This document shows positions 1 through 59,827 of a stretch of DNA of 59,827 bases, piece after piece. Source of the stretch: an uncultured bacterium (lineage in GTDB: Bacteria; Hydrothermota; UBA3072; B12-G15); assembly GCA_964596115.1 (NCBI GenBank), contig CAZQRW010000004.1, positions 4,500 through 64,326 of the forward strand, written 5' to 3'. The position numbers were made by a program, and so were the translations under genes. The notes under the pieces were generated by a model. That model ran no database searches and was not told where the DNA came from. It worked only from the letters and a program-made list of their open reading frames with translations. The number at the start of each line of letters is the position of its first letter. Positions within the stretch are counted from its first letter, which is position 1.

Positions 1-797
1 TTGTATTCTACACCTGATGAGAGAGAAACAACTCGTTTCATATTACTGTATGTGGATGAATATAGATTGGGCCATAACCCCAGGGACCAATGGTCATTTA
101 TGCTCTTAACAATATCCACAGATGCCCCATAACTCTTAGAAAAACTATTAATAGTTGTAGAATCATCCAACTTAAATTCATTGTTATAATAATAATGGTA
201 GACAGAAAAATGCGTTTTCCAATCCTCCGTTGTTCTATTTGCAGAGATAGAACCATTTATTGAATTGAATTTTGTGGATTGTTCCCCACTTAGAAAGCTA
301 TTTATTCCCAAACTGAATACCCAATGGTTCCATCTATCTTTTACCTCTGTAGGTTTTTCCTTTTTTGAATAAAGAATGCTTATCTCTTTTGCCATAGGCG
401 TTTTTGCAACATATCGTATCAAACCAAGTTTCAGCACTTTTACCAGCCCTTTCCTTATAGTATCATACGTATCTAACTTTCCTGAGATGTATTTCAGCGT
501 GTCTTTCATACCAGCATAATTATGCTGCCCAATGTATGTGATGGTATATTCTATCCCACCACTTCCCGTCGTCTGTGTAGTTATTAAAATATAAACATCT
601 GCTACCTCTTTAAATCTTACATAATTAACGAAGGCGATCTCTTGTTTTATAAAATCCGTATCACACTCCCCACAATCAATATATACCCTTATGCCAGGCA
701 CACTTAAACTGTCAGGTTGGATGTTCGCATATAAAGAAAGGCCAAAGACAGCAAAAAAAATAAAAATCGTTGAAGTCGCTGCAATTCTTCTTTTCAC
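1..797 (-). CDS. Secreted/outer-membrane protein, 3'-truncated by the window edge (absent from the ORF track)
   Basis: Manual translation from GTG at 797, preceded by GGAGG: signal peptide (KRRIAATSTIFIFFAVFGLSLYA), then VYIDCGECDTDFIKQEIAFVNYVR and DRWNHWVFSLGINSFLSGE...SANRTTEDWK with alternating beta-strand pattern. The frame is open to base 1. Confidence 0.85.
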   Translation of the reverse strand, partial: MKRRIAATSTIFIFFAVFGLSLYANIQPDSLSVPGIRVYIDCGECDTDFIKQEIAFVNYVRFKEVADVYILITTQTTGSGGIEYTITYIGQHNYAGMKDTLKYISGKLDTYDTIRKGLVKVLKLGLIRYVAKTPMAKEISILYSKKEKPTEVKDRWNHWVFSLGINSFLSGEQSTKFNSINGSISANRTTEDWKTHFSVYHYYYNNEFKLDDSTTINSFSKSYGASVDIVKSINDHWSLGLWPNLYSSTYSNMKRVVSLSSGVEY

Positions 798-902
798 TTC
801 CCACCTCCATATCATAAGATTTTCAATTAGAGAAATAATTGGGCTTTTAATTATCCGCAAACATAAAGGAATGTGTAAATAATTATCAATTTTTATATTC
901 AT

Positions 903-924
903 CTGTATTACCTTTTTAATACAG
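903..924. promoter_or_regulatory. Perfect inverted repeat CTGTATTA-N6-TAATACAG over the predicted +1; candidate operator
   Basis: 8-bp perfect arms, overlapping the -10 hexamer at 923-928. Confidence 0.5.
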
Positions 925-950
925 TATAACAATTTTGAAAAATTTGTCAA
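923..950 (-). promoter_or_regulatory. Sigma70-type promoter TTGACA-N16-TATACT
   Basis: Hexamers read directly, upstream of the gene starting at 797. Confidence 0.65.
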
Positions 951-1032
951 GCTAAAATTACCTCCAATATTCTTTATAAGTGGGAATTAACCGATAGAAT
1001 CTTTATAAATTGAAAATTAAAAACAGCCTCCT

Positions 1033-1431
1033 TTAATAAATATAAAATCCCCCAAAATTCAGGGAGGGGGCATAGGGGATTTTTGCATGTTTTAGCATAA
1101 ATATTGTTTCTGCCTCAAAAAATCCCCCATACTTGTTCTTCCTGTACATTATCCCTCCGCCTGTATGTAGTGTTGGGATTGTTCTCTTTGCAGCATTCAT
1201 AAACCCAACGCCAAATATAAAATATGGGGACATATCCTTTTCCGTAATAAATTTGTATAAAATTCTTCCCCTTGTAAAGATAACCCCTTTTGCAGGGATA
1301 ATAGTGAATTCCCCTTCAATTTGATTGGACTGATTTAACTCATATGTTACTGTTATGGCTGGAATAACTGCGCCTGGTAAAGATATCCTCAATCCGAAAT
1401 TCCATGCATTCAAAATCAACAAAATATACAT
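1033..1431 (-). CDS. Small hypothetical protein, probable outer-membrane beta-barrel
   Basis: GGAGG SD; short hydrophobic N-terminus; beta-strand-like segments; aromatic C-terminus (GGFYIY). Confidence 0.65.
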   Translation of the reverse strand: MYILLILNAWNFGLRISLPGAVIPAITVTYELNQSNQIEGEFTIIPAKGVIFTRGRILYKFITEKDMSPYFIFGVGFMNAAKRTIPTLHTGGGIMYRKNKYGGFFEAETIFMLKHAKIPYAPSLNFGGFYIY

Positions 1432-1432
1432 A

Positions 1433-2077
1433 TTAACCTCCTTCTCTTTTTAGAAAGACGATAGCTGCATAATACAGCGGAATAGGGAGAATGAATAACA
1501 TTAGTAAAAGAAGTAACGGTGTCTTCCACGCCCTAAGGAAAAAAGCAACAAGGAATGTTGCATAGAGAAAACAGAGTACAGAGGCGGTCTTTTTAAATCT
1601 ATACGATAGAATGGCAGGAATGAAAAACCCAATACCTATAGAGGACTGAATAAACCCTCCAGCGGTAAAACCATTTTCAAGCATTGCAAATAGAATCCAC
1701 CATATACCAAATACATAGAGTATTACTCTTCCAGACCGGGCGAGGTTCAGCCTTTGAACAAGAAGAAACATTGAGTAGATTACTATTGGAAAAATAACCA
1801 GAAGATAGTAGATGGCGTCAGGATTTGTCTTTGTTGTAATCGCCTGCTGGATAAAAAGGATGATAAACAGAAATATAGATATCTGAAATGTTAGGTATCC
1901 TGCCCTGTATCTGATATACTTTTCCCTCTCATCTGCCATTCTGGACTCTGTATAGAAGAGATGGAGAGGAAAGTACAAAAACATAAGCATCATAAAATAG
2001 GGCGAAAAAACAATACTGAGAATTAGTGTAACGATAACGAGAATAATGATACCGAATAAAAAAGAAACCTTCTTCAT
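1433..2077 (-). CDS. Multi-pass membrane protein with DUF2178-like N-terminal part
   Basis: DEREKYIRYRAGYLTF motif; many hydrophobic segments; ATGA overlap with the HTH gene. Confidence 0.75.
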   Translation of the reverse strand: MKKVSFLFGIIILVIVTLILSIVFSPYFMMLMFLYFPLHLFYTESRMADEREKYIRYRAGYLTFQISIFLFIILFIQQAITTKTNPDAIYYLLVIFPIVIYSMFLLVQRLNLARSGRVILYVFGIWWILFAMLENGFTAGGFIQSSIGIGFFIPAILSYRFKKTASVLCFLYATFLVAFFLRAWKTPLLLLLMLFILPIPLYYAAIVFLKREGG

Positions 2078-2277
2078 TTTTCCTCCCTTAGGTAGAATAT
2101 TTCATCTACCCTTGTATTGAAGATTTTCGCAATCTTTAATGCAAGTTCCACAGATGGATTATAACTCCCCTTTTCAATGGCAATAATCGTCTGACGAGAA
2201 ACACCAACTTTCTTTGCAAGTTTATCCTGTGTCATATCAAATTTTGCCCTCCACACCTTCAAATTATTATTGACCAT
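2074..2277 (-). CDS. XRE/Cro-C1 family helix-turn-helix regulator
   Basis: MTQDKLAKKVGVSRQTIIAIEKGSYNPSVELALKIAKIF is a typical HTH_3 signature. Confidence 0.93.
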   Translation of the reverse strand: MVNNNLKVWRAKFDMTQDKLAKKVGVSRQTIIAIEKGSYNPSVELALKIAKIFNTRVDEIFYLREEK

Positions 2278-2283
2278 ACATAT

Positions 2284-2311
2284 ATTATATACAAAATTTC
2301 TAATTTGTCAA
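2284..2311 (-). promoter_or_regulatory. Promoter TTGACA-N16-TATAAT, 6 nt before the ATG (leaderless)
   Basis: Consensus hexamers; no SD before the ATG at 2277. Confidence 0.75.
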
Positions 2312-2343
2312 GCCTACTTTACTTTTTGTAAAGTTTTAATTAC
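2307..2343. promoter_or_regulatory. Tandem candidate XRE operators GTCAAG-N4-CTTTAC and GTAAAG-N4-AATTAC
   Basis: Two imperfect palindromes offset by 21 bp; the first overlaps the -35. Confidence 0.5.
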
Positions 2344-2504
2344 TTCATATTACGGCCTTATTAAGACAAGGTAGAGGCAAAGATAAAGAAACAGACAAGA
2401 TAAAGGTAGAGAAAGGAGAACAACGTAAACGATAGGATATAGGGGATAGGGAAATAGATGCACTTGCCTTTAAGAAAAATTTGCTAGATAAAATCTATAA
2501 ATAA

Positions 2505-2532
2505 TTGACATTTATTCTTGCTATGATAGACT
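2505..2532 (+). promoter_or_regulatory. Promoter TTGACA-N16-TAGACT with TG extension, 6 nt before the tsaC ATG (leaderless)
   Basis: Hexamers read directly; no SD. Confidence 0.7.
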
Positions 2533-2538
2533 TATTTT

Positions 2539-3108
2539 ATGCAAAAAAATCCTGTTCAACTTTTGAAAAAAGGAAGGGTTATCGGTTTCCCTACAGATAC
2601 CGTTTATGGTATGGGATGTATATTATCCGAAGAATGTGTAAAAAAACTGGTTAAATTGAAAGGGAAAAGAGCAAAGCCCTTTGCAATATTTCTTTCTTCT
2701 CCAGATAAGGTCAATATATATGTTACTGAAATAAAGCCTTATGTAAAAAATTTGATGAATTGTTTCTGGCCAGGTCCGCTAACCCTTGTATTTTACGGGA
2801 ATCCATTGCTGCCTGAAGGAGTCCTTTCAGAAGAAAAAAAGGTTGGAATAAGAATTCCCAATAATAAAAAAATCCAGGAATGGCTTAAAGACATAGAAAA
2901 ACCATTAATTCAGACAAGTGCAAATAAATCAGGGAAACCTTCGCCTTTGTCAGATATCGATGTAAAGATAAAACTTGACTACCTTGTTCCTGGAAAATCA
3001 TCCCTGGGGGAACCCTCCACTGTCCTGGATGTAACGGGTAGCATTCCTATAATTCTAAGGGAAGGAACTATAAAAGAACAAGAAATATTAAAATGTTTGG
3101 AGGAATAA
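2539..3108 (+). CDS. tsaC: L-threonylcarbamoyladenylate synthase (YrdC domain only)
   Basis: FPTDTVYG, FWPGPLT, VGIRIP and TSANKSG motifs. Confidence 0.93.
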   Translation: MQKNPVQLLKKGRVIGFPTDTVYGMGCILSEECVKKLVKLKGKRAKPFAIFLSSPDKVNIYVTEIKPYVKNLMNCFWPGPLTLVFYGNPLLPEGVLSEEKKVGIRIPNNKKIQEWLKDIEKPLIQTSANKSGKPSPLSDIDVKIKLDYLVPGKSSLGEPSTVLDVTGSIPIILREGTIKEQEILKCLEE

Positions 3109-4211
3109 TGAAAAAAATTATCTTACTTGGAGGTGGAAGACAGGGAAGAACTGCTGCAGAGTTCTTAAAAAAGAGGGGCGTTGATGTTACAATTGCAGAT
3201 ATCAACGAAAGCAACCTATCCCTGACAAAAAAATTGGGCTATAAAATAAAAAGGGTTGATCTCTCGAAGAAAGAAAACATTAAAAAAATTTCAAAGGATT
3301 ACGACCTGGTAATATCTGCCCTCCCTGCCTCTCTGGGAAGAGTTGCAGAAATTTCGACTATCGAGGCAGGAAAAAATCTTGTCGACCTCTCGTATCTTCC
3401 TGAAGATCCGTTTGAGCTAAACTCCCTCGCTACTAAAATGGGTGTTACGTTAATACCAGATGCAGGTGTCGCACCAGGAATAAGCAATTTTATTATCGGA
3501 CATCTTTCTTCCTACTTTGATAAAATGGATAACCTGAAAATATTTGTTGGTGGAATACCTGAGAAGAATATACCTCCCCTTGGATATACACTGACCTGGT
3601 CACCAATAGATCTTGTTGAAGAGTACACAAGGCCTGCAAGAATAAAGAGGGATAGTAAAATTATTGCTGTCCCTGCACTCTCAGGTGTAGAAGAAATTCA
3701 ATGGAAAGGTATTGATAGGCTGGAGGCATTCTATACAGATGGATTAAGAACATTGTTAACAACAATGAAAGATATCAAGGATATGGAAGAAAAAACAATC
3801 AGGTATAAGGGCCATGCAGAGAAGATGAAATTTCTCATTGAAATGGGCTATTTTAAAGACAACTGTAATGGTCTCTCTCCTCTAAATGTGTCTCTCTGCC
3901 TTTTTAAAAAAATCTCATCAAAGCTTGAAAATTTGAAGGATTTGCTCCTCCTTAGGATAATTGTAGGAGGCATCAAATCCGGGAAAAAAGTAGAAATCGT
4001 TTATGAATTATTTGATAGAGGTAATAACAAACATACTGCAATGGAGAGAACTACAGGATTTGGATGTGGTATGCTTTCATATCTATTAATAACTGGCCGA
4101 ATAAAACAGAAGGGGGTTATCCCTCCAGAAAAAATAGGAAGGGATGACACAATTTTCAAGGATGGAATTGAGTTATTATCCGAGGAAGGGATAAAAATAA
4201 CGAGGGTTTGA
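3108..4211 (+). CDS. Saccharopine dehydrogenase / lysine 6-dehydrogenase family protein
   Basis: Rossmann GGGRQG; DAGVAPGISN; TWSPIDLVEEY; EKTIRYKGH. Start moved to 3108 (GGAGG SD, TAATG overlap with tsaC). Confidence 0.85.
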   Translation: MKKIILLGGGRQGRTAAEFLKKRGVDVTIADINESNLSLTKKLGYKIKRVDLSKKENIKKISKDYDLVISALPASLGRVAEISTIEAGKNLVDLSYLPEDPFELNSLATKMGVTLIPDAGVAPGISNFIIGHLSSYFDKMDNLKIFVGGIPEKNIPPLGYTLTWSPIDLVEEYTRPARIKRDSKIIAVPALSGVEEIQWKGIDRLEAFYTDGLRTLLTTMKDIKDMEEKTIRYKGHAEKMKFLIEMGYFKDNCNGLSPLNVSLCLFKKISSKLENLKDLLLLRIIVGGIKSGKKVEIVYELFDRGNNKHTAMERTTGFGCGMLSYLLITGRIKQKGVIPPEKIGRDDTIFKDGIELLSEEGIKITRV

Positions 4212-4318
4212 AATTTTAATTATTTTTATACTTTTTTCCGATGGCTTTTTAATACTTCAAATTAAACCTACGAAAACAGCCCTTAGATATAATGATTTAG
4301 ATTACTGAACAAAATCCC

Positions 4319-4346
4319 TTGACATAATTTTTTTCAGAAATACACT
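4319..4346 (+). promoter_or_regulatory. Promoter TTGACA-N16-TACACT
   Basis: Hexamers upstream of the antiporter pseudogene. Confidence 0.55.
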
Positions 4347-4500
4347 CACAATGACAATATAATTAAATTAAATGTAAGGCTGACGGATCAATTTCCAATT
4401 AATATTGAATAAGTGGGGGAAGCTCCACTATTTTTAGAACGTAGTGAACAAAATAGGGAATGAAGAGAGGTAAGAATGTTAATTTTAAGTTTAAGCTAAA

Positions 4501-5522
4501 ATGGATAATATCTATGTCCTTGTTGCTTTATTACTTCTTTTAGGACTTTTCCTCGGTAAATTATTGCGAAAGGTAGGTTTAACAGAGATACTTGCATATA
4601 TCTTTGCTGGTATTACAATAGGGCCTATTTTGAAATTCAAACCACCCAATCAATTTTATCCTATTATTACTGCAATTACACTTGCGTTTGTTGGTTATAT
4701 GGTAGGCCTGAGTTTTCCTTTTGCCTTCCTTAAGAAAATGGGGAAGAAAATCTTTATTATATTAATAGTAGAAGTAATTGTCACCTCCATTTCTGTATGA
4801 TTATTTACATACTTATTTACGAAGAACATGCCGTTATCCATAATTTTGGCCTCTCTTGCCCCTGCCACTGCTCCAGCAGGAACAATAGCCGTTTTAAGGG
4901 ATCTCAGGGCAAAAGGAAGGCTCACCGAGGTGTCTATTGCTATAGTTGGTCTCGATGACGCTGCAGCAATTTTCATCTATCACCTGACCACACATTTGTA
5001 GTAGGTATTCCCATAGCCATTCTCAGTTGGGGAGCTGCTGATTTACTTGGCGTATCTAATATCCTTACTTGCATGGCATTGGGAACAGTGATGATTAATT
5101 TTAACAGACCTGTGGGGATTCGCTCTTCGCGACTGTTAGATAGCATTATGACCCCTGTATTTATTCTGTTTTTCTCTGCTATTGGTATGGGGATAAATTT
5201 TTCGCAATTTATGTCCGGGTGGTTAATTGCTATTACATATTGCGTTGGCAGAAGCCTTGGCAAGGTAATCGGTTGTAGCCTGGGTAGTATCCTCTCAAAA
5301 TCTGAATCGAAAATTACAAAATACCTTGGAATTGCATTACTCAATCAGGCTGGTGTCGCTGTAGAGCTTGCATTCCTTGCAGCACAAGAATTAGCAAAGT
5401 ATAATATAGGTAGTTTTATAATCACTTTAATGGCAACTACTACCGCATTCTTCCAATTGGTCTCTCCCCTGGATCAATTTGCTATCAAAAAAGCAGGTGA
5501 GGCAAGAGAGACTCTTGGTTAA
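4501..5522 (+). pseudogene. Cation:proton antiporter (CPA2/NapA-like) pseudogene
   Basis: In-frame TGA at 4798-4800, after which the frame continues (LAPATAPAGTIAVL...GLDDAAA). Frame switch near 4980 into TFVVGIPIAILSWG...NQAGVA...KKAGEA. Total length is short for the family. Confidence 0.88.
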
Positions 5523-5532
5523 CTCTCATAAT

Positions 5533-5555
5533 AAAAAGAGGGCAAAATGCCCCCC
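5533..5555 (-). terminator. Intrinsic terminator of the envelope operon
   Basis: Minus strand GGGGGCA-TTT-TGCCCTC followed by TTTTT, just after the stop at 5559. Confidence 0.75.
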
Positions 5556-5558
5556 AGA

Positions 5559-6737
5559 TTAAAAATGCCATATTGTTGAAAAGATAGCATTTATTTTTGT
5601 ATCTGTTCCTTGATCATAAGCTGTTGCCCATGTTTCTTTGGAAAATCCATACATAAGTGAGAAATCAAAAGAAAAATTCCCAATGATAAGCCCTGTGCCA
5701 CCAGTGAACATCTTACCAATAACCTGATTACCTGTTAAATCTTCGTAGGTTTTTGGATCGGTCATAAATCCTGCCCTTAGCGGAATTACCATCACTCCAA
5801 GAGGAAGCATGTACTCAAGACCAAATCTCAATTGATTACAGTTATGATAATAATCCGGATATGTAACTCCATTTATTTCCATCTTTGAATATGGTCTGAA
5901 TTCATAATCAAAGGCAACCGTCAGGTTGTTGCCAAGTTGTGCAGATATACCAAAGCCTATCATCATAGGAAATTTTGTTGTATCCCCCTTAAGTGTATAT
6001 GATGTATCACCCATTGTATATACTCCAGTTCCACTCCATTTATCATTTACTTCTACATTCTCTTTGATTGTAACAGGCAATCTGAGGATAGCACCAGCCT
6101 TAAGATCTGTACCCGCCACAATCAGAGCCCCAAGGTTAAGTCCAAAGGCACTTGGTTTGTTCATCTCTGAATATGTTCCTATGAGTGACCCCCCAGAGTA
6201 AGAGAAGTTATAATCCCACTTATATACAGGACCTTTCATCCAGATATCAAAGCTTCCACCTGCATAGAGTGGGCCAACATTTAAAGCAATGGCAGGAGAA
6301 ATTGCCCCATAAGCCCCAGAGGTAACCCTTGAATATATATATGTAGTATCAGCTGAATAAATAGTATCAGATGATTCATAGTATGGCTCAAGCAGAGATC
6401 TATAGGCAACTGCCATAACAAAATTTGCATTACTGATACCTATTGGAAACACAAAAGAACCAAAATCAATGGAAAAATGTGAATTAGAATAATTAGAATA
6501 ATCTGAACTCCAGTCTTCAAATTTAAAACCTGACGAAAAAGAGACCTCTGGTTTTATTAATTGTCCCAACCCTGCTGGATTCCAACCTATAGATGTAGCA
6601 TCATCTGCGAGTCCAATGAATGCACCGCCCATTCCCAGTGCCCTCGCACCCGAACCCATTAGATTGAAATCTTTCTCCTGAGAAAATAGCAAAAGCGAAA
6701 CTATGACAAATAATGCGACTGCCCTCTTGTTTTCCAT
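5559..6737 (-). CDS. Outer-membrane beta-barrel of FadL/OmpP1/PorV (UPF0164)-like type
   Basis: Signal peptide; GSGARALGMGGAFIGLADDATSIGWNPAGL; terminal WHF. Confidence 0.88.
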   Translation of the reverse strand: MENKRAVALFVIVSLLLFSQEKDFNLMGSGARALGMGGAFIGLADDATSIGWNPAGLGQLIKPEVSFSSGFKFEDWSSDYSNYSNSHFSIDFGSFVFPIGISNANFVMAVAYRSLLEPYYESSDTIYSADTTYIYSRVTSGAYGAISPAIALNVGPLYAGGSFDIWMKGPVYKWDYNFSYSGGSLIGTYSEMNKPSAFGLNLGALIVAGTDLKAGAILRLPVTIKENVEVNDKWSGTGVYTMGDTSYTLKGDTTKFPMMIGFGISAQLGNNLTVAFDYEFRPYSKMEINGVTYPDYYHNCNQLRFGLEYMLPLGVMVIPLRAGFMTDPKTYEDLTGNQVIGKMFTGGTGLIIGNFSFDFSLMYGFSKETWATAYDQGTDTKINAIFSTIWHF

Positions 6738-6746
6738 ATACCCTCC

Positions 6747-7838
6747 TTATTTTGTGATTACCTTGTCGCCCACCTGTGGAACTTCATCAGAATAAAATTT
6801 TATGATATGACAACTCGCCATCTTCCTCTGTACAGAGCTTACAACAGCTTCACAAACCTGCACAATCTTCCTTCCCAACACCTCTCCGCTTAACGGGTTT
6901 TTTATCTCATTGCCCTCTCTGTAGATAACCATCTTCAAACCCCTTTTTATGCCCTTCTCACTCCCGATATCAATATAAACTGTTGAATCCTCTACCTGAA
7001 CTACAAAACCATGTAGTATTGGAACATCATTAACGATCTGTTTTGCAATATTATCCACCATTGATTTTACACTTCCAATATCGGTCCTATATATATAGGC
7101 ATCTTTGGATGTAATAATGCTTGCAGTTTCTGTATCTATTAATCTTGCATCCAGACTAATGCCACTACCTGTGGAAGATACACTCCCTACAATAATAGCA
7201 TCAAGGCCTATACCTTTACCCACACGGGCAGCAGTAGCAGCATCAACAACACCCGAAAGCTCCAAATTCTGCTCCTTTAGGACCTTGTCGAGTTCTGCCC
7301 TCTCCATTACCTCAAATCTACCCATATTTACAAGGGAGGTAATCATCTTATCAAGAATAATATCACCAATATCTCTATTAAGTCCCTTTGTTCTGAAAGG
7401 AAGTACCGCAACTTTGAGATTTTCAGTAACCTCTTCTTTGGCACTATATTTTTCCTCTTGTTTAACTGGGGTCTGCTTTTGGGGCTTCACACCTGCAGCC
7501 CTAAGTGCAGAAGAAAGGTATTCTACAGCTCTCTTTGAAGCCTTTTGAGCGATCGATATTTTTAATTCCCTCATCGCCTCATGATATTTCTTCAAAAAGT
7601 AATAACATACACCTATCTCTCTATGGGGAAAGTAATCAATAAAATGAGTACCATATGTTCTTATCCTACCTGCGTCTTTGGATTTAATTGCCAATGCCTT
7701 TTTGAAAAAATAAATTGCCTCTTCCCACTTGCCAGTACTTTCCAACCTTAACCCCTTCTCATATAATTCAAACCATTTATTACCTGCGAAGAGGCTCGAA
7801 GAAAACATTATGAACAGAATTATTATAAACCTTTTCAC
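6747..7838 (-). CDS. Secreted TPR + CsgG/HfaB-like + FlgT C-terminal domain protein
   Basis: Signal peptide; TPR helices; VAVLPF...RFEVMERAELDKVLKEQ...AARVGK (CsgG-like); VYIDIGSEKGIKRG...IKNPLSGEVLG (FlgT-C-like); GTG start overlapping the FecR stop. Confidence 0.85.
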   Translation of the reverse strand: MKRFIIILFIMFSSSLFAGNKWFELYEKGLRLESTGKWEEAIYFFKKALAIKSKDAGRIRTYGTHFIDYFPHREIGVCYYFLKKYHEAMRELKISIAQKASKRAVEYLSSALRAAGVKPQKQTPVKQEEKYSAKEEVTENLKVAVLPFRTKGLNRDIGDIILDKMITSLVNMGRFEVMERAELDKVLKEQNLELSGVVDAATAARVGKGIGLDAIIVGSVSSTGSGISLDARLIDTETASIITSKDAYIYRTDIGSVKSMVDNIAKQIVNDVPILHGFVVQVEDSTVYIDIGSEKGIKRGLKMVIYREGNEIKNPLSGEVLGRKIVQVCEAVVSSVQRKMASCHIIKFYSDEVPQVGDKVITK

Positions 7839-8575
7839 TTTTTACCTTCCATCTGCTTATCTCTTTCCATATTCCATTTAACCCATGGATCTTGAGAATC
7901 CTTCTTCATATTAAACGTAGACACCCTATATTCCCCATCCTTACCTACCCACAATTCTTGTTGCGCCTTAACAATTACAAACCACTCCTTTAAGCTTACC
8001 TCATGCGGACCTTTAACTGGGTGTGGGCCTGGAATCTTATGGGGTTTTTCCACTTTGCCATGTTCCTCAATCCTTGCCTTTAGGGGTTCATTTGATACAG
8101 CTACAGTTCCACTGTAAACCCTCAATCGCGTAGTGGAATCAGGAAGAAAGTCCATTCTATAGGTTGTACCCCTAACACCAGCAACTACTATAGGATTCTT
8201 TATCTTGAACTCAGACCTTCTGCGTAGCTTTTTTACCTTCGCCCATAACCTCCCCATAAACATCTTTATTTTGAATTTAATTATTGGGTCACCGATCGCA
8301 TCAAGCCCCTCTATCTGTAAATAAGAATTTTCAGCAATCCTTAACTGGCTCCCATCAACAATGGATAGCTCAGCCTTGGAATCAAACCCTGTTTTTAACC
8401 ACTCTCCTTCTGTTACAGCTTCATCAAGAAATGGTTTCTCCCATTTCTCACCTGGGGGAACTTTTTTATCAACATCCCCATAGAAATACGAAATCGTGCA
8501 AACAGGTGCTTTCGCCGTTGATTGGGAAAATGCAAAAATAGGCAATAGACATAACATTAGGATAAAATCCCTCAT
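7835..8575 (-). CDS. Secreted FecR-domain protein
   Basis: Signal peptide; LKTGFDSKAEL..DGSQLRIAENS; GRLWAKVKK; NPIVVAGVRGT; LRVYSGTVAV. Confidence 0.85.
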   Translation of the reverse strand: MRDFILMLCLLPIFAFSQSTAKAPVCTISYFYGDVDKKVPPGEKWEKPFLDEAVTEGEWLKTGFDSKAELSIVDGSQLRIAENSYLQIEGLDAIGDPIIKFKIKMFMGRLWAKVKKLRRRSEFKIKNPIVVAGVRGTTYRMDFLPDSTTRLRVYSGTVAVSNEPLKARIEEHGKVEKPHKIPGPHPVKGPHEVSLKEWFVIVKAQQELWVGKDGEYRVSTFNMKKDSQDPWVKWNMERDKQMEGKK

Positions 8576-8576
8576 A

Positions 8577-9737
8577 TTACTCTCCCTTTGAGTTTACCTT
8601 CAGAACTATCTTACTTGGAGATTGTTCCTTCACCTCAATAATAAAATGGGGTAAACCCTTTCTAATAAGTTCCATAACAAGATTCTCAGAATTCCCCTCA
8701 TATTCAACTTCATAAATGGCACTGCCTGCTTGAAATCCATGTGAATAAATACCTTTTACCCCCCTAATAACTGTACTGAATTCATTTTTAAATGTATATG
8801 CATCATCAAAACTTCTAAATCCATAAACATTAAGCTCTATCTTTTGTGCTCCACTCTCCTCTTGAGACCATTTACTCAAGATTTTGTTTATAAGTTCTGT
8901 ACTTGCAAGTTTGGTTGCCTTCTTTATTGCCTCTGTTCCACCTGAAAGTTCATCAATGTGAACAGCTGCAGCGTGCTTTGAGGCTACTGCAATGACCTCT
9001 CCACTGGACACATCGATTGCCCTTAAATTTACATCAGCCTGGCAGGATTTCATGTTACCGAGTATCTTCTCAACTCCTGATGCCACGTTTGCCATTGCTT
9101 TACCAACAATTAAAACCTCTGCTTTTGCCATCATCCCCAAAGACTTAGCAGCTTTAACATCACCAGAAATTGCAGCAATAGCAACAGATTTTTTTACTTT
9201 TGCCTTAACTGCGCTTTCGTCAACAAATGAGAATCCTTTTGACATAAAGGTTTCCATCACAATATCCTCTGCTGTATTCATATTAACATCAAATACACTA
9301 CCACTTGCGGCACCAATGTTATTCTCTTGAATTATTACCATCATTCGTGGAAGATTTTTTCTCCTTAGAAGAAGACCTATTGCCGCAAGATCGTCCTTCA
9401 ACATACCTGTTTTTACCTGAGCCTTTATCTTTACCCTATACCTATACTCATCCAATTTTCCCTCGGTGATAATTGAATAGCTTGAGACATAGCCTGCAGA
9501 CCTTGAATATATTCTATCATCAAGAATCATAAAATTTTTCGCAATTGTCTCAGAGGATATGAGCAAGCCCACTGCCTGCTCAACTGCATTCCTCAAGGCC
9601 TCATCTATTGCATTGTCCCTTGCCTTTGCGATATCGTTTTGGACAATGCTACCTTCACCTTCAACTACTATCTCTTTCACATCTTGTGCAAAAAGAGGGA
9701 TAAGAAAAAAAATAGAAATGATAAGGTATCTCCTCAT
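8577..9737 (-). CDS. Secreted protein with flagellar assembly protein T (FlgT) N-terminal-like domain
   Basis: Signal peptide; VVEGEGSIVQNDIAKARDNAIDEALRNAVEQAVG; second CsgG-like alpha/beta segment. Confidence 0.8.
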   Translation of the reverse strand: MRRYLIISIFFLIPLFAQDVKEIVVEGEGSIVQNDIAKARDNAIDEALRNAVEQAVGLLISSETIAKNFMILDDRIYSRSAGYVSSYSIITEGKLDEYRYRVKIKAQVKTGMLKDDLAAIGLLLRRKNLPRMMVIIQENNIGAASGSVFDVNMNTAEDIVMETFMSKGFSFVDESAVKAKVKKSVAIAAISGDVKAAKSLGMMAKAEVLIVGKAMANVASGVEKILGNMKSCQADVNLRAIDVSSGEVIAVASKHAAAVHIDELSGGTEAIKKATKLASTELINKILSKWSQEESGAQKIELNVYGFRSFDDAYTFKNEFSTVIRGVKGIYSHGFQAGSAIYEVEYEGNSENLVMELIRKGLPHFIIEVKEQSPSKIVLKVNSKGE

Positions 9738-9746
9738 TCTCTCCCC

Positions 9747-10874
9747 CTAAAGATTTGCCTTTACTCTCTTCATTATTAGTAATGCATCCTTTCCCTTGAC
9801 ATTATCAGAGAGCCCAAATGTTCCATCTATTTTTGCACTCATAATACCTCTTGTAGTAACAAGCATAATTGCGTTAAAGGCATAATGAGAATTAGGAACA
9901 TCAGGAAAGGGGGAAGTGTTGCCTATAAATCTAGTAGTGAGTGCTGGATCCTTTAAAAGACCCGCCAATAAATTCTGGACTGCCATTGCAAAATTCGCCC
10001 TTGTTATTGGCTTATTCGGATAAAAATTCCCGTCGGGGAATGGCTCCATAATACCAAGACTCATAACCTTCATTATATAGTGTTTTGCCCAGTTGTCCTT
10101 AACATCAGGCGGAATTATTATCCCCGTCTTTGATTCGGGTCTACCCATTATTTCTTTTTGCTCGGGTGCATAAAATTTCTTTTGTTCTGGTGGCCCTGGC
10201 TTTTTGGCAATCTTGTCAAGATCCAACTTAACAACAAAGAGGGCAGCAAGATCAGCCCTTGTTATGGCAGGTGCCCTTGCAATTGCAAGGTATTGTGGTG
10301 GAAGGCCAGCTGCAGCCCTTCTCATATCCTGCATTACCTGCCACCTATCATTCAATTCCTGCGAATTTGGCAATTTTTTCATTCCTTCGTTGTAGGTTTC
10401 TTCAGCCCTGTTATACATTTTCATATTAACATACGCATCTGCTTTATATATATACGCCTCTTCATATGTAGGGTCTATCTTTATACCCTTATCAAACCAC
10501 TTTATTGCGCCCTTGTTATTTCCTTTTGCCATCAATATTCTTCCCATCCCAATCATTGCTGGAGCAAATTCTGAATCAAGATCTAATGCTTTCTTCATAT
10601 ATTTTTCTGATAGTTTAACATCCTTCATTTCAAGGTAAACGAGACCCATACCTTCATAACCAGGGGCATATTTTTTATCCAGTTGAATCGCTCTGTTAAA
10701 CTCCTTTCTCGCTTCATTTACCTCTCCAAGTTTTAAAAGTCTTTTACCCTCCGTATAGTGTGCCTGAGGAGTGTCCATTAACCCTCCAGGAGTCAATGTT
10801 TGTTTTTTTGCACACCCAAAGGATAAAATAAGGAAACCAAGAAAAAATATGATAGGTCTTTCTAAATTTTTCAT
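9747..10874 (-). CDS. Lipoprotein with TPR repeats and C-terminal S-layer homology (SLH) domains
   Basis: Lipobox LSFG-C; TPRs; SLH-like ITRADLA, DVKDNWAKHYI...FYPNKPITRANFA, FPDVPNSHYAF. Start at 10874 (GGAGGTG SD). Confidence 0.88.
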   Translation of the reverse strand: MKNLERPIIFFLGFLILSFGCAKKQTLTPGGLMDTPQAHYTEGKRLLKLGEVNEARKEFNRAIQLDKKYAPGYEGMGLVYLEMKDVKLSEKYMKKALDLDSEFAPAMIGMGRILMAKGNNKGAIKWFDKGIKIDPTYEEAYIYKADAYVNMKMYNRAEETYNEGMKKLPNSQELNDRWQVMQDMRRAAAGLPPQYLAIARAPAITRADLAALFVVKLDLDKIAKKPGPPEQKKFYAPEQKEIMGRPESKTGIIIPPDVKDNWAKHYIMKVMSLGIMEPFPDGNFYPNKPITRANFAMAVQNLLAGLLKDPALTTRFIGNTSPFPDVPNSHYAFNAIMLVTTRGIMSAKIDGTFGLSDNVKGKDALLIMKRVKANL

Positions 10875-10939
10875 ACCCTCACCTCCTAAGGTTTTCGAGC
10901 AAAACAATGCAATTAATGTTTACAGTTAACTTGTATTTA

Positions 10940-11773
10940 TTAATCAACTATAACCAATACCCGGCACTGCTGAAGAAAATTAAGGTTTTCACTATACTGA
11001 TGAATCTTCATCGCATCATTGGGGGAAATAATAATATCCGTCTTATTAGTGCCTGTTACACCAATCCCTTTTATAATAAGTGGGTTAGGCTTCACCCTTT
11101 CATCCTGTCTTGCCTGATTAAAATTCTTGGCATAGCCAACAATACCCATCTTAATGGCATAATCGTGTGAAACAAATCCTGTTCCATAGACCTCCACTCC
11201 ATCTGGTGTCAATATCTTTGGTGCCATTGCAGGTTGCACTTTAAGTCCCCTTGCATCTATAATGAGTCCTGTATATATCCCTCCTTGTTGCGGTTGGATT
11301 ATTGGATTCATCCCTCCCATCTCGGGTGGAAGCAGTGTTGCTGTCATATCCCCAGTAATTGGAACTTCAACATCGACCTCTATGGATCCATCAGACATAT
11401 ACCTAATATCTGTTACGGTAAAATTTCTAATTATACCCTGTATTCTAGTACTTATAACATCTGAGGCAGTCATAGCATTCTCAACCGTAGTTTGAGCATC
11501 TATATAAACCCCTTTTATGATTTCCAGTACGTTTCTAAATGCATCAAGTTTCGCAGCTCTTATAGCACCTGGCCTTTGCGCAGCCACAGGAAGATCAGGG
11601 TTGGGCGCACCTATTCCAGTTACTACTATAATCCCCTTTGTCCAATCAATACCACCATACTCAGTCTTTTGGATGAAATCATAGTTTACAAGGATATTAC
11701 TATTTTGAGTTTCGGTTTGAGCAAATAACATTATACTCCCCAATAAAATAAAACTTATCTTCTTTATACCCAT
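10940..11773 (-). CDS. Secreted LPP20-like domain protein
   Basis: IDWTKGIIVVTGIG, AIRAAKLDAFRNVLE, YTGLIIDARG...PAMAPKI. Start at 11773 (AAGGAGGTG SD). No lipobox Cys. Confidence 0.8.
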   Translation of the reverse strand: MGIKKISFILLGSIMLFAQTETQNSNILVNYDFIQKTEYGGIDWTKGIIVVTGIGAPNPDLPVAAQRPGAIRAAKLDAFRNVLEIIKGVYIDAQTTVENAMTASDVISTRIQGIIRNFTVTDIRYMSDGSIEVDVEVPITGDMTATLLPPEMGGMNPIIQPQQGGIYTGLIIDARGLKVQPAMAPKILTPDGVEVYGTGFVSHDYAIKMGIVGYAKNFNQARQDERVKPNPLIIKGIGVTGTNKTDIIISPNDAMKIHQYSENLNFLQQCRVLVIVD

Positions 11774-11817
11774 AAAGCACCTCCTTTTAAGATTTAACTC
11801 GATCAAAACCTAAAAAA

Positions 11818-11845
11818 ATTATACCTTTTGAGTTAGTACTGTCAA
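11818..11845 (-). promoter_or_regulatory. Perfect-consensus promoter TTGACA-N16-TATAAT of the envelope operon
   Basis: Both hexamers are exact consensus. Confidence 0.8.
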
Positions 11846-11994
11846 GGAAAAAATCCTTCGTTGAAAAAGCAGACTGAATCTTTGATTAGATTCAAATGTA
11901 TTTGATTTTGACAAACATCTCTATATATAGGAATTCTAACTATTAATGTTATCAAGGGAAATCCACTCTCTTTAAATATTAATAAAACTATAAT

Positions 11995-13122
11995 TCAGGG
12001 AACAGGAAAAACCCTCGTAAGCCTCCCCAATTCATCGTATTCATATTTTAATTTATAATAAAATTCTTTGCTGTCTTCATTCTTTGAATATCCTTCTTCT
12101 AAAATAACATTTCCCCAGGTAAGAAAATCAAGGTAAAACCTATCCTTTAAAAATGACCGAAATTTCTCTGTCTCTACGTTTTTTTTGGGCATTTGTGCAT
12201 AAGTAAATTTGAGATATCCCTCGACTCTGTCGTTCTCTCCTATTATTTTTTGTTCTGTTAACCTTCCTTCACTGTCATATCTATATTTTTTGGAATTCTT
12301 GTATTTCCCGTTAATAAAAATTTTCTCTTCCATTATATTTCCCTGTCCATCATAGGAAAATTTATAGAGAATTATAACTGGTTTTCCTTCGACGGTTTGA
12401 CTTATGTCCTGTCTTTCAATTTCTTTCTTTCCATCGTACGAATGGACTATCTTAGAAATAATACGTCCATCATTAAGATATGTGGCTTCATTTATAAGTC
12501 TCTCCTCCTCATCGTAACCAAAAATAGAATATGTATTTAAGTATAAATCTTTCAATCCTCTAAAAAACACCTCCTGCTTTATGGGTTTACCCCTGTCATT
12601 ATATGTATAAATATTTTTTCTTTCTTCAGTGCCATCAAGATCAAAAATAGCACTCTCAAGTAAATTGCCTTCCCCATCAAAAGAATAATTTATTGTTACA
12701 AAGGCATTAAATGGAATAAACGTATGTTTATCCTCTACTACCCATCCCATTTTATCGAATTTTCTAATCCATTCCTCTAAATATCTTCCATTTAACAGGG
12801 ATTTATGGAGTATACTTCCCTCATTGTCAAAAAAAAGGTAGTGGGCAAGTGTCTCTTCTGAAAAAATATCCCCCTTAGATATGTCTCTATATATATAGAC
12901 TTCCTCTTTTGCCTCACTCCCTCCCATCCTGCTCAAAACCGATAATCCCTTCTGAAAGGTCTCTTCACCTTCGGCATCAAATCCCTTAATTTTTAAAAGT
13001 TCATCTTTCTCAGATAGATAAAGTTTATATATCTTGGTATACTTTTTGAATTCGCCTACTATCGAATCCAATTTTTCATCGATTCTTTCTGTATATTTAG
13101 TTGTTACTTTTGAAACAATCAT
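11995..13122 (-). CDS. Hypothetical protein with YD/RHS-like repeats
   Basis: Recurrent YxYD/N-xxG-R/N units (YSFDGEGNL, YTYNDRGKP, FSYDGQGNI, YRYDSEGRL, YEYDELGRL); AGGAG SD. Confidence 0.75.
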   Translation of the reverse strand: MIVSKVTTKYTERIDEKLDSIVGEFKKYTKIYKLYLSEKDELLKIKGFDAEGEETFQKGLSVLSRMGGSEAKEEVYIYRDISKGDIFSEETLAHYLFFDNEGSILHKSLLNGRYLEEWIRKFDKMGWVVEDKHTFIPFNAFVTINYSFDGEGNLLESAIFDLDGTEERKNIYTYNDRGKPIKQEVFFRGLKDLYLNTYSIFGYDEEERLINEATYLNDGRIISKIVHSYDGKKEIERQDISQTVEGKPVIILYKFSYDGQGNIMEEKIFINGKYKNSKKYRYDSEGRLTEQKIIGENDRVEGYLKFTYAQMPKKNVETEKFRSFLKDRFYLDFLTWGNVILEEGYSKNEDSKEFYYKLKYEYDELGRLTRVFPVP

Positions 13123-13228
13123 ATATGTCTCCTTTTCTCCTCTAAGTTTAAAGCAAAATTAAAAAAATGCAAATATCCAGATCAAAAAATGGTAACCTTC
13201 ATTATTTTTTCTCTATCTTTATACCCGC

Positions 13229-13256
13229 TTGACTTTAACCAGATTAAGAATAATAT
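13229..13256 (+). promoter_or_regulatory. Promoter TTGACT-N16-TAATAT, 6 nt before the ftsK ATG (leaderless)
   Basis: Hexamers read directly; no SD. Confidence 0.7.
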
Positions 13257-13262
13257 AAGATT

Positions 13263-15524
13263 ATGAGAATTTTTTACGCGTTCATACTACTTGTATTTTT
13301 GTATTTATTAATAATGGGCATCTATTTTTCCTTAAAGGATATGGGAGATGAGAAGAAGAGAAGAATTAACGGTTTCCTCCTGTTATTTCTTTTCGTCATT
13401 ATTTTCTTAAGCCTTATCTCTTTTTTTATTCATCCGATACCAACAAAAAACATCTTTGGACTCACGGGATATTACCTTTCGAAGCTGCTATTTCATAGCT
13501 TTGGCTTGTCTACCTTTATTCTTCCATTTCTGCTTCTACTTGCATCCATCTCATTATTCAAAAACGATGTAAAAAAATTTTTCTATAAATATGGGGCATT
13601 TACCGTTGGTTTATTCATTGTTCTACTTCTATCTATATCTCTTCTCCCAGTAGGGTATATGAAAAAAGGTTATCTTGGAAAAATTGCTGGGAGTTTCCTT
13701 GTATCAAAAATAGGTATTTATGGTTCCATCATTCTAATCGCCTTTCTCTTTTTTATTCTGATTTATTCTTTCAGCCATCTTGTATTCCATATTACCATTA
13801 TGCACATCCCTTCCAGAAAAAAATTAAAAAAACAGGAACGAATACCACTCGCAACGTTAGGCACAAGAAATGTACCAACAAAAAATAAAGTATCACAAGG
13901 CTTGCAAAAACGACAATTTTCTCATCCCATTTCAAGTATAAATAATTATAGTGACAAATTCCTTAAAATACTTACAGAGCCTATCCAGGAAGGCAAGGAA
14001 GGCAGAAGATACTTAAAGGAACTTTCCTTCCGTGTTGAGGAAAAACTGAAGGATTTTGGCGTAAATGGCAGGGTCGTAAATACGATCGTTGGGCCAGTCA
14101 TAACGAGGTTTGAATACAAACCCTCTCCTGGCATCAAAATATCTAAAATAGAAGCACTCGCAGATGACCTTGCAATGGCATTGAGAGCAGAGAAGATAAG
14201 GATACTTGCTCCTATTCCAGGAAAAGAGGTTGTGGGAATTGAAATACCGAACAGAAATAGAGAAATCGTATTCCTTAAAGAATTATTGACAACTGAAACA
14301 TTTCTTTCCAATAACTCCCCTTTATTTATTCCTGTCGGTAAGGATATCACCGGGGAGCCCTATTTTGCAGATATCTGGGATATGCCCCATCTGCTTGTAG
14401 CCGGGGCAACAGGCTCAGGAAAGAGTGTGTTTCTAAACGCAATGATAGCAAGCATACTCTATAAAGCTGGTCCCGAAAGGGTAAGGTTTATAATGATTGA
14501 CCCTAAGAGGATAGAACTTTCCATATATAATGGCATACCTCATCTTCTTGGAAGCGTTATAACAGAGGCGGATACAGCTATGAGGGCACTAAAACAGGCA
14601 CTCCACTGTATGGAGGAAAGGTATAAGGAGTTTGCAAAGATTGGGGTAAGGGATATAAAAGGTTATAATGAAAAACAAAAAGAGAAAATGGCCTACATAA
14701 TTTTTGTTATAGATGAACTGGCGGATCTTTTGTTATCAAAGGGTAGAGAGGTTGAATCGGCATTGATAAGACTTGCACAGATGGCAAGGGCAGTGGGTAT
14801 TCATCTTGTCCTTGCAACCCAGAGGCCCTCTGTAGATGTAATAACGGGCCTTATTAAGGCAAATTTCCCATCGAGAATATCCTTTCAGGTTGCCTCAAGG
14901 AATGATGCAAAAACGATTATGGATAATACTGGTGCAGAAAAACTCCTTGGTAGAGGAGACATGCTCTTTATTCCTCCAAAGAGTGGAAGCCCGATAAGAC
15001 TTCATGGACCATATATATCGACTGAAGAAACCAAAAAAATTGTATACCTTATAGGTGGAAAATATATAGAAGGGTTAATGAAACACAATTTTAAAAGAAG
15101 CGACGAAATTGCTAAACTCATAATAGAAGAAGATGTACTTGACGCAATAGCAAATCCGTTAGTCCCGGCTGGGGAAGAAAGACTTGAAAATTTTGCAAGG
15201 TTTTTGGAGAGAGAGATTGGTGTCTCTGCAAATGAATTCAAAAGATTCGTTGAAGAACTTGAATACTACCCTCCTCTATTAGAATTTGATATGCCTTTGC
15301 CCGTAACAACAGAAGAGGGATATTTAGAAGGGGAATGGGACGAGCTATTTGAAGAGGCAAAACGGATTGTAATAAGACACGGGACTGCCTCCGCCTCTCT
15401 CCTTCAGAGAAAATTGAAGATAGGTTTTGCTCGAGCTGGAAGGTTGATTGACCAGTTGGAAAAGGCCGGCATTGTTGGTCCATTTAAGGGTTCAAAATCA
15501 AGGGACGTTCTGATAAAAGAATGA
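13263..15524 (+). CDS. ftsK: DNA translocase FtsK/SpoIIIE
   Basis: N-terminal TM helices; MPHLLVAGATGSGKS; IDELADL; ATQRPSVDVITG; gamma domain SASLLQRKLKIGFARAGRLIDQLE. Confidence 0.96.
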   Translation: MRIFYAFILLVFLYLLIMGIYFSLKDMGDEKKRRINGFLLLFLFVIIFLSLISFFIHPIPTKNIFGLTGYYLSKLLFHSFGLSTFILPFLLLLASISLFKNDVKKFFYKYGAFTVGLFIVLLLSISLLPVGYMKKGYLGKIAGSFLVSKIGIYGSIILIAFLFFILIYSFSHLVFHITIMHIPSRKKLKKQERIPLATLGTRNVPTKNKVSQGLQKRQFSHPISSINNYSDKFLKILTEPIQEGKEGRRYLKELSFRVEEKLKDFGVNGRVVNTIVGPVITRFEYKPSPGIKISKIEALADDLAMALRAEKIRILAPIPGKEVVGIEIPNRNREIVFLKELLTTETFLSNNSPLFIPVGKDITGEPYFADIWDMPHLLVAGATGSGKSVFLNAMIASILYKAGPERVRFIMIDPKRIELSIYNGIPHLLGSVITEADTAMRALKQALHCMEERYKEFAKIGVRDIKGYNEKQKEKMAYIIFVIDELADLLLSKGREVESALIRLAQMARAVGIHLVLATQRPSVDVITGLIKANFPSRISFQVASRNDAKTIMDNTGAEKLLGRGDMLFIPPKSGSPIRLHGPYISTEETKKIVYLIGGKYIEGLMKHNFKRSDEIAKLIIEEDVLDAIANPLVPAGEERLENFARFLEREIGVSANEFKRFVEELEYYPPLLEFDMPLPVTTEEGYLEGEWDELFEEAKRIVIRHGTASASLLQRKLKIGFARAGRLIDQLEKAGIVGPFKGSKSRDVLIKE

Positions 15525-15979
15525 TAATACTCTTCCTACTCAATACCAATAATTCTATTTTTAATATTCCGACAAACACAAAAATAATAGAAGCCACATT
15601 TGTAGAAACATTGCTATACGATAAGGAATCTCAGTTTTTTGAGGGAAAAATTTTTCTCAAAAAAGATGGTTTCAAGATATATGTATTTAAGCCAGATTCT
15701 CAATTAATAATTGGAAATAAAATGTTGGAAATTTATACATCTGATGGAGAAACCCTTACAATGGATAATCCCTTTAATATTTCTGCAATTTTTTTCCATC
15801 CGGAAGATGAATTTAGTATATTAAAAAGAACAAAAACAGATTATTATTTAATGCCCCGTGACACAACTTCTATAAAGAAAATCTGTCTTTCTTTGATAGA
15901 TAAAATGCCATACAGAATATCTGTCAACTTTGAAGGAAGCAAGGCAATTTTTTATTTAAGAAATTATAGAATACACTAA
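15521..15979 (+). CDS. lolA: Probable outer-membrane lipoprotein carrier LolA-like protein
   Basis: ATFVETL...FFEGKIFLKKDGFKIYVFKPDSQLIIGN resembles the LolA N-terminal strands; coupled to ftsK as in the common ftsK-lolA synteny. Confidence 0.65.
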   Translation: MIILFLLNTNNSIFNIPTNTKIIEATFVETLLYDKESQFFEGKIFLKKDGFKIYVFKPDSQLIIGNKMLEIYTSDGETLTMDNPFNISAIFFHPEDEFSILKRTKTDYYLMPRDTTSIKKICLSLIDKMPYRISVNFEGSKAIFYLRNYRIH

Positions 15980-15984
15980 TTATA

Positions 15985-16012
15985 TTGACAATTGGACTAT
16001 TAGAACTATAAT
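15985..16012 (+). promoter_or_regulatory. Perfect-consensus promoter TTGACA-N16-TATAAT
   Basis: Exact hexamers; short leader with GGAGG SD. Confidence 0.8.
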
Positions 16013-16032
16013 CGAAAAAAGGAGGTAAATGA

Positions 16033-18468
16033 ATGACAATTTTAATTGTGCTTTTAATGTCTCAGATCCCTCAAAATATATTAAAGGCTGTCTCACAGAA
16101 ATCTATTCCAGCCATCTCTCAAAAACAACAAACATATAGAACTTTTCCGGAAAGTCTTATATTGAAGATGCAAACACAGCCTTCTGAGATTGAAAAGATG
16201 TATAACAATTACGGTCTTGCAATCAAAGGGATAAAGATGGAATCTTTATTTATTGATTCATTAGCAAATATAAGAAAATATGTAGGTAAAAAAGAAAAAC
16301 CTTCAGAGTATTTAAAAACCCTTGAACTTGCCGGTTTAAAAGCAGACACTATCAAAGGAATAATTTTTAAGACAAGGGTTGAAACACTAAACATCGGATT
16401 AAAGCAATTTGGTTATAACTTATTTAATATTTTATTCCCCAGAACTATTTCTATTCCTACTGTTGCGCCTACCGACAACTATATTCTGGGCCCTGGAGAT
16501 GAAGTCGATATAAATATCTGGGGTAATATGGAAAATAACCTAAATCCTATTGTGGACAACAGTGGAAATATTTTTGTAAGTGGATATGGTAATATTTTGG
16601 TGGGAGGAAAGACCTTTAAAGAGGCAAGAAAGACTATAATCAATAAGCTCAAAACAAAATTTGCTAATATTTATGTAGGTGTCTCTCTCGGAAGACTAAG
16701 AATGATAACCATCCATCTTGTTGGAGAGTTCTATCTACCAGGCAATTATACTATCTCTCCAAATAGTTCTATCCTTTATGCCTTATTCCAGGGGGGAGGA
16801 CCTAACAAAAACGGGTCTCTAAGAAATATAAAAATAATATCGCGCTCAAAAAAAACCCGGATAATCGACCTCTACCAACTAATGGTAAGCGGTAAATCGC
16901 TTCCACCTATTCAGTTTAATGACGGTGATATTATTTTCGTACCACCTATCGGGAAAACTGCTGCTATCGGTGGGGCTGTTAAAAGGCCTGGGATATATGA
17001 ACTAAAACCAAACGATAATATGAAATTACTCCTCAAGATGTCTGGCGGAGTGTTGCCAACCGCATATACAAAAAGGATTGAAATTGAAAGGGTAAAGGGG
17101 CACAAAACGAAGGTTGTCTATGATGAAAATTTTACTTCTTATGAGGATTTTGTGAAACAAGAGAATTTGATAAGAATCCAGGATGGTGATCTCATTATGA
17201 TATACCCTGTTAACAAAATAAGAAAGGGATACGTTTCCGTTTCGGGCAATGTAATGTATCCTGGGGAATATAAACTTGATAAGAATGTGCACTTATTTTC
17301 TCTTTTAAAAAAGGCAGGTATAAAGAGGGGAACATATATGGAAAGAGGTGAAATTTTAAGATATCTCACAGACTCTACAAGAAAAATAATAGGATTCCCT
17401 CTGCAGAAAATACTGAGCGATTCAACCCTTGATACATTTAAACTTGCCGAATGGGATAGCATTGTTTTATTTCCTAAAGACATTGTAAAATCAAGAGAAT
17501 TTGTAAATATCTATGGCGCAGTAAATAACCCTGGCACATATACACTTACCCCTGGACTTACCCTGGGTGACCTTCTCTTTACGGCAGTCCCTCAAGCAGG
17601 CGCCAACCTTCAGAATTGCGAATTGATTAGAAAAAAGGGAGAAAAGTTTGTTATTAAAAAAGTTGATCTCACAAAAGATCAAAATCTGAAGATCCCTTTA
17701 AAATTCAGAGATAACCTTATAATAAAAGGGGAAGCACTGTTCCCAAGAAATGTTGTTATCACAGGAGAGATCAAGTTTCCTGGACAATACATTTTGCGTA
17801 CGAACGAAACCCTGAAGTCTTTAATTGAGAGGGCTGGAGGATTACTCGAAGATGCATATATTGAAGGTATTGTTCTTACGAGGAAGACTGTAAAGGAATT
17901 ACAGGGTGAAGCAATGCAGGATCTCCTCACCAATGCAAGAAAAAGCGTATTAAATCAGCAGTCAATACTGCTCTCAGAACGGGGTACCGCTGCCGAATTA
18001 CAATCAAAACAGAGCATTTTAAACCAACAATTACAATTAATTCAATCATTAAGTACAGAAAACGTAACAGGTAGGGTGGCTATTCCATTTAGACAATTAA
18101 AAAACCTGAATATTACGCTTGAAGATGGGGATTCTTTATACATTCCTAAAATACCTTCTACTGTTCAGGTTATTGGGGCAGTATACAATCCGGCTGGTTT
18201 TATCTTCAACGAGAAACTAAAGGTAAGAGATTACATTGATCTTGCCGGAGGATTGATGCCAGATGCAAATAGAAAAGCGATATATGTTAGAAGGGCATCA
18301 GGAATTTCGGTAAAAAGGCCTCGAAAATTAAAAAGAGGGGATACGGTAATCGTTCCTAGAAAAACAAGTGCCCCCAGGTCATTGATGGACACGATAAAAG
18401 ACCTTGCATTAATTGCCTACGAGATGGGTGTAGCAATAGCATCTTTAAACACCCTTCTTAAAAAATAA
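16033..18468 (+). CDS. Polysaccharide export protein with multiple SLBB domains (Wza/KpsD-like)
   Basis: YILGPGDEV.INIWG (Poly_export) and repeated V.GEV..PG.Y SLBB units. Confidence 0.9.
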   Translation: MTILIVLLMSQIPQNILKAVSQKSIPAISQKQQTYRTFPESLILKMQTQPSEIEKMYNNYGLAIKGIKMESLFIDSLANIRKYVGKKEKPSEYLKTLELAGLKADTIKGIIFKTRVETLNIGLKQFGYNLFNILFPRTISIPTVAPTDNYILGPGDEVDINIWGNMENNLNPIVDNSGNIFVSGYGNILVGGKTFKEARKTIINKLKTKFANIYVGVSLGRLRMITIHLVGEFYLPGNYTISPNSSILYALFQGGGPNKNGSLRNIKIISRSKKTRIIDLYQLMVSGKSLPPIQFNDGDIIFVPPIGKTAAIGGAVKRPGIYELKPNDNMKLLLKMSGGVLPTAYTKRIEIERVKGHKTKVVYDENFTSYEDFVKQENLIRIQDGDLIMIYPVNKIRKGYVSVSGNVMYPGEYKLDKNVHLFSLLKKAGIKRGTYMERGEILRYLTDSTRKIIGFPLQKILSDSTLDTFKLAEWDSIVLFPKDIVKSREFVNIYGAVNNPGTYTLTPGLTLGDLLFTAVPQAGANLQNCELIRKKGEKFVIKKVDLTKDQNLKIPLKFRDNLIIKGEALFPRNVVITGEIKFPGQYILRTNETLKSLIERAGGLLEDAYIEGIVLTRKTVKELQGEAMQDLLTNARKSVLNQQSILLSERGTAAELQSKQSILNQQLQLIQSLSTENVTGRVAIPFRQLKNLNITLEDGDSLYIPKIPSTVQVIGAVYNPAGFIFNEKLKVRDYIDLAGGLMPDANRKAIYVRRASGISVKRPRKLKRGDTVIVPRKTSAPRSLMDTIKDLALIAYEMGVAIASLNTLLKK

Positions 18469-19455
18469 GACCTTACCATTTTCTACTAGGGATTTATCTG
18501 CCATCTCAAGCGTTTTAACTACCTTTAAACCTGCATATCCATCTGAGGCTGGTTTGCTTCTCGTTTTAATGCACTCCAAAAAATGTTCTATTTCTATTTT
18601 TAATGGTTCCCTATTATCAATCTTGGGAGAACGGATATCACCAACCCTGTAAGTCAGAAGAAACTCACCATAATCATACGGTTCCTTTAAATCAACCCCT
18701 GAATCATAAACCTTGACCTTCTCTCTGGGATCAATGTCATTATAGACAATCATTTTCTTAGAGCCGACTATTATAGTCCTTCTTATCTTTGATGGTGCAA
18801 GCCAACTAACCTGGATATCAGAAATCACTCCATCCTCAAATATCGTGTGAATAAATGCAACATCAGGAATCCCGTTAAGTACAGCATCCTTTCCAACTGC
18901 TGAAACATACTTTGGTTTTGAATCAATCCAGGAAAATATTACTGAAAAATCATGTGGTGCAAGATCCCAGATGACATTTGCATCCCTTCTATGTATGCCC
19001 AGGTTAACCCTCGTGGATGTTATGTAGTATACCTCTCCAATCTCCCCACTGTCAATTATATCTTTTATTTTTATGACGGCTGGATTAAACACAAAGGTAT
19101 GCCCGACCATCAAAATTCTCTTCCCCTCTTCTGAGAGGCTTATGAGCTCTTCTGCCTCTTTCACAGAGGCAGTCATTGGCTTTTCTACAAATACATCGAT
19201 GCCATTCTCTAAAAAGATTTTTGCCAGTTTATAATGAGACTTTAGTGGCGTAGAAATAAGCACCCCATCAACCTTATCTTTATTTAATAAATCCCTATAA
19301 TCTTTTGTGTATTTAGCATTGGGGAATTTTCCCTTTATTAAATTCAGTCTCTTAACATTACTGTCGCAGCCTATTACATCTGTTTTGGGGATACTGAGAA
19401 GATTTCTCAATAAGTTTGGCCCCCAATATCCCAATCCAATGACTCCAAGTTTCAT
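18445..19455 (-). CDS. Gfo/Idh/MocA oxidoreductase (WbpB/WlbA-like nucleotide-sugar 3-dehydrogenase)
   Basis: GVIGLGYWG; VFVEKP; WDLAPHD. Confidence 0.9.
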   Translation of the reverse strand: MKLGVIGLGYWGPNLLRNLLSIPKTDVIGCDSNVKRLNLIKGKFPNAKYTKDYRDLLNKDKVDGVLISTPLKSHYKLAKIFLENGIDVFVEKPMTASVKEAEELISLSEEGKRILMVGHTFVFNPAVIKIKDIIDSGEIGEVYYITSTRVNLGIHRRDANVIWDLAPHDFSVIFSWIDSKPKYVSAVGKDAVLNGIPDVAFIHTIFEDGVISDIQVSWLAPSKIRRTIIVGSKKMIVYNDIDPREKVKVYDSGVDLKEPYDYGEFLLTYRVGDIRSPKIDNREPLKIEIEHFLECIKTRSKPASDGYAGLKVVKTLEMADKSLVENGKVLFFKKGV

Positions 19456-20606
19456 ATCCCCTCCGTAGAAAAGAATTCTTTTATTTTATCCACTATATAA
19501 CGTATCTCTTCTTGAGTTAAAAATGGATGCATTGGCAATGATATCACCTCCTCTGCTACCATCTCAGTAGTAGGAAGAGAACCCTTGATGCCATTTAAAG
19601 GAGTCTGAAGGTGACAGGGGACAGGGTAATGAATTCCCACCCCTATCCCGTTTTTTCTGAGATAATCAAATAGGTCGTTTCTCTTCTTTGATCTTACAAC
19701 ATAAAGATGATAAACATGCTTAACACTCTCCATCTCAAACGGAACGATGATAGGAGTATCCTTCAGCAAATCATTATATAAAAACGCAATTTTTCTTCGC
19801 TTCTCATTCCATTCGTCAAGGAATTTTAACTTTGCTCTTAGCACTGCTGCTTGAATCTCATCCAATCTTGAATTAAAACCAAACATCGTATAATGATACT
19901 TATCAATCTGTCCATGCTCTCTGAGTTTTCTCACGATATCTGCATATTCTTCATTATTGGTAGTAACACCACCTGCCTCTCCAACAGCTCCAAGATTCTT
20001 CGAAAAGTAAAAGCTGAATCCAGCAATATCCCCTAATGAACCAGCTTTCTTACCTTTATATTCTGCACCATGTGCCTGGGATGCATCTTCAATCACCTTT
20101 AGATTATACATATCACCTAACTTTAATATTGAATCCATATCTGCAGGTTGCCCATAAAGATGAACGGGGAGTATTGCTGCTACCCTTTTCCTGTCCCTTT
20201 TATCAATTAGACTCTCACCATCAAATTCACAACTTTTATCTATAAACTCCTCTACACTTGCTGGGTTTATATTATAAGTTTTTTCATCAATATCCACGAG
20301 AATTGGTTCACAACCTGCATGTAGGATTGCCTCAATAGTTGCAAAAAAAGTATGGGAAACAGTTATTATTTTTTCTCCCTGCTTGATACCTGCAGCCCTT
20401 ATAGCAAAATGGATTGCATCGGTGCCGCTGCCAACGCCTATGGCATATTTGGCACCCAGATATTTGGAAAATTCTCCTTCAAACTTTTGGACATTTGGGC
20501 CAAGATATAGATACATTGAATCCAGTATTTCTTTCCACGAATTCTGAACATCTTTTTCAATCTTTTTAAACTGTGCCTTAAGGTCAACCAAAGGAATGTT
20601 TTTCAT
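19452..20606 (-). CDS. DegT/DnrJ/EryC1/StrS aminotransferase (WbpE/FdtB-like)
   Basis: PLVDLKAQ; PVHLYGQPAD; IEDASQAHG; FSFYFSKNLG; NSRLDEIQAA. Confidence 0.93.
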   Translation of the reverse strand: MKNIPLVDLKAQFKKIEKDVQNSWKEILDSMYLYLGPNVQKFEGEFSKYLGAKYAIGVGSGTDAIHFAIRAAGIKQGEKIITVSHTFFATIEAILHAGCEPILVDIDEKTYNINPASVEEFIDKSCEFDGESLIDKRDRKRVAAILPVHLYGQPADMDSILKLGDMYNLKVIEDASQAHGAEYKGKKAGSLGDIAGFSFYFSKNLGAVGEAGGVTTNNEEYADIVRKLREHGQIDKYHYTMFGFNSRLDEIQAAVLRAKLKFLDEWNEKRRKIAFLYNDLLKDTPIIVPFEMESVKHVYHLYVVRSKKRNDLFDYLRKNGIGVGIHYPVPCHLQTPLNGIKGSLPTTEMVAEEVISLPMHPFLTQEEIRYIVDKIKEFFSTEGI

Positions 20607-21136
20607 CTATAACTCCTGATTTTTGCTTTTTCGCCATATACAACCGCATTATCTGGAACATCTTTAACAATAACTGAACCTGCCCCAATCATTGCATTTC
20701 TCCCAATAGTTACACCACATACTATCACACTACTTGCACCTATCGATGCCCTTTCTCTAACCAGCGTAGGCACAATTTTATACTCCTCTATAATTGCGCC
20801 CTTTTCATCGCATGAAGCCGGTTTAATATCATTTGTAAAGACTACATTTGGGCCAACAAATACACAGTCTTCTACTATAACACCCTCAGGTAAAAAAGCA
20901 AGTGGTTCTATCTTTACCTTATTACCAATTTTAACCCCTTTTCTTATCTCGACAAAGGCACCAATTTTACTCTCTGAACCAATCTCTGCACCATAAATGT
21001 TAACATTGCTCCAGATAACTACACCATTCCCGAATACAGTATCTTTTATTATAATATTATATTCTGGGATAAGAATAGAAGTTGGCTCCATATTTTCTAT
21101 TTCCCTTTTTTTACCCCTGATTAGAATGTAACCCAT
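20603..21136 (-). CDS. Hexapeptide-repeat acyltransferase (WbpD-like N-acetyltransferase)
   Basis: Hexapeptide repeats; FVGPNVVFTND; IGAGSVIVKDVP. Start at 21136 (AGGAGG SD). Confidence 0.88.
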   Translation of the reverse strand: MGYILIRGKKREIENMEPTSILIPEYNIIIKDTVFGNGVVIWSNVNIYGAEIGSESKIGAFVEIRKGVKIGNKVKIEPLAFLPEGVIVEDCVFVGPNVVFTNDIKPASCDEKGAIIEEYKIVPTLVRERASIGASSVIVCGVTIGRNAMIGAGSVIVKDVPDNAVVYGEKAKIRSYR

Positions 21137-21149
21137 ATATCCTCCTTGA

Positions 21150-22490
21150 TTAGTAAGCTCCTTTTCCGAAAACAATGTTAGGTATGGTCTGCAGTATTAT
21201 ATGCAAATCCATCCAGATAGATCTATTGAATGAATAATAAATATCAAGAAAAACAGACTCATCAAAGGGAAGGAGAGATCTGCCAAATACCTGCCAAAAA
21301 CCAGTTAATCCTTGTTTGACTTTCAATCTTAACTTATGCCAGCTTTTATACTCCTCAATCTCATACTTCAAAGGGGGCCTGGGACCAACAAGGGATAGAT
21401 CTCCCTTTAACACATTAAAAAATTGTGGAAGTTCGTCAAGGCTCGTTTTCCTTAAAATATACCCAATAGGTGTGATTCTATTATCCCTGGTCATCTTGTA
21501 TATCTTACTCTTCCTGTTTTCACCTTTTATAAGTTTTTTTATATATTCCTTATGTGAAGAATCATCGATATTATAATACATCGAACGGAATTTATACATA
21601 ACGAATCCATTAAAATTCTTCGTTAATCTTCCCTGTTTGAAAACTATTGGACCCTGAGAGCTGACTTTTATCAAGAAGGCTATTATTAAAAAAAGGGGGG
21701 ACAACATAATTATTGATATGACCGAAAATACTACATCAACTACTCTCTTTAAGAAAAGGTACATCTTACCTTCACCAGACCATCTGAATGGAACAAAAGG
21801 AATTTTTTTCAAATAAAACCAATAATCTATTTCTCTAATTTTCTTCAATAATGGCGTATACAGAATAACCTTCTCCTTTTTATCAAAATAGACTTTTAAT
21901 TCTGAAAAAAGTTCCTGGAATTTCTGGAATCCGCCTACTAGCACAAAAATCACATTCTGCCCATAATATTTCTCCGCTTCTTTCACATCATCCAGAACAT
22001 CTATTACACTGATGCCTGCAAATTTGTGCGATGTAAAATAGTCCTTAACCCCAAGGTCGGACCTCCCCTTTTTTATAATAATTACTTTCTTCTTTGGCAG
22101 GAGAAAAAGAATCCCTGTAAAGAGAAATGTTCTCTCAATATATACAAGAAGGGTTAAAAATAAAAGAAGAGAAAATAGTAAATACCTGTAATGGAACATC
22201 CCTATCTCAAAAACAAGTGTAACAACAAGATAAGCCACAAAAGTATAAACAATGGATTTTGTGGTTCTGAAGATATAAACCATTCTATCAAGATAGGAAG
22301 AGAAGTTATACATATCCGTATATGAAAAAATAGCAATTGTTAAGATTGGAATTACAAAGATATTATATTTGAAATAAGGATAACCATCTATAAACTTAAA
22401 AAAATTGAGAAAAATATATGCAACTTTAACACCCAGGACAGTGAATGCAATATCAAGGATTAGAAAAGCTATATCCCTTTCTTTCCACAT
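21150..22490 (-). CDS. Priming polyprenyl-phosphate glycosylphosphotransferase (WcaJ/WbaP-like sugar transferase)
   Basis: N-terminal TM helices; KRVVDVVFS; YKFRSM; LRKTSLDELPQFFNVLKGDLSLVGPRP. Confidence 0.93.
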   Translation of the reverse strand: MWKERDIAFLILDIAFTVLGVKVAYIFLNFFKFIDGYPYFKYNIFVIPILTIAIFSYTDMYNFSSYLDRMVYIFRTTKSIVYTFVAYLVVTLVFEIGMFHYRYLLFSLLLFLTLLVYIERTFLFTGILFLLPKKKVIIIKKGRSDLGVKDYFTSHKFAGISVIDVLDDVKEAEKYYGQNVIFVLVGGFQKFQELFSELKVYFDKKEKVILYTPLLKKIREIDYWFYLKKIPFVPFRWSGEGKMYLFLKRVVDVVFSVISIIMLSPLFLIIAFLIKVSSQGPIVFKQGRLTKNFNGFVMYKFRSMYYNIDDSSHKEYIKKLIKGENRKSKIYKMTRDNRITPIGYILRKTSLDELPQFFNVLKGDLSLVGPRPPLKYEIEEYKSWHKLRLKVKQGLTGFWQVFGRSLLPFDESVFLDIYYSFNRSIWMDLHIILQTIPNIVFGKGAY

Positions 22491-22530
22491 ATCTTCAATA
22501 TCCTACCAAACAAATTGTTGATAATATATC

Positions 22531-23778
22531 TCAAGGTATCTCCCTAAATTTTGTATAATCCCATAGGACCTCAGGTATCCTTATACTTCCATCCTTCTTT
22601 TGGAAATTCTCAATGATACCAACAAAAGTCCTGGGAGTCGCAATTCCAGAGCCATTGAGGGTATGAACGAATTCAAGTTTATTGCCATCTCTGTATTTTA
22701 TGTTTGCTCTTCTGGCCTGGAAATCCTCAAAGTTACTAACTGAAGATACCTCTAACCATCTTTTTAAGCCTGGCGCCCAAACTTCAATGTCATAGGTTTT
22801 AGCAGATGCGAAAGAAATATCATCATAGCTTAGAAGCACAATTCTGTATGGCAAATTAAGAAGTTTTAATACGTCTTCAGCATCTTCTAAAAGTAACTCA
22901 AGTTCGTTATATGATTTCTCTGGCAGTGCAAATTTTACTAACTCAACTTTGTTAAACTGGTGAACCCTCATTAAGCCTTTTGTGTCCCTTCCATAGGAGC
23001 CCGCTTCTCTTCTGAAACAGGCTGTATAAGCAGTATATTTCACAGGTAATTCATCCCTCTTAAGTACATCATTGTTATGAATATTAGTAAGTGGAACTTC
23101 CGCTGTTGGATTCAAATATAAATTATCTTTTTCAACTAAATACATATCTTCTTTCATTTTAGGGAGTTGCCCCGTGCCAAACATACTCTCTTCCTTTGCA
23201 AGAAATGGAGGAAATATTTCTACATAGTTATGTTTTGAAGTATGTAGGTCAAGCATAAAATTTATTAATGCCCTTTCAAGCCTCGCACCTTTATCCCTAT
23301 ATAAAGGAAAATGTGTGCCTGCAATTTTTGCACCTGTCTTCATATCAAGTATTTTGTGCACTTCAGAGAGAAATAGATGATCCTTTGGTTCAAAATCAAA
23401 TTTTGGAATGTTGCCCCCCTCTCGTATTATCTTTTGCTTATTGGGAACAGAGGAGTGGGGTATATTAGGTATCCATTTTAGTATTTCTTTTAATTCTTTC
23501 TCTATTGCTTCAAGCTCCAGTTCATCATCTGCCATTTCTTTATTAATTCTCTGCATCTCGGAAATTATAGTATCAGCATTACTGCCTTCCTTTTTTAACA
23601 TAGATATCTCTTTTCCCTTAACATTCTTCTTATGTCTTAGATCTTCAACTCTCTTTATAAGTTCCCTTCTCTTCTCATCTTTTTTCAAGACATCATCTAT
23701 ATTTATCTTAACACCTTTTTTCCTCAATGCATCCTTTACAATTTCAGCATTATCTCTGATAAATTTAATATTGAACAT
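22531..23778 (-). CDS. serS: Serine--tRNA ligase
   Basis: PTAEVPL; CFRREAGSYGRDTKGLMRVHQF; EVSSVSN; HTLNGSGIA. Start at 23778 (AAGGAG SD). Confidence 0.97.
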   Translation of the reverse strand: MFNIKFIRDNAEIVKDALRKKGVKINIDDVLKKDEKRRELIKRVEDLRHKKNVKGKEISMLKKEGSNADTIISEMQRINKEMADDELELEAIEKELKEILKWIPNIPHSSVPNKQKIIREGGNIPKFDFEPKDHLFLSEVHKILDMKTGAKIAGTHFPLYRDKGARLERALINFMLDLHTSKHNYVEIFPPFLAKEESMFGTGQLPKMKEDMYLVEKDNLYLNPTAEVPLTNIHNNDVLKRDELPVKYTAYTACFRREAGSYGRDTKGLMRVHQFNKVELVKFALPEKSYNELELLLEDAEDVLKLLNLPYRIVLLSYDDISFASAKTYDIEVWAPGLKRWLEVSSVSNFEDFQARRANIKYRDGNKLEFVHTLNGSGIATPRTFVGIIENFQKKDGSIRIPEVLWDYTKFREIP

Positions 23779-23843
23779 TCTTCTCTCCTTAAAATTTGAG
23801 GTTTTTTGCCTTTGGGGACAATCCATCCTGCTTATTTGCGATT

Positions 23844-23872
23844 ATATTATTATTCTTTTCTTCAGTTGTCAA
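23844..23872 (-). promoter_or_regulatory. Promoter TTGACA-N17-TAATAT for serS
   Basis: Hexamers read directly. Confidence 0.6.
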
Positions 23873-23909
23873 GCCTTTTTTGATACTTATCCCTAATATT
23901 TCTTTTTTG

Positions 23910-23937
23910 TTGACATTGATTATAAAGTAAATATCAT
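23910..23937 (+). promoter_or_regulatory. Promoter TTGACA-N16-TATCAT, 6 nt before the ATG at 23944 (leaderless)
   Basis: Hexamers read directly; no SD. Confidence 0.7.
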
Positions 23938-23943
23938 TGGATG

Positions 23944-25317
23944 ATGAAAGAAATACTCATAAAAAAACTTGCCGATATTGTAGGAAAAGGGAATATACTT
24001 TCTGGTTCTGATCAATTAGAACAGTACAGCAGAAATGAAACACCTGGCAATTATGTATTCATCCCTGATGTCGTTATAAAACCAAATTCTGCAGCTCAAA
24101 TCTCCCTCATCTTAAAAGTGGCGAATGAACTCAAAGTTTCTATTGTCCCAAGAGGAGCTGGAACAAGCAGATGCGGTGGTTCACTTCCTGTAACAGGTGG
24201 CATCGTTCTTTCACTCGAAAAAATGAATAAAATAAAAGAACTGGATAAAGAAAACCTTCTACTTACGGTAGAACCAGGCGTAATAACAGGTGAAATAAAT
24301 AGGTATCTTGAGCCTTATAACCTTTTTTATCCACCTGACCCTGCAAGCATTGATTCCTGCTCTATAGGTGGCAATGTAGTAACAAATGCAGGAGGACCCA
24401 GATGCCTGAAGTACGGAGTTACAAGAAACTACATAATGGAACTTGAGGTTGTATTCCCTGAAGGAAATATAGAAAGATTAGGTGGCAAGGTATTAAAAAA
24501 TGTCACAGGCTATAATCTTATGCAGCTATTAATAGGGTCTGAAGGCACGCTTGGGATTATTACTGAAATTGTATTGAGGCTTCTTCCGAGAAAAAAATTT
24601 TTCATTACACTTCTTGTCCCATTTGATATATTAGAAACTGCAACAGAGAGTGTAAATACTATCCTGAGTAAGGGTTTTCTTCCAGTAACAATGGAATTTA
24701 TTGATCGAGATTGTTCAATTACTATGAAAGAAAATTTAAATATGGAAATTCCATACGAAGGTTCTGAGGCATTTCTCCTTATTGAACTTGAAGGAAATGA
24801 TAAATCAAGGCTCGAATCCGAGTATGAACACCTTGGAAATGAATTAATTAATATGGGGGCAAAAGACGTCTTTGTTGCAGAAGAAAGACCCCAAAGAGAA
24901 AAGCTATGGGAATACCGCAGATCTATAGCAGAAGCCCTCGAAAAGAAAGGAGAGATTCTTCCTGAGGATGTTGTTGTACCACGCTCTGAAATCCCCAAAT
25001 TTATTACATTTGTAAAAGATCTTGGGAAAAAATTCTCAACAGAAATATACACATTCGGTCATATAGGTGATGGTAATATCCATATAGATATATTGAAGGG
25101 TCCCAACTTCGAAGAATACAGAGAAGAAATGCTGGAGCAATTATTTAGGGGTGTGAATAGATACAACGGGAAGATTAGTGGAGAACACGGAATAGGCTTT
25201 ACGAAGAAAAAATATCTTCATTTTTCTGTATCCTCGTATCAAATAGAACTGATGAAAAGGATAAAGAAGGTAATTGACCCCAATAATATTTTAAATCCAG
25301 GTAAAATATTTGATTAG
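23944..25317 (+). CDS. FAD-linked oxidoreductase (GlcD / D-lactate dehydrogenase family)
   Basis: VPRGAGTS; YPPDPAS; IGGNVVTNAGG; GSEGTLGI; GHIGDGNIH; SGEHGIG; LNPGKIF. Confidence 0.92.
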   Translation: MKEILIKKLADIVGKGNILSGSDQLEQYSRNETPGNYVFIPDVVIKPNSAAQISLILKVANELKVSIVPRGAGTSRCGGSLPVTGGIVLSLEKMNKIKELDKENLLLTVEPGVITGEINRYLEPYNLFYPPDPASIDSCSIGGNVVTNAGGPRCLKYGVTRNYIMELEVVFPEGNIERLGGKVLKNVTGYNLMQLLIGSEGTLGIITEIVLRLLPRKKFFITLLVPFDILETATESVNTILSKGFLPVTMEFIDRDCSITMKENLNMEIPYEGSEAFLLIELEGNDKSRLESEYEHLGNELINMGAKDVFVAEERPQREKLWEYRRSIAEALEKKGEILPEDVVVPRSEIPKFITFVKDLGKKFSTEIYTFGHIGDGNIHIDILKGPNFEEYREEMLEQLFRGVNRYNGKISGEHGIGFTKKKYLHFSVSSYQIELMKRIKKVIDPNNILNPGKIFD

Positions 25318-25326
25318 GAGGAAAAA

Positions 25327-25992
25327 ATGATAAGTATTCTTGATAGTAACGTCTTGAAAAACTCCCTTAGCGTTTTGAGAGATAAAAACACACCCCCTTC
25401 ACGCTTCAGGGAATACGTCAGGCTTGCAGGTTACATTTCTACATATGAAATCCTCGGGAGTGAACTTAATCTCGAAGAAAAAACAATTGAAACACCGATA
25501 AAAAGTACAAAGGGCTTCTTTTTCAACCAGAGGATACTCCAGATAGTAATTATGCGTGCAGGTCTACCATTTGCAGAGGGGGGCGGCGTATTGCTTGACC
25601 AGCTGGAAATAAAACGGGATATTGGTGTTGTAGATGCTCGAAGGATGGACGAAAACGTAGATGGTCTTGATTTTGAAATTGAAATCTCTTCTTTTAAGGT
25701 TCCAAATCCAAAGGATTCTTATACTATTATTTATGACCCTATGCTAGCAACAGGTGCAACAATGATTGAGGTTCTAAAAAGGGTAAAATCTAAGGGAAAA
25801 CCCAAAAAAATTATTGTAAATTCAATAATATCGGCACCATTCGGAGTTGAGAGTATTGATAAATTTTTCCCTGACGTATCCATATACACATTATCCCTCG
25901 ACAGAGAGGGAGCATACAAGGGTCTGAATAAAAAAGGCTATATTGTCCCTGGCCTGGGAGATTGTGGCGACAGGGCATTTGGAACATACTGA
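25327..25992 (+). CDS. upp: Uracil phosphoribosyltransferase
   Basis: DPMLATG PRPP motif; YIVPGLGDCGDRAFG. Confidence 0.92.
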   Translation: MISILDSNVLKNSLSVLRDKNTPPSRFREYVRLAGYISTYEILGSELNLEEKTIETPIKSTKGFFFNQRILQIVIMRAGLPFAEGGGVLLDQLEIKRDIGVVDARRMDENVDGLDFEIEISSFKVPNPKDSYTIIYDPMLATGATMIEVLKRVKSKGKPKKIIVNSIISAPFGVESIDKFFPDVSIYTLSLDREGAYKGLNKKGYIVPGLGDCGDRAFGTY

Positions 25993-26206
25993 AAACCACT
26001 ATTAAAAAGAAAGTGTGTTCTCTATCCCAGACTTTAAAATGTCTTTCTCTGAAAAGCTTGACAATTTACTGGATGGGTGAATGTTAAGGTTTAATGTATT
26101 TTTATTACTTTTTTCCATTCTGTCCGAATCACTGGAGTAAACAATGGCGGAAACTAAGGGAGACGACACAAAGGCAGCTGTTAGCATCGCTGCATCATTT
26201 CATTTT

Positions 26207-26234
26207 TTGACTTTCAAAAGAATATACGTATAAT
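26207..26234 (+). promoter_or_regulatory. Promoter TTGACT-N16-TATAAT, 9 nt before the ATG
   Basis: Hexamers read directly. Confidence 0.65.
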
Positions 26235-26243
26235 AAGTTAAGG

Positions 26244-26807
26244 ATGGAAATAAAAGAAGCAATATTTCGTTTCTATGAAGAACTAAATGATTTTCTGCCC
26301 ATAGAGAAGAAAAAAATCTCCTTCTCCTACTCTTTCAATGGGAGTATCAAAATAAAGGATGCCATATCATCCCTTGGTGTTCCCTGCTCAATGGTAGATC
26401 TCATTCTTGTAAATGGAAAATCTGTTGATTTTTCCTATCATCTTAAGAATAAAGACAGGATTTCGGTATATCCCGTTTTTGAAACACTGGACATATCAGA
26501 TGTTACACATTTAAAAAATAGACCATTGCGTAAATCAAAATTCATCGTGGATATGCATCTTGTAGGATTGGAAAGACAACTCTCCAGGCTTGGCTTCAAC
26601 ATTATCCATAAACATTCTGAAAGGGAAATTGTTAATACCTCTTTAGTTGAAAAACGGATTATCTTAACCAAAGACAAAAAAATATTGAAATATAAAAATG
26701 TTACCCGCTGCTACCTTGTCAAATCAAATAGTCCAGAAAAACAATTAAAGGAAGTTCTCCATAATTTCAGCCTTTATAAAAAAATTCAAGCAAATGAAAG
26801 TCCCTAA
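26244..26807 (+). CDS. Mut7-C ubiquitin-like + PIN RNase domain protein, apparently C-terminally truncated
   Basis: FRFYEELNDFLP; SLGVP..VDLILVNG; KFIVDMHL; RIILTKD. The usual Cys zinc ribbon is absent. Confidence 0.82.
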   Translation: MEIKEAIFRFYEELNDFLPIEKKKISFSYSFNGSIKIKDAISSLGVPCSMVDLILVNGKSVDFSYHLKNKDRISVYPVFETLDISDVTHLKNRPLRKSKFIVDMHLVGLERQLSRLGFNIIHKHSEREIVNTSLVEKRIILTKDKKILKYKNVTRCYLVKSNSPEKQLKEVLHNFSLYKKIQANESP

Positions 26808-26808
26808 C

Positions 26809-26833
26809 AAAAAGGGGGGGCGAAGCCCCCCTT
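26809..26833 (-). terminator. Intrinsic terminator of the buk-ptb-fabH-por operon (possibly bidirectional)
   Basis: Minus strand GGGGGGC-TTC-GCCCCCCC followed by TTTTT, between convergent genes. Confidence 0.85.
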
Positions 26834-26851
26834 AAAAAATCCAAAAAATTT

Positions 26852-27736
26852 TTATTTATTCTCGATCTTTTTCATCAATAACTCCCATTCCCAATCCACA
26901 CTCTTCTGAACATATTTAACATCTTCTTCTGTAAGATGTCTAAATCTACCCTGTAATTTCAGGTATTCAATAACAGGAACAGGTTTTTTTACCTTCATTG
27001 TGAGCTTCCAATCAATTCCCTTCTCTATTTCAAGAAGAGGAAAAATCCTTGTTTGAACAGCAAGCCTCGAAAGTTTTATAGTATCCTCTGGCCTTGTTTT
27101 CCAACCCGGTGGGCAGGGAGAAAGGATTAATATAAATTTCGTTCCCTTTATGTCCTTTGCCTTCTGAAATTTTTTCACAAAGTCTTCTGGATATGCAACG
27201 GTTACAGTGGCAATATAGGGGATTCTATGTGCAGCAAAAATGGCAACGAGGTCCTTTTTGGGCCTATCCTTGGGGTGCTTAACAGGGGTTGTTGTTGTCC
27301 ATGCGCCCCAGGGCGTTGCAGAACTTCTCTGAATCCCTGTATTCATATATGCTTCATTGTCGTAGCAAACGTATAGTATATCATCGTTTCTTTCAGCGGC
27401 ACCAGACAATGCCTGTATACCTATATCGTATGTTCCCCCATCACCTGCCCAAGCCACTACATTCACATCTTTCTTTCCCAAAATATCATATCCTGCCCTT
27501 ACACCGGATGCTACAGATGCTGCAGTCTCAAATGCAGTGTGATAAAGAGGAACACCTACTGCAGAATGTGGAAAGGGTCCATCGATCACCGACCAGCAGC
27601 AGGCTGGAATATCAAGGCTCGTATTCCTTCCCAATGCCTTTAACGCGTATCTCATTGCAATAGAGGCACCACATCCAGGACAGGCAAGGTGACCAGATTG
27701 CAATACTTCTTCCTGTGGTATCGTTGTTCTTATCAT
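26852..27736 (-). CDS. porB: 2-oxoacid:ferredoxin oxidoreductase beta subunit (TPP-binding)
   Basis: GHLACPGCG; AGDGGTYDIG...DNEAYMNTG; SPCPPGW. Confidence 0.93.
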   Translation of the reverse strand: MIRTTIPQEEVLQSGHLACPGCGASIAMRYALKALGRNTSLDIPACCWSVIDGPFPHSAVGVPLYHTAFETAASVASGVRAGYDILGKKDVNVVAWAGDGGTYDIGIQALSGAAERNDDILYVCYDNEAYMNTGIQRSSATPWGAWTTTTPVKHPKDRPKKDLVAIFAAHRIPYIATVTVAYPEDFVKKFQKAKDIKGTKFILILSPCPPGWKTRPEDTIKLSRLAVQTRIFPLLEIEKGIDWKLTMKVKKPVPVIEYLKLQGRFRHLTEEDVKYVQKSVDWEWELLMKKIENK

Positions 27737-28887
27737 ATTCTCACCCCCTTAAATATTATATCGGAACGGGGACTATCCATTTTATCAACATCTTCTACCA
27801 TCTGAATAATGTCTCTGACACCAACATCTCTCCCACCAAGGCCAGTAACTATACCAAATATCGGAGGCCTATTTGAGACATTATACATCGCAGCCTTTAC
27901 TTCCTGATAAAAAATCCCACTTGCCCCGAAGGATATATTCCTATCAATTACCATAGCCTTTTTAACAGAGCTTACTATTTCTCTTACCCTTTCTACGGGG
28001 AAAGGTCTAAAAACCCTGATCCTTAAGATACCTATTTTCATCCCTCTCTCCCTTAACCTGTCAACGGCAACCCTTGCAGTACTGGCTATCGTTGCGCTGG
28101 AGATAATAAGAAAATCTGCATCGTCAGCCTTATATGTTTCAACCAGCCCATATTCTCTTCCAAACATCTCTCCAAATTCTTTACCAGTTTTTTCCCACTC
28201 AGATTTTGCCTGTTCCATTGCGTCCTGCATTATATACCTCAGTTCAAAATAACCATCTGGTCCTGTAAGCCCACCAAAGGCATGAGGATCTTCAGGATCC
28301 AGTTTATATTCAGGCTTAAATGGTGGAAGGTAAGTATCTACCATTTCCTGTTCGGGCATATCTACAACTTCCATTGTATGGGAAAGAACAAAGGCATCAA
28401 GTATAACCATCGTTGGAAGCAAAATTCTTTCAGAAACCTTGTATGCCTGAATAACAGAATCAAGAACCTCCTGGTTATTCTGACAGTAAACCTGCATCCA
28501 TCCTGTATCCCTCTCAGAGAGAGAATCATTCTGATCTGTCCAGATTGTCCAGGGAGGTGTCATTGCCCTATTGATATTAGCCATAACAACGGGTGTCCTT
28601 GCACCTGATGCCCAGTGTAACATCTCATGCATCAGTGCAAGTCCCTGAGCAGAGGTTGCTGTAAATGCCCTCGCTCCTGTCATAGAAGCACCTATACAGG
28701 CAGCCATTGCAGAATGCTCTGATTCTACCTTTATAAATTTTGCATCAAGTTTTTTTTCTGCACATATCTCAGATAATAATTCTACGACCTGTGTCTGGGG
28801 AGTAATTGGGTATGCAGCAATTACCTGAACCCTTGAAAGTGTAGCACCCCAGGAAACTGCGTGATTCCCCATCAAAACCTGTCTCAT
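27733..28887 (-). CDS. porA: 2-oxoacid:ferredoxin oxidoreductase alpha subunit
   Basis: AYPITPQT; ESEHSAM; TATSAQGL. Confidence 0.93.
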   Translation of the reverse strand: MRQVLMGNHAVSWGATLSRVQVIAAYPITPQTQVVELLSEICAEKKLDAKFIKVESEHSAMAACIGASMTGARAFTATSAQGLALMHEMLHWASGARTPVVMANINRAMTPPWTIWTDQNDSLSERDTGWMQVYCQNNQEVLDSVIQAYKVSERILLPTMVILDAFVLSHTMEVVDMPEQEMVDTYLPPFKPEYKLDPEDPHAFGGLTGPDGYFELRYIMQDAMEQAKSEWEKTGKEFGEMFGREYGLVETYKADDADFLIISSATIASTARVAVDRLRERGMKIGILRIRVFRPFPVERVREIVSSVKKAMVIDRNISFGASGIFYQEVKAAMYNVSNRPPIFGIVTGLGGRDVGVRDIIQMVEDVDKMDSPRSDIIFKGVRI

Positions 28888-29207
28888 TTCTCCTCCTCTT
28901 CTATATCAATGGCATCTACAGGACATTCATTCCAGCATATTCCGCATCCCTTACAATAATCGTAATTTATAACTGGATTTGGCTTTTCTTTCCCGTCTAT
29001 CACTATCGGCTCAAGGGTAATCGCAGGCTCAGGACAATACTTCCAGCAGATCATACAGTATATACATTTATCATAATTAATCACTGGCTTCAAATTTCTC
29101 CACGTGCCTGTCTTATTATAAGACATATCATAGAGAGAAACAGGCATTACTGGCATCTCTTTAACCGATTTAAAGATTACCTTCTTATCAGGCTGCTTTT
29201 TCTCCAT
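28884..29207 (-). CDS. porD: 2-oxoacid:ferredoxin oxidoreductase delta subunit (2x[4Fe-4S])
   Basis: CIYCMICWKYCP and CKGCGICWNECP; ATG at 29207 after AGGAGG. Confidence 0.93.
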   Translation of the reverse strand: MEKKQPDKKVIFKSVKEMPVMPVSLYDMSYNKTGTWRNLKPVINYDKCIYCMICWKYCPEPAITLEPIVIDGKEKPNPVINYDYCKGCGICWNECPVDAIDIEEEEK

Positions 29208-29761
29208 CAATCGCCTCCTTTTGTCTTTTCATAGGCCTCTCTTGCAGCAGCTACATTTTCCTCTTTTTTTACAGGGGCCTGCTCCCTTACGGCCTCTTCA
29301 AGGGATTTAAGGGAACAAACTTTTAGAACCTTCACAACAGCCCCTAAGATAGCGGTATTTACAATTGGGGCTGTTTTTGAACCAAGCCTGTGGTTCACAG
29401 CAATAGATGTTGCGTCAATAGTTACTATTCTATAATTACCCTTAATAGGAACATTTTTCGGTTCCCTCTCTGTATTGATTATAACCCATCCACCTTCCTT
29501 CAAACCGTCTGTGACATTTACGGCATTCAGTAAGGTAGGGTCAAGAACAACGATGTGATCAGGTTCATATATCTTCGATTTTTCGTATATCTGATCATCG
29601 TTAATCCTTATAAATGCAGCGACAGGTGCCCCTCTTCTCTCAACTCCAAATTCAGGAAATGCCTGCACATACTTCCCTTCTTTGGCAACAGCCACAGCAA
29701 GAATTTTAGACGCAACAACAGAACCCTGGCCACCTCTACCATGAAACCTAATTTCTTCCAT
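29207..29761 (-). CDS. porC: 2-oxoacid:ferredoxin oxidoreductase gamma subunit
   Basis: EIRFHGRGGQG; FGVERRGAPV; IVNTAILGA. Confidence 0.93.
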   Translation of the reverse strand: MEEIRFHGRGGQGSVVASKILAVAVAKEGKYVQAFPEFGVERRGAPVAAFIRINDDQIYEKSKIYEPDHIVVLDPTLLNAVNVTDGLKEGGWVIINTEREPKNVPIKGNYRIVTIDATSIAVNHRLGSKTAPIVNTAILGAVVKVLKVCSLKSLEEAVREQAPVKKEENVAAAREAYEKTKGGD

Positions 29762-29773
29762 AACTCCTCCTTT

Positions 29774-30754
29774 TTACCATTTCAGTACCGCGGCACCCCA
29801 GGTAAATCCACCGCCAAATGCATCAAAAAGAACAATATCTCCCTTTTTAACCTTACCATTTCTTACAGCTTCATCAAGGGCTATAGGAATAGTCGCTGCT
29901 GAAACATTTGCAGTATGGTCAATTGTAATAAATGTATTTTCTTTTGGAATGCCAGCTCTTTCTCGCGTTGCCTCAATTATTCTTAAATTTGCTTGATGAG
30001 GAATGAAAATGTCAACATCCTTTCCCTCTATACCAGCTTTTTTTAATGCCTCTACGGCTGCCATTTGCATAGAACGAACTGCACTCTTAAAGACTTCATT
30101 ACCTGCCATAAATACCGTATGAAGCTTTTTTTCCACAGTTTCTTTTGAAGCTGGCATTCTTGACCCTCCTGCAGGTTGAACAAGTAAGTCCCCAAGATTC
30201 CCATCAGCACCCCAATATGTTGAAAGAATTCCTGAATCATCCTCACTTTCTTCCAACACTGCGCACCCAGCACCGTCACCAAAGAGGACACAGGTAGAAC
30301 GGTCTTCCCAATTTACTGCCCTCGACATCGTCTCTCCACCACAAAGAAGAATCCTTCTTACATTTTTGGATTCTATAAGGCCCTTCGAAATCACAAGTCC
30401 GTATAACCATCCAGAACAACCAGCCTCCATATCAAATGCGGCCTGTCCCTTTGTATTCAAGTGTTTTTGCACCCAGCAAGCAGTGGATGGATAGGCATTA
30501 TCTGGTGTATCGGTAGCCACGATAATGGCATCTATATCTTCAATACTTTTCTCAGCCATTTCCAAGGCATTTATTGCTGCCTTTGCTACCATATCGCTTG
30601 TTGCTTCGTTATCGGCAGCTATGTGCCTTTCAACTATTCCTGTCCTCGTTCTAATCCATTCATCACTTGTATCCACTATTTTCTCAAGATCAAAGTTCGT
30701 TAAGATCTTTTCAGGAAGATACGAACCAATTCCAGTTATTCTTACCCTTTTCAT
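29774..30754 (-). CDS. fabH: Beta-ketoacyl-ACP synthase III
   Basis: DTSDEWIRTRTGI; AGCSG (catalytic Cys); PHQAN; ANVSAATIP; AFGGGFTWG. Confidence 0.95.
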   Translation of the reverse strand: MKRVRITGIGSYLPEKILTNFDLEKIVDTSDEWIRTRTGIVERHIAADNEATSDMVAKAAINALEMAEKSIEDIDAIIVATDTPDNAYPSTACWVQKHLNTKGQAAFDMEAGCSGWLYGLVISKGLIESKNVRRILLCGGETMSRAVNWEDRSTCVLFGDGAGCAVLEESEDDSGILSTYWGADGNLGDLLVQPAGGSRMPASKETVEKKLHTVFMAGNEVFKSAVRSMQMAAVEALKKAGIEGKDVDIFIPHQANLRIIEATRERAGIPKENTFITIDHTANVSAATIPIALDEAVRNGKVKKGDIVLFDAFGGGFTWGAAVLKW

Positions 30755-31665
30755 TTCTTACCTGCCATAACTGCGGCTAATGCTATTGAATAGAATTTTG
30801 ACTCTTCGCTGTCAGCCCTTGAAGTTAAGACACAAGGTACTGTTGCTCCTGTAACCATTGCAGCAAGACGACCATGCGCAAATTTTGTTATAGATTTAAA
30901 AAATACATTACTCGCCTCAATATTTGGAAACACAAGGATATCTGCATCCCCACCAACAGGGCTTTTTAATCCCTTTATTTCGCAGGCTTCTTTTGAAACC
31001 GCTACATCAAGGGCAAGTGGACCGTCTACAATAGCCCCCCTTAACTGTTTTCTATCAGCCATCTTTGCTATGATGGCTGCATCTATTGTCGCCTCCATTC
31101 TATTACTAACCTTTTCTGTTGCAGCAACAATAGCAGCCTTCGGATTATCAATTCCAAACTTATGTGCAACATCTATTGCATAATTTAACATTGTGATCTT
31201 TTGTTTAAGATCTGGCTTAGGGATTACAGCAACATCTGTTACAAAAAGTAATTTTGGATATGCAGAGGTTTCCATAATTGCAATATGGCTCAAGATCTTT
31301 CCAGGGGGAAGCAGCCCATGCTCCTTATCCAGGATAAGTTTCATATAAACATCTGTAGGAAGGAGACCCTTCATAAGCACCTCGGCTTCACCCTTCTTTA
31401 CCAGATCTCTGGCAACCCTTCCTGCTTCTACTGGTTCTTTAATATCAATAATCTCAAATATTGATGAATCAATCCCCTTTTCTTTAGACAGTTCTATTAT
31501 CTTATCCCTATCACCGACAAGTTTTGCGTGGACAAGACCTTCCTTTACTCCCCTGTGAACTGCCTCTATCGTATGAGGATCCTGACCATTTGCAACAGAA
31601 AGTGTCATAGTCTCTCTGCCTTTAACATGCTCAACAAGTTGATTTAGTGTCCTAATTGGTTCCAT
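30751..31665 (-). CDS. ptb: Phosphate butyryltransferase (branched/short-chain phosphate acyltransferase)
   Basis: LMKG; TDVAVIP; DGPLALDVA; GDADILVFPNIE; LTSRADS. Confidence 0.92.
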   Translation of the reverse strand: MEPIRTLNQLVEHVKGRETMTLSVANGQDPHTIEAVHRGVKEGLVHAKLVGDRDKIIELSKEKGIDSSIFEIIDIKEPVEAGRVARDLVKKGEAEVLMKGLLPTDVYMKLILDKEHGLLPPGKILSHIAIMETSAYPKLLFVTDVAVIPKPDLKQKITMLNYAIDVAHKFGIDNPKAAIVAATEKVSNRMEATIDAAIIAKMADRKQLRGAIVDGPLALDVAVSKEACEIKGLKSPVGGDADILVFPNIEASNVFFKSITKFAHGRLAAMVTGATVPCVLTSRADSEESKFYSIALAAVMAGKK

Positions 31666-31676
31666 TTTCTTTCCTC

Positions 31677-32744
31677 CTAATATTCTTTTGGTTTTTCTTC
31701 ATTTTTTAATACCCTTAACGCTCCAAATGCAAGGGCTTCCATTTCATCTTCTCCCGGACAAACGATTACCTTTGATATATATTCAACCTTCCTCTTTATC
31801 TCATCAACAAGGTATTTATAATGAGCAAGCCCACCCGTAAGAATAATAGCGTCCACCCTACCCTCGAGAACTGCTCCCAACCCTCCAATTTCCTTGGATA
31901 TTTGATATACCATTCCATCAACTATTTTTTTCGCCTCCCCATCACCATCATCAATTCTACTTGCAACCTCCTTCATATCGCTAGTGCCAAGGTAAGCAAC
32001 AACACCACCCTTACCAGCACACAGCTTTTTCAGCTCGTCTTTTGAATATTTACCTGAGAGTGTCAGTTCTATTGTATCCCATACGGGTAAACCACCAGCT
32101 CTTTCTGGGGCAAAAGGGCCATCCCCATTAAGCGCATTATTTACGTCTACTACTTTTCCCCTCCTATGGGCTGCAACAGAAACTCCACCACCCAAATGGG
32201 CTATTATAAAATTCATATCCTCATAACTTTTATTAAAATATTCTTTCGCTATTTTTCTTCCCACTGCTTTGTGATTTAGGGCATGAAAGATACTACGCCT
32301 TGTGATCACTGGTAACCCTGAGAGTTTTGCAAGCTCATCCATCTCGTCCACAACCACAGGATCGACTATGAAGGATGGAATACCAAGGGGATGAGCAATC
32401 TCATATGCAATAATTCCTCCCAGGTTTGAGGCATGTTCACCCTGAAGCCCTTGTTCCAAATCCCGCAACATTTGCTCATTTACAGTGTACGTTCCGCTGG
32501 CAATGGGACGTAAGAGTCCACCCCTCCCCACTACTGCTGAAAGTCTACTTATGTCAAATTTTTTTTCTTTTAATAACTTCAAAATTATGTCTTTTCTAAC
32601 ATCTTTCTGGTCAACTATTCTATGAAACTGAGAGATTTGCTCTGTAGAATGGGGAATATTCTGAACAAAAATCTTTTTTGTATCGGAAAACCAACCGATT
32701 TTGGTAGAGGTAGAGCCAGGATTCACAACAAGTATTTCAAACAT
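31677..32744 (-). CDS. buk: Butyrate kinase
   Basis: NPGSTSTK; VGRGGLL; HASNLG; FHALN; HLGGG; PGEDEMEAL. Confidence 0.95.
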   Translation of the reverse strand: MFEILVVNPGSTSTKIGWFSDTKKIFVQNIPHSTEQISQFHRIVDQKDVRKDIILKLLKEKKFDISRLSAVVGRGGLLRPIASGTYTVNEQMLRDLEQGLQGEHASNLGGIIAYEIAHPLGIPSFIVDPVVVDEMDELAKLSGLPVITRRSIFHALNHKAVGRKIAKEYFNKSYEDMNFIIAHLGGGVSVAAHRRGKVVDVNNALNGDGPFAPERAGGLPVWDTIELTLSGKYSKDELKKLCAGKGGVVAYLGTSDMKEVASRIDDGDGEAKKIVDGMVYQISKEIGGLGAVLEGRVDAIILTGGLAHYKYLVDEIKRKVEYISKVIVCPGEDEMEALAFGALRVLKNEEKPKEY

Positions 32745-32778
32745 TTTACCTCCTTTGTCTTTTCAATTTAATGCTATA

Positions 32779-32806
32779 ATCTTATTCGCATTTTTCAATT
32801 TGTCAA
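32779..32806 (-). promoter_or_regulatory. Promoter TTGACA-N16-TAAGAT for the buk operon
   Basis: Hexamers read directly; leader with GGAGG SD. Confidence 0.65.
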
Positions 32807-32944
32807 CAATTAGAGAATTTTTTCTCAAACTTTTGAGTAAATTTTTTGGGGGGGTAGAGCAACATTCCGGATTGAAAATCAGTGGAAAAACTGATAGAAA
32901 AGCCCTGAGAAAATTTAAATTATTTTAAGATTTTATTGGGTTAA

Positions 32945-33871
32945 TCATAGATTCCTGCCTGGAAAACTTTCATGGAAATACGGTCTCCATTCATTTGGAT
33001 GAGATGAATAAACGATTATTTTTATACCTTCTCTTCCTTCAATAATTATCTTACCCTTCTCCAGTCTAATATGGGATTCTGACAGGTCTACACCATAGTA
33101 TTTTTTCCTAAAAGAGTAGATGATAAGTTCTTTGGATGTTAAAATAAGAGAACAAGGTATATTTACTGTTCTTGCTCCCTTTTTAACTGAACAATAATCA
33201 TTCTCTTCCAATTTGATTGATTCTGCTGGAATAGAAAGTGGCTTTTTCCCACCCAAATTAAAAATTAAATAGACTACGAAAAAGGTAAAAAGAAAAATCC
33301 CGGCAAGGAGAAGTACAATAAAGTATGCCGGTTGCATCATCGAAAATGGTATTTTTATCTGATCCAGTTCGCCCTTCATTTTTTCTGCATCAACCTTCCT
33401 TTTTCCTATCTTTAGATTTATAAGAAATTTATCAATAATAGACTTATATTTATCCTCTGAAGAGGAAGTATAAAGGTCAAACCAGTAAACTGCACCCTCA
33501 AATGGAAATAATACCACAATGTAATATCCCTTTCCCAAATCACTCACTCCATAAATCCCTTTCTCACCAAGAAGATCTATATTCCACACTTTATATAAGC
33601 CCTTTATTTTTTCCGAATTTTCAAGATGTAAAAAGGAACCCTCTGGATTATTTGAACGCATATAAAGCACCCTAAATTTTGCATTTATTCCCTTAAACAC
33701 AATACCCTTCCATTCATCATTAGTAAACATAGTTTTTGATAATAAAGGATAATAGGATTCTATATCAAAATACCTGGTTTTCTTAAATCGGATAGGCTTG
33801 GAGACTAAATATGCTACTACTGCCAAAATAACAACATCTATTAAAAAAATTAGACCGAGGATCCTCTTCAT
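32945..33871 (-). CDS. Hypothetical membrane protein (two predicted TM helices)
   Basis: 308-aa ORF; ATG directly abuts the secA TAG; hydrophobic N-terminal and sub-terminal segments. Confidence 0.75.
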   Translation of the reverse strand: MKRILGLIFLIDVVILAVVAYLVSKPIRFKKTRYFDIESYYPLLSKTMFTNDEWKGIVFKGINAKFRVLYMRSNNPEGSFLHLENSEKIKGLYKVWNIDLLGEKGIYGVSDLGKGYYIVVLFPFEGAVYWFDLYTSSSEDKYKSIIDKFLINLKIGKRKVDAEKMKGELDQIKIPFSMMQPAYFIVLLLAGIFLFTFFVVYLIFNLGGKKPLSIPAESIKLEENDYCSVKKGARTVNIPCSLILTSKELIIYSFRKKYYGVDLSESHIRLEKGKIIIEGREGIKIIVYSSHPNEWRPYFHESFPGRNL

Positions 33872-36800
33872 CTACAAATTTCTCCCATGACACTTTTTAA
33901 ATTTTTTACCACTACCGCAGGGACACGGGGCATTTCTACCAATATCCTTTATCGCTTTTATTTTGCCCTCTTTTTTCATTCTATTTACAGCCTCAGCAAA
34001 TTTCCTGTCAAGAACTGCATCCCCAATGGTTGGCATCTTCTCCTGGGGGGATAGAGTTTTTTTACTCCCTTTTGCCTGGAGATTTTTTTCTTCAGGGCCT
34101 CCCCCCTTAAACTCTTCCTTCTGTGCAACTCCCGCTACTTCCTGTGGAAGTTGTACAGCCTCTGGTCTGAATCTAAACATATATTTTACTACTTCCTTTG
34201 ATATGTTGAACATCAACTCTTCAAACATACCAAATGCTTCTCTTTTATACTCTACGAGTGGATCTTTTTGTGCATAACTCCTCAAAGATATCCCTTCCTT
34301 CAGGGCATCAAGTTCATAGAGGTGATGTCTCCAGTTTGTATCAATTACCTGAAGCATTATGAGTCTTTCGTATTCTCTCATCCTTTCAGAAGAAACAATT
34401 TGCTCTTTTTCTTCATATCTTTTCTTTATTAAATCCAAAAGTTTCTCTTCAAATTCCTGTTTTTTTATTCCACTTTTTTCATTTTCAGGTATACTTAAAT
34501 CAACAAGGAAATACTCAATTGTATCCGCCCTCAGACCTTCCCAATCCCAAGATTCTGCGTAATTGCCTCCTGTATAGGAATCAAAGATATCATAAAAAAC
34601 ATCTTCCATCATTTCCATTACCCTTTCCTTTAAATCCTTACCATCCAGTATCTCATTTCTTAACGAATATATTACTTCCCTCTGTTTATTCATAACGTCG
34701 TCATACTCAAGAAGCCTCTTCCTTATATCAAAATTATACCTTTCAACTCTCTTTTGGGCATTTTCTATCGCCTTAGAAATAAGAGGGTGCTTAATAGGTT
34801 CCCCTTCTTTTATTCCCATTCTATCCATTGCATGTGATATTCGCTCCGTTGCAAATAATCTCATAAGATCATCCTCAAGGGAAACAAAAAAACGAGATGC
34901 ACCTGGGTCTCCCTGCCTTCCTGCCCTTCCTCTTAACTGATTATCAATTCTCCTTGCTTCATGCCTTTCTGTACCTATTATGTGAAGGCCACAAGGCATA
35001 TTCTCCTCACATTTCTTTGGATCATCTACCTTACATTGTGAGAGAAACCATTCTATCTTCTTAACCTCTTCCTGGGATTGAGCCCTTCTGAAGGCCTCAT
35101 CCTTCTTCAGACAACAAAGAGGACATTTAACAACACCTTCCCCAAGTTTTATATCTGTACCCCTTCCTGCCATATTTGTTGCAATCGTAACTTTACCCTT
35201 TTCTCCTGCATGGGAAATAATCTCCGCCTCCATCTTGTGATACTTCGCATTAAGAACCTGGTGCGGTATCCCCTGCCTCTTTAACATCCTTGAAAGAATT
35301 TCAGAAACATCTACAGATACGGTACCCACAAGTACAGGAATGCCTGCCTTATGTAGTCTTTCCACCTCTTTTACTACTGCATTGTACTTTTCTCTCTTTG
35401 TTCTGTATATTAAATCATCATAATCAACCCTTCTTACAGGTGCATTCGTGGGGATTACTACCACATCAATTTTATAGATCTCCCAGAACTCAGATGCCTC
35501 CGTTGCCGCAGTACCTGTCATCCCTGCAAGCTTCTCATACATTCTAAAATAGTTCTGAAGGGTTATTGTTGCAAGGGTCTGTGTTTCTCTCTCTACCTGT
35601 ACACCTTCTTTCGCTTCAAGGGCTTGATGGAGACCATCTGAGTATCTCCTTCCCGGCATTAAGCGCCCAGTAAATTCATCTACTATAATAACTTTGTTAT
35701 TTTGGACGATATACTCTACATCTTTCTCAAAAAGGGAATATGCCTTTAATAACTGCTGAATAGAATGAACTTTTTCAGATTTTTCTGCATACTCCCTTTG
35801 AATCGACTCCCTCTCAACCAATCTTTCCCTGGCGGAGAGTTTTTCGTTTTTGTCAATTCTTGAAAGTTCTGTTGATAGATCTGGCAAGACAAAGAAATCA
35901 GGATCATTTGGAGCGATAGAATTTCTTCCCATCTCTGAGATATCCACTGTATTTGCCTTTTCATCAATTGCAAAGTATAGATCTTCATCAACCTCATGCA
36001 TCTTTTTCTCTTTAAGAAATTTTGCCTCCGTTGACTCAATGAGGTCCTGAATACCTGGTTCATGCATTAACTTCATAAGCCTCTTATTCTTAGGAGCCCC
36101 TCTTTTTGCCTGAAGTAGTTTCAAACCTGCTTCCTCTGTTTTTCCTTCCTTCAATAATCTTTCTGCGTCGGCAATCATCTTATTAACAAGAAGTGTCTGT
36201 TTCCTCACAACCCTCTCTACAGCAGGTCTTAATTTATCGTAATGTTGCACAGAAACATCAACAGGGCCTGAAATAATAAGTGGGGTTCTTGCCTCATCAA
36301 TCAATACAGAGTCAACTTCATCAACAATAGCATAGTAGTGGCCTCTTTGAACCCTGTGTTCAGGCATAACAGCCATATTATCCCTTAAATAATCAAATCC
36401 AAATTCGTTGTTAGTACCATAGGTGATGTCTGCCATGTATTCCTTTCTTCTTTCCTCTGGCTCCATACCCATCTGTATCACTCCAATGGTGAGACCAAGG
36501 GTTTCGTAAACAGGACCCATCCATTCCTTATCCCTCTTGGCAAGATAATCATTGACTGTAATAAGATGACACCCTTTACCCGTTAGAGCATTCAAGTAAA
36601 GTGGCATTGTTGCAGCAAGTGTCTTACCCTCACCTGTAGCCATCTCTGCAATATTTCCCTGATGAAGTACAATTGCACCCATTATTTGAACATCATATGG
36701 GACCATATTCCATTCCTTTTCTAATCCTGTTACCATCCATGTTTTACCAAGAAGCCTTCTCTCCACCTCTTTTACAAGAGCAAAGGCCTCCACCATAATA

Positions 36801-36973
36801 TCGTCCAGGGGCTCGCCTTCTTTCAATCTTTGCTTAAACTCATCAGTGAGTTTTGGGATTTCCTCATCAGAGAGACCTTTGTATTGTTCAAATTGTCTAT
36901 TTATTTCTTTTACTGTAGGCCAAAGCTTCTTTAAAACCCGCTCGTTTCTTGAACCAAATATTTTAGTCAACAT
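33872..36973 (-). CDS. secA: Preprotein translocase ATPase SecA
   Basis: EMATGEGKT; DEVDSVLIDEARTPLIISG; ATNMAGRGTDI; NQLRGRAGRQGDPG; C-terminal SEC-C CPCGSGKKFKKCH. Confidence 0.98.
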   Translation of the reverse strand: MLTKIFGSRNERVLKKLWPTVKEINRQFEQYKGLSDEEIPKLTDEFKQRLKEGEPLDDIMVEAFALVKEVERRLLGKTWMVTGLEKEWNMVPYDVQIMGAIVLHQGNIAEMATGEGKTLAATMPLYLNALTGKGCHLITVNDYLAKRDKEWMGPVYETLGLTIGVIQMGMEPEERRKEYMADITYGTNNEFGFDYLRDNMAVMPEHRVQRGHYYAIVDEVDSVLIDEARTPLIISGPVDVSVQHYDKLRPAVERVVRKQTLLVNKMIADAERLLKEGKTEEAGLKLLQAKRGAPKNKRLMKLMHEPGIQDLIESTEAKFLKEKKMHEVDEDLYFAIDEKANTVDISEMGRNSIAPNDPDFFVLPDLSTELSRIDKNEKLSARERLVERESIQREYAEKSEKVHSIQQLLKAYSLFEKDVEYIVQNNKVIIVDEFTGRLMPGRRYSDGLHQALEAKEGVQVERETQTLATITLQNYFRMYEKLAGMTGTAATEASEFWEIYKIDVVVIPTNAPVRRVDYDDLIYRTKREKYNAVVKEVERLHKAGIPVLVGTVSVDVSEILSRMLKRQGIPHQVLNAKYHKMEAEIISHAGEKGKVTIATNMAGRGTDIKLGEGVVKCPLCCLKKDEAFRRAQSQEEVKKIEWFLSQCKVDDPKKCEENMPCGLHIIGTERHEARRIDNQLRGRAGRQGDPGASRFFVSLEDDLMRLFATERISHAMDRMGIKEGEPIKHPLISKAIENAQKRVERYNFDIRKRLLEYDDVMNKQREVIYSLRNEILDGKDLKERVMEMMEDVFYDIFDSYTGGNYAESWDWEGLRADTIEYFLVDLSIPENEKSGIKKQEFEEKLLDLIKKRYEEKEQIVSSERMREYERLIMLQVIDTNWRHHLYELDALKEGISLRSYAQKDPLVEYKREAFGMFEELMFNISKEVVKYMFRFRPEAVQLPQEVAGVAQKEEFKGGGPEEKNLQAKGSKKTLSPQEKMPTIGDAVLDRKFAEAVNRMKKEGKIKAIKDIGRNAPCPCGSGKKFKKCHGRNL

Positions 36974-38180
36974 ATATAAGTTCTGTTCTCTCCTTTCCCT
37001 TTGATATTAAAGAAACCCTAACACCTAAATAATCCTGCAAAAGATTGATGAATTTCTTTAGTGGTTTGGGGGTACTAAACCAGGTTTCCGCCCCCTCAAG
37101 ATCTCCCCATCCCTCAACCTCCTTATACTCCACCTCAACTTTTTCAAATGTATCTACATTTACTGGATAGGTCTCAAGAGGGTAACCATCAAGAAGGTAG
37201 CCAACACCTATCCTTACTACATCAAGACCTGAAAGAACGTCGGCTTTGGTAAGTACGATTTCATCTACTCCATTTAGCATAACTGAATATTTTAACTGGA
37301 AAAGATCCAGCCACCCTATTCTTCTCTCTCTGCCCGTCGTAGCACCGTACTCTTTACCCCTTTCTCTTAATTCTTTGGCAAGGACTTCCTTTATTTCTGT
37401 AGGAAAAGGCCCATTGCCTACCCTTGTCGTATAAGCCTTTGCAACACCAATAACCTTATTTATGTCTTTATGAGTTAAACCAGTACCAGTAAGTGCACCA
37501 CCCAGGCTTGGATTAGAAGAGGTTACAAAGGGATAGGTTCCAAAATCAATGTCCAGCATCGTGCCCTGAGCACCCTCGAGAAGAATAGTCTTATTGGTGT
37601 CTGCAAAATGCCGTAGAAGATACACAGTATCAACGATCATATATTGTATCTTTTCAAAATACTGCTTTAATTTTGTAATTATAGTCCTCGTATCCTTTGT
37701 TTTCTGCCCAACAATTTTCCTGACATAATCCCAATTCCCAAGATCTCCCATCCTTATACCAAATCTCCCGATTTTATCCATATATGTAGGCCCAACACCC
37801 ATATGGGTAGTTCCTATTGACCTTTTCTTTTCGAGTCTTACATCCTCATTTTTGTGGTATGGTAATATTACATTGGCTCTACTGCTGATAAATATTCTCC
37901 CTGTTGTATTTATACCAAGGTATTCTACTTTTTCCAGTTCTTCAAGCAAAAGTTCAATATCTATAACACAGCCATTACCAATTACGGTTATTGTGTCGTT
38001 TCCAAATATACCTGCAGGGATGTGATGAAAAACAACCTCCTCTCCATTGAAGTAAACAGTATGCCCCGCATTTGGGCCACCCTGATATCTAACTACAATA
38101 TCAAAATTTTGAGCAAGATAATCTACTACCTTACCCTTTGCCTCATCCCCCCATTGAAGACCAAGTACCAATGTATTCAT
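36963..38180 (-). CDS. purA: Adenylosuccinate synthetase
   Basis: GLQWGDEAKGK; QGGPNAGHT; EGAQG..LDIDFGTYPFVTSS; GATTGRERRIGWLD. Confidence 0.97.
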   Translation of the reverse strand: MNTLVLGLQWGDEAKGKVVDYLAQNFDIVVRYQGGPNAGHTVYFNGEEVVFHHIPAGIFGNDTITVIGNGCVIDIELLLEELEKVEYLGINTTGRIFISSRANVILPYHKNEDVRLEKKRSIGTTHMGVGPTYMDKIGRFGIRMGDLGNWDYVRKIVGQKTKDTRTIITKLKQYFEKIQYMIVDTVYLLRHFADTNKTILLEGAQGTMLDIDFGTYPFVTSSNPSLGGALTGTGLTHKDINKVIGVAKAYTTRVGNGPFPTEIKEVLAKELRERGKEYGATTGRERRIGWLDLFQLKYSVMLNGVDEIVLTKADVLSGLDVVRIGVGYLLDGYPLETYPVNVDTFEKVEVEYKEVEGWGDLEGAETWFSTPKPLKKFINLLQDYLGVRVSLISKGKERTELIYVD

Positions 38181-38824
38181 TAGAAACTCTCCCTGAAGAT
38201 AACCTGTAATTCCCTACCAATATCTCCATTTATAATATCTTTTAGGTCTATTTGAATACCAAGAGACATAGACTGATTCAAATATCCAAAATTAAAAATA
38301 TTCTTCTTTGTATACCCGAGGCCAGCAGTATACTCAATTATAAAATAATGAGACTCTCCCAGATTCAAGTATGCATCTCCAAAAAGGTCTGCTTGTTTGT
38401 TATTAAAGTTATAATTGATCCCTGCGCTACCAAAAATCCTTCCAAACCCTATACCTTGCTCCCTGCCTGCGCAAAGATATAAACCTTTAGTTACTGCACC
38501 TGAGAATGGTTCTGTAGAATATCCAACCAGTATATGATTTTCGTAATCCGAAAATAAATATGACCTGACATCAACCCATAAATCTTTCCCCCAGGTGATA
38601 TCCCCTGTCCCAACAATATTTTCTCCACCATAGGCAATAGACATCATAAAAAAATCCCAGAGGCCTACGCCCAACTTCATTTTTATCCAGTTATCCGGTT
38701 CAACCCTCAGGTTAAAGATAACTTCTCCATGACCAGGGACGACCGGCAATGGATTGTCAACGCCACTAATTGGACCATAAGAACTGCTACTTATTATTGT
38801 CGAAAAAATTATTAAATATATCAT
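38180..38824 (-). CDS. Hypothetical protein, probable outer-membrane beta-barrel (YjbH-like)
   Basis: AGGAGG SD; short hydrophobic N-terminus; amphipathic strands; terminal Phe. Confidence 0.65.
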   Translation of the reverse strand: MIYLIIFSTIISSSSYGPISGVDNPLPVVPGHGEVIFNLRVEPDNWIKMKLGVGLWDFFMMSIAYGGENIVGTGDITWGKDLWVDVRSYLFSDYENHILVGYSTEPFSGAVTKGLYLCAGREQGIGFGRIFGSAGINYNFNNKQADLFGDAYLNLGESHYFIIEYTAGLGYTKKNIFNFGYLNQSMSLGIQIDLKDIINGDIGRELQVIFRESF

Positions 38825-38975
38825 ATAACCTCCTTATTATTTACAAAGGTTTATATATCTATAATACAATTACCATTTAAAAAATCAACAGAAAAAGTCA
38901 CTTTCTATAATCTTCCTTCGGGATGCTGTGAATGTGGAAATAAACGAAAAATACTAAAGAAGAAAGAATGGCTTC

Positions 38976-41900
38976 TTAAAACACCAATCTAAAATTTCCT
39001 TCTCCGAGATGTTCCTTCATTGATTCTATAAGGGGAACCTCAGGTCTTACCCTTGTAGAAGTTCTAATCCTGAGTTGATTTTCTTTCTCTCTGAAGAGAA
39101 AATACAGGGGTACTCTCCCCTTGTAACCCTTTATAATGTTAAAAAGATCGTTTAATTTGGATTCATCGGTATCTTCAAGATCAATTATAACAAATGCCTT
39201 CTTTACCCTCTTTATAACCTGGTCAAAGGGAACAATCTCTTCTGCCCTTACACCAAGTTTATTACCCATCCTCGAAATTTTTCCCTTGATTGCTATCGTT
39301 GTACCTGGTGTCAGAAATGCCTCGAACTTCTCCGCAACCCTTTCAGAAACAGTAACCCTAACGATACCCTCAAGATCCTCAATATACATCTCTATATAGC
39401 TCCCACCATTTCTTCCTTTTTTACTTTTTATTGACACAATCGTCCCCCCACAGGAGATTAGTTTTTCCTCTGGCATTTCCTCCAAAAGGGATGAAGAGGT
39501 AATTAAGGAATTTATGTAATAAGAATAGGATTCCATGGGATGATTCTTGAAATAGAATCCAAAGGCCTCCTGCTCATATATACGAAGCTCGTCCTCAGTG
39601 GGCTTTTCAACTTTAAATCCATTGGCGGGTTGTTGCTCCTCACTAAACAGTGGGTACACCCTGGTTTCTCTACTGCTCTTCCTCTGCCTATTCTGGAGAA
39701 GTAAGAGGAGTTCCCTTCTATTAGTATTTAATTTATCAAAAGCGCCCGCCTTTATCAGATTTTCAATGACCTTTTTATTTACTTTTTTCTCTTCAGTCCT
39801 TTCAAGAAAATCGTTGAAATCTTTATATGGTCCCTTCTTCCTCTCCTCAACTATATCCCCTACAGCATTCACACCAACATTTTTTATTGCGGCAAGACCA
39901 TACATTATCTTATTTTTCATTGGTATAAATCCAGTACTTGACTCATTTATATCAGGAGGAAATACTTCTATATTATGCTTTTTCGCATCCAATATATACT
40001 TCTTAAGCTTATCTGTATTCTCCATCTCACTAGTCATATTGGCAGCAAGAAATTCTGTTAAATAATGTGCCTTCAAATATGCTGTTCTGAAAGAAAGCTC
40101 TGCATAAACTGTACTATGGGATTTGTTAAATGCATATGAAGCGAAGGTTTCTATACTTGAAAATAAATCTTCTGCCTTTTCACTTGGTATCCCGTTGTTC
40201 TCTGCACCCTGAACAAATTTTTCCCTTAATTCATGCATCATAGAATATATTTTCTTCCCCATTGCTTTTCTCATTCTGTCTGCTTCTCCCCAGGAGAAGC
40301 CTGCAACATCCTTTGCCAATCTCATTGCCTGCTCCTGAAAAAGTGGATATCCATATGTTTCTTCAAGGATGCTCTTTAGCTTCGGATGTGAATATGTAAT
40401 CTTTTTCTTGCCTTCCTTTCTTGCAAAAAGCTCTGCAAGATCAATCTGCTGTAGAGGTCCTGGCCTTATTAAGGCCAAAACGAGCACAACTTCTGAAAAA
40501 TTCTTTGGTTTAAACTTTCTTAGTATATTTCTTGCACCACCTTCTTCAAGTTGGAAAACACCAACAGTATCCCCTTTACTCAGTAACTCATATACAGATT
40601 TATCATTCTTGTCTAATTTTCTCATATCAATATCTTCGTTTATGAACTTCAGTGTATTATTTATTACTGAGAGTGTATTTAAACCAAGTATATCCACCTT
40701 CAAGAAACCGAGTTTTTCAAGAATATCCATATCATATTGGGTTTTTATCTCTATTTTACCATTTTTGTTTGGTGCACTTGCACACACAGGTATCAAATTC
40801 TCAATATCTTCCGGTGTAATAACAACACCAGATGCATGAATGCTATGATGCCTTGTAAGTCCCTCAAGCTTTTCAGAGATTTCTATTAATTTTTTAAGGT
40901 CATTTCTCGAATTCACCAATCTTTTCAACTCATTTGAATTTTCTATTGCCTCAGCAAGTGTTGGAGAATCAATCATCTTTGCAATCCTATCAACATCTCC
41001 AGCAGGAATTTCCATCACCCTGCCCACGTCCCTAACTACTGCCTTTGCCTTTAAGACAGAGAAAGAAACGATCTGCGCAACTCTTTTTTTGCCATATTTT
41101 TCTCTTATATAATCTATTACCTCGTCTCTCCTTTCATCCTCAAAGTCTATATCTACATCAGGCATAGATATCCTCTCAGGATTAAGGAATCTTTCAAACA
41201 AAAGATTATGATCAAGGGGGTTTATATCTGTTATTCCCAGGCCGTAAAGAACTATACTACTTGCAGCTGATCCCCTCCCAGGGCCAACTAATATTCCCCT
41301 CTCTCTCGCCGATTTGACAATATCCCTGATGATAAGAAAATAACCTGAAAATTTCATCTTCTGGATGACTGAAAGCTCGTAATTAAGCCTTTCCTCCGTC
41401 CTTTTATCGATCTTACCCAATCTCTCTATTAACCCATCTCTGGTGAGTTTTTCCAGATAATCATATGGGGATGAATATTCTTTGGGTATTTCAAATTTGG
41501 GCATATAGTATTTATCACGCTCTACGGGAATTGTTGTCACTTTGTCTCTAATTTTGATTGTATTCTCTATGGCTTCAGGGAGATCCCTAAAAACTTCTTT
41601 CATCTCTTCCGGTGATTTGAGATAAAATTCACTGGAGGGGAATCTCATTCTATTTTCATCACTGGTAACTTTCTTTGTCTGAACGGCTAAAAGAATATCA
41701 TGTGCCTCTGCATCTTCCCTTCGCAAATAATGACAATCGTTTGTAGCGATTATGGGTATATTATATTTCCTTGAAATATTCAACAGCTCTTCATTCACCC
41801 TTTTTTCATCTTTGGCGCCAACCCTCATTATCTCTATATAAAAATCTTCACCAATTAAGTCCTTAAAGTACTTGGCATGCTCATAAGCCTTCTCAATCTT

Positions 41901-42341
41901 ATTATTCTTTATATCCTTTGAAAGAATACCCTGGAGACAGGCAGAAGAAACGATGAGACCATCATGGTATTTCTCAATTAGCTCAGTATCAAGCCTCGGT
42001 TTCTTATAGAAACCATCTATGTATGAGTACGATGAAATCTTCATAAGATTTTTGTAACCCGTTTCGTTCTTTGCTATAAGCAGGATATGGTATGGAGATT
42101 CATCTTTATTTTTTTTCCTTCTATCCCCGTATACGAAATATCCCTCCATTCCAATTATTGGTTTTATATGATTTTTCATCGCCTTTATATAAAACTCCAT
42201 TGCTCCAAACATCCCCCCGTGGTCAGTCAAAGCAACAGAGTCCATTCCGAGCTCCTTTACTCTCTTTATAAGGTCATCTATCTTTATTGCCCCATCAAGG
42301 AATGAATATTGAGAATGAATATGTAAATGAACGAAACTCAT
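38976..42341 (-). CDS. dnaE: DNA polymerase III alpha subunit
   Basis: PHP HLHIHSQYSFLDG; GRGSAASS; RISMPDVDIDF; KVDILGL; YAFNKSHS; OB fold; no intein seen. Confidence 0.98.
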   Translation of the reverse strand: MSFVHLHIHSQYSFLDGAIKIDDLIKRVKELGMDSVALTDHGGMFGAMEFYIKAMKNHIKPIIGMEGYFVYGDRRKKNKDESPYHILLIAKNETGYKNLMKISSYSYIDGFYKKPRLDTELIEKYHDGLIVSSACLQGILSKDIKNNKIEKAYEHAKYFKDLIGEDFYIEIMRVGAKDEKRVNEELLNISRKYNIPIIATNDCHYLRREDAEAHDILLAVQTKKVTSDENRMRFPSSEFYLKSPEEMKEVFRDLPEAIENTIKIRDKVTTIPVERDKYYMPKFEIPKEYSSPYDYLEKLTRDGLIERLGKIDKRTEERLNYELSVIQKMKFSGYFLIIRDIVKSARERGILVGPGRGSAASSIVLYGLGITDINPLDHNLLFERFLNPERISMPDVDIDFEDERRDEVIDYIREKYGKKRVAQIVSFSVLKAKAVVRDVGRVMEIPAGDVDRIAKMIDSPTLAEAIENSNELKRLVNSRNDLKKLIEISEKLEGLTRHHSIHASGVVITPEDIENLIPVCASAPNKNGKIEIKTQYDMDILEKLGFLKVDILGLNTLSVINNTLKFINEDIDMRKLDKNDKSVYELLSKGDTVGVFQLEEGGARNILRKFKPKNFSEVVLVLALIRPGPLQQIDLAELFARKEGKKKITYSHPKLKSILEETYGYPLFQEQAMRLAKDVAGFSWGEADRMRKAMGKKIYSMMHELREKFVQGAENNGIPSEKAEDLFSSIETFASYAFNKSHSTVYAELSFRTAYLKAHYLTEFLAANMTSEMENTDKLKKYILDAKKHNIEVFPPDINESSTGFIPMKNKIMYGLAAIKNVGVNAVGDIVEERKKGPYKDFNDFLERTEEKKVNKKVIENLIKAGAFDKLNTNRRELLLLLQNRQRKSSRETRVYPLFSEEQQPANGFKVEKPTEDELRIYEQEAFGFYFKNHPMESYSYYINSLITSSSLLEEMPEEKLISCGGTIVSIKSKKGRNGGSYIEMYIEDLEGIVRVTVSERVAEKFEAFLTPGTTIAIKGKISRMGNKLGVRAEEIVPFDQVIKRVKKAFVIIDLEDTDESKLNDLFNIIKGYKGRVPLYFLFREKENQLRIRTSTRVRPEVPLIESMKEHLGEGNFRLVF

Positions 42342-43120
42342 TTTTTCCTCACAATCACCCTGTGTATCCTCTGCCTTGAAGACTCAAGGATAGTTATCTC
42401 AAACCCATCTATTCGAACCTTTTCACCTGTTTTAGGTATCCTACCAAGTTTTTTTAAAATGAGGCCCCCAATGGTTCTAACATCTTCCTCACCAAATGAA
42501 ACACCAAAAAGATCCTCAATTGATTCGAGTTCTGCAACTCCCCTCATCATATAAGCGTTATCTGCTACTTTCTTTATAGGGAGTTTGTCCTTATCAAGTT
42601 CATCCTGCAGTTCACCTACGATCTCTTCAATCAGATCTTCCATAGTAACCATCCCTCCCACACCACCATATTCATCAACAACTATCGCCACTGAAATATG
42701 GAGTCTCTGAAATTCTCTGATCGTCTCAAGCACCTTCTTTGTGTAAGGAATAAAATATGGAAGCTTCATAACGTCAACGGCTAATATCTTCCCTTCTGTA
42801 TTCCAGAGTTTCAAAAGCTCTTTGACATAAATCAAGCCTACAATGTTATCAATGGTACCATGAAATACAGGAAGTTTTCCATGCCCCTTTTCACAAAACA
42901 GTTTTACTATCTCATTAATGGATGAATTGGAATCAATTGCTACTATGTCCACCCTTGGAACCATCACCTCTTCTACTGGTGTATCTCCGATCTCAAATAT
43001 GCTTGTGATTAGCTCTTCTTCTTCTTCTGTAATTATTCCTTCTTCTTCGCCACGAGCAATAATCTCTCTCAGACTGCCCTCGTCCTTTATCTTCTTTCTT
43101 CTTCTAAACAGATTAAACAT
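42338..43120 (-). CDS. CBS-pair + CorC_HlyC domain protein (CorC/hemolysin family, no TM domain)
   Basis: EVMVPRVDI; AIVVDEYGG..GMVTMEDLIEEIVGE. Confidence 0.9.
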   Translation of the reverse strand: MFNLFRRRKKIKDEGSLREIIARGEEEGIITEEEEELITSIFEIGDTPVEEVMVPRVDIVAIDSNSSINEIVKLFCEKGHGKLPVFHGTIDNIVGLIYVKELLKLWNTEGKILAVDVMKLPYFIPYTKKVLETIREFQRLHISVAIVVDEYGGVGGMVTMEDLIEEIVGELQDELDKDKLPIKKVADNAYMMRGVAELESIEDLFGVSFGEEDVRTIGGLILKKLGRIPKTGEKVRIDGFEITILESSRQRIHRVIVRKK

Positions 43121-43727
43121 CTATTTTCCTATTTTCAGGGAGGATTATCCCTCCAGAAACCGCAATTCTAAATCCCCAATCCACTGGAATATCTGTTTCA
43201 ATAAGATCCTTAACTGGGTATAAAAGATAAAAACCTGTTGTTATATTTGGAACAGTAGGTACAAACACATTACAGTAATACTCATCCCCAATTTGCCACT
43301 TTTCTTCATTTGTCATAAATGCAATGGTTCTGCTCTCTTTAGAGGGAAAATGAATAATGACTACCTTGCTGAATGCAGATCTGTCAATAAAAATTGTGTC
43401 TGTAAGTTTTTTTGCAGCTGTATATACCCCTTTTATTAAGGGAAGCCTTTCCATAACTCTATTGAAGAGTTTAACAAAGACTCTACCTATATATCCAGAA
43501 GCAAACACGCCTATGAGATAAATCAAAATAACGAGGATGATCAATCCGATAAGAGATTTTACAAACTCGGGGACCATTTCAAAATGGGGAAGATAGATGA
43601 GATATCTCCCTATTAAACCACCCAGTTTTTGCACCAGGAACCAGATAACAAAAATTGTAAGACCTAAGGGGAGAATAGCGGCAATGCCAGCCAAAAAGTT
43701 TCTTTTCCATCGGGTTTTTGTTCTCAT
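43113..43727 (-). CDS. DUF502 family membrane protein
   Basis: FLAGIAAILPLGLT; RLPLIKGVY; FVPTVPNITTGF. Start set at ATG 43727 from promoter geometry. Confidence 0.85.
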   Translation of the reverse strand: MRTKTRWKRNFLAGIAAILPLGLTIFVIWFLVQKLGGLIGRYLIYLPHFEMVPEFVKSLIGLIILVILIYLIGVFASGYIGRVFVKLFNRVMERLPLIKGVYTAAKKLTDTIFIDRSAFSKVVIIHFPSKESRTIAFMTNEEKWQIGDEYYCNVFVPTVPNITTGFYLLYPVKDLIETDIPVDWGFRIAVSGGIILPENRKIDV

Positions 43728-43733
43728 ATATTT

Positions 43734-43763
43734 AATATATACCATCATAAAAGTAGGTGTCAA
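43734..43763 (-). promoter_or_regulatory. Promoter TTGACA-N18-TATATT, 6 nt before the ATG at 43727 (leaderless)
   Basis: Hexamers read directly; the ORF-track start TTG is the -35 itself. Confidence 0.55.
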
Positions 43764-43791
43764 TAGATTTTTCTAAATTATCCTGGGGAAC

Positions 43792-43808
43792 CTGCATTTA
43801 TAATGCAG
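43792..43808. promoter_or_regulatory. Inverted repeat CTGCATT-N3-AATGCAG between divergent promoters
   Basis: 7-bp perfect arms, 6 nt upstream of TTGACA at 43815. Confidence 0.4.
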
Positions 43809-43854
43809 TGTGACTTGACAGAACTGTATGTCTTGATATAAAATAAGTAGGAAA

Positions 43855-44916
43855 ATGAAAATACTCCATACAGCAGATATTCATTTGAGAGAGTACGATG
43901 ACGATAGATGGAAAACACTCCAGAAACTTATCCAGATAGGCAAAAAAGAAGATGTAGAAATCTTTGTCATAAGTGGGGATCTCTTTGACAGGGGCATAGA
44001 TGCAGAAGTCCTAAAAATAAAAATAAGGGATCTATTCTCCAACAACGGGTTCAAAATCCTTTTTATACCGGGAAACCATGATAAAAACTCGTATAAAACA
44101 GGTATATATTTTGGAGATGATGTTGTTATTTTAAACGAGATAAGCAAGTCCTTTAAGTATAAAGACGTAGAAATATGGGGGATGCCCTTTGAACCCATTA
44201 AAGGGGAAACAATCCTGAATAGACTCCATTCACTGGCAAAAAGTTTAGACCCTAAAAAGAAAAATATCCTGCTCTATCATGGTGAATTGCTCGACGCCTT
44301 CTTCTCAAGAAAAGATCTCGGGGATGAGGGTGAAGAAAGATATATGCCTGTAAAGCTATCCTATTTCAAGGATTTAAAGATCGATTATGTGCTCGCTGGC
44401 CATTTTCACTCACGATTTGATTTCTGGAGGCTACAGAGTGGGGGATATTTTGTATATCCTGGTTCACCTATCTCAATCACCCGAAGGGAGACTGGCAGGA
44501 GAAAGGTAAATCTATTTGAGGTAGGGAAGCCACCCCAAGAATATCCCCTTGACTCCCCTTACTACGAGGAGGTAGTCATTAAACTTGATCCAATTAAAGA
44601 CAAAAATCCTGTTGAGAATGTTAAGACTCGCCTCAGCAATCTACCTCCAGAAGCTATGGTTTTATTAACTGTTAAGGGATTTATAAACGGAGAAGTGATA
44701 ATGATGAGCGAGAAAGAATTAAAAATGGAAATAGACAGAATCACAGGGAATAAATGCATTGAAAAAAGATATGAATTCAGTGATATAAGGAGAATTCTTG
44801 AGGATGATTTATTTAAGAAATTTATGGAGAAGCTTCAAGAAACTGATTTAAACGAAGAAAAAAAGAGAGAAATGAGAGACCTGGCAATCGAAGCGATGAT
44901 GGAAACAATGCAATGA
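43855..44916 (+). CDS. SbcD/Mre11-like DNA repair exonuclease (YhaO-like metallophosphoesterase)
   Basis: HTADIHL; SGDLFD; PGNHD; YHG; LAGHFH; YPGSP. Confidence 0.92.
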   Translation: MKILHTADIHLREYDDDRWKTLQKLIQIGKKEDVEIFVISGDLFDRGIDAEVLKIKIRDLFSNNGFKILFIPGNHDKNSYKTGIYFGDDVVILNEISKSFKYKDVEIWGMPFEPIKGETILNRLHSLAKSLDPKKKNILLYHGELLDAFFSRKDLGDEGEERYMPVKLSYFKDLKIDYVLAGHFHSRFDFWRLQSGGYFVYPGSPISITRRETGRRKVNLFEVGKPPQEYPLDSPYYEEVVIKLDPIKDKNPVENVKTRLSNLPPEAMVLLTVKGFINGEVIMMSEKELKMEIDRITGNKCIEKRYEFSDIRRILEDDLFKKFMEKLQETDLNEEKKREMRDLAIEAMMETMQ

Positions 44917-47267
44917 GAATAAAGGAATTCTTCATAAAGAGATATGGGCCATTAAAGGAAAATGATTATCACCTTTCCCCTAACTTCAATGTATTTATTG
45001 GAAAAAACGAGGATGGAAAAACCCTTACAATAGATGCACTTGTAAAATTTTTGCTGGGAAAAAATGTAAAAGAAAAAGAATTTGAAAAAATAAACAGGGT
45101 AGAGGAAAATCCAGAGGGCTACGTAATAGTAGAAGATGAAAAAGGAAAAGAAATCAAACTCCCAGAAAAAGGCAGCCTAACAAAATTCATAGATTTATCC
45201 CCATCCGCATTCCGAAATATCTTTATAATTAGGAATAGTGATCTTTCCATTTCTTCCCCTGAAGAAGAGTTTTATACGAGTGTAACGGATAAACTCACAG
45301 GATTGAGAACCAATCAAATCTCCAAAATAAAAGGTAAACTCCAGGAAATAGGTAAATTGACCCGTCCCGAAAGCGGAGCAGAACTTTCCAACAAACAGGA
45401 TTTCGGGCAAATAAGAAGTAGATTGGAGTATTCAGAGAAATTAATTAAAAGAATAGAGGAATTACAAAATAAGGCAGTTGATGAAGGATTCGATAAAATG
45501 GAAGAAGAAATTGTCTATATCAACGAAAAAATAAAAAAACTTTCACTGCAATTAGATGAATTAGAAAATGCCAGAACGAGGGAGAAATTCGAAAAGGGGA
45601 GCAGGGCACTAAGTATCCTGATCAAGGCAAGAAGTGAAATTAAAAAATTGGACGCTTATAATGAAAAAGACGAACAATTATGGAGGGATTGTGAAAGAGA
45701 CATAAAGAGACTTGGTGAAGAAAAAGAGGGTGCCATAGAAAAACTGAAAAATGCTCAAAAGGCATTGAAAGAGGTGGTTTCAAAATTAAAAAAAGAAGAG
45801 AGAGAATTTTTAATCCTCACGGAAAGAAAAAGAAAATTAGATGCCGATATTAAACCAGCCCTGAGTAATTATGAGGAGAGAAGAAAAGAGCTGGCACAGA
45901 AAAAAGTGTCCAGTAAATACTATGCATATATAGGAAACTTGTCTTTCGTTTTATTTGCCATCTCTTCACTTGGTGCTATCTTCGTTCCAAACCTAAGGAC
46001 ATTGTTTGGAATGTTGAGCTGCTTATTCTCTATCTCAACAATCATTTTTTATGGACTTAGATTTTCATTGATAAGAGAAGATGCCAAACTTGCAGGATTC
46101 TTTGAAGAATTAAGGCTAAACCTCTCAAGGTTTGAATTGGCTGAAGAAAATCCAAAGGAGATTCTTTCCAACATCCAGAGATTTGAAGAGGATTATCAAA
46201 AAAATGATATGGCTGTTCAAGATTTAAAAAGGGAAAAAGAGATTAGAGAGGCTAAAATTAAAGAAATACAAAATACAATAATCCCAGGTATAGAAAAGAA
46301 AATAAACGAGGCAATGGATAAAATAGATGAAATAAAAACAAAATCAATGGTTGGCTCTTTACAGGACTATACTAAAAAATTACGCCTGAAAAATCAGTAT
46401 GAAAATTCTATAAATGAACAGAGGGGTATTTTAGAAAACATCCTGGGAGTGAGTGGTGAAACAATGGAAGAAATGATTTCCAAAACTAATAAAAAGTTAA
46501 AAGGGATAGAAAAATCCAAATCTATGGCTAAAGAAATAGCATTTGATGAAGAAAATTTTTCAAGACTGAAAGAAGACAAAGACATTTTGGAAGAGAAATT
46601 AGATGAATTAAGGAACAAAACTGAAGAATTCAAGAGCCGTCTGGCTGAAATAGAAAGGGAGGCGAATAAAATACTTCAATTAGAAGGAGATTATCTCCCT
46701 TGTGAAACCTCTCGTGATCTAAATGCTATTAAAGAAAGGTTAACAGAATTTATGACAAAAATTGAAAATACCAAATCTAATGTGCTGGACACCTTGAGAA
46801 TATTCGAAGTAATAGAAAAGGAAGAAAAAGAAAGGGTTTCTGAATTATTTGGTGATTCAAGCAATGTTTCAAGATTATTTAGAAAAATAACAGCGGGCCT
46901 TTATAAGGGTGTATTCTTTAATCAGGAATTGGGAAAAGTTGAGGTCTTAAGGAGTGACGGAGTGCCCTTAGATGCAGATAAATTATCCGGAGGGGCGTAT
47001 GATCAATTATACCTCTCCGTTAGACTCTCCCTTGCAGAAAAACTTTTGAAGGATAGAAGTGGATTTTTCATTATGGACGATCCATTTGTAAAGGCAGATC
47101 CCGATAGACTAAAAATACAGATGAACTTAATAAAAAAGATTTCTAAATCAGGCTGGCAAATCCTTTATTTCTCTGCAAAAGGGGAGGTCAGGGATACATT
47201 AAAAGAAGATATCAAAAAGGGAGATGTCACATTGCTCGAAACCCAGGGCATAGCACTTAATTTTTGA
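44913..47267 (+). CDS. YhaN-like (SbcC/Rad50-type) coiled-coil ATPase with central TM hairpin
   Basis: YGP; Walker A GKNEDGKT; long coiled coil; hydrophobic hairpin; LSGGAYDQLYL signature; MDDPFV Walker B. Confidence 0.9.
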   Translation: MRIKEFFIKRYGPLKENDYHLSPNFNVFIGKNEDGKTLTIDALVKFLLGKNVKEKEFEKINRVEENPEGYVIVEDEKGKEIKLPEKGSLTKFIDLSPSAFRNIFIIRNSDLSISSPEEEFYTSVTDKLTGLRTNQISKIKGKLQEIGKLTRPESGAELSNKQDFGQIRSRLEYSEKLIKRIEELQNKAVDEGFDKMEEEIVYINEKIKKLSLQLDELENARTREKFEKGSRALSILIKARSEIKKLDAYNEKDEQLWRDCERDIKRLGEEKEGAIEKLKNAQKALKEVVSKLKKEEREFLILTERKRKLDADIKPALSNYEERRKELAQKKVSSKYYAYIGNLSFVLFAISSLGAIFVPNLRTLFGMLSCLFSISTIIFYGLRFSLIREDAKLAGFFEELRLNLSRFELAEENPKEILSNIQRFEEDYQKNDMAVQDLKREKEIREAKIKEIQNTIIPGIEKKINEAMDKIDEIKTKSMVGSLQDYTKKLRLKNQYENSINEQRGILENILGVSGETMEEMISKTNKKLKGIEKSKSMAKEIAFDEENFSRLKEDKDILEEKLDELRNKTEEFKSRLAEIEREANKILQLEGDYLPCETSRDLNAIKERLTEFMTKIENTKSNVLDTLRIFEVIEKEEKERVSELFGDSSNVSRLFRKITAGLYKGVFFNQELGKVEVLRSDGVPLDADKLSGGAYDQLYLSVRLSLAEKLLKDRSGFFIMDDPFVKADPDRLKIQMNLIKKISKSGWQILYFSAKGEVRDTLKEDIKKGDVTLLETQGIALNF

Positions 47268-47425
47268 CAGCTTGACCTGCGAAATTTTTCATTTTAGTTT
47301 CCTGCCATTCTTTAACTTGCTTCTCTTCTACCTTGTCTTTAATGTTGACATTCTTACAGGGTTTAGGTATTAATTGTATATGTTACTGCATAATACCAAT
47401 AATCTAACTAAAGGATTTAACAGGG

Positions 47426-48487
47426 ATGAAGATTCTTATGGATATGGGCCCTCAAGTCAATAAAACCAAAATAACAATCCGCAGGAAATCAATAATTATT
47501 GGTCTAAGGGTTTTTATTGCGCTCTCCGTATTAACAATAACTACTCTTTTGATTTTTACAGCAACAAGAGAAACAGGAAAGGCATTGTTAAAGGTGAATC
47601 CCATTTATCTTCTCCTTATATTAGGGCTCCTTTCTCTTTACATAATCCTTGAGGCTACAAGAATAAGATTGATTGCCTATGCAATTACAGGCAATTGGAT
47701 ACCAATTACCTATGCCCTTCAGGTTATATTCTGCGGTGCGTTTCTCTCTGCAGTTACCCCCTTTCAGGCAGGCGGTGCCCCAATCCAGATCTACATATTG
47801 TGGAAGGCTGGTCTTAAATGGGGAGAGACATTTCTTTTGCTAATCCTGCGTGGTATCTTTTATCTTTTAGCCCTGGCACTGTTCTTTCCAGTAATACTTC
47901 CATATTTCCAGAGGTCCTATACCGGACGGTCTATGCAAATCCTATCAAAGTATTCAATATTTGCATATTTACTCATACTGGGAGCCTTCCTACTGATTCT
48001 CTTCTACCCCAAACCATTAAAAAAACTCCTGTACAGTCTTACCTATAGAAGGGGAAAAAGGACAGATGCAACGAGAAGATTATTCGGTTTTGTTCGTGAA
48101 GTTAGAAGGATGAGAAGGGGCTTTTTCGATTTTGTAAAAAAGAGGAAACTTCTCTCAATTGGGATTCTTATCTTTACCATTATTGTATATATTCCCAACT
48201 ATTCCATCGCACTTCTAATTTTGCATAGTCTTTCAATCAAGGCCCCTTATATTGATACAATCTTCCGCCAGATATTCCTTATATTCTCTGCATTCTTCTT
48301 TCCCACCCCTGGTGCTGAAGGAATAATAGAAGGTGGTTTTACTGTTCTTTTTTACAATTCTGTTCCCAAATACCTTATCGGTGTTTTTGCCATTTTATGG
48401 AGATTTTTTACATATCAACTGATTGTAATTATAGGTGGCTTTCTCAGTTTAAAACTCCTACGAATGAAGAAAATACTATCCCGATAA
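47426..48487 (+). CDS. UPF0104 / lysylphosphatidylglycerol synthase TM-region family membrane protein
   Basis: AVTPFQAGGAP; PTPGAEGIIEG; LWRFFTY. Confidence 0.88.
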   Translation: MKILMDMGPQVNKTKITIRRKSIIIGLRVFIALSVLTITTLLIFTATRETGKALLKVNPIYLLLILGLLSLYIILEATRIRLIAYAITGNWIPITYALQVIFCGAFLSAVTPFQAGGAPIQIYILWKAGLKWGETFLLLILRGIFYLLALALFFPVILPYFQRSYTGRSMQILSKYSIFAYLLILGAFLLILFYPKPLKKLLYSLTYRRGKRTDATRRLFGFVREVRRMRRGFFDFVKKRKLLSIGILIFTIIVYIPNYSIALLILHSLSIKAPYIDTIFRQIFLIFSAFFFPTPGAEGIIEGGFTVLFYNSVPKYLIGVFAILWRFFTYQLIVIIGGFLSLKLLRMKKILSR

Positions 48488-48594
48488 TAAGAATGGAGTC
48501 AGTCGTACAGTTTTAGAAAAAAAATATTTTCTGCTTGAAAATTCCCTTTTTTTTCTCATATGTCAGTGATTGTTGCCTATCATGAATTTATTAC

Positions 48595-48622
48595 TTGCAT
48601 AAAAATCTGGATATCGTAAAAT
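48595..48622 (+). promoter_or_regulatory. Promoter TTGCAT-N16-TAAAAT, 5 nt before the ATG at 48628 (leaderless)
   Basis: Hexamers read directly; no SD. Confidence 0.55.
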
Positions 48623-48627
48623 GCCTT

Positions 48628-50133
48628 ATGGAAAAGACATTCCTTAATTTTATCTCAAATATAGAGAATCCTCTTAACCTGGAAATAAATAGTCTCCAAA
48701 AGTTGAATGTAAAACTTAATAGTTTCTTGGAATATGTAAAGTTAGCCAACAGATCTGAGTTAAAACATATAAGGAAGATCGATGGAATACTCAGAGATAT
48801 GAATGCATTTTTAGAGCTCAGCAAAATTTATGATGCAAATGCGTATTACTATAGGGATAGAAATTATGAATTATACCTTTTAAACAAATATCAGGCCTTA
48901 TTGAATAGGGTACAGGCATATGCAACAGAGCACACAAAACAAGAACTGGAATACTTTCTTCACAAAACGAGAGAAACTTTTTATCCGCTATACCCCAGAT
49001 TGATGAATTTGTTAGGTGTTTATTACCAGTTATATGAGTATGATTTCAGCTCTGCCATAGAGCATTACCAGTCTGCCATAAACGTACTAAAAGGTATTGA
49101 TAAGGTTACATTCGAATCCCAATCCTCATTGTCCTATGAGGGTACATTTCGACTTTTTATGAATAATATGTTGGATGCAATGATTCGTTCGCCAGAACCA
49201 GAGAGATACCTAAAAGAAATCCATCTTATTAGGGATTACCTTTTTGACTCAGAAGCTCAAATATCCAACGAAGCAAGGCTTGACATAGCAGAACTCTTTG
49301 CCAAGATGGGCAAATCAAAAATAGCAAGCAATCTCTTATCCTCCATAGAGATGAGTAAAATGAAGAATATAAATTTTTACTATCCTCAGATAAATAGGGT
49401 AAAATCTATCATAGCCTTAAAGACAGGTAATTTATCAATTGGATTTGATTCCGTAGTAAAATCTTTTAGATTGTGCTTCCAAGTTGGAAAACCTATCTCA
49501 CAAAAAACAAATATGGTAACCCTCTTTTCTACGATCAATGATCTTCTCACAGGGATAGGCCTAAAGGAAAGAATATCTATGTTTAAGGAAAAGGGTTTTT
49601 TAGATCTCATCATAAATGTTCTGGAAACAAAAGATAGGTACCTTGCAATAGAACATTCCAAAAATGTGGCAAATCTATCCCTGAAACTCTGGAAAATCCT
49701 TGGAGGAGACGAAAAATATTATGATCATATCTATTTTTCAGGATTGTTCCATGATATTGGCAAATTATCTATCCCCTGGTTAACATTGAGTAAACCATTC
49801 TCTCTGGATAATATTGATAGAGAAATATTGAGGTATCATTCCCTTGAAAGTTATAAACTACTAAATTTACTTGGTTTCGAGGAAGAGGCAAAGGTTGCAG
49901 GAAACCATCATGAGAGAATCGACGGTTCTGGTTATCCATTGGGTAAAAAAAATTTGACAATAGACTCAGAAGTAGTGGCAATCGCTGACGTATTTCAGGC
50001 AGCTTCCTCCCCAAATAGAAACTACAAAAATCCAAAGGGCAAAGAAGAAATACTCAAAGAGATTGAAAATGATGTCAATAATAATAAATTCCACAGGAAA
50101 ATTTATGAGGCACTTCTCCTCGCCGTGAAGTAA
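48628..50133 (+). CDS. HD-GYP phosphodiesterase with helical/TPR-like N-terminal region
   Basis: EHSKNVA; FHDIGK; NHHERIDGSGYP; ADVFQA; RNYK. Confidence 0.88.
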   Translation: MEKTFLNFISNIENPLNLEINSLQKLNVKLNSFLEYVKLANRSELKHIRKIDGILRDMNAFLELSKIYDANAYYYRDRNYELYLLNKYQALLNRVQAYATEHTKQELEYFLHKTRETFYPLYPRLMNLLGVYYQLYEYDFSSAIEHYQSAINVLKGIDKVTFESQSSLSYEGTFRLFMNNMLDAMIRSPEPERYLKEIHLIRDYLFDSEAQISNEARLDIAELFAKMGKSKIASNLLSSIEMSKMKNINFYYPQINRVKSIIALKTGNLSIGFDSVVKSFRLCFQVGKPISQKTNMVTLFSTINDLLTGIGLKERISMFKEKGFLDLIINVLETKDRYLAIEHSKNVANLSLKLWKILGGDEKYYDHIYFSGLFHDIGKLSIPWLTLSKPFSLDNIDREILRYHSLESYKLLNLLGFEEEAKVAGNHHERIDGSGYPLGKKNLTIDSEVVAIADVFQAASSPNRNYKNPKGKEEILKEIENDVNNNKFHRKIYEALLLAVK

Positions 50134-50152
50134 TAAAATTATATCAATTCAT

Positions 50153-50180
50153 TTGACTGATTGGATTTATCAATTATAAT
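50153..50180 (+). promoter_or_regulatory. Promoter TTGACT-N16-TATAAT, 6 nt before the ATG (leaderless)
   Basis: Hexamers read directly; no SD. Confidence 0.75.
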
Positions 50181-50186
50181 CCATCT

Positions 50187-51080
50187 ATGGAGAAAAAAAA
50201 GAGGGCTAGAAAAAAGCTTGAAGATTTTATAAAAATCCGATGGCTCCGTATCACTATCAGGGAATTTTCTGAAATAATTAATAATTTCATTAAACATGGT
50301 GGAACATTACTTGCCGCCGCAATTTCATTTTATACGATACTGTCCGTAGTACCATTTTTGCTCGTTTTTACATCTATCATAGCCCAAATAATCCATTCCT
50401 CTGGGTCTGCATTACAAGAAACCCTCTCCTTTATAACGAGGCTTTTCCCATCCTCAGGGGATGTAGCCATAGGATATATAAATGCACTTGTAAGTAGAAA
50501 ACTTACCTTTGGAATAATAGGTGGATTGGCATTCTACTGGGCTGGTAGCAGGACGTTTGAGATTATGATTGTAGCTGTTGAGAGAATATATGAAAGGAAG
50601 GAGAGAGGATTCTTTATGCATCAAAAATTGTTCTCCTTTGCCCTGATCCCGATCCTATTAGCGACCTTTGCACTTTTTGTAGGATTATCAAAGGGTATCG
50701 TATTTTTAAGGGGACTTATTTCTATTGGAACAACACCATCAGAGGTTTCATTCATAACTTCGTTTTCAAACAATCTTCTCATAGTAGGCATCGCGACAGG
50801 TTTTTTCTTCATTCTTTACAGGGTCTTCTCTTATAGAAATACAGATAGCGTTTCTGCACTTTCAGGGGCATTATTTACTTCAATACTAACAATGGTAGTA
50901 AAGTACCTCTTTGATTGGTATATTAGAAATTTCAATCATTTCGGAAAGATATATGGGAGTCTTTCAGCAATAATCATAGCCCTTTTATGGATCTACTATA
51001 CCTCTATAATATATATCATAGGGGCTGAGCTTACCGCCTACATCCACAGAAAAAGGATAAAAAATCTAAAACTTACTTAA
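50187..51080 (+). CDS. YihY/virulence factor BrkB family membrane protein
   Basis: LAAAISFYTILSVVPF; YGSLSAIIIALLWIYYTS.IYIIGAE. Confidence 0.92.
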   Translation: MEKKKRARKKLEDFIKIRWLRITIREFSEIINNFIKHGGTLLAAAISFYTILSVVPFLLVFTSIIAQIIHSSGSALQETLSFITRLFPSSGDVAIGYINALVSRKLTFGIIGGLAFYWAGSRTFEIMIVAVERIYERKERGFFMHQKLFSFALIPILLATFALFVGLSKGIVFLRGLISIGTTPSEVSFITSFSNNLLIVGIATGFFFILYRVFSYRNTDSVSALSGALFTSILTMVVKYLFDWYIRNFNHFGKIYGSLSAIIIALLWIYYTSIIYIIGAELTAYIHRKRIKNLKLT

Positions 51081-51091
51081 AAACCTAATCG

Positions 51092-52666
51092 CTACTTTAT
51101 AGGTTCCCATATCGCCATTCTATCAATATGAAAATTTGCATTGCTATCGTAACCCCTCACTCGTACATTAAAATTATAGCTCCAATCAAGATACCTGGAG
51201 TCTCCTCCTCCAATTGTCGTTATAAGATACCCATTGGAGCGATGGCCAAAGGCAAGGGCTCTATTTCTGGGAATATGGCTGTCTCCCCCGCTTGGATCAA
51301 CAGGTATCCATCCATACCCTGGAAGATAAATCTCTGTCCATCTGTGAAACACACCATCAATGCTTGCCCTATCTCCTCTCTCAACAACAGAACCAATATA
51401 CCTTGTAGGTATACCCGCTGCCCTCATCATTGAGATGAAAACATAGGAGTACTCTGAGCAGGATCCTTTCCCCCTCTTTAACACCTCTGGAGCAATATCC
51501 CATCCACCACTCAATTCATACTCCATATGGTTTATAACGTAATTGAATATATCCTTCGCGATCCAGTAGGAATTTCTCTCTCTTCCTATCGCCCTCTTTA
51601 CCGAATTCTTAATAAATGGATCCTTTATCATATACCTGTCTTTATCCTGAAGATACCTCTTCTTTATCTCCTTTGGAATATCATTCAAATTCCCCACCCT
51701 CTCAGGAACGATAAAATAACTAACAGACCTTAGCTCAGCGTCTACCTTTACGTTGGCAGTACGCTTCTCTCCTTTCTTTACATTTTGAAATTTATAGTGT
51801 GCTACTTTTTGATTATACTGATCAACTACTATCTTACTGGGGCTGGGTTCAAATGCAGGTTTTGAAAGGAGTAATTGATTCTCCCGATTTTCTGGCAATG
51901 CAATAAAGACATCTACATTATTTATACTACCTGGTCCATCGTTAATTAATCTGAAATATAGGGTTACCCTGGCTTTCTCTGGTTTCCCCTTTATTATATA
52001 GTCCTTATATGGTATATCAAAAAGGTATACACTATCCATTTCAAAATCTGATACGTATATTTTGTTGTCTATCACCTCTATTCCTGAAGGATATGGCCCA
52101 GGAGAAGGGAGAACATTTATAACCTCACCGTTCCTAACACAAATCATATAAATCTCATTCCTATATCTGTTCGTAGTCCATAGATAACCTTTATAAAAGG
52201 AGAGTCCATTATTACGCCATCCCGGACCATTCAATGTTTTAATAGTGGTGCCATCATTTCTTGAGATACAATATATCTTGCCATCTCTTCCAGTAACCCA
52301 TATGTTCTTACCATCAAATGCTATGCCAGTAATAGACGACGTTGGAGAATAAATAGCTCTATAAATTTTCCCCTTATAACTTATGAAGCGGATTTCGTCA
52401 TTGTTGGATACAACAAGTGTATCATTACAAAAACAAAGTGAATACGGAGAAAATCCAGCTGTGGTAATTCGTCCTTTTCTTTCCCCTGTTCTTAAATCAT
52501 AAATGAAAATACTGTCTTTCAGAATATCTACCTGATAGATTTTACCATTATGCACAGCAATATCTCCACTGTAGGGAGAAATGGGAAACTCTTTTATGGG
52601 TTTGAATTCACCATACATAGTGAGTGATAAAAAAAGAATGTAAAAAATTGAAAAATACTTTTTCAT
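51092..52666 (-). CDS. Secreted beta-propeller + transglutaminase-like domain protein
   Basis: Signal peptide; GIAFDGKNIWV-type propeller blades; GSCSEYS, FHRW, WIPVDP (Cys-His-Asp triad). Confidence 0.88.
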   Translation of the reverse strand: MKKYFSIFYILFLSLTMYGEFKPIKEFPISPYSGDIAVHNGKIYQVDILKDSIFIYDLRTGERKGRITTAGFSPYSLCFCNDTLVVSNNDEIRFISYKGKIYRAIYSPTSSITGIAFDGKNIWVTGRDGKIYCISRNDGTTIKTLNGPGWRNNGLSFYKGYLWTTNRYRNEIYMICVRNGEVINVLPSPGPYPSGIEVIDNKIYVSDFEMDSVYLFDIPYKDYIIKGKPEKARVTLYFRLINDGPGSINNVDVFIALPENRENQLLLSKPAFEPSPSKIVVDQYNQKVAHYKFQNVKKGEKRTANVKVDAELRSVSYFIVPERVGNLNDIPKEIKKRYLQDKDRYMIKDPFIKNSVKRAIGRERNSYWIAKDIFNYVINHMEYELSGGWDIAPEVLKRGKGSCSEYSYVFISMMRAAGIPTRYIGSVVERGDRASIDGVFHRWTEIYLPGYGWIPVDPSGGDSHIPRNRALAFGHRSNGYLITTIGGGDSRYLDWSYNFNVRVRGYDSNANFHIDRMAIWEPIK

Positions 52667-52667
52667 G

Positions 52668-53105
52668 TTAACCTCCTACTTTTTTAAAAAATTTTTTAAT
52701 GATATCCTTCGCATCTTCTATAGTATCGTAATGTCCCACTACTATAGAGGGGGAGCCCGAAATCATTGCAGACAATAGCTTGCCATTACCCGGCCTATAA
52801 AGACAGAGAATAGGTTTTTTGTTTTCTACGGCTACACCTATTTCATAACCAACTCCAAGGCTGGGTGTTGTGACCTCTGCCACAACGATATCTGCCTCTT
52901 TCAAAAGTTCCATATCCCTCTTATGGATCTCGCTATCTTTTAACCTTACCTCACCTTCTTCCCTTGTTGCTTCATCTCCAACGAATTCTGTGAGAACCTT
53001 GCCAAATCCTTTGAGGTATAAGATTAAGTTGTGGTATATCTGGACATCATTCCTTCCAGCCCTTATAGCACCAGAAAAATAAATTTTTCTTTTATCACCT
53101 TTCAC
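52668..53105 (-). CDS. Nucleoside 2-deoxyribosyltransferase family, DNPH1/Rcl-like 2'-deoxynucleoside 5'-phosphate N-hydrolase
   Basis: IYFSGAIRAGRND; VLTE; IHKRDMELL; VVAEVTTPSLGVGYEIG; LSAMISG. Confidence 0.88.
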   Translation of the reverse strand: MKGDKRKIYFSGAIRAGRNDVQIYHNLILYLKGFGKVLTEFVGDEATREEGEVRLKDSEIHKRDMELLKEADIVVAEVTTPSLGVGYEIGVAVENKKPILCLYRPGNGKLLSAMISGSPSIVVGHYDTIEDAKDIIKKFFKKVGG

Positions 53106-53111
53106 GTTTTT

Positions 53112-53139
53112 AGTATATCAATTCTATGCCTAATTTCAA
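53112..53139 (-). promoter_or_regulatory. Promoter TTGAAA-N16-TATACT, 6 nt before the GTG (leaderless)
   Basis: Hexamers read directly; no SD. Confidence 0.65.
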
Positions 53140-53298
53140 CCTGAATTTTCCCGCTTTTTATTCTCACGTTTAAGTAGTGCAGGAAAAGACGAGTTTATAA
53201 TGATGAACCTCTCTATCTCATTTCAAGTTTGAAATTTAGGATGCTACTCTGTGAAGGAATCTCAATGTTTAAAGAAAACTGCCAAAAATATAAGATCC

Positions 53299-54117
53299 TT
53301 ATAGTCCCCCAGACTGGCAGCTTTCCCAGAGTTTCTTTCTCATCGCCTCAAGTGGACTTTCTCCCTCTCCCCTAAATGAAGCAAAGGTATCAATGTTATC
53401 TCTGAACTCTGGCAGATAATCCCTCCAATTCAAAATTCTTGTAAGGTGGTGATCGATGATTATTTTCTCTGGATTAAATGAGAGTATCTTTTTTAGATTC
53501 TCCTTAAATACATTGAGATATTTCATATTTATGTATATGGCTGGTCCATCAAGAATAAGTGTGTGAGGTTTTACTCCAAGTATAAAATCTAACTGACTTT
53601 CAAAAATGGGACCTGATATGTCGGATGTAAATAAAAGTCTCTTGTTTTTCTCCTCAATTGTTACACCTATCACTACTGCAGGTGTATCACCATGTGGAAG
53701 GGACGGAGAAAAAGTTATTTCTGTATCCCCGATCCTGAAATTTTTATTATCTGCAATCTCAAATTCTTTAATAACTGAATATATCTCCTGCGCCCTTTTT
53801 TTCTGCATATAGTTAATATTTCTGGTAAAGTCTTTCAGAAAAATCCTTCTCCCTTTATATAGGGAAATGAAATCAGGCGAATAGTGGTCGTGATGATAAT
53901 GCGTTATAATAATGCTATTTGCCTTTAGAATATACTCCCTTATCCTTTCCTTCATTCTATAAAATTGTTCTATCTCTAGCCTGTGGGGAGGAAGGTTATA
54001 TCTTAATGGGGCAAGGTCAAGACCAGGATCAATGATAATCCCTGTATCCTCTGTCTTAACAAATACGCAAAAACTCCTTACGCCAAGAGAATCAGAAACA
54101 AGGGGAATTATTTTCAT
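53299..54117 (-). CDS. Metallo-beta-lactamase fold hydrolase, UPF0282-like
   Basis: SDSLGVRS; IIIDPG..LAPLRYNLPPH; ITHYHHDH; FTSDISGP; IIIDHHLTR. Confidence 0.82.
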   Translation of the reverse strand: MKIIPLVSDSLGVRSFCVFVKTEDTGIIIDPGLDLAPLRYNLPPHRLEIEQFYRMKERIREYILKANSIIITHYHHDHYSPDFISLYKGRRIFLKDFTRNINYMQKKRAQEIYSVIKEFEIADNKNFRIGDTEITFSPSLPHGDTPAVVIGVTIEEKNKRLLFTSDISGPIFESQLDFILGVKPHTLILDGPAIYINMKYLNVFKENLKKILSFNPEKIIIDHHLTRILNWRDYLPEFRDNIDTFASFRGEGESPLEAMRKKLWESCQSGGL

Positions 54118-54120
54118 AAG

Positions 54121-54147
54121 AAAAAAGGGGTATCCCCTGGATACCCC
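54121..54147 (-). terminator. Intrinsic terminator of the ndk-ackA-nfnAB operon
   Basis: Minus strand GGGGTATCC-AGG-GGATACCCC followed by TTTTTT (perfect 9-bp stem). Confidence 0.88.
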
Positions 54148-54168
54148 GCCTTAATTAAAAAAAACCCA

Positions 54169-56398
<2,230 letters not shown>

Positions 56399-56399
<1 letters not shown>

Positions 56400-57673
56400 T
56401 ATTCCTCCTTTTTGTAATCTGGAGATTGGAATGTATAAGTAAATTCAGTATGGGGTGCATACCTTCCTTCGACAAGTGCAACCACATCCTCCACAAAAAC
56501 GATCTCCTCATCTGTGGGAATAACAAAGACCTTCACAGGTGAATCATCGGTAGATATTACTGTTTCCTTTTCCCTTGTCTGTGCGCTTTTATTTCTATCC
56601 TTATCCAATTTAACTCCAAGATGTTCAAGATTTCTTAGGGCTTCTTCCCTTAATGCTGGCCACATTTCCCCAACACCTGCAGTAAATACAATAGCATCCA
56701 CCTTACCAAGAACAGCCATATAAGCACCAACATATTTTCTTATTCGGTATGCCTCGATCTTATAAGCAAGGATAGCCCTCTTATCGCCTTTATCCATAGC
56801 CCTTTCAACATCCCTTCTATCCGTATATTTCTCTGTTATCCCAAGTATCCCAGCCTTCTTGTTTAATATGTTTATTACTTCTGATGCGCTCCTTCTTTCC
56901 TTATCCGATATGAAACCAACTATCGCGGGGTCTATATCGCCTGACCTTGTTCCCATTACAACCCCTTCAAGGGGAGTAAATCCCATAGAAGTATCGACAG
57001 AGACCCCTTTTCTTATTGCTGTAATGCTTGCTCCATTTCCTATATGACAGGTAATAAGATTTATTTCTCTTGGGTCTTTTTTTAAAAGTATAGCAGCCCT
57101 TTTTGAAACATACAAATGGGAAGTGCCGTGGAAACCATACCTTCTAACACCATACTTTTCATACCAGGAATATGGTACTGCATATATGTATGCATAATCT
57201 GGCATTGTTTGATGAAAGGCTGTATCCATCACTGCAATGTGGGGAATATCCTGTAATAACTCCATTGCCGCCTCAATACCAAGCACATTTGGAGGATTGT
57301 GAAGTGGGGCAAGGTCAAAGAGTTCTCTAAATATTTTTATTACATCCTCATTTATAATTACAGATTTTGTAAACTTTTCTCCGCCATGAACAACCCTATG
57401 ACCCACTGCGCTTATCTCTTTAAGATCTCGTATTACACCAAATTTCTTACTCGTAAGGACTTGAACAATGAGTTCTATCGCCTCTCTATGGGTGGGGCAC
57501 TCTTTTTCTATCTTTATCTTCTTCTTACCATGCACCTCATGTGTAATAAATGAGCCACCTATTGTGACCCTCTCAACGATACCCCTTGCAAGTGCACATT
57601 TTTTATCCCAGTTGTAAACCATATACTTTACTGAAGAGCTGCCACAATTCAATGTAAGTATTATCTTATCCAT
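56399..57673 (-). CDS. ackA: Acetate kinase
   Basis: NCGSSSVKY; GHRVVHGG; APLHN; DTAFH; YGFHGTSH; CHIGNGAS; FTAGVGE. Start at 57673. Confidence 0.95.
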
Positions 57674-58076
57674 TTTCCCCCTCAAAGAAGAAAGGAATTT
57701 CTTTTTTTGCATTCTCTAATGAGTCTGATGCATGAACAGCATTCTTCTGAATATCGGTCCCATATAGTTTTCTTATCGTACCTTCCCCTGCCTTTGCTGG
57801 ATCTGTTGCTCCAATAATTTTTCTAAGTACTTCTACCGCATTCTCACCTGATAATTTAATTGCCAATATTTTCCCTGAAGTCATAAAATCAATTAGAGCT
57901 TCATAAAAGGGTTTCCCTTTATGTACTGCATAGAATTTCTCTGCCTTTTCACGGGAAAAATGATCCATCTTCATATCCTCTATTCTAAGAGGAGATGCTT
58001 CTATTAATGATATTACTTTCCCAATAACCCTCTTTTTTACTGCATCAGGTTTTATTATTAGCAGTGTGCTTTCCAT
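57666..58076 (-). CDS. ndk: Nucleoside-diphosphate kinase
   Basis: TLLIIKPDAV; GATDP; GTIR; NAVHASDS. Confidence 0.96.
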   Translation of the reverse strand: MESTLLIIKPDAVKKRVIGKVISLIEASPLRIEDMKMDHFSREKAEKFYAVHKGKPFYEALIDFMTSGKILAIKLSGENAVEVLRKIIGATDPAKAGEGTIRKLYGTDIQKNAVHASDSLENAKKEIPFFFEGENG

Positions 58077-58084
58077 TCTAATGG

Positions 58085-58113
58085 AGAATAATAGGAATTA
58101 ATGTGTTTGTCAA
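58085..58113 (-). promoter_or_regulatory. Promoter TTGACA-N17-TATTCT, 8 nt before the ndk ATG
   Basis: Hexamers read directly; no SD. Confidence 0.6.
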
Positions 58114-58118
58114 TAGGA

Positions 58119-58136
58119 TTGTGAAATTTTTAACAA
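58119..58136. promoter_or_regulatory. Rex operator-like site TTGTGAA-ATTT-TTAACAA
   Basis: One mismatch to the Rex consensus TTGTGAAnnnnTTCACAA; 5 nt upstream of the ndk-ackA-nfnAB -35. Confidence 0.72.
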
Positions 58137-59519
58137 TCAAATTCTGTCAGGATTTAATTTCTTCTCCCATTTTCCTCTTTTGAACCAGAATAATCCCCAG
58201 ATAGAAATCACTATATTTGATAGAAACATCGAAATCCATATTCCAATGGGGCCCATATGAAATACAAGTGCCAGAAGATATGAAAATGGTACTCTAATTC
58301 CCCACAATCTTACAATGTTCAGCACCATTGGAGGCTTTGTATCTCCTGCCCCCTGGAACGCTCCATTGAGAACCATAAGTATCCCAAAGAATACAACGGA
58401 AGGGGATATTATCCTGAAGAGTATTACACCCCACTTTGTAACTTCAGGGTCATTTGGTATGAAAAAATGTACGAAGGAACTGCCAAAAAAGAATGTAAAG
58501 GTCATACCGATAAGAAGAAACACACCAACGATTATAATCCCTGCTTTAACAGACTTCCATGCCCTTTTTATCTCCCTTGCACCGAGGTTCTGACCAACCA
58601 TAGTGGTTACCGCCCTCCCAATACCCATTGCTGGCATATTGAATAATCCAACGATCCTGTTTCCTATCCCAAAGGCAGCGACCACAGCAGAGCCAAAATA
58701 ATTAACCACACCCTGAAGCACAGTAAAGCCAAGGGCTGAAACAGACTGACCGATGGAAGAGGGAAAACCTATCTCAAAGATCAATCTCAATGCCTTTCTA
58801 TCGGGTTTCAGATTTCTCCACTTCAATTGCAATCCTTTCTTTCCTTGGACGAGAATAGCAATGCCAATAAACGAACCTACGGAACGGGAAATTACGGTCC
58901 CGATGGCTGCACCAACCACCCCCATTTTGGGGAAGGGCCCAATTCCAAATATAAGAAGGGGGTCAAGAAGAATATTAAAGGATACAGCTATTCCCTGTAT
59001 CCATAAGGGAGTAATTGTATCACCAATGCCCTGGAGGCTTGCCTGAAGAATAAATGTGCCGAACATAAATGGGATGCCCATAAGAATAATTCTCATATAT
59101 TTACTCGTGTATATGAATGCATCAGGAGGTGTCTTTAATATTCTCAGGACAGGGTTTGTAAAAATTACTCCAATTACTGAAATAAGAATGGAGAGCACTA
59201 CAAGGGTCACAGTCGTCTGCCCGAGATAAAAATCAACCTTCTCCCTGTCATTTTTCCCCTTTGATTGTGCAATCAATGTCGTCCCCGCCATTGAAAAACC
59301 AAAACCAAATGCAATAAGGACAAATATTACATTAAAGGTGATGGCAGGCGCTGCAAAGACTGATTTCCCCAGCTTCCCCAGGAAAAAAGCATCTATTATA
59401 TTGTACAGGGTCTGGAAACTATTCGCAAGCATTATGGGGATTGCAAGACGGAGGAGTATACCTGTAATATTTTTACCCTTCGTTATGTCAGTTAAATTAC
59501 GCCTGGGTTTAATTTCCAT
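58137..59519 (-). CDS. MATE family efflux transporter
   Basis: LAIP.MLANSFQTLYNIIDAFFLG; LQGIGDT.TP; MGVVGAAIGT; GAFQGAGDTK; about 12 TM helices. Start at 59519. Confidence 0.93.
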   Translation of the reverse strand: MEIKPRRNLTDITKGKNITGILLRLAIPIMLANSFQTLYNIIDAFFLGKLGKSVFAAPAITFNVIFVLIAFGFGFSMAGTTLIAQSKGKNDREKVDFYLGQTTVTLVVLSILISVIGVIFTNPVLRILKTPPDAFIYTSKYMRIILMGIPFMFGTFILQASLQGIGDTITPLWIQGIAVSFNILLDPLLIFGIGPFPKMGVVGAAIGTVISRSVGSFIGIAILVQGKKGLQLKWRNLKPDRKALRLIFEIGFPSSIGQSVSALGFTVLQGVVNYFGSAVVAAFGIGNRIVGLFNMPAMGIGRAVTTMVGQNLGAREIKRAWKSVKAGIIIVGVFLLIGMTFTFFFGSSFVHFFIPNDPEVTKWGVILFRIISPSVVFFGILMVLNGAFQGAGDTKPPMVLNIVRLWGIRVPFSYLLALVFHMGPIGIWISMFLSNIVISIWGLFWFKRGKWEKKLNPDRI

Positions 59520-59526
59520 ATGGAAG

Positions 59527-59555
59527 ATATTAAGGGCACAAGTATATATTGTCAA
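59527..59555 (-). promoter_or_regulatory. Promoter TTGACA-N17-TAATAT, 7 nt before the ATG (leaderless-like)
   Basis: Hexamers read directly; no SD. Confidence 0.65.
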
Positions 59556-59645
59556 TATAAAAGCAAGAAATGTAGAATGTTTTCCAATATAATAATTTCG
59601 TCATTGTTTACTACTCCCCTATGAAATAATCCCTTTCCAATATCT

Positions 59646-59680
59646 CCCCCTCCCTTGATGGGAGGGATTAAGGGAGGGTG
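59646..59680. repeat. REP-like element CCCCCTCCC-TTGAT-GGGAGGG-ATTAA-GGGAGGGTG
   Basis: GC-rich hairpin (7-bp arms) with a second GGGAGGG copy, set in AT-rich intergenic DNA. Confidence 0.55.
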
Positions 59681-59706
59681 TTCTTCCATTATTCCTTCTC
59701 CATTCC

Positions 59707-59775
59707 TTAACTTTTCTTCTTCGCTTTCTTATACCTCCTTGCTACTTCCTTCGTAACCACCTTTCTCTCACTCAT
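59707..59775 (-). mobile_element. Probable transposase N-terminal relic (MSERKVVTKEVARRYKKAKKKS*)
   Basis: Resembles, from memory, the N-termini of rve/DDE integrase-type IS transposases (M.ERKAVT.E.A.RY.KA.KKEKG.ILDEF); stops after 22 codons. Confidence 0.45.
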
Positions 59776-59827
59776 CTTTAACTGGAGGTATATTTTACTA
59801 TTTTTGTGTTGATTTTTAATGAGGCAA

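Follow-up and report, generated by a model that had tools for sequence, protein, structure and literature searches.

Promoter-adjacent start codons in the window

The window (the whole stretch of 59,827 nucleotides that was analysed) carries nine genes whose start codon directly follows a promoter-like sequence: a TTGACA-like -35 hexamer, a spacer of 16-18 nt, a -10 hexamer of the form TAnnnT and, 5-7 nt further on, ATG or GTG. The original prediction had named these nine sites, including an atypical 18-nt spacer at the DUF502 gene, and all of them were found where it had placed them; Pfam also bore out its gene names. The sites, with spacings in nucleotides, are:

2275..2311, minus strand: XRE/HTH_3 regulator (67 aa), TTGACA-16-TATAAT-6-ATG
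2505..2541, plus strand: tsaC/Sua5-YciO-YrdC, TTGACA-16-TAGACT (TG extension)-6-ATG
13229..13265, plus strand: ftsK, TTGACT-16-TAATAT-6-ATG
23910..23946, plus strand: FAD-linked oxidase (glcD-like), TTGACA-16-TATCAT-6-ATG
43725..43763, minus strand: DUF502 gene, TTGACA-18-TATATT-6-ATG
48595..48630, plus strand: HD-GYP-type HD-domain gene, TTGCAT-16-TAAAAT-5-ATG
50153..50189, plus strand: yihY/BrkB, TTGACT-16-TATAAT-6-ATG
53103..53139, minus strand: nucleoside 2-deoxyribosyltransferase-like (DNPH1-like) gene, TTGAAA-16-TATACT-6-GTG
59517..59555, minus strand: MATE efflux gene, TTGACA-17-TAATAT-7-ATG

The XRE gene is the first of an operon that continues with a DUF2178 gene and a gene for a protein of 132 aa, both preceded by GGAGG, and tsaC is divergent from it. 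AGGAGG stands before upp, downstream of the FAD oxidase gene, and before the transglutaminase-like gene downstream of the DNPH1-like gene. The start of the FAD oxidase is the second ATG in ATGATG (23944).

Three further genes have a longer gap of 8-12 nt between the -10 hexamer and the start codon. The ndk and Mut7-C genes had been described as near cases with 8 and 9 nt, which is what we see, and the sbcD-like gene (10-12 nt) is added here. They are listed together with two leadered genes that serve as a contrast:

58074..58113, minus strand: ndk, near case, TTGACA-17-TATTCT-8-ATG, expected leader 0-2 nt
26207..26246, plus strand: Ub-Mut7C/Mut7-C gene, near case, TTGACT-16-TATAAT-9-ATG, leader ~2-3 nt
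43815..43857, plus strand: sbcD-like phosphoesterase, near case, TTGACA-18-TAAAAT-10-ATG, or TATAAA at 12 nt
15985..16035, plus strand: polysaccharide-export gene, leadered, 12/12 promoter TTGACA-16-TATAAT, leader ~14 nt with AAGGAGG, then ATG
11760..11845, minus strand: first gene of the lipoprotein/TPR operon (10.9-5.6 kb), leadered, 12/12 promoter, leader ~45 nt with AAGGAGGTG, then ATG

The sbcD-like gene starts at 43855, and its predicted leader of ~4-6 nt is too short for Shine-Dalgarno (SD) pairing. The window gave no matches to Rfam or in a tRNA scan, and a riboswitch or leader RNA therefore does not come into play; no convincing inverted repeat was seen in the two divergent intergenic regions.

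Conservation at ftsK and promoter features in WOR-3

Judging from the source names and taxonomy of its FtsK homologues, we place the uncultured bacterium of the window in candidate division WOR-3 (Caldifarciminota at NCBI). By general background WOR-3 may be affiliated with the FCB group; the taxonomy look-up gave Pseudomonadati only. A search of genome contigs with FtsK returned a single relative (L001), and a metagenome scan with the HD-GYP protein found none. The sequence of the window occurs in DNA metagenomes of hydrothermal-vent and marine-sediment origin; searches of RNA runs with the 6-kb POR-buk region and with porA alone gave no match.

The geometry of promoter and start codon at ftsK is kept in all ten WOR-3 loci (10/10), at protein identities of 42-60% and GC contents of 29-51%. 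Upstream of these ten genes the only invariant columns are TTGAC, the A..AT of the -10 hexamer and the last two bases (TG) of the start codon, and the flanks diverge around the conserved -35, -10 and start codon.

We compiled 28 leaderless promoters, which are not independent because 10 of them belong to ftsK orthologues. Their start codons are ATG (26/28) or GTG (2/28) and never TTG (0/28); the spacer is 16 nt in 23/28 and the distance from -10 to start 6 nt in 16/28. All 28 have a -35 hexamer with at least 4 of 6 consensus matches, and TTGAC is present in 21. A spacer of 16 nt is also the mode among strong matches in WOR-3 loci (34/61), whereas the controls described below are flat over 16-18 nt. 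As in sigma-70-type promoters, both hexamers are near consensus, and the 16-nt mode lies at the lower edge of 17 ± 1 nt. Transcription starts favour a pyrimidine at -1 and a purine at +1. Of the 28 leaderless cases, 23 have T and none has A immediately ahead of the start codon, against A in 16 of 30 SD-led genes; read from the sequence, a T at -1 with a purine at +1 matches the signature of a transcription start.

Coupling of promoters to start codons

Hexamers resembling TAnnnT and TTGACA are common in DNA of 37% GC, and some would be expected before start codons by chance. In keeping with this, promoter-like matches at 9 of 12 positions show no overall enrichment in the window and are no denser than in shuffled sequence (80 vs 69.5 ± 7.9); the signal thus lies in positional coupling to the start codon and not in promoter density. 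The exact pattern TTGAC-N17-TAnnnT-N6-ATG has five matches in the window, all at gene starts, against 0.05 ± 0.22 expected, and 0/100 shuffles reached five. It is absent from loci L002-L081, including 75 unrelated control loci (1.02 Mb, from an acetate kinase metagenome scan, mostly of unrelated bacteria), some of which are equally AT-rich. Among all loci scanned, its matches are confined to WOR-3.

Promoter matches of at least 10/12 were each paired with ORF starts, counting ORFs of 70 aa or more. In the window, 9 of 25 such pairs had a -10-to-start distance of 6-8 nt within a range of 0-60 nt (p = 1.7e-6). A histogram of this distance, which the original prediction had proposed as a genome-wide check, was run at the same threshold over all 251 kb of WOR-3 DNA (60 kb from this genome plus ~15 kb of flanking DNA and ~175 kb of relatives, all loci picked around ftsK) and peaked sharply at 6 nt (22 pairs). 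The peak is present in the window and, separately, in 190 kb of relatives' DNA. Pairs at 5-8 nt number 39/127 in WOR-3 DNA with the window and 30/102 without it, compared with 10/262 and no 6-nt peak in the control loci (Fisher p = 5e-13). The excess of the exact pattern, the empty controls, the 6-nt peak and the conserved footprint amid diverging flanks at ftsK refute the chance explanation, to which we assign a practically negligible probability.

Shine-Dalgarno sequences and operon position

The listed genes had been said to lack an SD sequence and genes inside operons to use a strong GGAGG. Within 20 nt upstream of the start, an SD core was found in 0/9 of the leaderless-type genes and in 24/30 other genes of the window (20/26 internal, 4/4 leadered first genes), and the full GGAGG in 15 of these 30, which agrees with both statements. 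In public gene calls from WOR-3 loci, first-in-operon genes had a promoter at 5-8 nt in 20/48 cases and an SD motif instead in 20/48; for internal genes the numbers were 5/81 and 48/81. About 23 transcription units can be counted in the window, of which 9-12 are of the leaderless type and ~4 are unclassed (starts at 4501, 22490, 47426 and 54117). The leaderless-type share is therefore about 39-52% of units in the window and 42% of first genes in WOR-3 loci, with ~250 kb sampled. The word "pervasive", used in the original prediction, would on this sample stand for roughly 40-50% of transcription units, or about four in ten operons, and not for all of them.

An AT-rich motif before start codons could also be a non-SD ribosome-binding signal of the Bacteroidota type (group B of GeneMarkS-2) instead of a promoter, and 409 of 455 FCB-group genomes have been put in that group (PMC6028130). 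A group B motif, however, also precedes internal genes, and internal genes here carry GGAGG, with the -10-like motif plus -35 in only 5/81. Moreover, TAnnnT is paired with a near-consensus TTGACA at a fixed 16 nt, for which ribosome binding would have no need, and the same -35/-10 pair occurs 14-60 nt upstream of SD-led genes. We therefore rejected the group B type as extremely improbable.

Assignment of start codons

Another reading takes the promoters as real but the start codons as mis-assigned, with translation beginning at a downstream in-frame codon and ordinary leaders that happen to resemble coding sequence. Gene callers do disagree in places: the MATE protein is called with 460 or 472 aa, one JGI call running into the -35 hexamer, and ftsK in locus L096 is called 32 codons (96 nt) short, from an ATG inside the gene that follows an in-ORF GGGAGG. 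In the first 50 codons of the candidate genes, the only SD-led in-frame alternative is a poor one in XRE, an ATG at codon 15 with GGAGG 12 nt upstream, which would cut into the HTH domain; the other ten candidates have no SD-like motif before an in-frame start. Pfam domains begin at residue 6 (XRE), 8 (tsaC), 8 (DNPH1-like) and 2 (ndk) of the proposed proteins, and Met1 of FtsK is invariant in the alignment of the ten relatives, the N-terminal residues being conserved as protein. On these grounds the mis-assignment of starts was rejected, and we regard it as highly improbable.

The prediction that several ORF-track starts needed correction holds for longest-ORF tracks, in which the TTG "starts" at 43763 (DUF502), 48595 (HD-GYP) and 59555 (MATE) are simply the first three letters of the -35 hexamer. 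It does not hold for most public gene calls, which are already at the ATG (MATE 460 aa, HD-GYP 501 aa).

Upstream transcription

The adjacent promoters might be real but minor, most transcripts coming from upstream promoters or read-through and being translated from a leader without an SD sequence. Read-through could occur at yihY and ndk, each separated by only 53-60 nt from a co-directional gene in front. Against this, six of the nine genes are divergent or lie behind long gaps without a second promoter-like site, and the adjacent promoters rank among the window's best consensus matches (10-12 of 12). The exact spacing to ATG across the phylum would also go unexplained unless the start codon were the transcription start. 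We consider this explanation improbable.

Leaderless initiation as the probable explanation

Taken together, the 6-nt peak, the lack of SD sequences, the T at -1 and the ftsK footprint, all tests at the level of sequence, support the original proposal that many operons of this lineage begin without a leader, and we hold this to be very probably the right overall explanation of the window. Promoters of the housekeeping sigma factor would resemble TTGACA-N16-TAtaaT. In ~40-50% of the transcription units sampled, the first base of the start codon (A or G) stands seventh after the -10 hexamer, at the canonical +1, and with the start codon at that position RNA polymerase is predicted to initiate right there. 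Transcripts of these units would thus have neither a 5' UTR nor an SD sequence, and a 70S ribosome with initiator tRNA would presumably, by analogy with other bacteria, bind the 5'-terminal AUG directly. Downstream genes of these operons and the remaining, often metabolic, operons would have an ordinary leader or upstream stretch carrying a strong GGAGG. The arrangement would extend beyond this genome and characterise WOR-3 as a whole.

A broader joint reading, which we judge to have about an even chance of being right, is that leaderless initiation is ancestral and phylum-wide in WOR-3/Caldifarciminota, that a rigid 34-nt module TTGACA-N16-TAnnnT-N6-ATG has been kept as one piece at ftsK throughout the phylum and that the housekeeping sigma factor is tuned to a 16-nt over a 17-nt spacer. 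If so, a low-GC, largely thermophilic phylum would join the few bacterial phyla known to be strongly leaderless, which would bear on whether leaderless mRNAs are an ancient or a thermophily-linked trait.

The general understanding of leaderless translation is left unchanged. Leaderless-rich expression would be extended to a candidate phylum that was cultured only recently; WOR-3 strain sy37 is in culture (PMC12285271), which makes the prediction directly testable. The TTGACA-N16-TAtaaT consensus would offer a ready description of promoters in a lineage that is otherwise uncharacterised. In WOR-3 MAGs, start codons are miscalled where callers expect an SD sequence, as at ftsK in L096 and in the JGI call of MATE, and a leaderless-aware model, e.g. 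GeneMarkS-2 group C, is advisable for WOR-3 gene calling.

Comparison with known leaderless systems

In the literature searched, we found no report of leaderless genes in WOR-3, candidate phyla or MAGs. The architecture itself is known as that of GeneMarkS-2 group C; the lineage is new, and the strong consensus -35 and the modal 16-nt spacer are features of its own. Group C (Actinobacteria, Deinococcus-Thermus) is marked by frequent leaderless transcription, with 25-50% of operons predicted to be leaderless (Lomsadze et al. 2018, PMC6028130), a range with which the shares sampled in the window and in WOR-3 loci compare. As in group C, a Pribnow box lies 6-8 nt before first-in-operon starts and SD sequences precede internal and leadered genes. 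Unlike the high-GC genomes of group C, WOR-3/Caldifarciminota loci are low in GC (29-51%), and almost every leaderless -10 is accompanied by a near-consensus TTGACA.

In Deinococcus-Thermus, a TAnnnT located a few bp ahead of the ORF has been validated experimentally as a leaderless -10 (Zhong et al. 2025, PMC12340547; de Groot et al. 2014, PMC4007540); between about one third and 60% of the mRNAs there lack a leader (PMC12340547; PMC4007540). The TAnnnT of WOR-3 likewise adjoins the ORF, as a leaderless -10 predicted from sequence. Most such genes of D. radiodurans have no classical -35, the -10 alone being sufficient, whereas the -35 of WOR-3 is strong. The WOR-3 spacer of 16 nt also differs from the 17 ± 1 nt stated as optimal for E. 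coli and B. subtilis.

For Aquificae, 20-32% of genes were predicted to be leaderless in two of five genomes by a survey that also took in other phyla (Zheng et al. 2011, PMC3160421). WOR-3 resembles the Aquificae of that survey in being thermophilic and not high in GC and in having a TAtaaT-type signal ~10 bp before the translation start; the survey predates WOR-3 genomes, and the -35 and its spacing were outside its analysis. With the archaeal group D, WOR-3 would share mRNAs that start at the start codon, as predicted here, and it shares SD sequences kept on internal genes. An archaeal-type arrangement was nonetheless rejected: there is no box ~26 nt upstream as in group D, and the conserved elements are a bacterial -35/-10 pair, with TTGACA at 34 nt and the 3' end of TAnnnT at 6 nt upstream of the start codon.

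Promoter-adjacent start codons in the window

Upstream sequence (70 nt) was inspected for all ORFs of at least 70 aa and for the claimed starts in the window. The nine genes listed in the original prediction (XRE, tsaC, ftsK, FAD oxidase, DUF502, HD-GYP, yihY, DNPH1-like and MATE) were all found to have a promoter next to the start codon, with a -35 hexamer matching TTGACA at 4-6 of 6 positions, a 16- to 18-nt spacer, a TAnnnT -10 and then 5-7 nt to an ATG, or to a GTG in the DNPH1-like gene. The gene names were all borne out by Pfam, and the two proposed near cases do lie 8 nt (ndk) and 9 nt (Mut7-C) from the -10, with sbcD as a third at 10-12 nt. Three longest-ORF TTG "starts" (43763, 48595 and 59555) are the TTG of the -35 hexamer. 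For MATE (window 59517-59555; position 8522 of the end-gene contig L084), one JGI annotation starts at the -35 TTG (472 aa), and three other assemblies start at the ATG (460 aa).

Within the first 50 codons of 11 candidates, no downstream in-frame start with a Shine-Dalgarno (SD)-like motif was found except in XRE, where the motif lies at a distance of 12 nt and translation from that start would remove part of the HTH domain. The Pfam models begin at residue 6 in XRE, 8 in tsaC and the DNPH1-like gene, and 2 in NDK, and most public gene calls also place the starts at the promoter-adjacent codons.

An SD core within 20 nt upstream was present in none of the nine leaderless genes and in all four clearly leadered first genes. 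The claim that operon-internal genes use GGAGG also held: 20 of 26 have an SD core, in 12 cases the full GGAGG. Leadered units have a like promoter farther upstream, as at 15985-16012 and 11845-11818, both matching the -35 TTGACA and -10 TATAAT hexamers at 12/12 positions. In serS (window 22531-23826, minus strand; promoter TTGACA-17-TAATAT), the ORF is open for 16 codons 5' of the likely start and the leader is about 60 nt; the start is likely codon 17, the ATG after AAGGAGAG, and the Pfam N-domain runs from residue 17.

The roughly 23 transcription units of the window comprise 9 of the leaderless type (5-7 nt), 3 with a leader of at most about 6 nt, about 7 led by an SD and about 4 others. 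Most of the leaderless genes encode regulators, membrane proteins or housekeeping enzymes, and an SD leads the operons for POR, buk/pta and polysaccharide export; this split agrees with earlier surveys (PMC3160421), the sample here being small.

Test against chance

The string TTGAC-N17-TANNNT-N6-ATG occurs five times in the window, each time at a gene start, as against 0.05 +/- 0.22 times in 100 dinucleotide shuffles, and among the 97 loci it is confined to those of WOR-3. We then paired each promoter match of at least 10/12 with any in-frame start, 0-60 nt downstream, of an ORF of at least 70 aa. In the window this gave 25 pairs, nine of them at 6-8 nt (p = 1.7e-6). The same pairing in 1.02 Mb of unrelated acetate-kinase loci (L007-L081) gave 10 of 262 pairs at 5-8 nt and no peak; therefore, the distance peak is not produced by the method. 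The signal is the coupling of promoters to start codons and not overall promoter density, which at 9/12 showed no excess over shuffles in the window.

Flanks and WOR-3 relatives

About 15 kb of flanking DNA of the same organism, taken from contigs bearing the end genes of the window, contains one further leaderless-type gene, of the PfkB family (L082 6962, minus strand; TTGACA-16-TATTTT-6-ATG), and several SD-led units.

Ten WOR-3 ftsK loci (the window, L001 and L090-L097) were compared; their GC content ranges over 29-51%, and their proteins are 42-60% identical to that of the window. Each locus has TTGAC(A/T), a spacer of 16-17 nt (15-17 depending on the -10 hexamer chosen) and TAnnnT or GATAAT, followed after 5-7 nt by ATG or GTG, the gap being 8 nt on an alternative reading of L094. 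The public call in L096 (9871-10003) starts at an ATG inside the gene, preceded by a GGGAGG within the ORF, and gives a protein of 733 aa; the ATG next to the promoter (9905) lies 96 nt upstream of that start and agrees with the sister locus L095. This apparent exception is a leaderless gene shortened by the gene caller. In the DNA alignment, no upstream column is invariant apart from TTGAC, the conserved positions of the -10 and the start-codon TG, and Met1 is an invariant column of the FtsK protein alignment.

When the window is left out, pooled WOR-3 DNA has 17 pairs at a distance of 6 nt, and 30 of its 102 pairs fall at 5-8 nt. Public gene calls do not depend on the promoter scan; counting promoters of at least 9/12 at 5-8 nt against these calls, we found one before 20 of 48 first-in-operon genes of the WOR-3 loci, with an SD motif in another 20; the internal genes had such a promoter in 5 of 81 cases and an SD motif in 48. 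The prediction that this lineage begins many operons leaderless is supported at the sequence and comparative level. YjbQ is of the leaderless type in the complete 1.9-Mb WOR-3 genome CP070795.1 (L093 16027-16063; 12/12 promoter, 6 nt, ATG) but operon-internal and GGAGG-led in the organism of the window (L082 1887); therefore, orthologues switch initiation mode.

Promoter module and proposed mechanism

Of the 28 leaderless promoters compiled, 23 have a 16-nt spacer. The -10 lies 6 nt from the start codon in 16 of the 28, 5 nt in 4 and 7 nt in 6. ATG is the start codon at 26 of the promoters and GTG at 2; a T occupies position -1 in 23 cases and an A in none, as compared with an A in 16 of 30 SD-led genes. 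WOR-3 promoters in general share the 16-nt spacer: it occurs in 34 of 61 strong matches (at least 11/12) from the window and WOR-3 loci, and the control loci show a flat distribution between 16 and 18 nt. A 16-nt spacer is also present in leadered promoters of the window (15985, 11845, 32803).

Direct observation covers the geometry of the motifs and its statistics, the contrast in SD use and the conservation. A 6-nt gap makes the A of ATG the seventh nucleotide after the -10, which is the canonical +1, and transcription starts usually prefer a pyrimidine at -1 and a purine at +1. RNA polymerase with the housekeeping sigma factor would begin the transcript at the first base (A or G) of the start codon, and the 5'-terminal AUG would, by analogy, be decoded by the 70S ribosome with initiator tRNA, as leaderless mRNAs of other bacteria are known to be (review: PMC12340547).

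The lineage and other features

The window is coding-dense, at 37% GC, and scans found no tRNA genes and no Rfam matches in it. Near-identical sequence is carried by about 20 DNA metagenomes of hydrothermal-vent and marine-sediment origin; a search of RNA runs gave no matching run. Almost all FtsK homologues with a named source (41-69% identity) bear the label "candidate division WOR-3 bacterium", a lineage whose current NCBI name is Caldifarciminota and of which a strain, sy37, has newly been brought into culture (PMC12285271). Other features were as follows.

4501-5522: Na+/H+ exchanger family gene apparently split into short ORFs (99 and 149 aa) 272 nt apart, probably a pseudogene or an assembly frameshift
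31677-32744 and 56399-57712: two acetate/butyrate-kinase family genes, one within a pta/ptb-fabH-POR operon, the other overlapping the ndk end and started by public callers 13 codons inside its longest ORF (424 aa)
43764-43814: back-to-back divergent DUF502/sbcD promoters about 50 nt apart; the short palindrome between them, CTGCAT-N5-ATGCAG, could be a candidate operator, though very short
54118-54168, minus strand: GC-rich terminator-like hairpin and T-run, 9 nt before a metallo-beta-lactamase-fold gene (53299-54117) with no recognisable SD or promoter at its start
L085 4112-8019, past the right end: strain-variable island from MATE to a neighbouring 332/344-aa gene, holding in one assembly an N6_N4 DNA methyltransferase, an SLFN/AlbA_2-domain gene and two more ORFs, all missing from three others; possibly an inserted restriction-modification or defence system

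Comparison with known leaderless systems

Two other GeneMarkS-2 classes were rejected. Group B, with a non-SD ribosome-binding site, fails in its defining features, the internal genes being mostly SD-led and only 5 of 81 having a promoter at 5-8 nt; those of archaeal group D fail as well, the -10-to-start distance being 6 nt in 16/28. The architecture of the window and WOR-3 is that of the leaderless-rich bacterial group C, to which 1028 of 4769 bacterial genomes belong, chiefly those of Actinobacteria and Deinococcus-Thermus; leaderless operons make up 25-50% of the total in this group (PMC6028130). In two Aquificae genomes, Zheng et al. put the predicted share of leaderless genes at 20-32% (PMC3160421). 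No mention of leaderless genes in WOR-3 was found in the literature searched. The value of the leaderless reading for WOR-3 is practical rather than conceptual, in start-codon annotation and promoter information for a barely cultured phylum. WOR-3 differs from the known leaderless-rich bacteria in lineage and in its low GC, and its genes have a near-consensus -35 at 16-nt spacing, whereas most such genes of D. radiodurans lack a -35 (PMC12340547).

Follow-up and report, generated by a model that had tools for sequence, protein, structure and literature searches.

Genes for phosphate butyryltransferase (Ptb) and butyrate kinase (Buk) are found in Firmicutes together with those for the branched-chain keto-acid dehydrogenase (BKD), namely as ptb-bcd-buk-lpdV-bkdAA-bkdAB-bkdB in Bacillus subtilis, as ptb-buk-bkdDABC in Enterococcus faecalis, and as buk/ptb beside bkd in Listeria. 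Archaea such as Thermococcales and methanogens contain a VOR (2-ketoisovalerate:ferredoxin oxidoreductase, EC 1.2.7.7) of alpha, beta, gamma and delta subunits, which serves peptide fermentation in organisms whose lipids are not fatty-acid based. In the Firmicutes bkd systems, one acyl-CoA pool feeds the β-ketoacyl-ACP synthase III, FabH, as well as ATP formation or acid salvage (PMC10026030). External branched short-chain acids are activated for FabH via Buk/Ptb in Listeria and via MbcS in Staphylococcus aureus, with the activation genes lying outside any fabH operon and BKD acting as the de novo source. In the anaerobe Clostridium thermocellum, the four-subunit OFOR Pfor4 (Clo1313_1353-1356), also annotated as ketoisovalerate ferredoxin oxidoreductase, replaces Bkd for branched acyl-CoA primers, and its deletion abolishes iso/anteiso fatty acids (PMC13011478; 2026). 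OFOR-fed branched priming is thus an already published concept, demonstrated for this enzyme (PMC13011478).

The cluster described here belongs to an uncultured bacterium of candidate division WOR-3, represented in metagenomes of hydrothermal vents and sediments. The window, i.e., the whole stretch of DNA that was analysed, comprises 59,827 nt, and the studied span (26852-32806) extends between the porB stop and the base that opens the -35 hexamer, with the terminator just outside it at 26831-26815 (Table 1). As in the Firmicutes bkd operons, Ptb/Buk are paired with an enzyme that probably converts branched 2-oxoacids to acyl-CoA, but this is a ferredoxin-dependent four-subunit OFOR instead of a lipoamide/NAD E1-E2-E3 complex, and the operon includes fabH itself, with translational coupling to ptb, which is not so in the bkd operons. 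Whereas Listeria and S. aureus keep acid activation apart from fabH, the WOR-3 bacterium has one operon, in which the order buk-ptb-fabH fits such a route. The likeness to Pfor4 is one of proposed role; in C. thermocellum, acids are assimilated via Pta/Ack and AdhE, and fabH has no occurrence in the paper concerned (PMC13011478). Since the concept has now been published, less is new than the preliminary description held; the undescribed part is the operon architecture, namely, the joining of fabH, a VOR-type OFOR and buk-ptb in one conserved operon.

Table 1. Features of the WOR-3 cluster, with window positions and supporting matches.
Feature	Position	Strand	Size	Evidence
Seven-gene cluster buk-ptb-fabH-porC-porD-porA-porB, with promoter and terminator	32806-26815	-		
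Predicted sigma-70-like promoter, TTGACA-16 nt-TAAGAT	32779..32806	-		10/12 matches (consensus match only); ~35 nt upstream of buk start
buk, butyrate kinase	31677..32744	-	355 aa	TIGR02707 532 bits, cutoff 289
ptb, phosphate butyryltransferase-like phosphotransacylase	30751..31665	-	304 aa	Pfam PTA_PTB 156 bits
fabH, β-ketoacyl-ACP synthase III	29774..30754	-	326 aa	TIGR00747 426 bits, cutoff 292
porC/vorC, OFOR gamma subunit	29207..29761	-	184 aa	Pfam POR 143 bits; TIGR02175 PorC_KorC 218 bits, cutoff 81
porD/vorD, OFOR delta subunit	28884..29210	-	107-108 aa	Fer4; two [4Fe-4S] motifs, CxxCxxCxxxCP at residues 49 and 86
porA/vorA, OFOR alpha subunit	27733..28887	-	384 aa	POR_N and PFOR_II domains; YPITP motif 26-30
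porB/vorB, OFOR beta subunit, TPP-binding	26852..27736	-	294 aa	TPP_enzyme_C; GDG...N thiamine-diphosphate motif 98-132; Cys19, 22, 46/47, 208
Intrinsic terminator, GGGGGGCTTCGCCCCCC and T run	26806..26831	-		7-bp all-G/C stem, 3-nt loop; 20 nt past porB stop

All seven open reading frames were found on the minus strand, and the gene order, stop/start overlaps, promoter and single terminator given in the preliminary description were borne out. Intergenic gaps do not exceed 12 nt and four junctions overlap: ATGA overlaps occur at ptb/fabH (the fabH start lying on the ptb stop), porD/porA and porA/porB, and porC/porD share 1 nt with an ATG start or 4 nt with a TTG start. The remaining gaps, buk/ptb (11 nt) and fabH/porC (12 nt), each hold a GGAGG ribosome-binding site. 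Promoter-like matches are no commoner in the whole region than in shuffles (20 versus 16.7), so that the promoter call rests on position and on conservation in five relatives (L092, L083, L084, L086 and L173), where a TTGAC[AT]-15/16-TA..AT pair lies 35-50 nt upstream of buk. The terminator, a strong one, is the sole minus-strand terminator-like site found between 26500 and 33200, and the seven genes are probably co-transcribed. The same sequence, from mid-buk (the 5' end of the contigs) to porB, is present on independent ENA and Logan contigs and the cluster sequence occurs in many metagenome runs, indicating that the arrangement is no assembly artefact.

The substrate class of the oxidoreductase was judged from curated models and from comparison with a paralog. 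The beta subunit passes the cutoff of NF008818 (3-methyl-2-oxobutanoate dehydrogenase subunit beta; 415.7 bits, cutoff 405), as do those of L084 and L088, and remains under the PorB cutoff (NF008819; 380 bits, cutoff 405). The delta subunit has VOR delta as its best NCBIfam model (NF007202, 113.9 bits, versus 95.2 for PorD_Arch), both below equivalog cutoffs, and the alpha subunit scores 493 on PorA_Arch, 480 on VOR alpha (NF006232) and 423 on Pyrococcus-type POR alpha, all below cutoff. Alpha and delta score higher on archaeal-type VOR than on Pyrococcus-type POR models but stay below every equivalog cutoff, and the one model that gamma passes is TIGR02175, a subfamily model for pyruvate and 2-ketoisovalerate enzymes together, which does not split POR from VOR; the assignment to VOR accordingly depends on the beta subunit, the differences in score and the contrast with the paralog. 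L084 holds, 3 kb from its VOR-like cluster copy and on the same contig, a second porCDAB that clears the cutoffs of PorB and PorD_Arch. The OFORs linked to FabH all fall into a single clade, with alpha subunits 58-94% identical; this paralog (41%) and the solved Methanosarcina acetivorans PFOR (44%) lie outside it. Alpha subunits of the clade carry a specific substrate loop, NRAMTPPWTIWTDQ at residues 106-119 of the alpha subunit encoded in the window, and read W-[TS]-[IV] where the PORs compared have I-N-I, in the loop where D. africanus PFOR has Arg114/Ile123, which contact pyruvate. The WOR-3 enzyme shares its subunit composition with archaeal VOR but represents a bacterial lineage with a loop motif of its own. 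Taken together, these comparisons support a VOR-like enzyme rather than a POR, in line with the earlier assignment, and its substrates would be branched 2-oxoacids.

An improbable alternative is that a POR makes acetyl-CoA, from which FabH primes straight-chain lipids, with Ptb/Buk forming an ATP branch like Pta/Ack. VOR-classed enzymes often keep some pyruvate activity, archaeal PorA is the best-scoring alpha model and, among solved structures, M. acetivorans PFOR comes closest; however, the beta scores, the coexisting POR-like paralog of L084 and a substrate loop unlike both PORs compared all point the other way. So does the kinase, which is an equivalog-level butyrate kinase and matches Thermotoga maritima butyrate kinase 2 over its full length (PDB 1SAZ/1X9J, 408 bits). 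The best NCBIfam models for Ptb are phosphate butyryltransferases, yet below cutoff (337 versus 399); it scores 261 bits against the phosphate butyryltransferase of PDB 7VG9, 159 against Listeria Lmo1369 and 148 against the E. faecalis branched-chain phosphotransacylase. A separate acetate kinase gene, ackA, lies within the window, which indicates that Buk/Ptb are not the acetate branch.

FabH keeps the catalytic Cys113/His253/Asn283 and, from its sequence, is an ortholog of the housekeeping initiator of fatty-acid synthesis. The same ortholog occurs in the canonical FASII cluster plsX-fabH-fabD-fabG-acpP, and identity to the FabH of the plsX-fabH-fabD-fabG cluster of L093 is 63%. In the WOR-3 window, fabH no longer lies among fab genes but between ptb and porC; no further fab gene was found in the 60-kb window. 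Four lineages have an unlinked ortholog, and one has it in a canonical fab cluster; FabH is therefore the general initiator and may also accept acetyl-CoA. Its similarity to B. subtilis FabHA (branched primers) is about the same as that to Escherichia coli FabH (acetyl-CoA), and Xanthomonas FabH takes branched primers despite 61% identity to the E. coli enzyme, so that primer preference cannot be read from the FabH sequence. There is very little to suggest that the enzyme makes another, polyketide-like or acyl-CoA-extending product without starting fatty acids: KAS III-like enzymes have been so recruited elsewhere, and BioZ, PqsD and DarB are among the weaker matches, but the score is far over the FabH cutoff and far under specialised models, Trp32, Arg36, Arg151 and Arg249 of the E. 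coli enzyme are all retained, and the protein is orthologous to FabH of fab clusters.

Synteny in relatives, proposed earlier as a check, proved to be conserved. The full seven-gene order recurs in five further lineages with FabH 67-94% identical, i.e., L092 (94%), L083 (78%), L084 (71%), L086/L087 (68%; an NCBI WOR-3 MAG) and L173 (67%). Lineages with 60-77% protein identity share the gene order while their flanks are unrelated, which makes the arrangement more than chance. Reduced forms are ptb-fabH-porCDAB (L176) and fabH-porCDAB without ptb or buk (L175), the latter with a divergently oriented gene for an Acs-like ligase upstream instead of buk-ptb, which parallels S. aureus MbcS. In L088, the order is ptb-fabH-porC-[GltD-like::PorD]-porAB, with delta fused to a GltD/NfnB-like NAD(P)H module, and L096 has this fused-delta form without ptb; L172 holds ptb-fabH alone (Ptb 74% identical). 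An OFOR adjoins fabH in 10 of the 17 lineages sampled whose FabH is 57% identical or more, and in none of about 150 loci with FabH 45-57% identical. FabH, common to full and reduced forms, is the most constant partner among the variants. It is unlikely that a housekeeping fabH landed by chance, uncoupled, in an operon in which VOR, Ptb and Buk ferment amino acids for ATP. The orthology to the general initiator and the four unlinked lineages would suit such a passenger, but a neutral gene would not stay beside VOR or Ptb across at least five different rearrangements, the start/stop overlap with ptb is kept in lineages only 60-70% identical, and fabH is the single gene common to all variants.

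The operon probably supplies branched starter units for membrane lipids, with FabH as a hub that receives branched acyl-CoA from VOR and from Ptb/Buk, which would be reversible. The putative VOR, a TPP/[4Fe-4S] gamma-delta-alpha-beta enzyme, would oxidatively decarboxylate 2-oxoisovalerate, 2-oxoisocaproate and 2-oxo-3-methylvalerate to isobutyryl-, isovaleryl- and 2-methylbutyryl-CoA, reducing ferredoxin and taking the role of the NAD-dependent BKD complex of Bacillus; bkd is presumably absent from the genome. FabH would join these acyl-CoAs to malonyl-ACP, starting iso-/anteiso-fatty acids. Ptb and Buk may act as a reversible valve on the same pool, turning excess acyl-CoA into ATP and branched short-chain acids in the predicted outward direction and, in the predicted inward direction, salvaging external branched acids as primers via acyl-phosphate and acyl-CoA, a sequence of steps that mirrors the gene order buk-ptb-fabH. 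Observed in support are the gene identities, cofactor motifs, tight gene coupling, kept synteny, and the sorting of VOR from POR by curated HMMs and clade; synteny, VOR sorting and the separate ackA also favour the earlier proposal that a ferredoxin-dependent VOR, FabH and Ptb/Buk probably share one acyl-CoA pool. Most WOR-3 MAGs contain FASII genes. All four acetyl-CoA carboxylase subunits are missing in ~17 of the 44 WOR-3 MAG columns covered from a published table, which, as far as these columns go, makes the malonyl donor uncertain in part of the phylum.

Somewhat less unlikely than a passenger fabH, though still doubtful, is a mainly inward, anabolic module, in which Buk/Ptb activate branched short-chain acids from the sediment to acyl-CoA, FabH uses these as primers, and VOR runs in reverse, i.e., reductive carboxylation with reduced ferredoxin, a route to branched-chain amino acids that has been suggested for rumen bacteria. 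Gene order runs along this pathway, Ptb and FabH are paired without VOR in L172, and a Caldisericales MAG has buk-ptb-ptb adjoining a fab cluster (buk-ptb-ptb-rpsA-fabZ-fabH-fabD-fabG-acpP). Buk/Ptb work inward in Listeria (PMC10026030), and reverse use of EC 1.2.7.7 has been discussed for Prevotella (PMC7709123). However, fabH-porCDAB without buk or ptb (L175, L096) is hard to square with acid entry via Buk/Ptb, and the window content is silent on amino-acid auxotrophy; moreover, this module overlaps with the preferred reading of FabH as a hub, where reversibility is already allowed.

The seven closely packed ORFs running from buk to porB were found to be arranged as the preliminary description had them: its gene order, overlaps, promoter and terminator proved right in each checkable detail, as judged from ORFs, family models, junctions, and signals. 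ATGA overlaps can be read from the sequence at ptb/fabH, porD/porA, and porA/porB, porC and porD overlap by 1 or 4 nt, and the two other junctions, with gaps of 11-12 nt, both have a GGAGG ribosome-binding site. The ORFs leave no space between them for internal promoters or terminators. Each of the six full clusters (the one in the window and those of five relatives) has a sigma-70-like promoter at the equivalent position 5' of buk, and a terminator with a 7-bp G/C stem and a T run, the sole minus-strand one in the region, lies immediately 3' of porB. Since the sequence from mid-buk to porB is also present in two independent assemblies, the arrangement is not chimeric. Coordinates of this cluster, of its variants in relatives (contigs with L-handles), and of other features are collected in the table.

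Gene arrangements and sequence features in the window and in contigs of relatives (X, GltD/NfnB-like protein in place of the small delta subunit PorD, found in three related lineages)
Feature	Contig	Coordinates	Strand	Details
buk-ptb-fabH-porC-porD-porA-porB	window	32806-26815	minus	with flanking promoter and terminator signals
Sigma-70-like pair	window	32806-32779	minus	TTGACA-16-TAAGAT
Direct repeat copies	window	32760-32769; 32792-32801	minus-strand reading	AAATTGAAAA
Mut7-C protein gene	window	26244-26807	plus	Mut7-C ubiquitin-fold and Mut7-C RNase domains; convergent to porB
ackA, then NfnA-like and NfnB/GltD-like genes	window	54169-57712	minus	acetate kinase (437 aa); DHODB Fe-S protein (278 aa); 465 aa
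Envelope/secretion-type genes	window	5559-13122	minus	unknown (392 aa), CsgG-like with TPR, FecR-domain, FlgT_N-like, TPR + SLH, unknown (288 aa), RHS-repeat protein
Seryl-tRNA synthetase ORF	window	22531-23826		431 aa from first ATG
Full buk-ptb-fabH-porCDAB	L092, L083, L084, L086, L173			FabH identity 94%, 78%, 71%, 68%, 67%
Second porCDAB	L084	16822-19810		3 kb downstream of the FabH-linked copy
ptb-fabH-porCDAB	L176			without buk
fabH-porCDAB	L175 (NCBI GCA_964525555.1)	3742-9887		without ptb and buk; divergent Acs-like ligase upstream
ptb-fabH-porC-X-porA-porB	L088	X: 10451-12118
X protein	L089	10876-12543
fabH-porC-X-porA-porB	L094; L096	X: 2071-3813; 3576-5285
ptb-fabH alone	L172			Ptb 74% identical to window Ptb
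fabH with convergent porBADC	L001 (Aminicenantes MAG)			4 kb apart
Canonical plsX-fabH-fabD-fabG	L093			one case
Unlinked fabH copies				four
buk-ptb-ptb-rpsA(S1)-fabZ-fabH-fabD-fabG-acpP	L029 (uncultured Caldisericales MAG)	5355-12896

An exact 10-nt direct repeat near the promoter was considered as an operator and set aside, being conserved only by half in the 94% relative L092. One copy extends over part of the spacer that follows the -35 hexamer, and the other, which alone is intact in L092, lies just before the buk ribosome-binding site; the repeat could be an operator or a product of chance in AT-rich DNA. Rfam and tRNA scans of the window gave no match, and a tandem-repeat scan of the window yielded nothing relevant (one low-scoring two-copy repeat inside porB). 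The convergent Mut7-C gene ends about 8 nt away from the operon's terminator hairpin, and this hairpin may be shared by the two genes.

By domains and motifs the 2-oxoacid:ferredoxin oxidoreductase (OFOR) has the four-subunit make-up (alpha, beta, gamma, delta; TPP and three [4Fe-4S] sites), with all cofactor motifs intact, i.e., YPITP, the GDG...N thiamine-diphosphate motif, two CxxCxxCxxxCP motifs in delta, and the beta-subunit cysteines. The beta subunit passes the model for the branched-chain (VOR) type (NF008818, 3-methyl-2-oxobutanoate dehydrogenase subunit beta; 415.7 vs. cutoff 405), whereas alpha (NF006232, 480 vs. 646) and delta (NF007202, 114 vs. 166, still its best-scoring model) fall below their VOR cutoffs. 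The equivalog models of the pyruvate type (POR) are all below cutoff (PorB 380 vs. 405, PorD_Arch 95 vs. 120, PorA_Arch 493 vs. 550). Alpha, beta, and delta each score higher on VOR than on Pyrococcus-type POR models; for alpha, where no model exceeds its cutoff, archaeal PorA is slightly above VOR alpha (493 vs. 480) and Pyrococcus-type POR alpha reaches 423. The FabH-linked copies of L084 and L088 share the score pattern of the window, but it is reversed in the L084 paralog, which passes PorB (420 vs. 405) and PorD_Arch (120.7 vs. 120) and whose alpha subunit has a better score with the POR model than with the VOR model.

In neighbour-joining trees with PFOR and oxalate oxidoreductase sequences from the PDB as references (the VORs of Pyrococcus, Thermococcus, and Methanothermobacter and Pfor4, the four-subunit OFOR of C. 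thermocellum, were left out), the FabH-linked OFORs form one clade, with alpha subunits 58-94% identical to that of the window. Outside it lie the L084 paralog (41%), the M. acetivorans PFOR (PDB 9BT4, 44%), and oxalate oxidoreductase (36%). On alignment to D. africanus PFOR, its pyruvate-contacting residues Thr31, Arg114, and Ile123 correspond to Thr29, Arg107, and Ile115 of the window. The substrate loop of the FabH-linked clade reads NRA[ML]xP[PG]W[TS][IV]WT[DE]Q, against NR..SAPINI..DH in both PORs compared; the pocket thus appears systematically different from that of PORs, a difference from which a larger size cannot be read. Based on the beta subunit above its VOR cutoff, the contrast within the L084 contig, the separate clade, and the distinct loop, the window enzyme is assigned as VOR-like with moderate confidence. 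The VOR proposed in the preliminary description is upheld as to its separation from the POR paralog and PFOR and the beta model, and falls short at the alpha and delta cutoffs. The alternative that the enzyme is a POR feeding acetyl-CoA, with Buk and Ptb in an acetate-type role, could draw on the archaeal PorA score of alpha and on M. acetivorans PFOR as the closest solved structure; it is less likely, and the window encodes a separate ackA, which argues against Buk/Ptb being the acetate branch. This ackA precedes nfnA- and nfnB-like genes, a unit possibly tying the acetate branch to NADPH/ferredoxin balancing.

Buk is clearly assigned (TIGR02707, 532 bits vs. cutoff 289; full-length match to PDB 1SAZ). 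Ptb is below cutoff in NF004472 (337 vs. 399) and TIGR02706 (326 vs. 410), carries the Pfam PTA_PTB domain, has only phosphate butyryltransferases as its nearest NCBIfam models, and has Ptb rather than Pta as its nearest solved structures, which makes it a Ptb-like phosphotransacylase of divergent sequence. In Firmicute bkd operons, Ptb/Buk drain the branched acyl-CoA pool for ATP. In Listeria, Buk/Ptb fill the pool from external branched acids (PMC10026030). In the most likely mechanism, which agrees with the preliminary reading of VOR and Ptb/Buk acting on one acyl-CoA pool tapped by FabH, FabH would be a hub that draws on a pool of branched acyl-CoAs supplied by two feeders. VOR would convert the 2-oxoacids derived from valine, leucine, and isoleucine to isobutyryl-, isovaleryl-, and 2-methylbutyryl-CoA plus reduced ferredoxin, and Ptb/Buk would either drain this pool for ATP or replenish it by activating branched acids from outside.

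FabH itself is predicted to be an ordinary initiator, by model score (TIGR00747, 426 bits vs. cutoff 292) and by orthology to copies in fab clusters (63% identical to FabH of the L093 cluster, 51% to that of L029). Its catalytic Cys113, His253, and Asn283 align with Cys112, His244, and Asn274 of E. coli and do not vary among 27 relatives. Trp32, Arg36, Arg151, and Arg249 of the E. coli enzyme are all conserved as well. To our knowledge, there is no validated sequence rule for branched-primer preference in FabH. B. subtilis FabHA uses branched primers and E. coli FabH is acetyl-specific. The solved structures of these two and of Aquifex FabH score less than 20 bits apart against the window FabH, and Xanthomonas FabH makes branched chains despite 61% identity to the E. 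coli enzyme; the preference is therefore not predictable from overall similarity. The pocket differs from that of E. coli (F87 to Y88, L142 to M143, L191 to Q193). About 7 extra residues lie in the beta8-alpha9 region, a loop that governs specificity in the FabH family according to a 2025 study (PMC12625853); all these differences are suggestive only. In the part of the supplement of a 181-genome WOR-3 survey considered here (PMC12542636), most WOR-3 MAGs encode fabD, fabH, fabF, fabG, and fabZ, so that a FASII pathway is there for FabH to feed. About 17 of the 44 WOR-3 MAG columns in that part of the table have these five genes and no accA, accB, accC, or accD, the four acetyl-CoA carboxylase subunits, which are jointly missing as a column block, so that the malonyl-CoA supply is less certain for part of the phylum.

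All FabH homologues with 60-80% identity belong to uncultured bacteria, the named ones being labelled WOR-3, Cloacimonas sp. 4484_209, Aminicenantes/Aminicenantia, and Acidobacteriota. Most of the matches listed in a contig search with the FabH alignment were fabH loci of the ordinary kind (45-62% identity), which served as background; the relatives are a sample, not a census. Synteny is kept in full order in five further lineages and in reduced forms in others, while the flanks of the full cluster are unrelated among the window, L083, and the L084/L086/L173 group. Of the 17 lineages sampled whose FabH is at least 57% identical, 10 have an OFOR adjoining fabH; among the matches listed at 45-57% identity, about 150 fabH loci, there is no such case. 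FabH is the sole gene common to all variants, and either feeder, VOR or Ptb(/Buk), occurs without the other. That fabH is a passenger in a catabolic operon, without functional coupling, would fit its ordinary features and the unlinked copies; set beside this recurrent association, it is less likely. The order buk-ptb-fabH matches a salvage route and the fabH-porCDAB variants match a de novo route, and a purely salvage role is likewise less likely than the two-feeder mechanism.

Several neighbouring features were seen in these relatives. The divergent ligase of L175 (654 aa, acetyl-CoA-synthetase-like, AMP-forming) may be an MbcS-like alternative for short-chain acid activation. A yebC-ruvC-ruvA-ruvB block lies between the L084 cluster and the second porCDAB, and yebC-ruvCAB is likewise found after the cluster in L086, L173, and L175; by gene order, these four appear to form a sublineage with common downstream synteny that is absent from the window. 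In L029, a butyrate kinase and two phosphotransacylases stand directly 5' of a FASII cluster, an independent Buk/Ptb-FabH association in another phylum. Unannotated fabH neighbours in L172 and in a further contig, L002, were rejected as related genes, as they show homology neither to each other nor to the 308-aa ORF that precedes the operon in the window.

The X proteins are GltD/NfnB-like NAD(P)-binding proteins of 555-580 aa (NF009410, 520 bits in L088). The C-terminus matches PorD_Arch in L088 and carries a 4Fe-4S domain in L096; that of L094 has no PorD or Fer4 match. The replacement of delta by X suggests that the OFORs concerned may be 2-oxoacid:NAD(P)+ oxidoreductases rather than ferredoxin-reducing enzymes, pointing to an unstudied family.

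Iso- and anteiso-fatty acids commonly serve as biomarkers of anaerobic bacteria in sediments, and the textbook source of their primers is the branched-chain 2-oxoacid dehydrogenase (BKD) complex, which depends on NAD and lipoamide. The bkd-ptb-buk operons of Bacillus, Enterococcus, and Listeria are functionally alike, and the WOR-3 operon is their anaerobic counterpart. It is not a member of the bkd operon family, since the search for bkd genes proposed earlier found no E1 alpha/beta, E2 lipoamide acyltransferase, or E3 domains in window ORFs of at least 150 aa; other fab genes and a second OFOR are likewise absent from the 60-kb window. Deletion of Pfor4 in C. thermocellum showed that an OFOR takes the place of Bkd there in supplying primers for branched-chain fatty acids, a role that its authors state had not been proposed earlier (PMC13011478, March 2026). 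No account of a fabH located within an operon of this kind came up in full-text literature searches (fabH with VOR, ptb/buk, or WOR-3), and neither "branched" nor "butyrate" occurs in the main text of the WOR-3 survey (PMC12542636). All parts and the principle are thus already known, and the operon architecture and its phyletic spread are undescribed. Together with variants spread over at least three candidate phyla, the operon provides independent comparative-genomic evidence for a widespread OFOR route in uncultured anaerobes. With fabH in the same predicted transcription unit, a compact seven-gene set could be co-expressed to test this route, which would tie the composition of the membrane to peptide fermentation and ATP yield in organisms so far beyond cultivation.

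A bolder and rather unlikely proposal is that FabH and the VOR clade form a dedicated primer module that spread vertically and horizontally (WOR-3, Cloacimonadota-like, and Aminicenantes-like lineages, some with delta-NAD(P)H fusions), with FabH as sole initiator and, conceivably, even direct acyl-CoA hand-over from VOR to FabH. If true, almost all membrane lipid would start from branched primers that derive from amino acids, and the flux through peptide fermentation, along with the redox state of ferredoxin, would directly set lipid composition.

The surroundings of the operon are housekeeping in character (secA, purA, dnaE, ftsK, serS, and cell-envelope genes). NCBI members of the 90%-identity clusters of SecA, PurA, SerRS, and DnaE are named candidate division WOR-3 bacterium, and the stretch is present in about twenty metagenome runs from hydrothermal vents and marine sediment. 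The run of envelope/secretion-type genes has weak family matches or none. The seryl-tRNA synthetase relatives in the 90% cluster are 415 aa long, and the true start of the window ORF is probably 16 codons further downstream.
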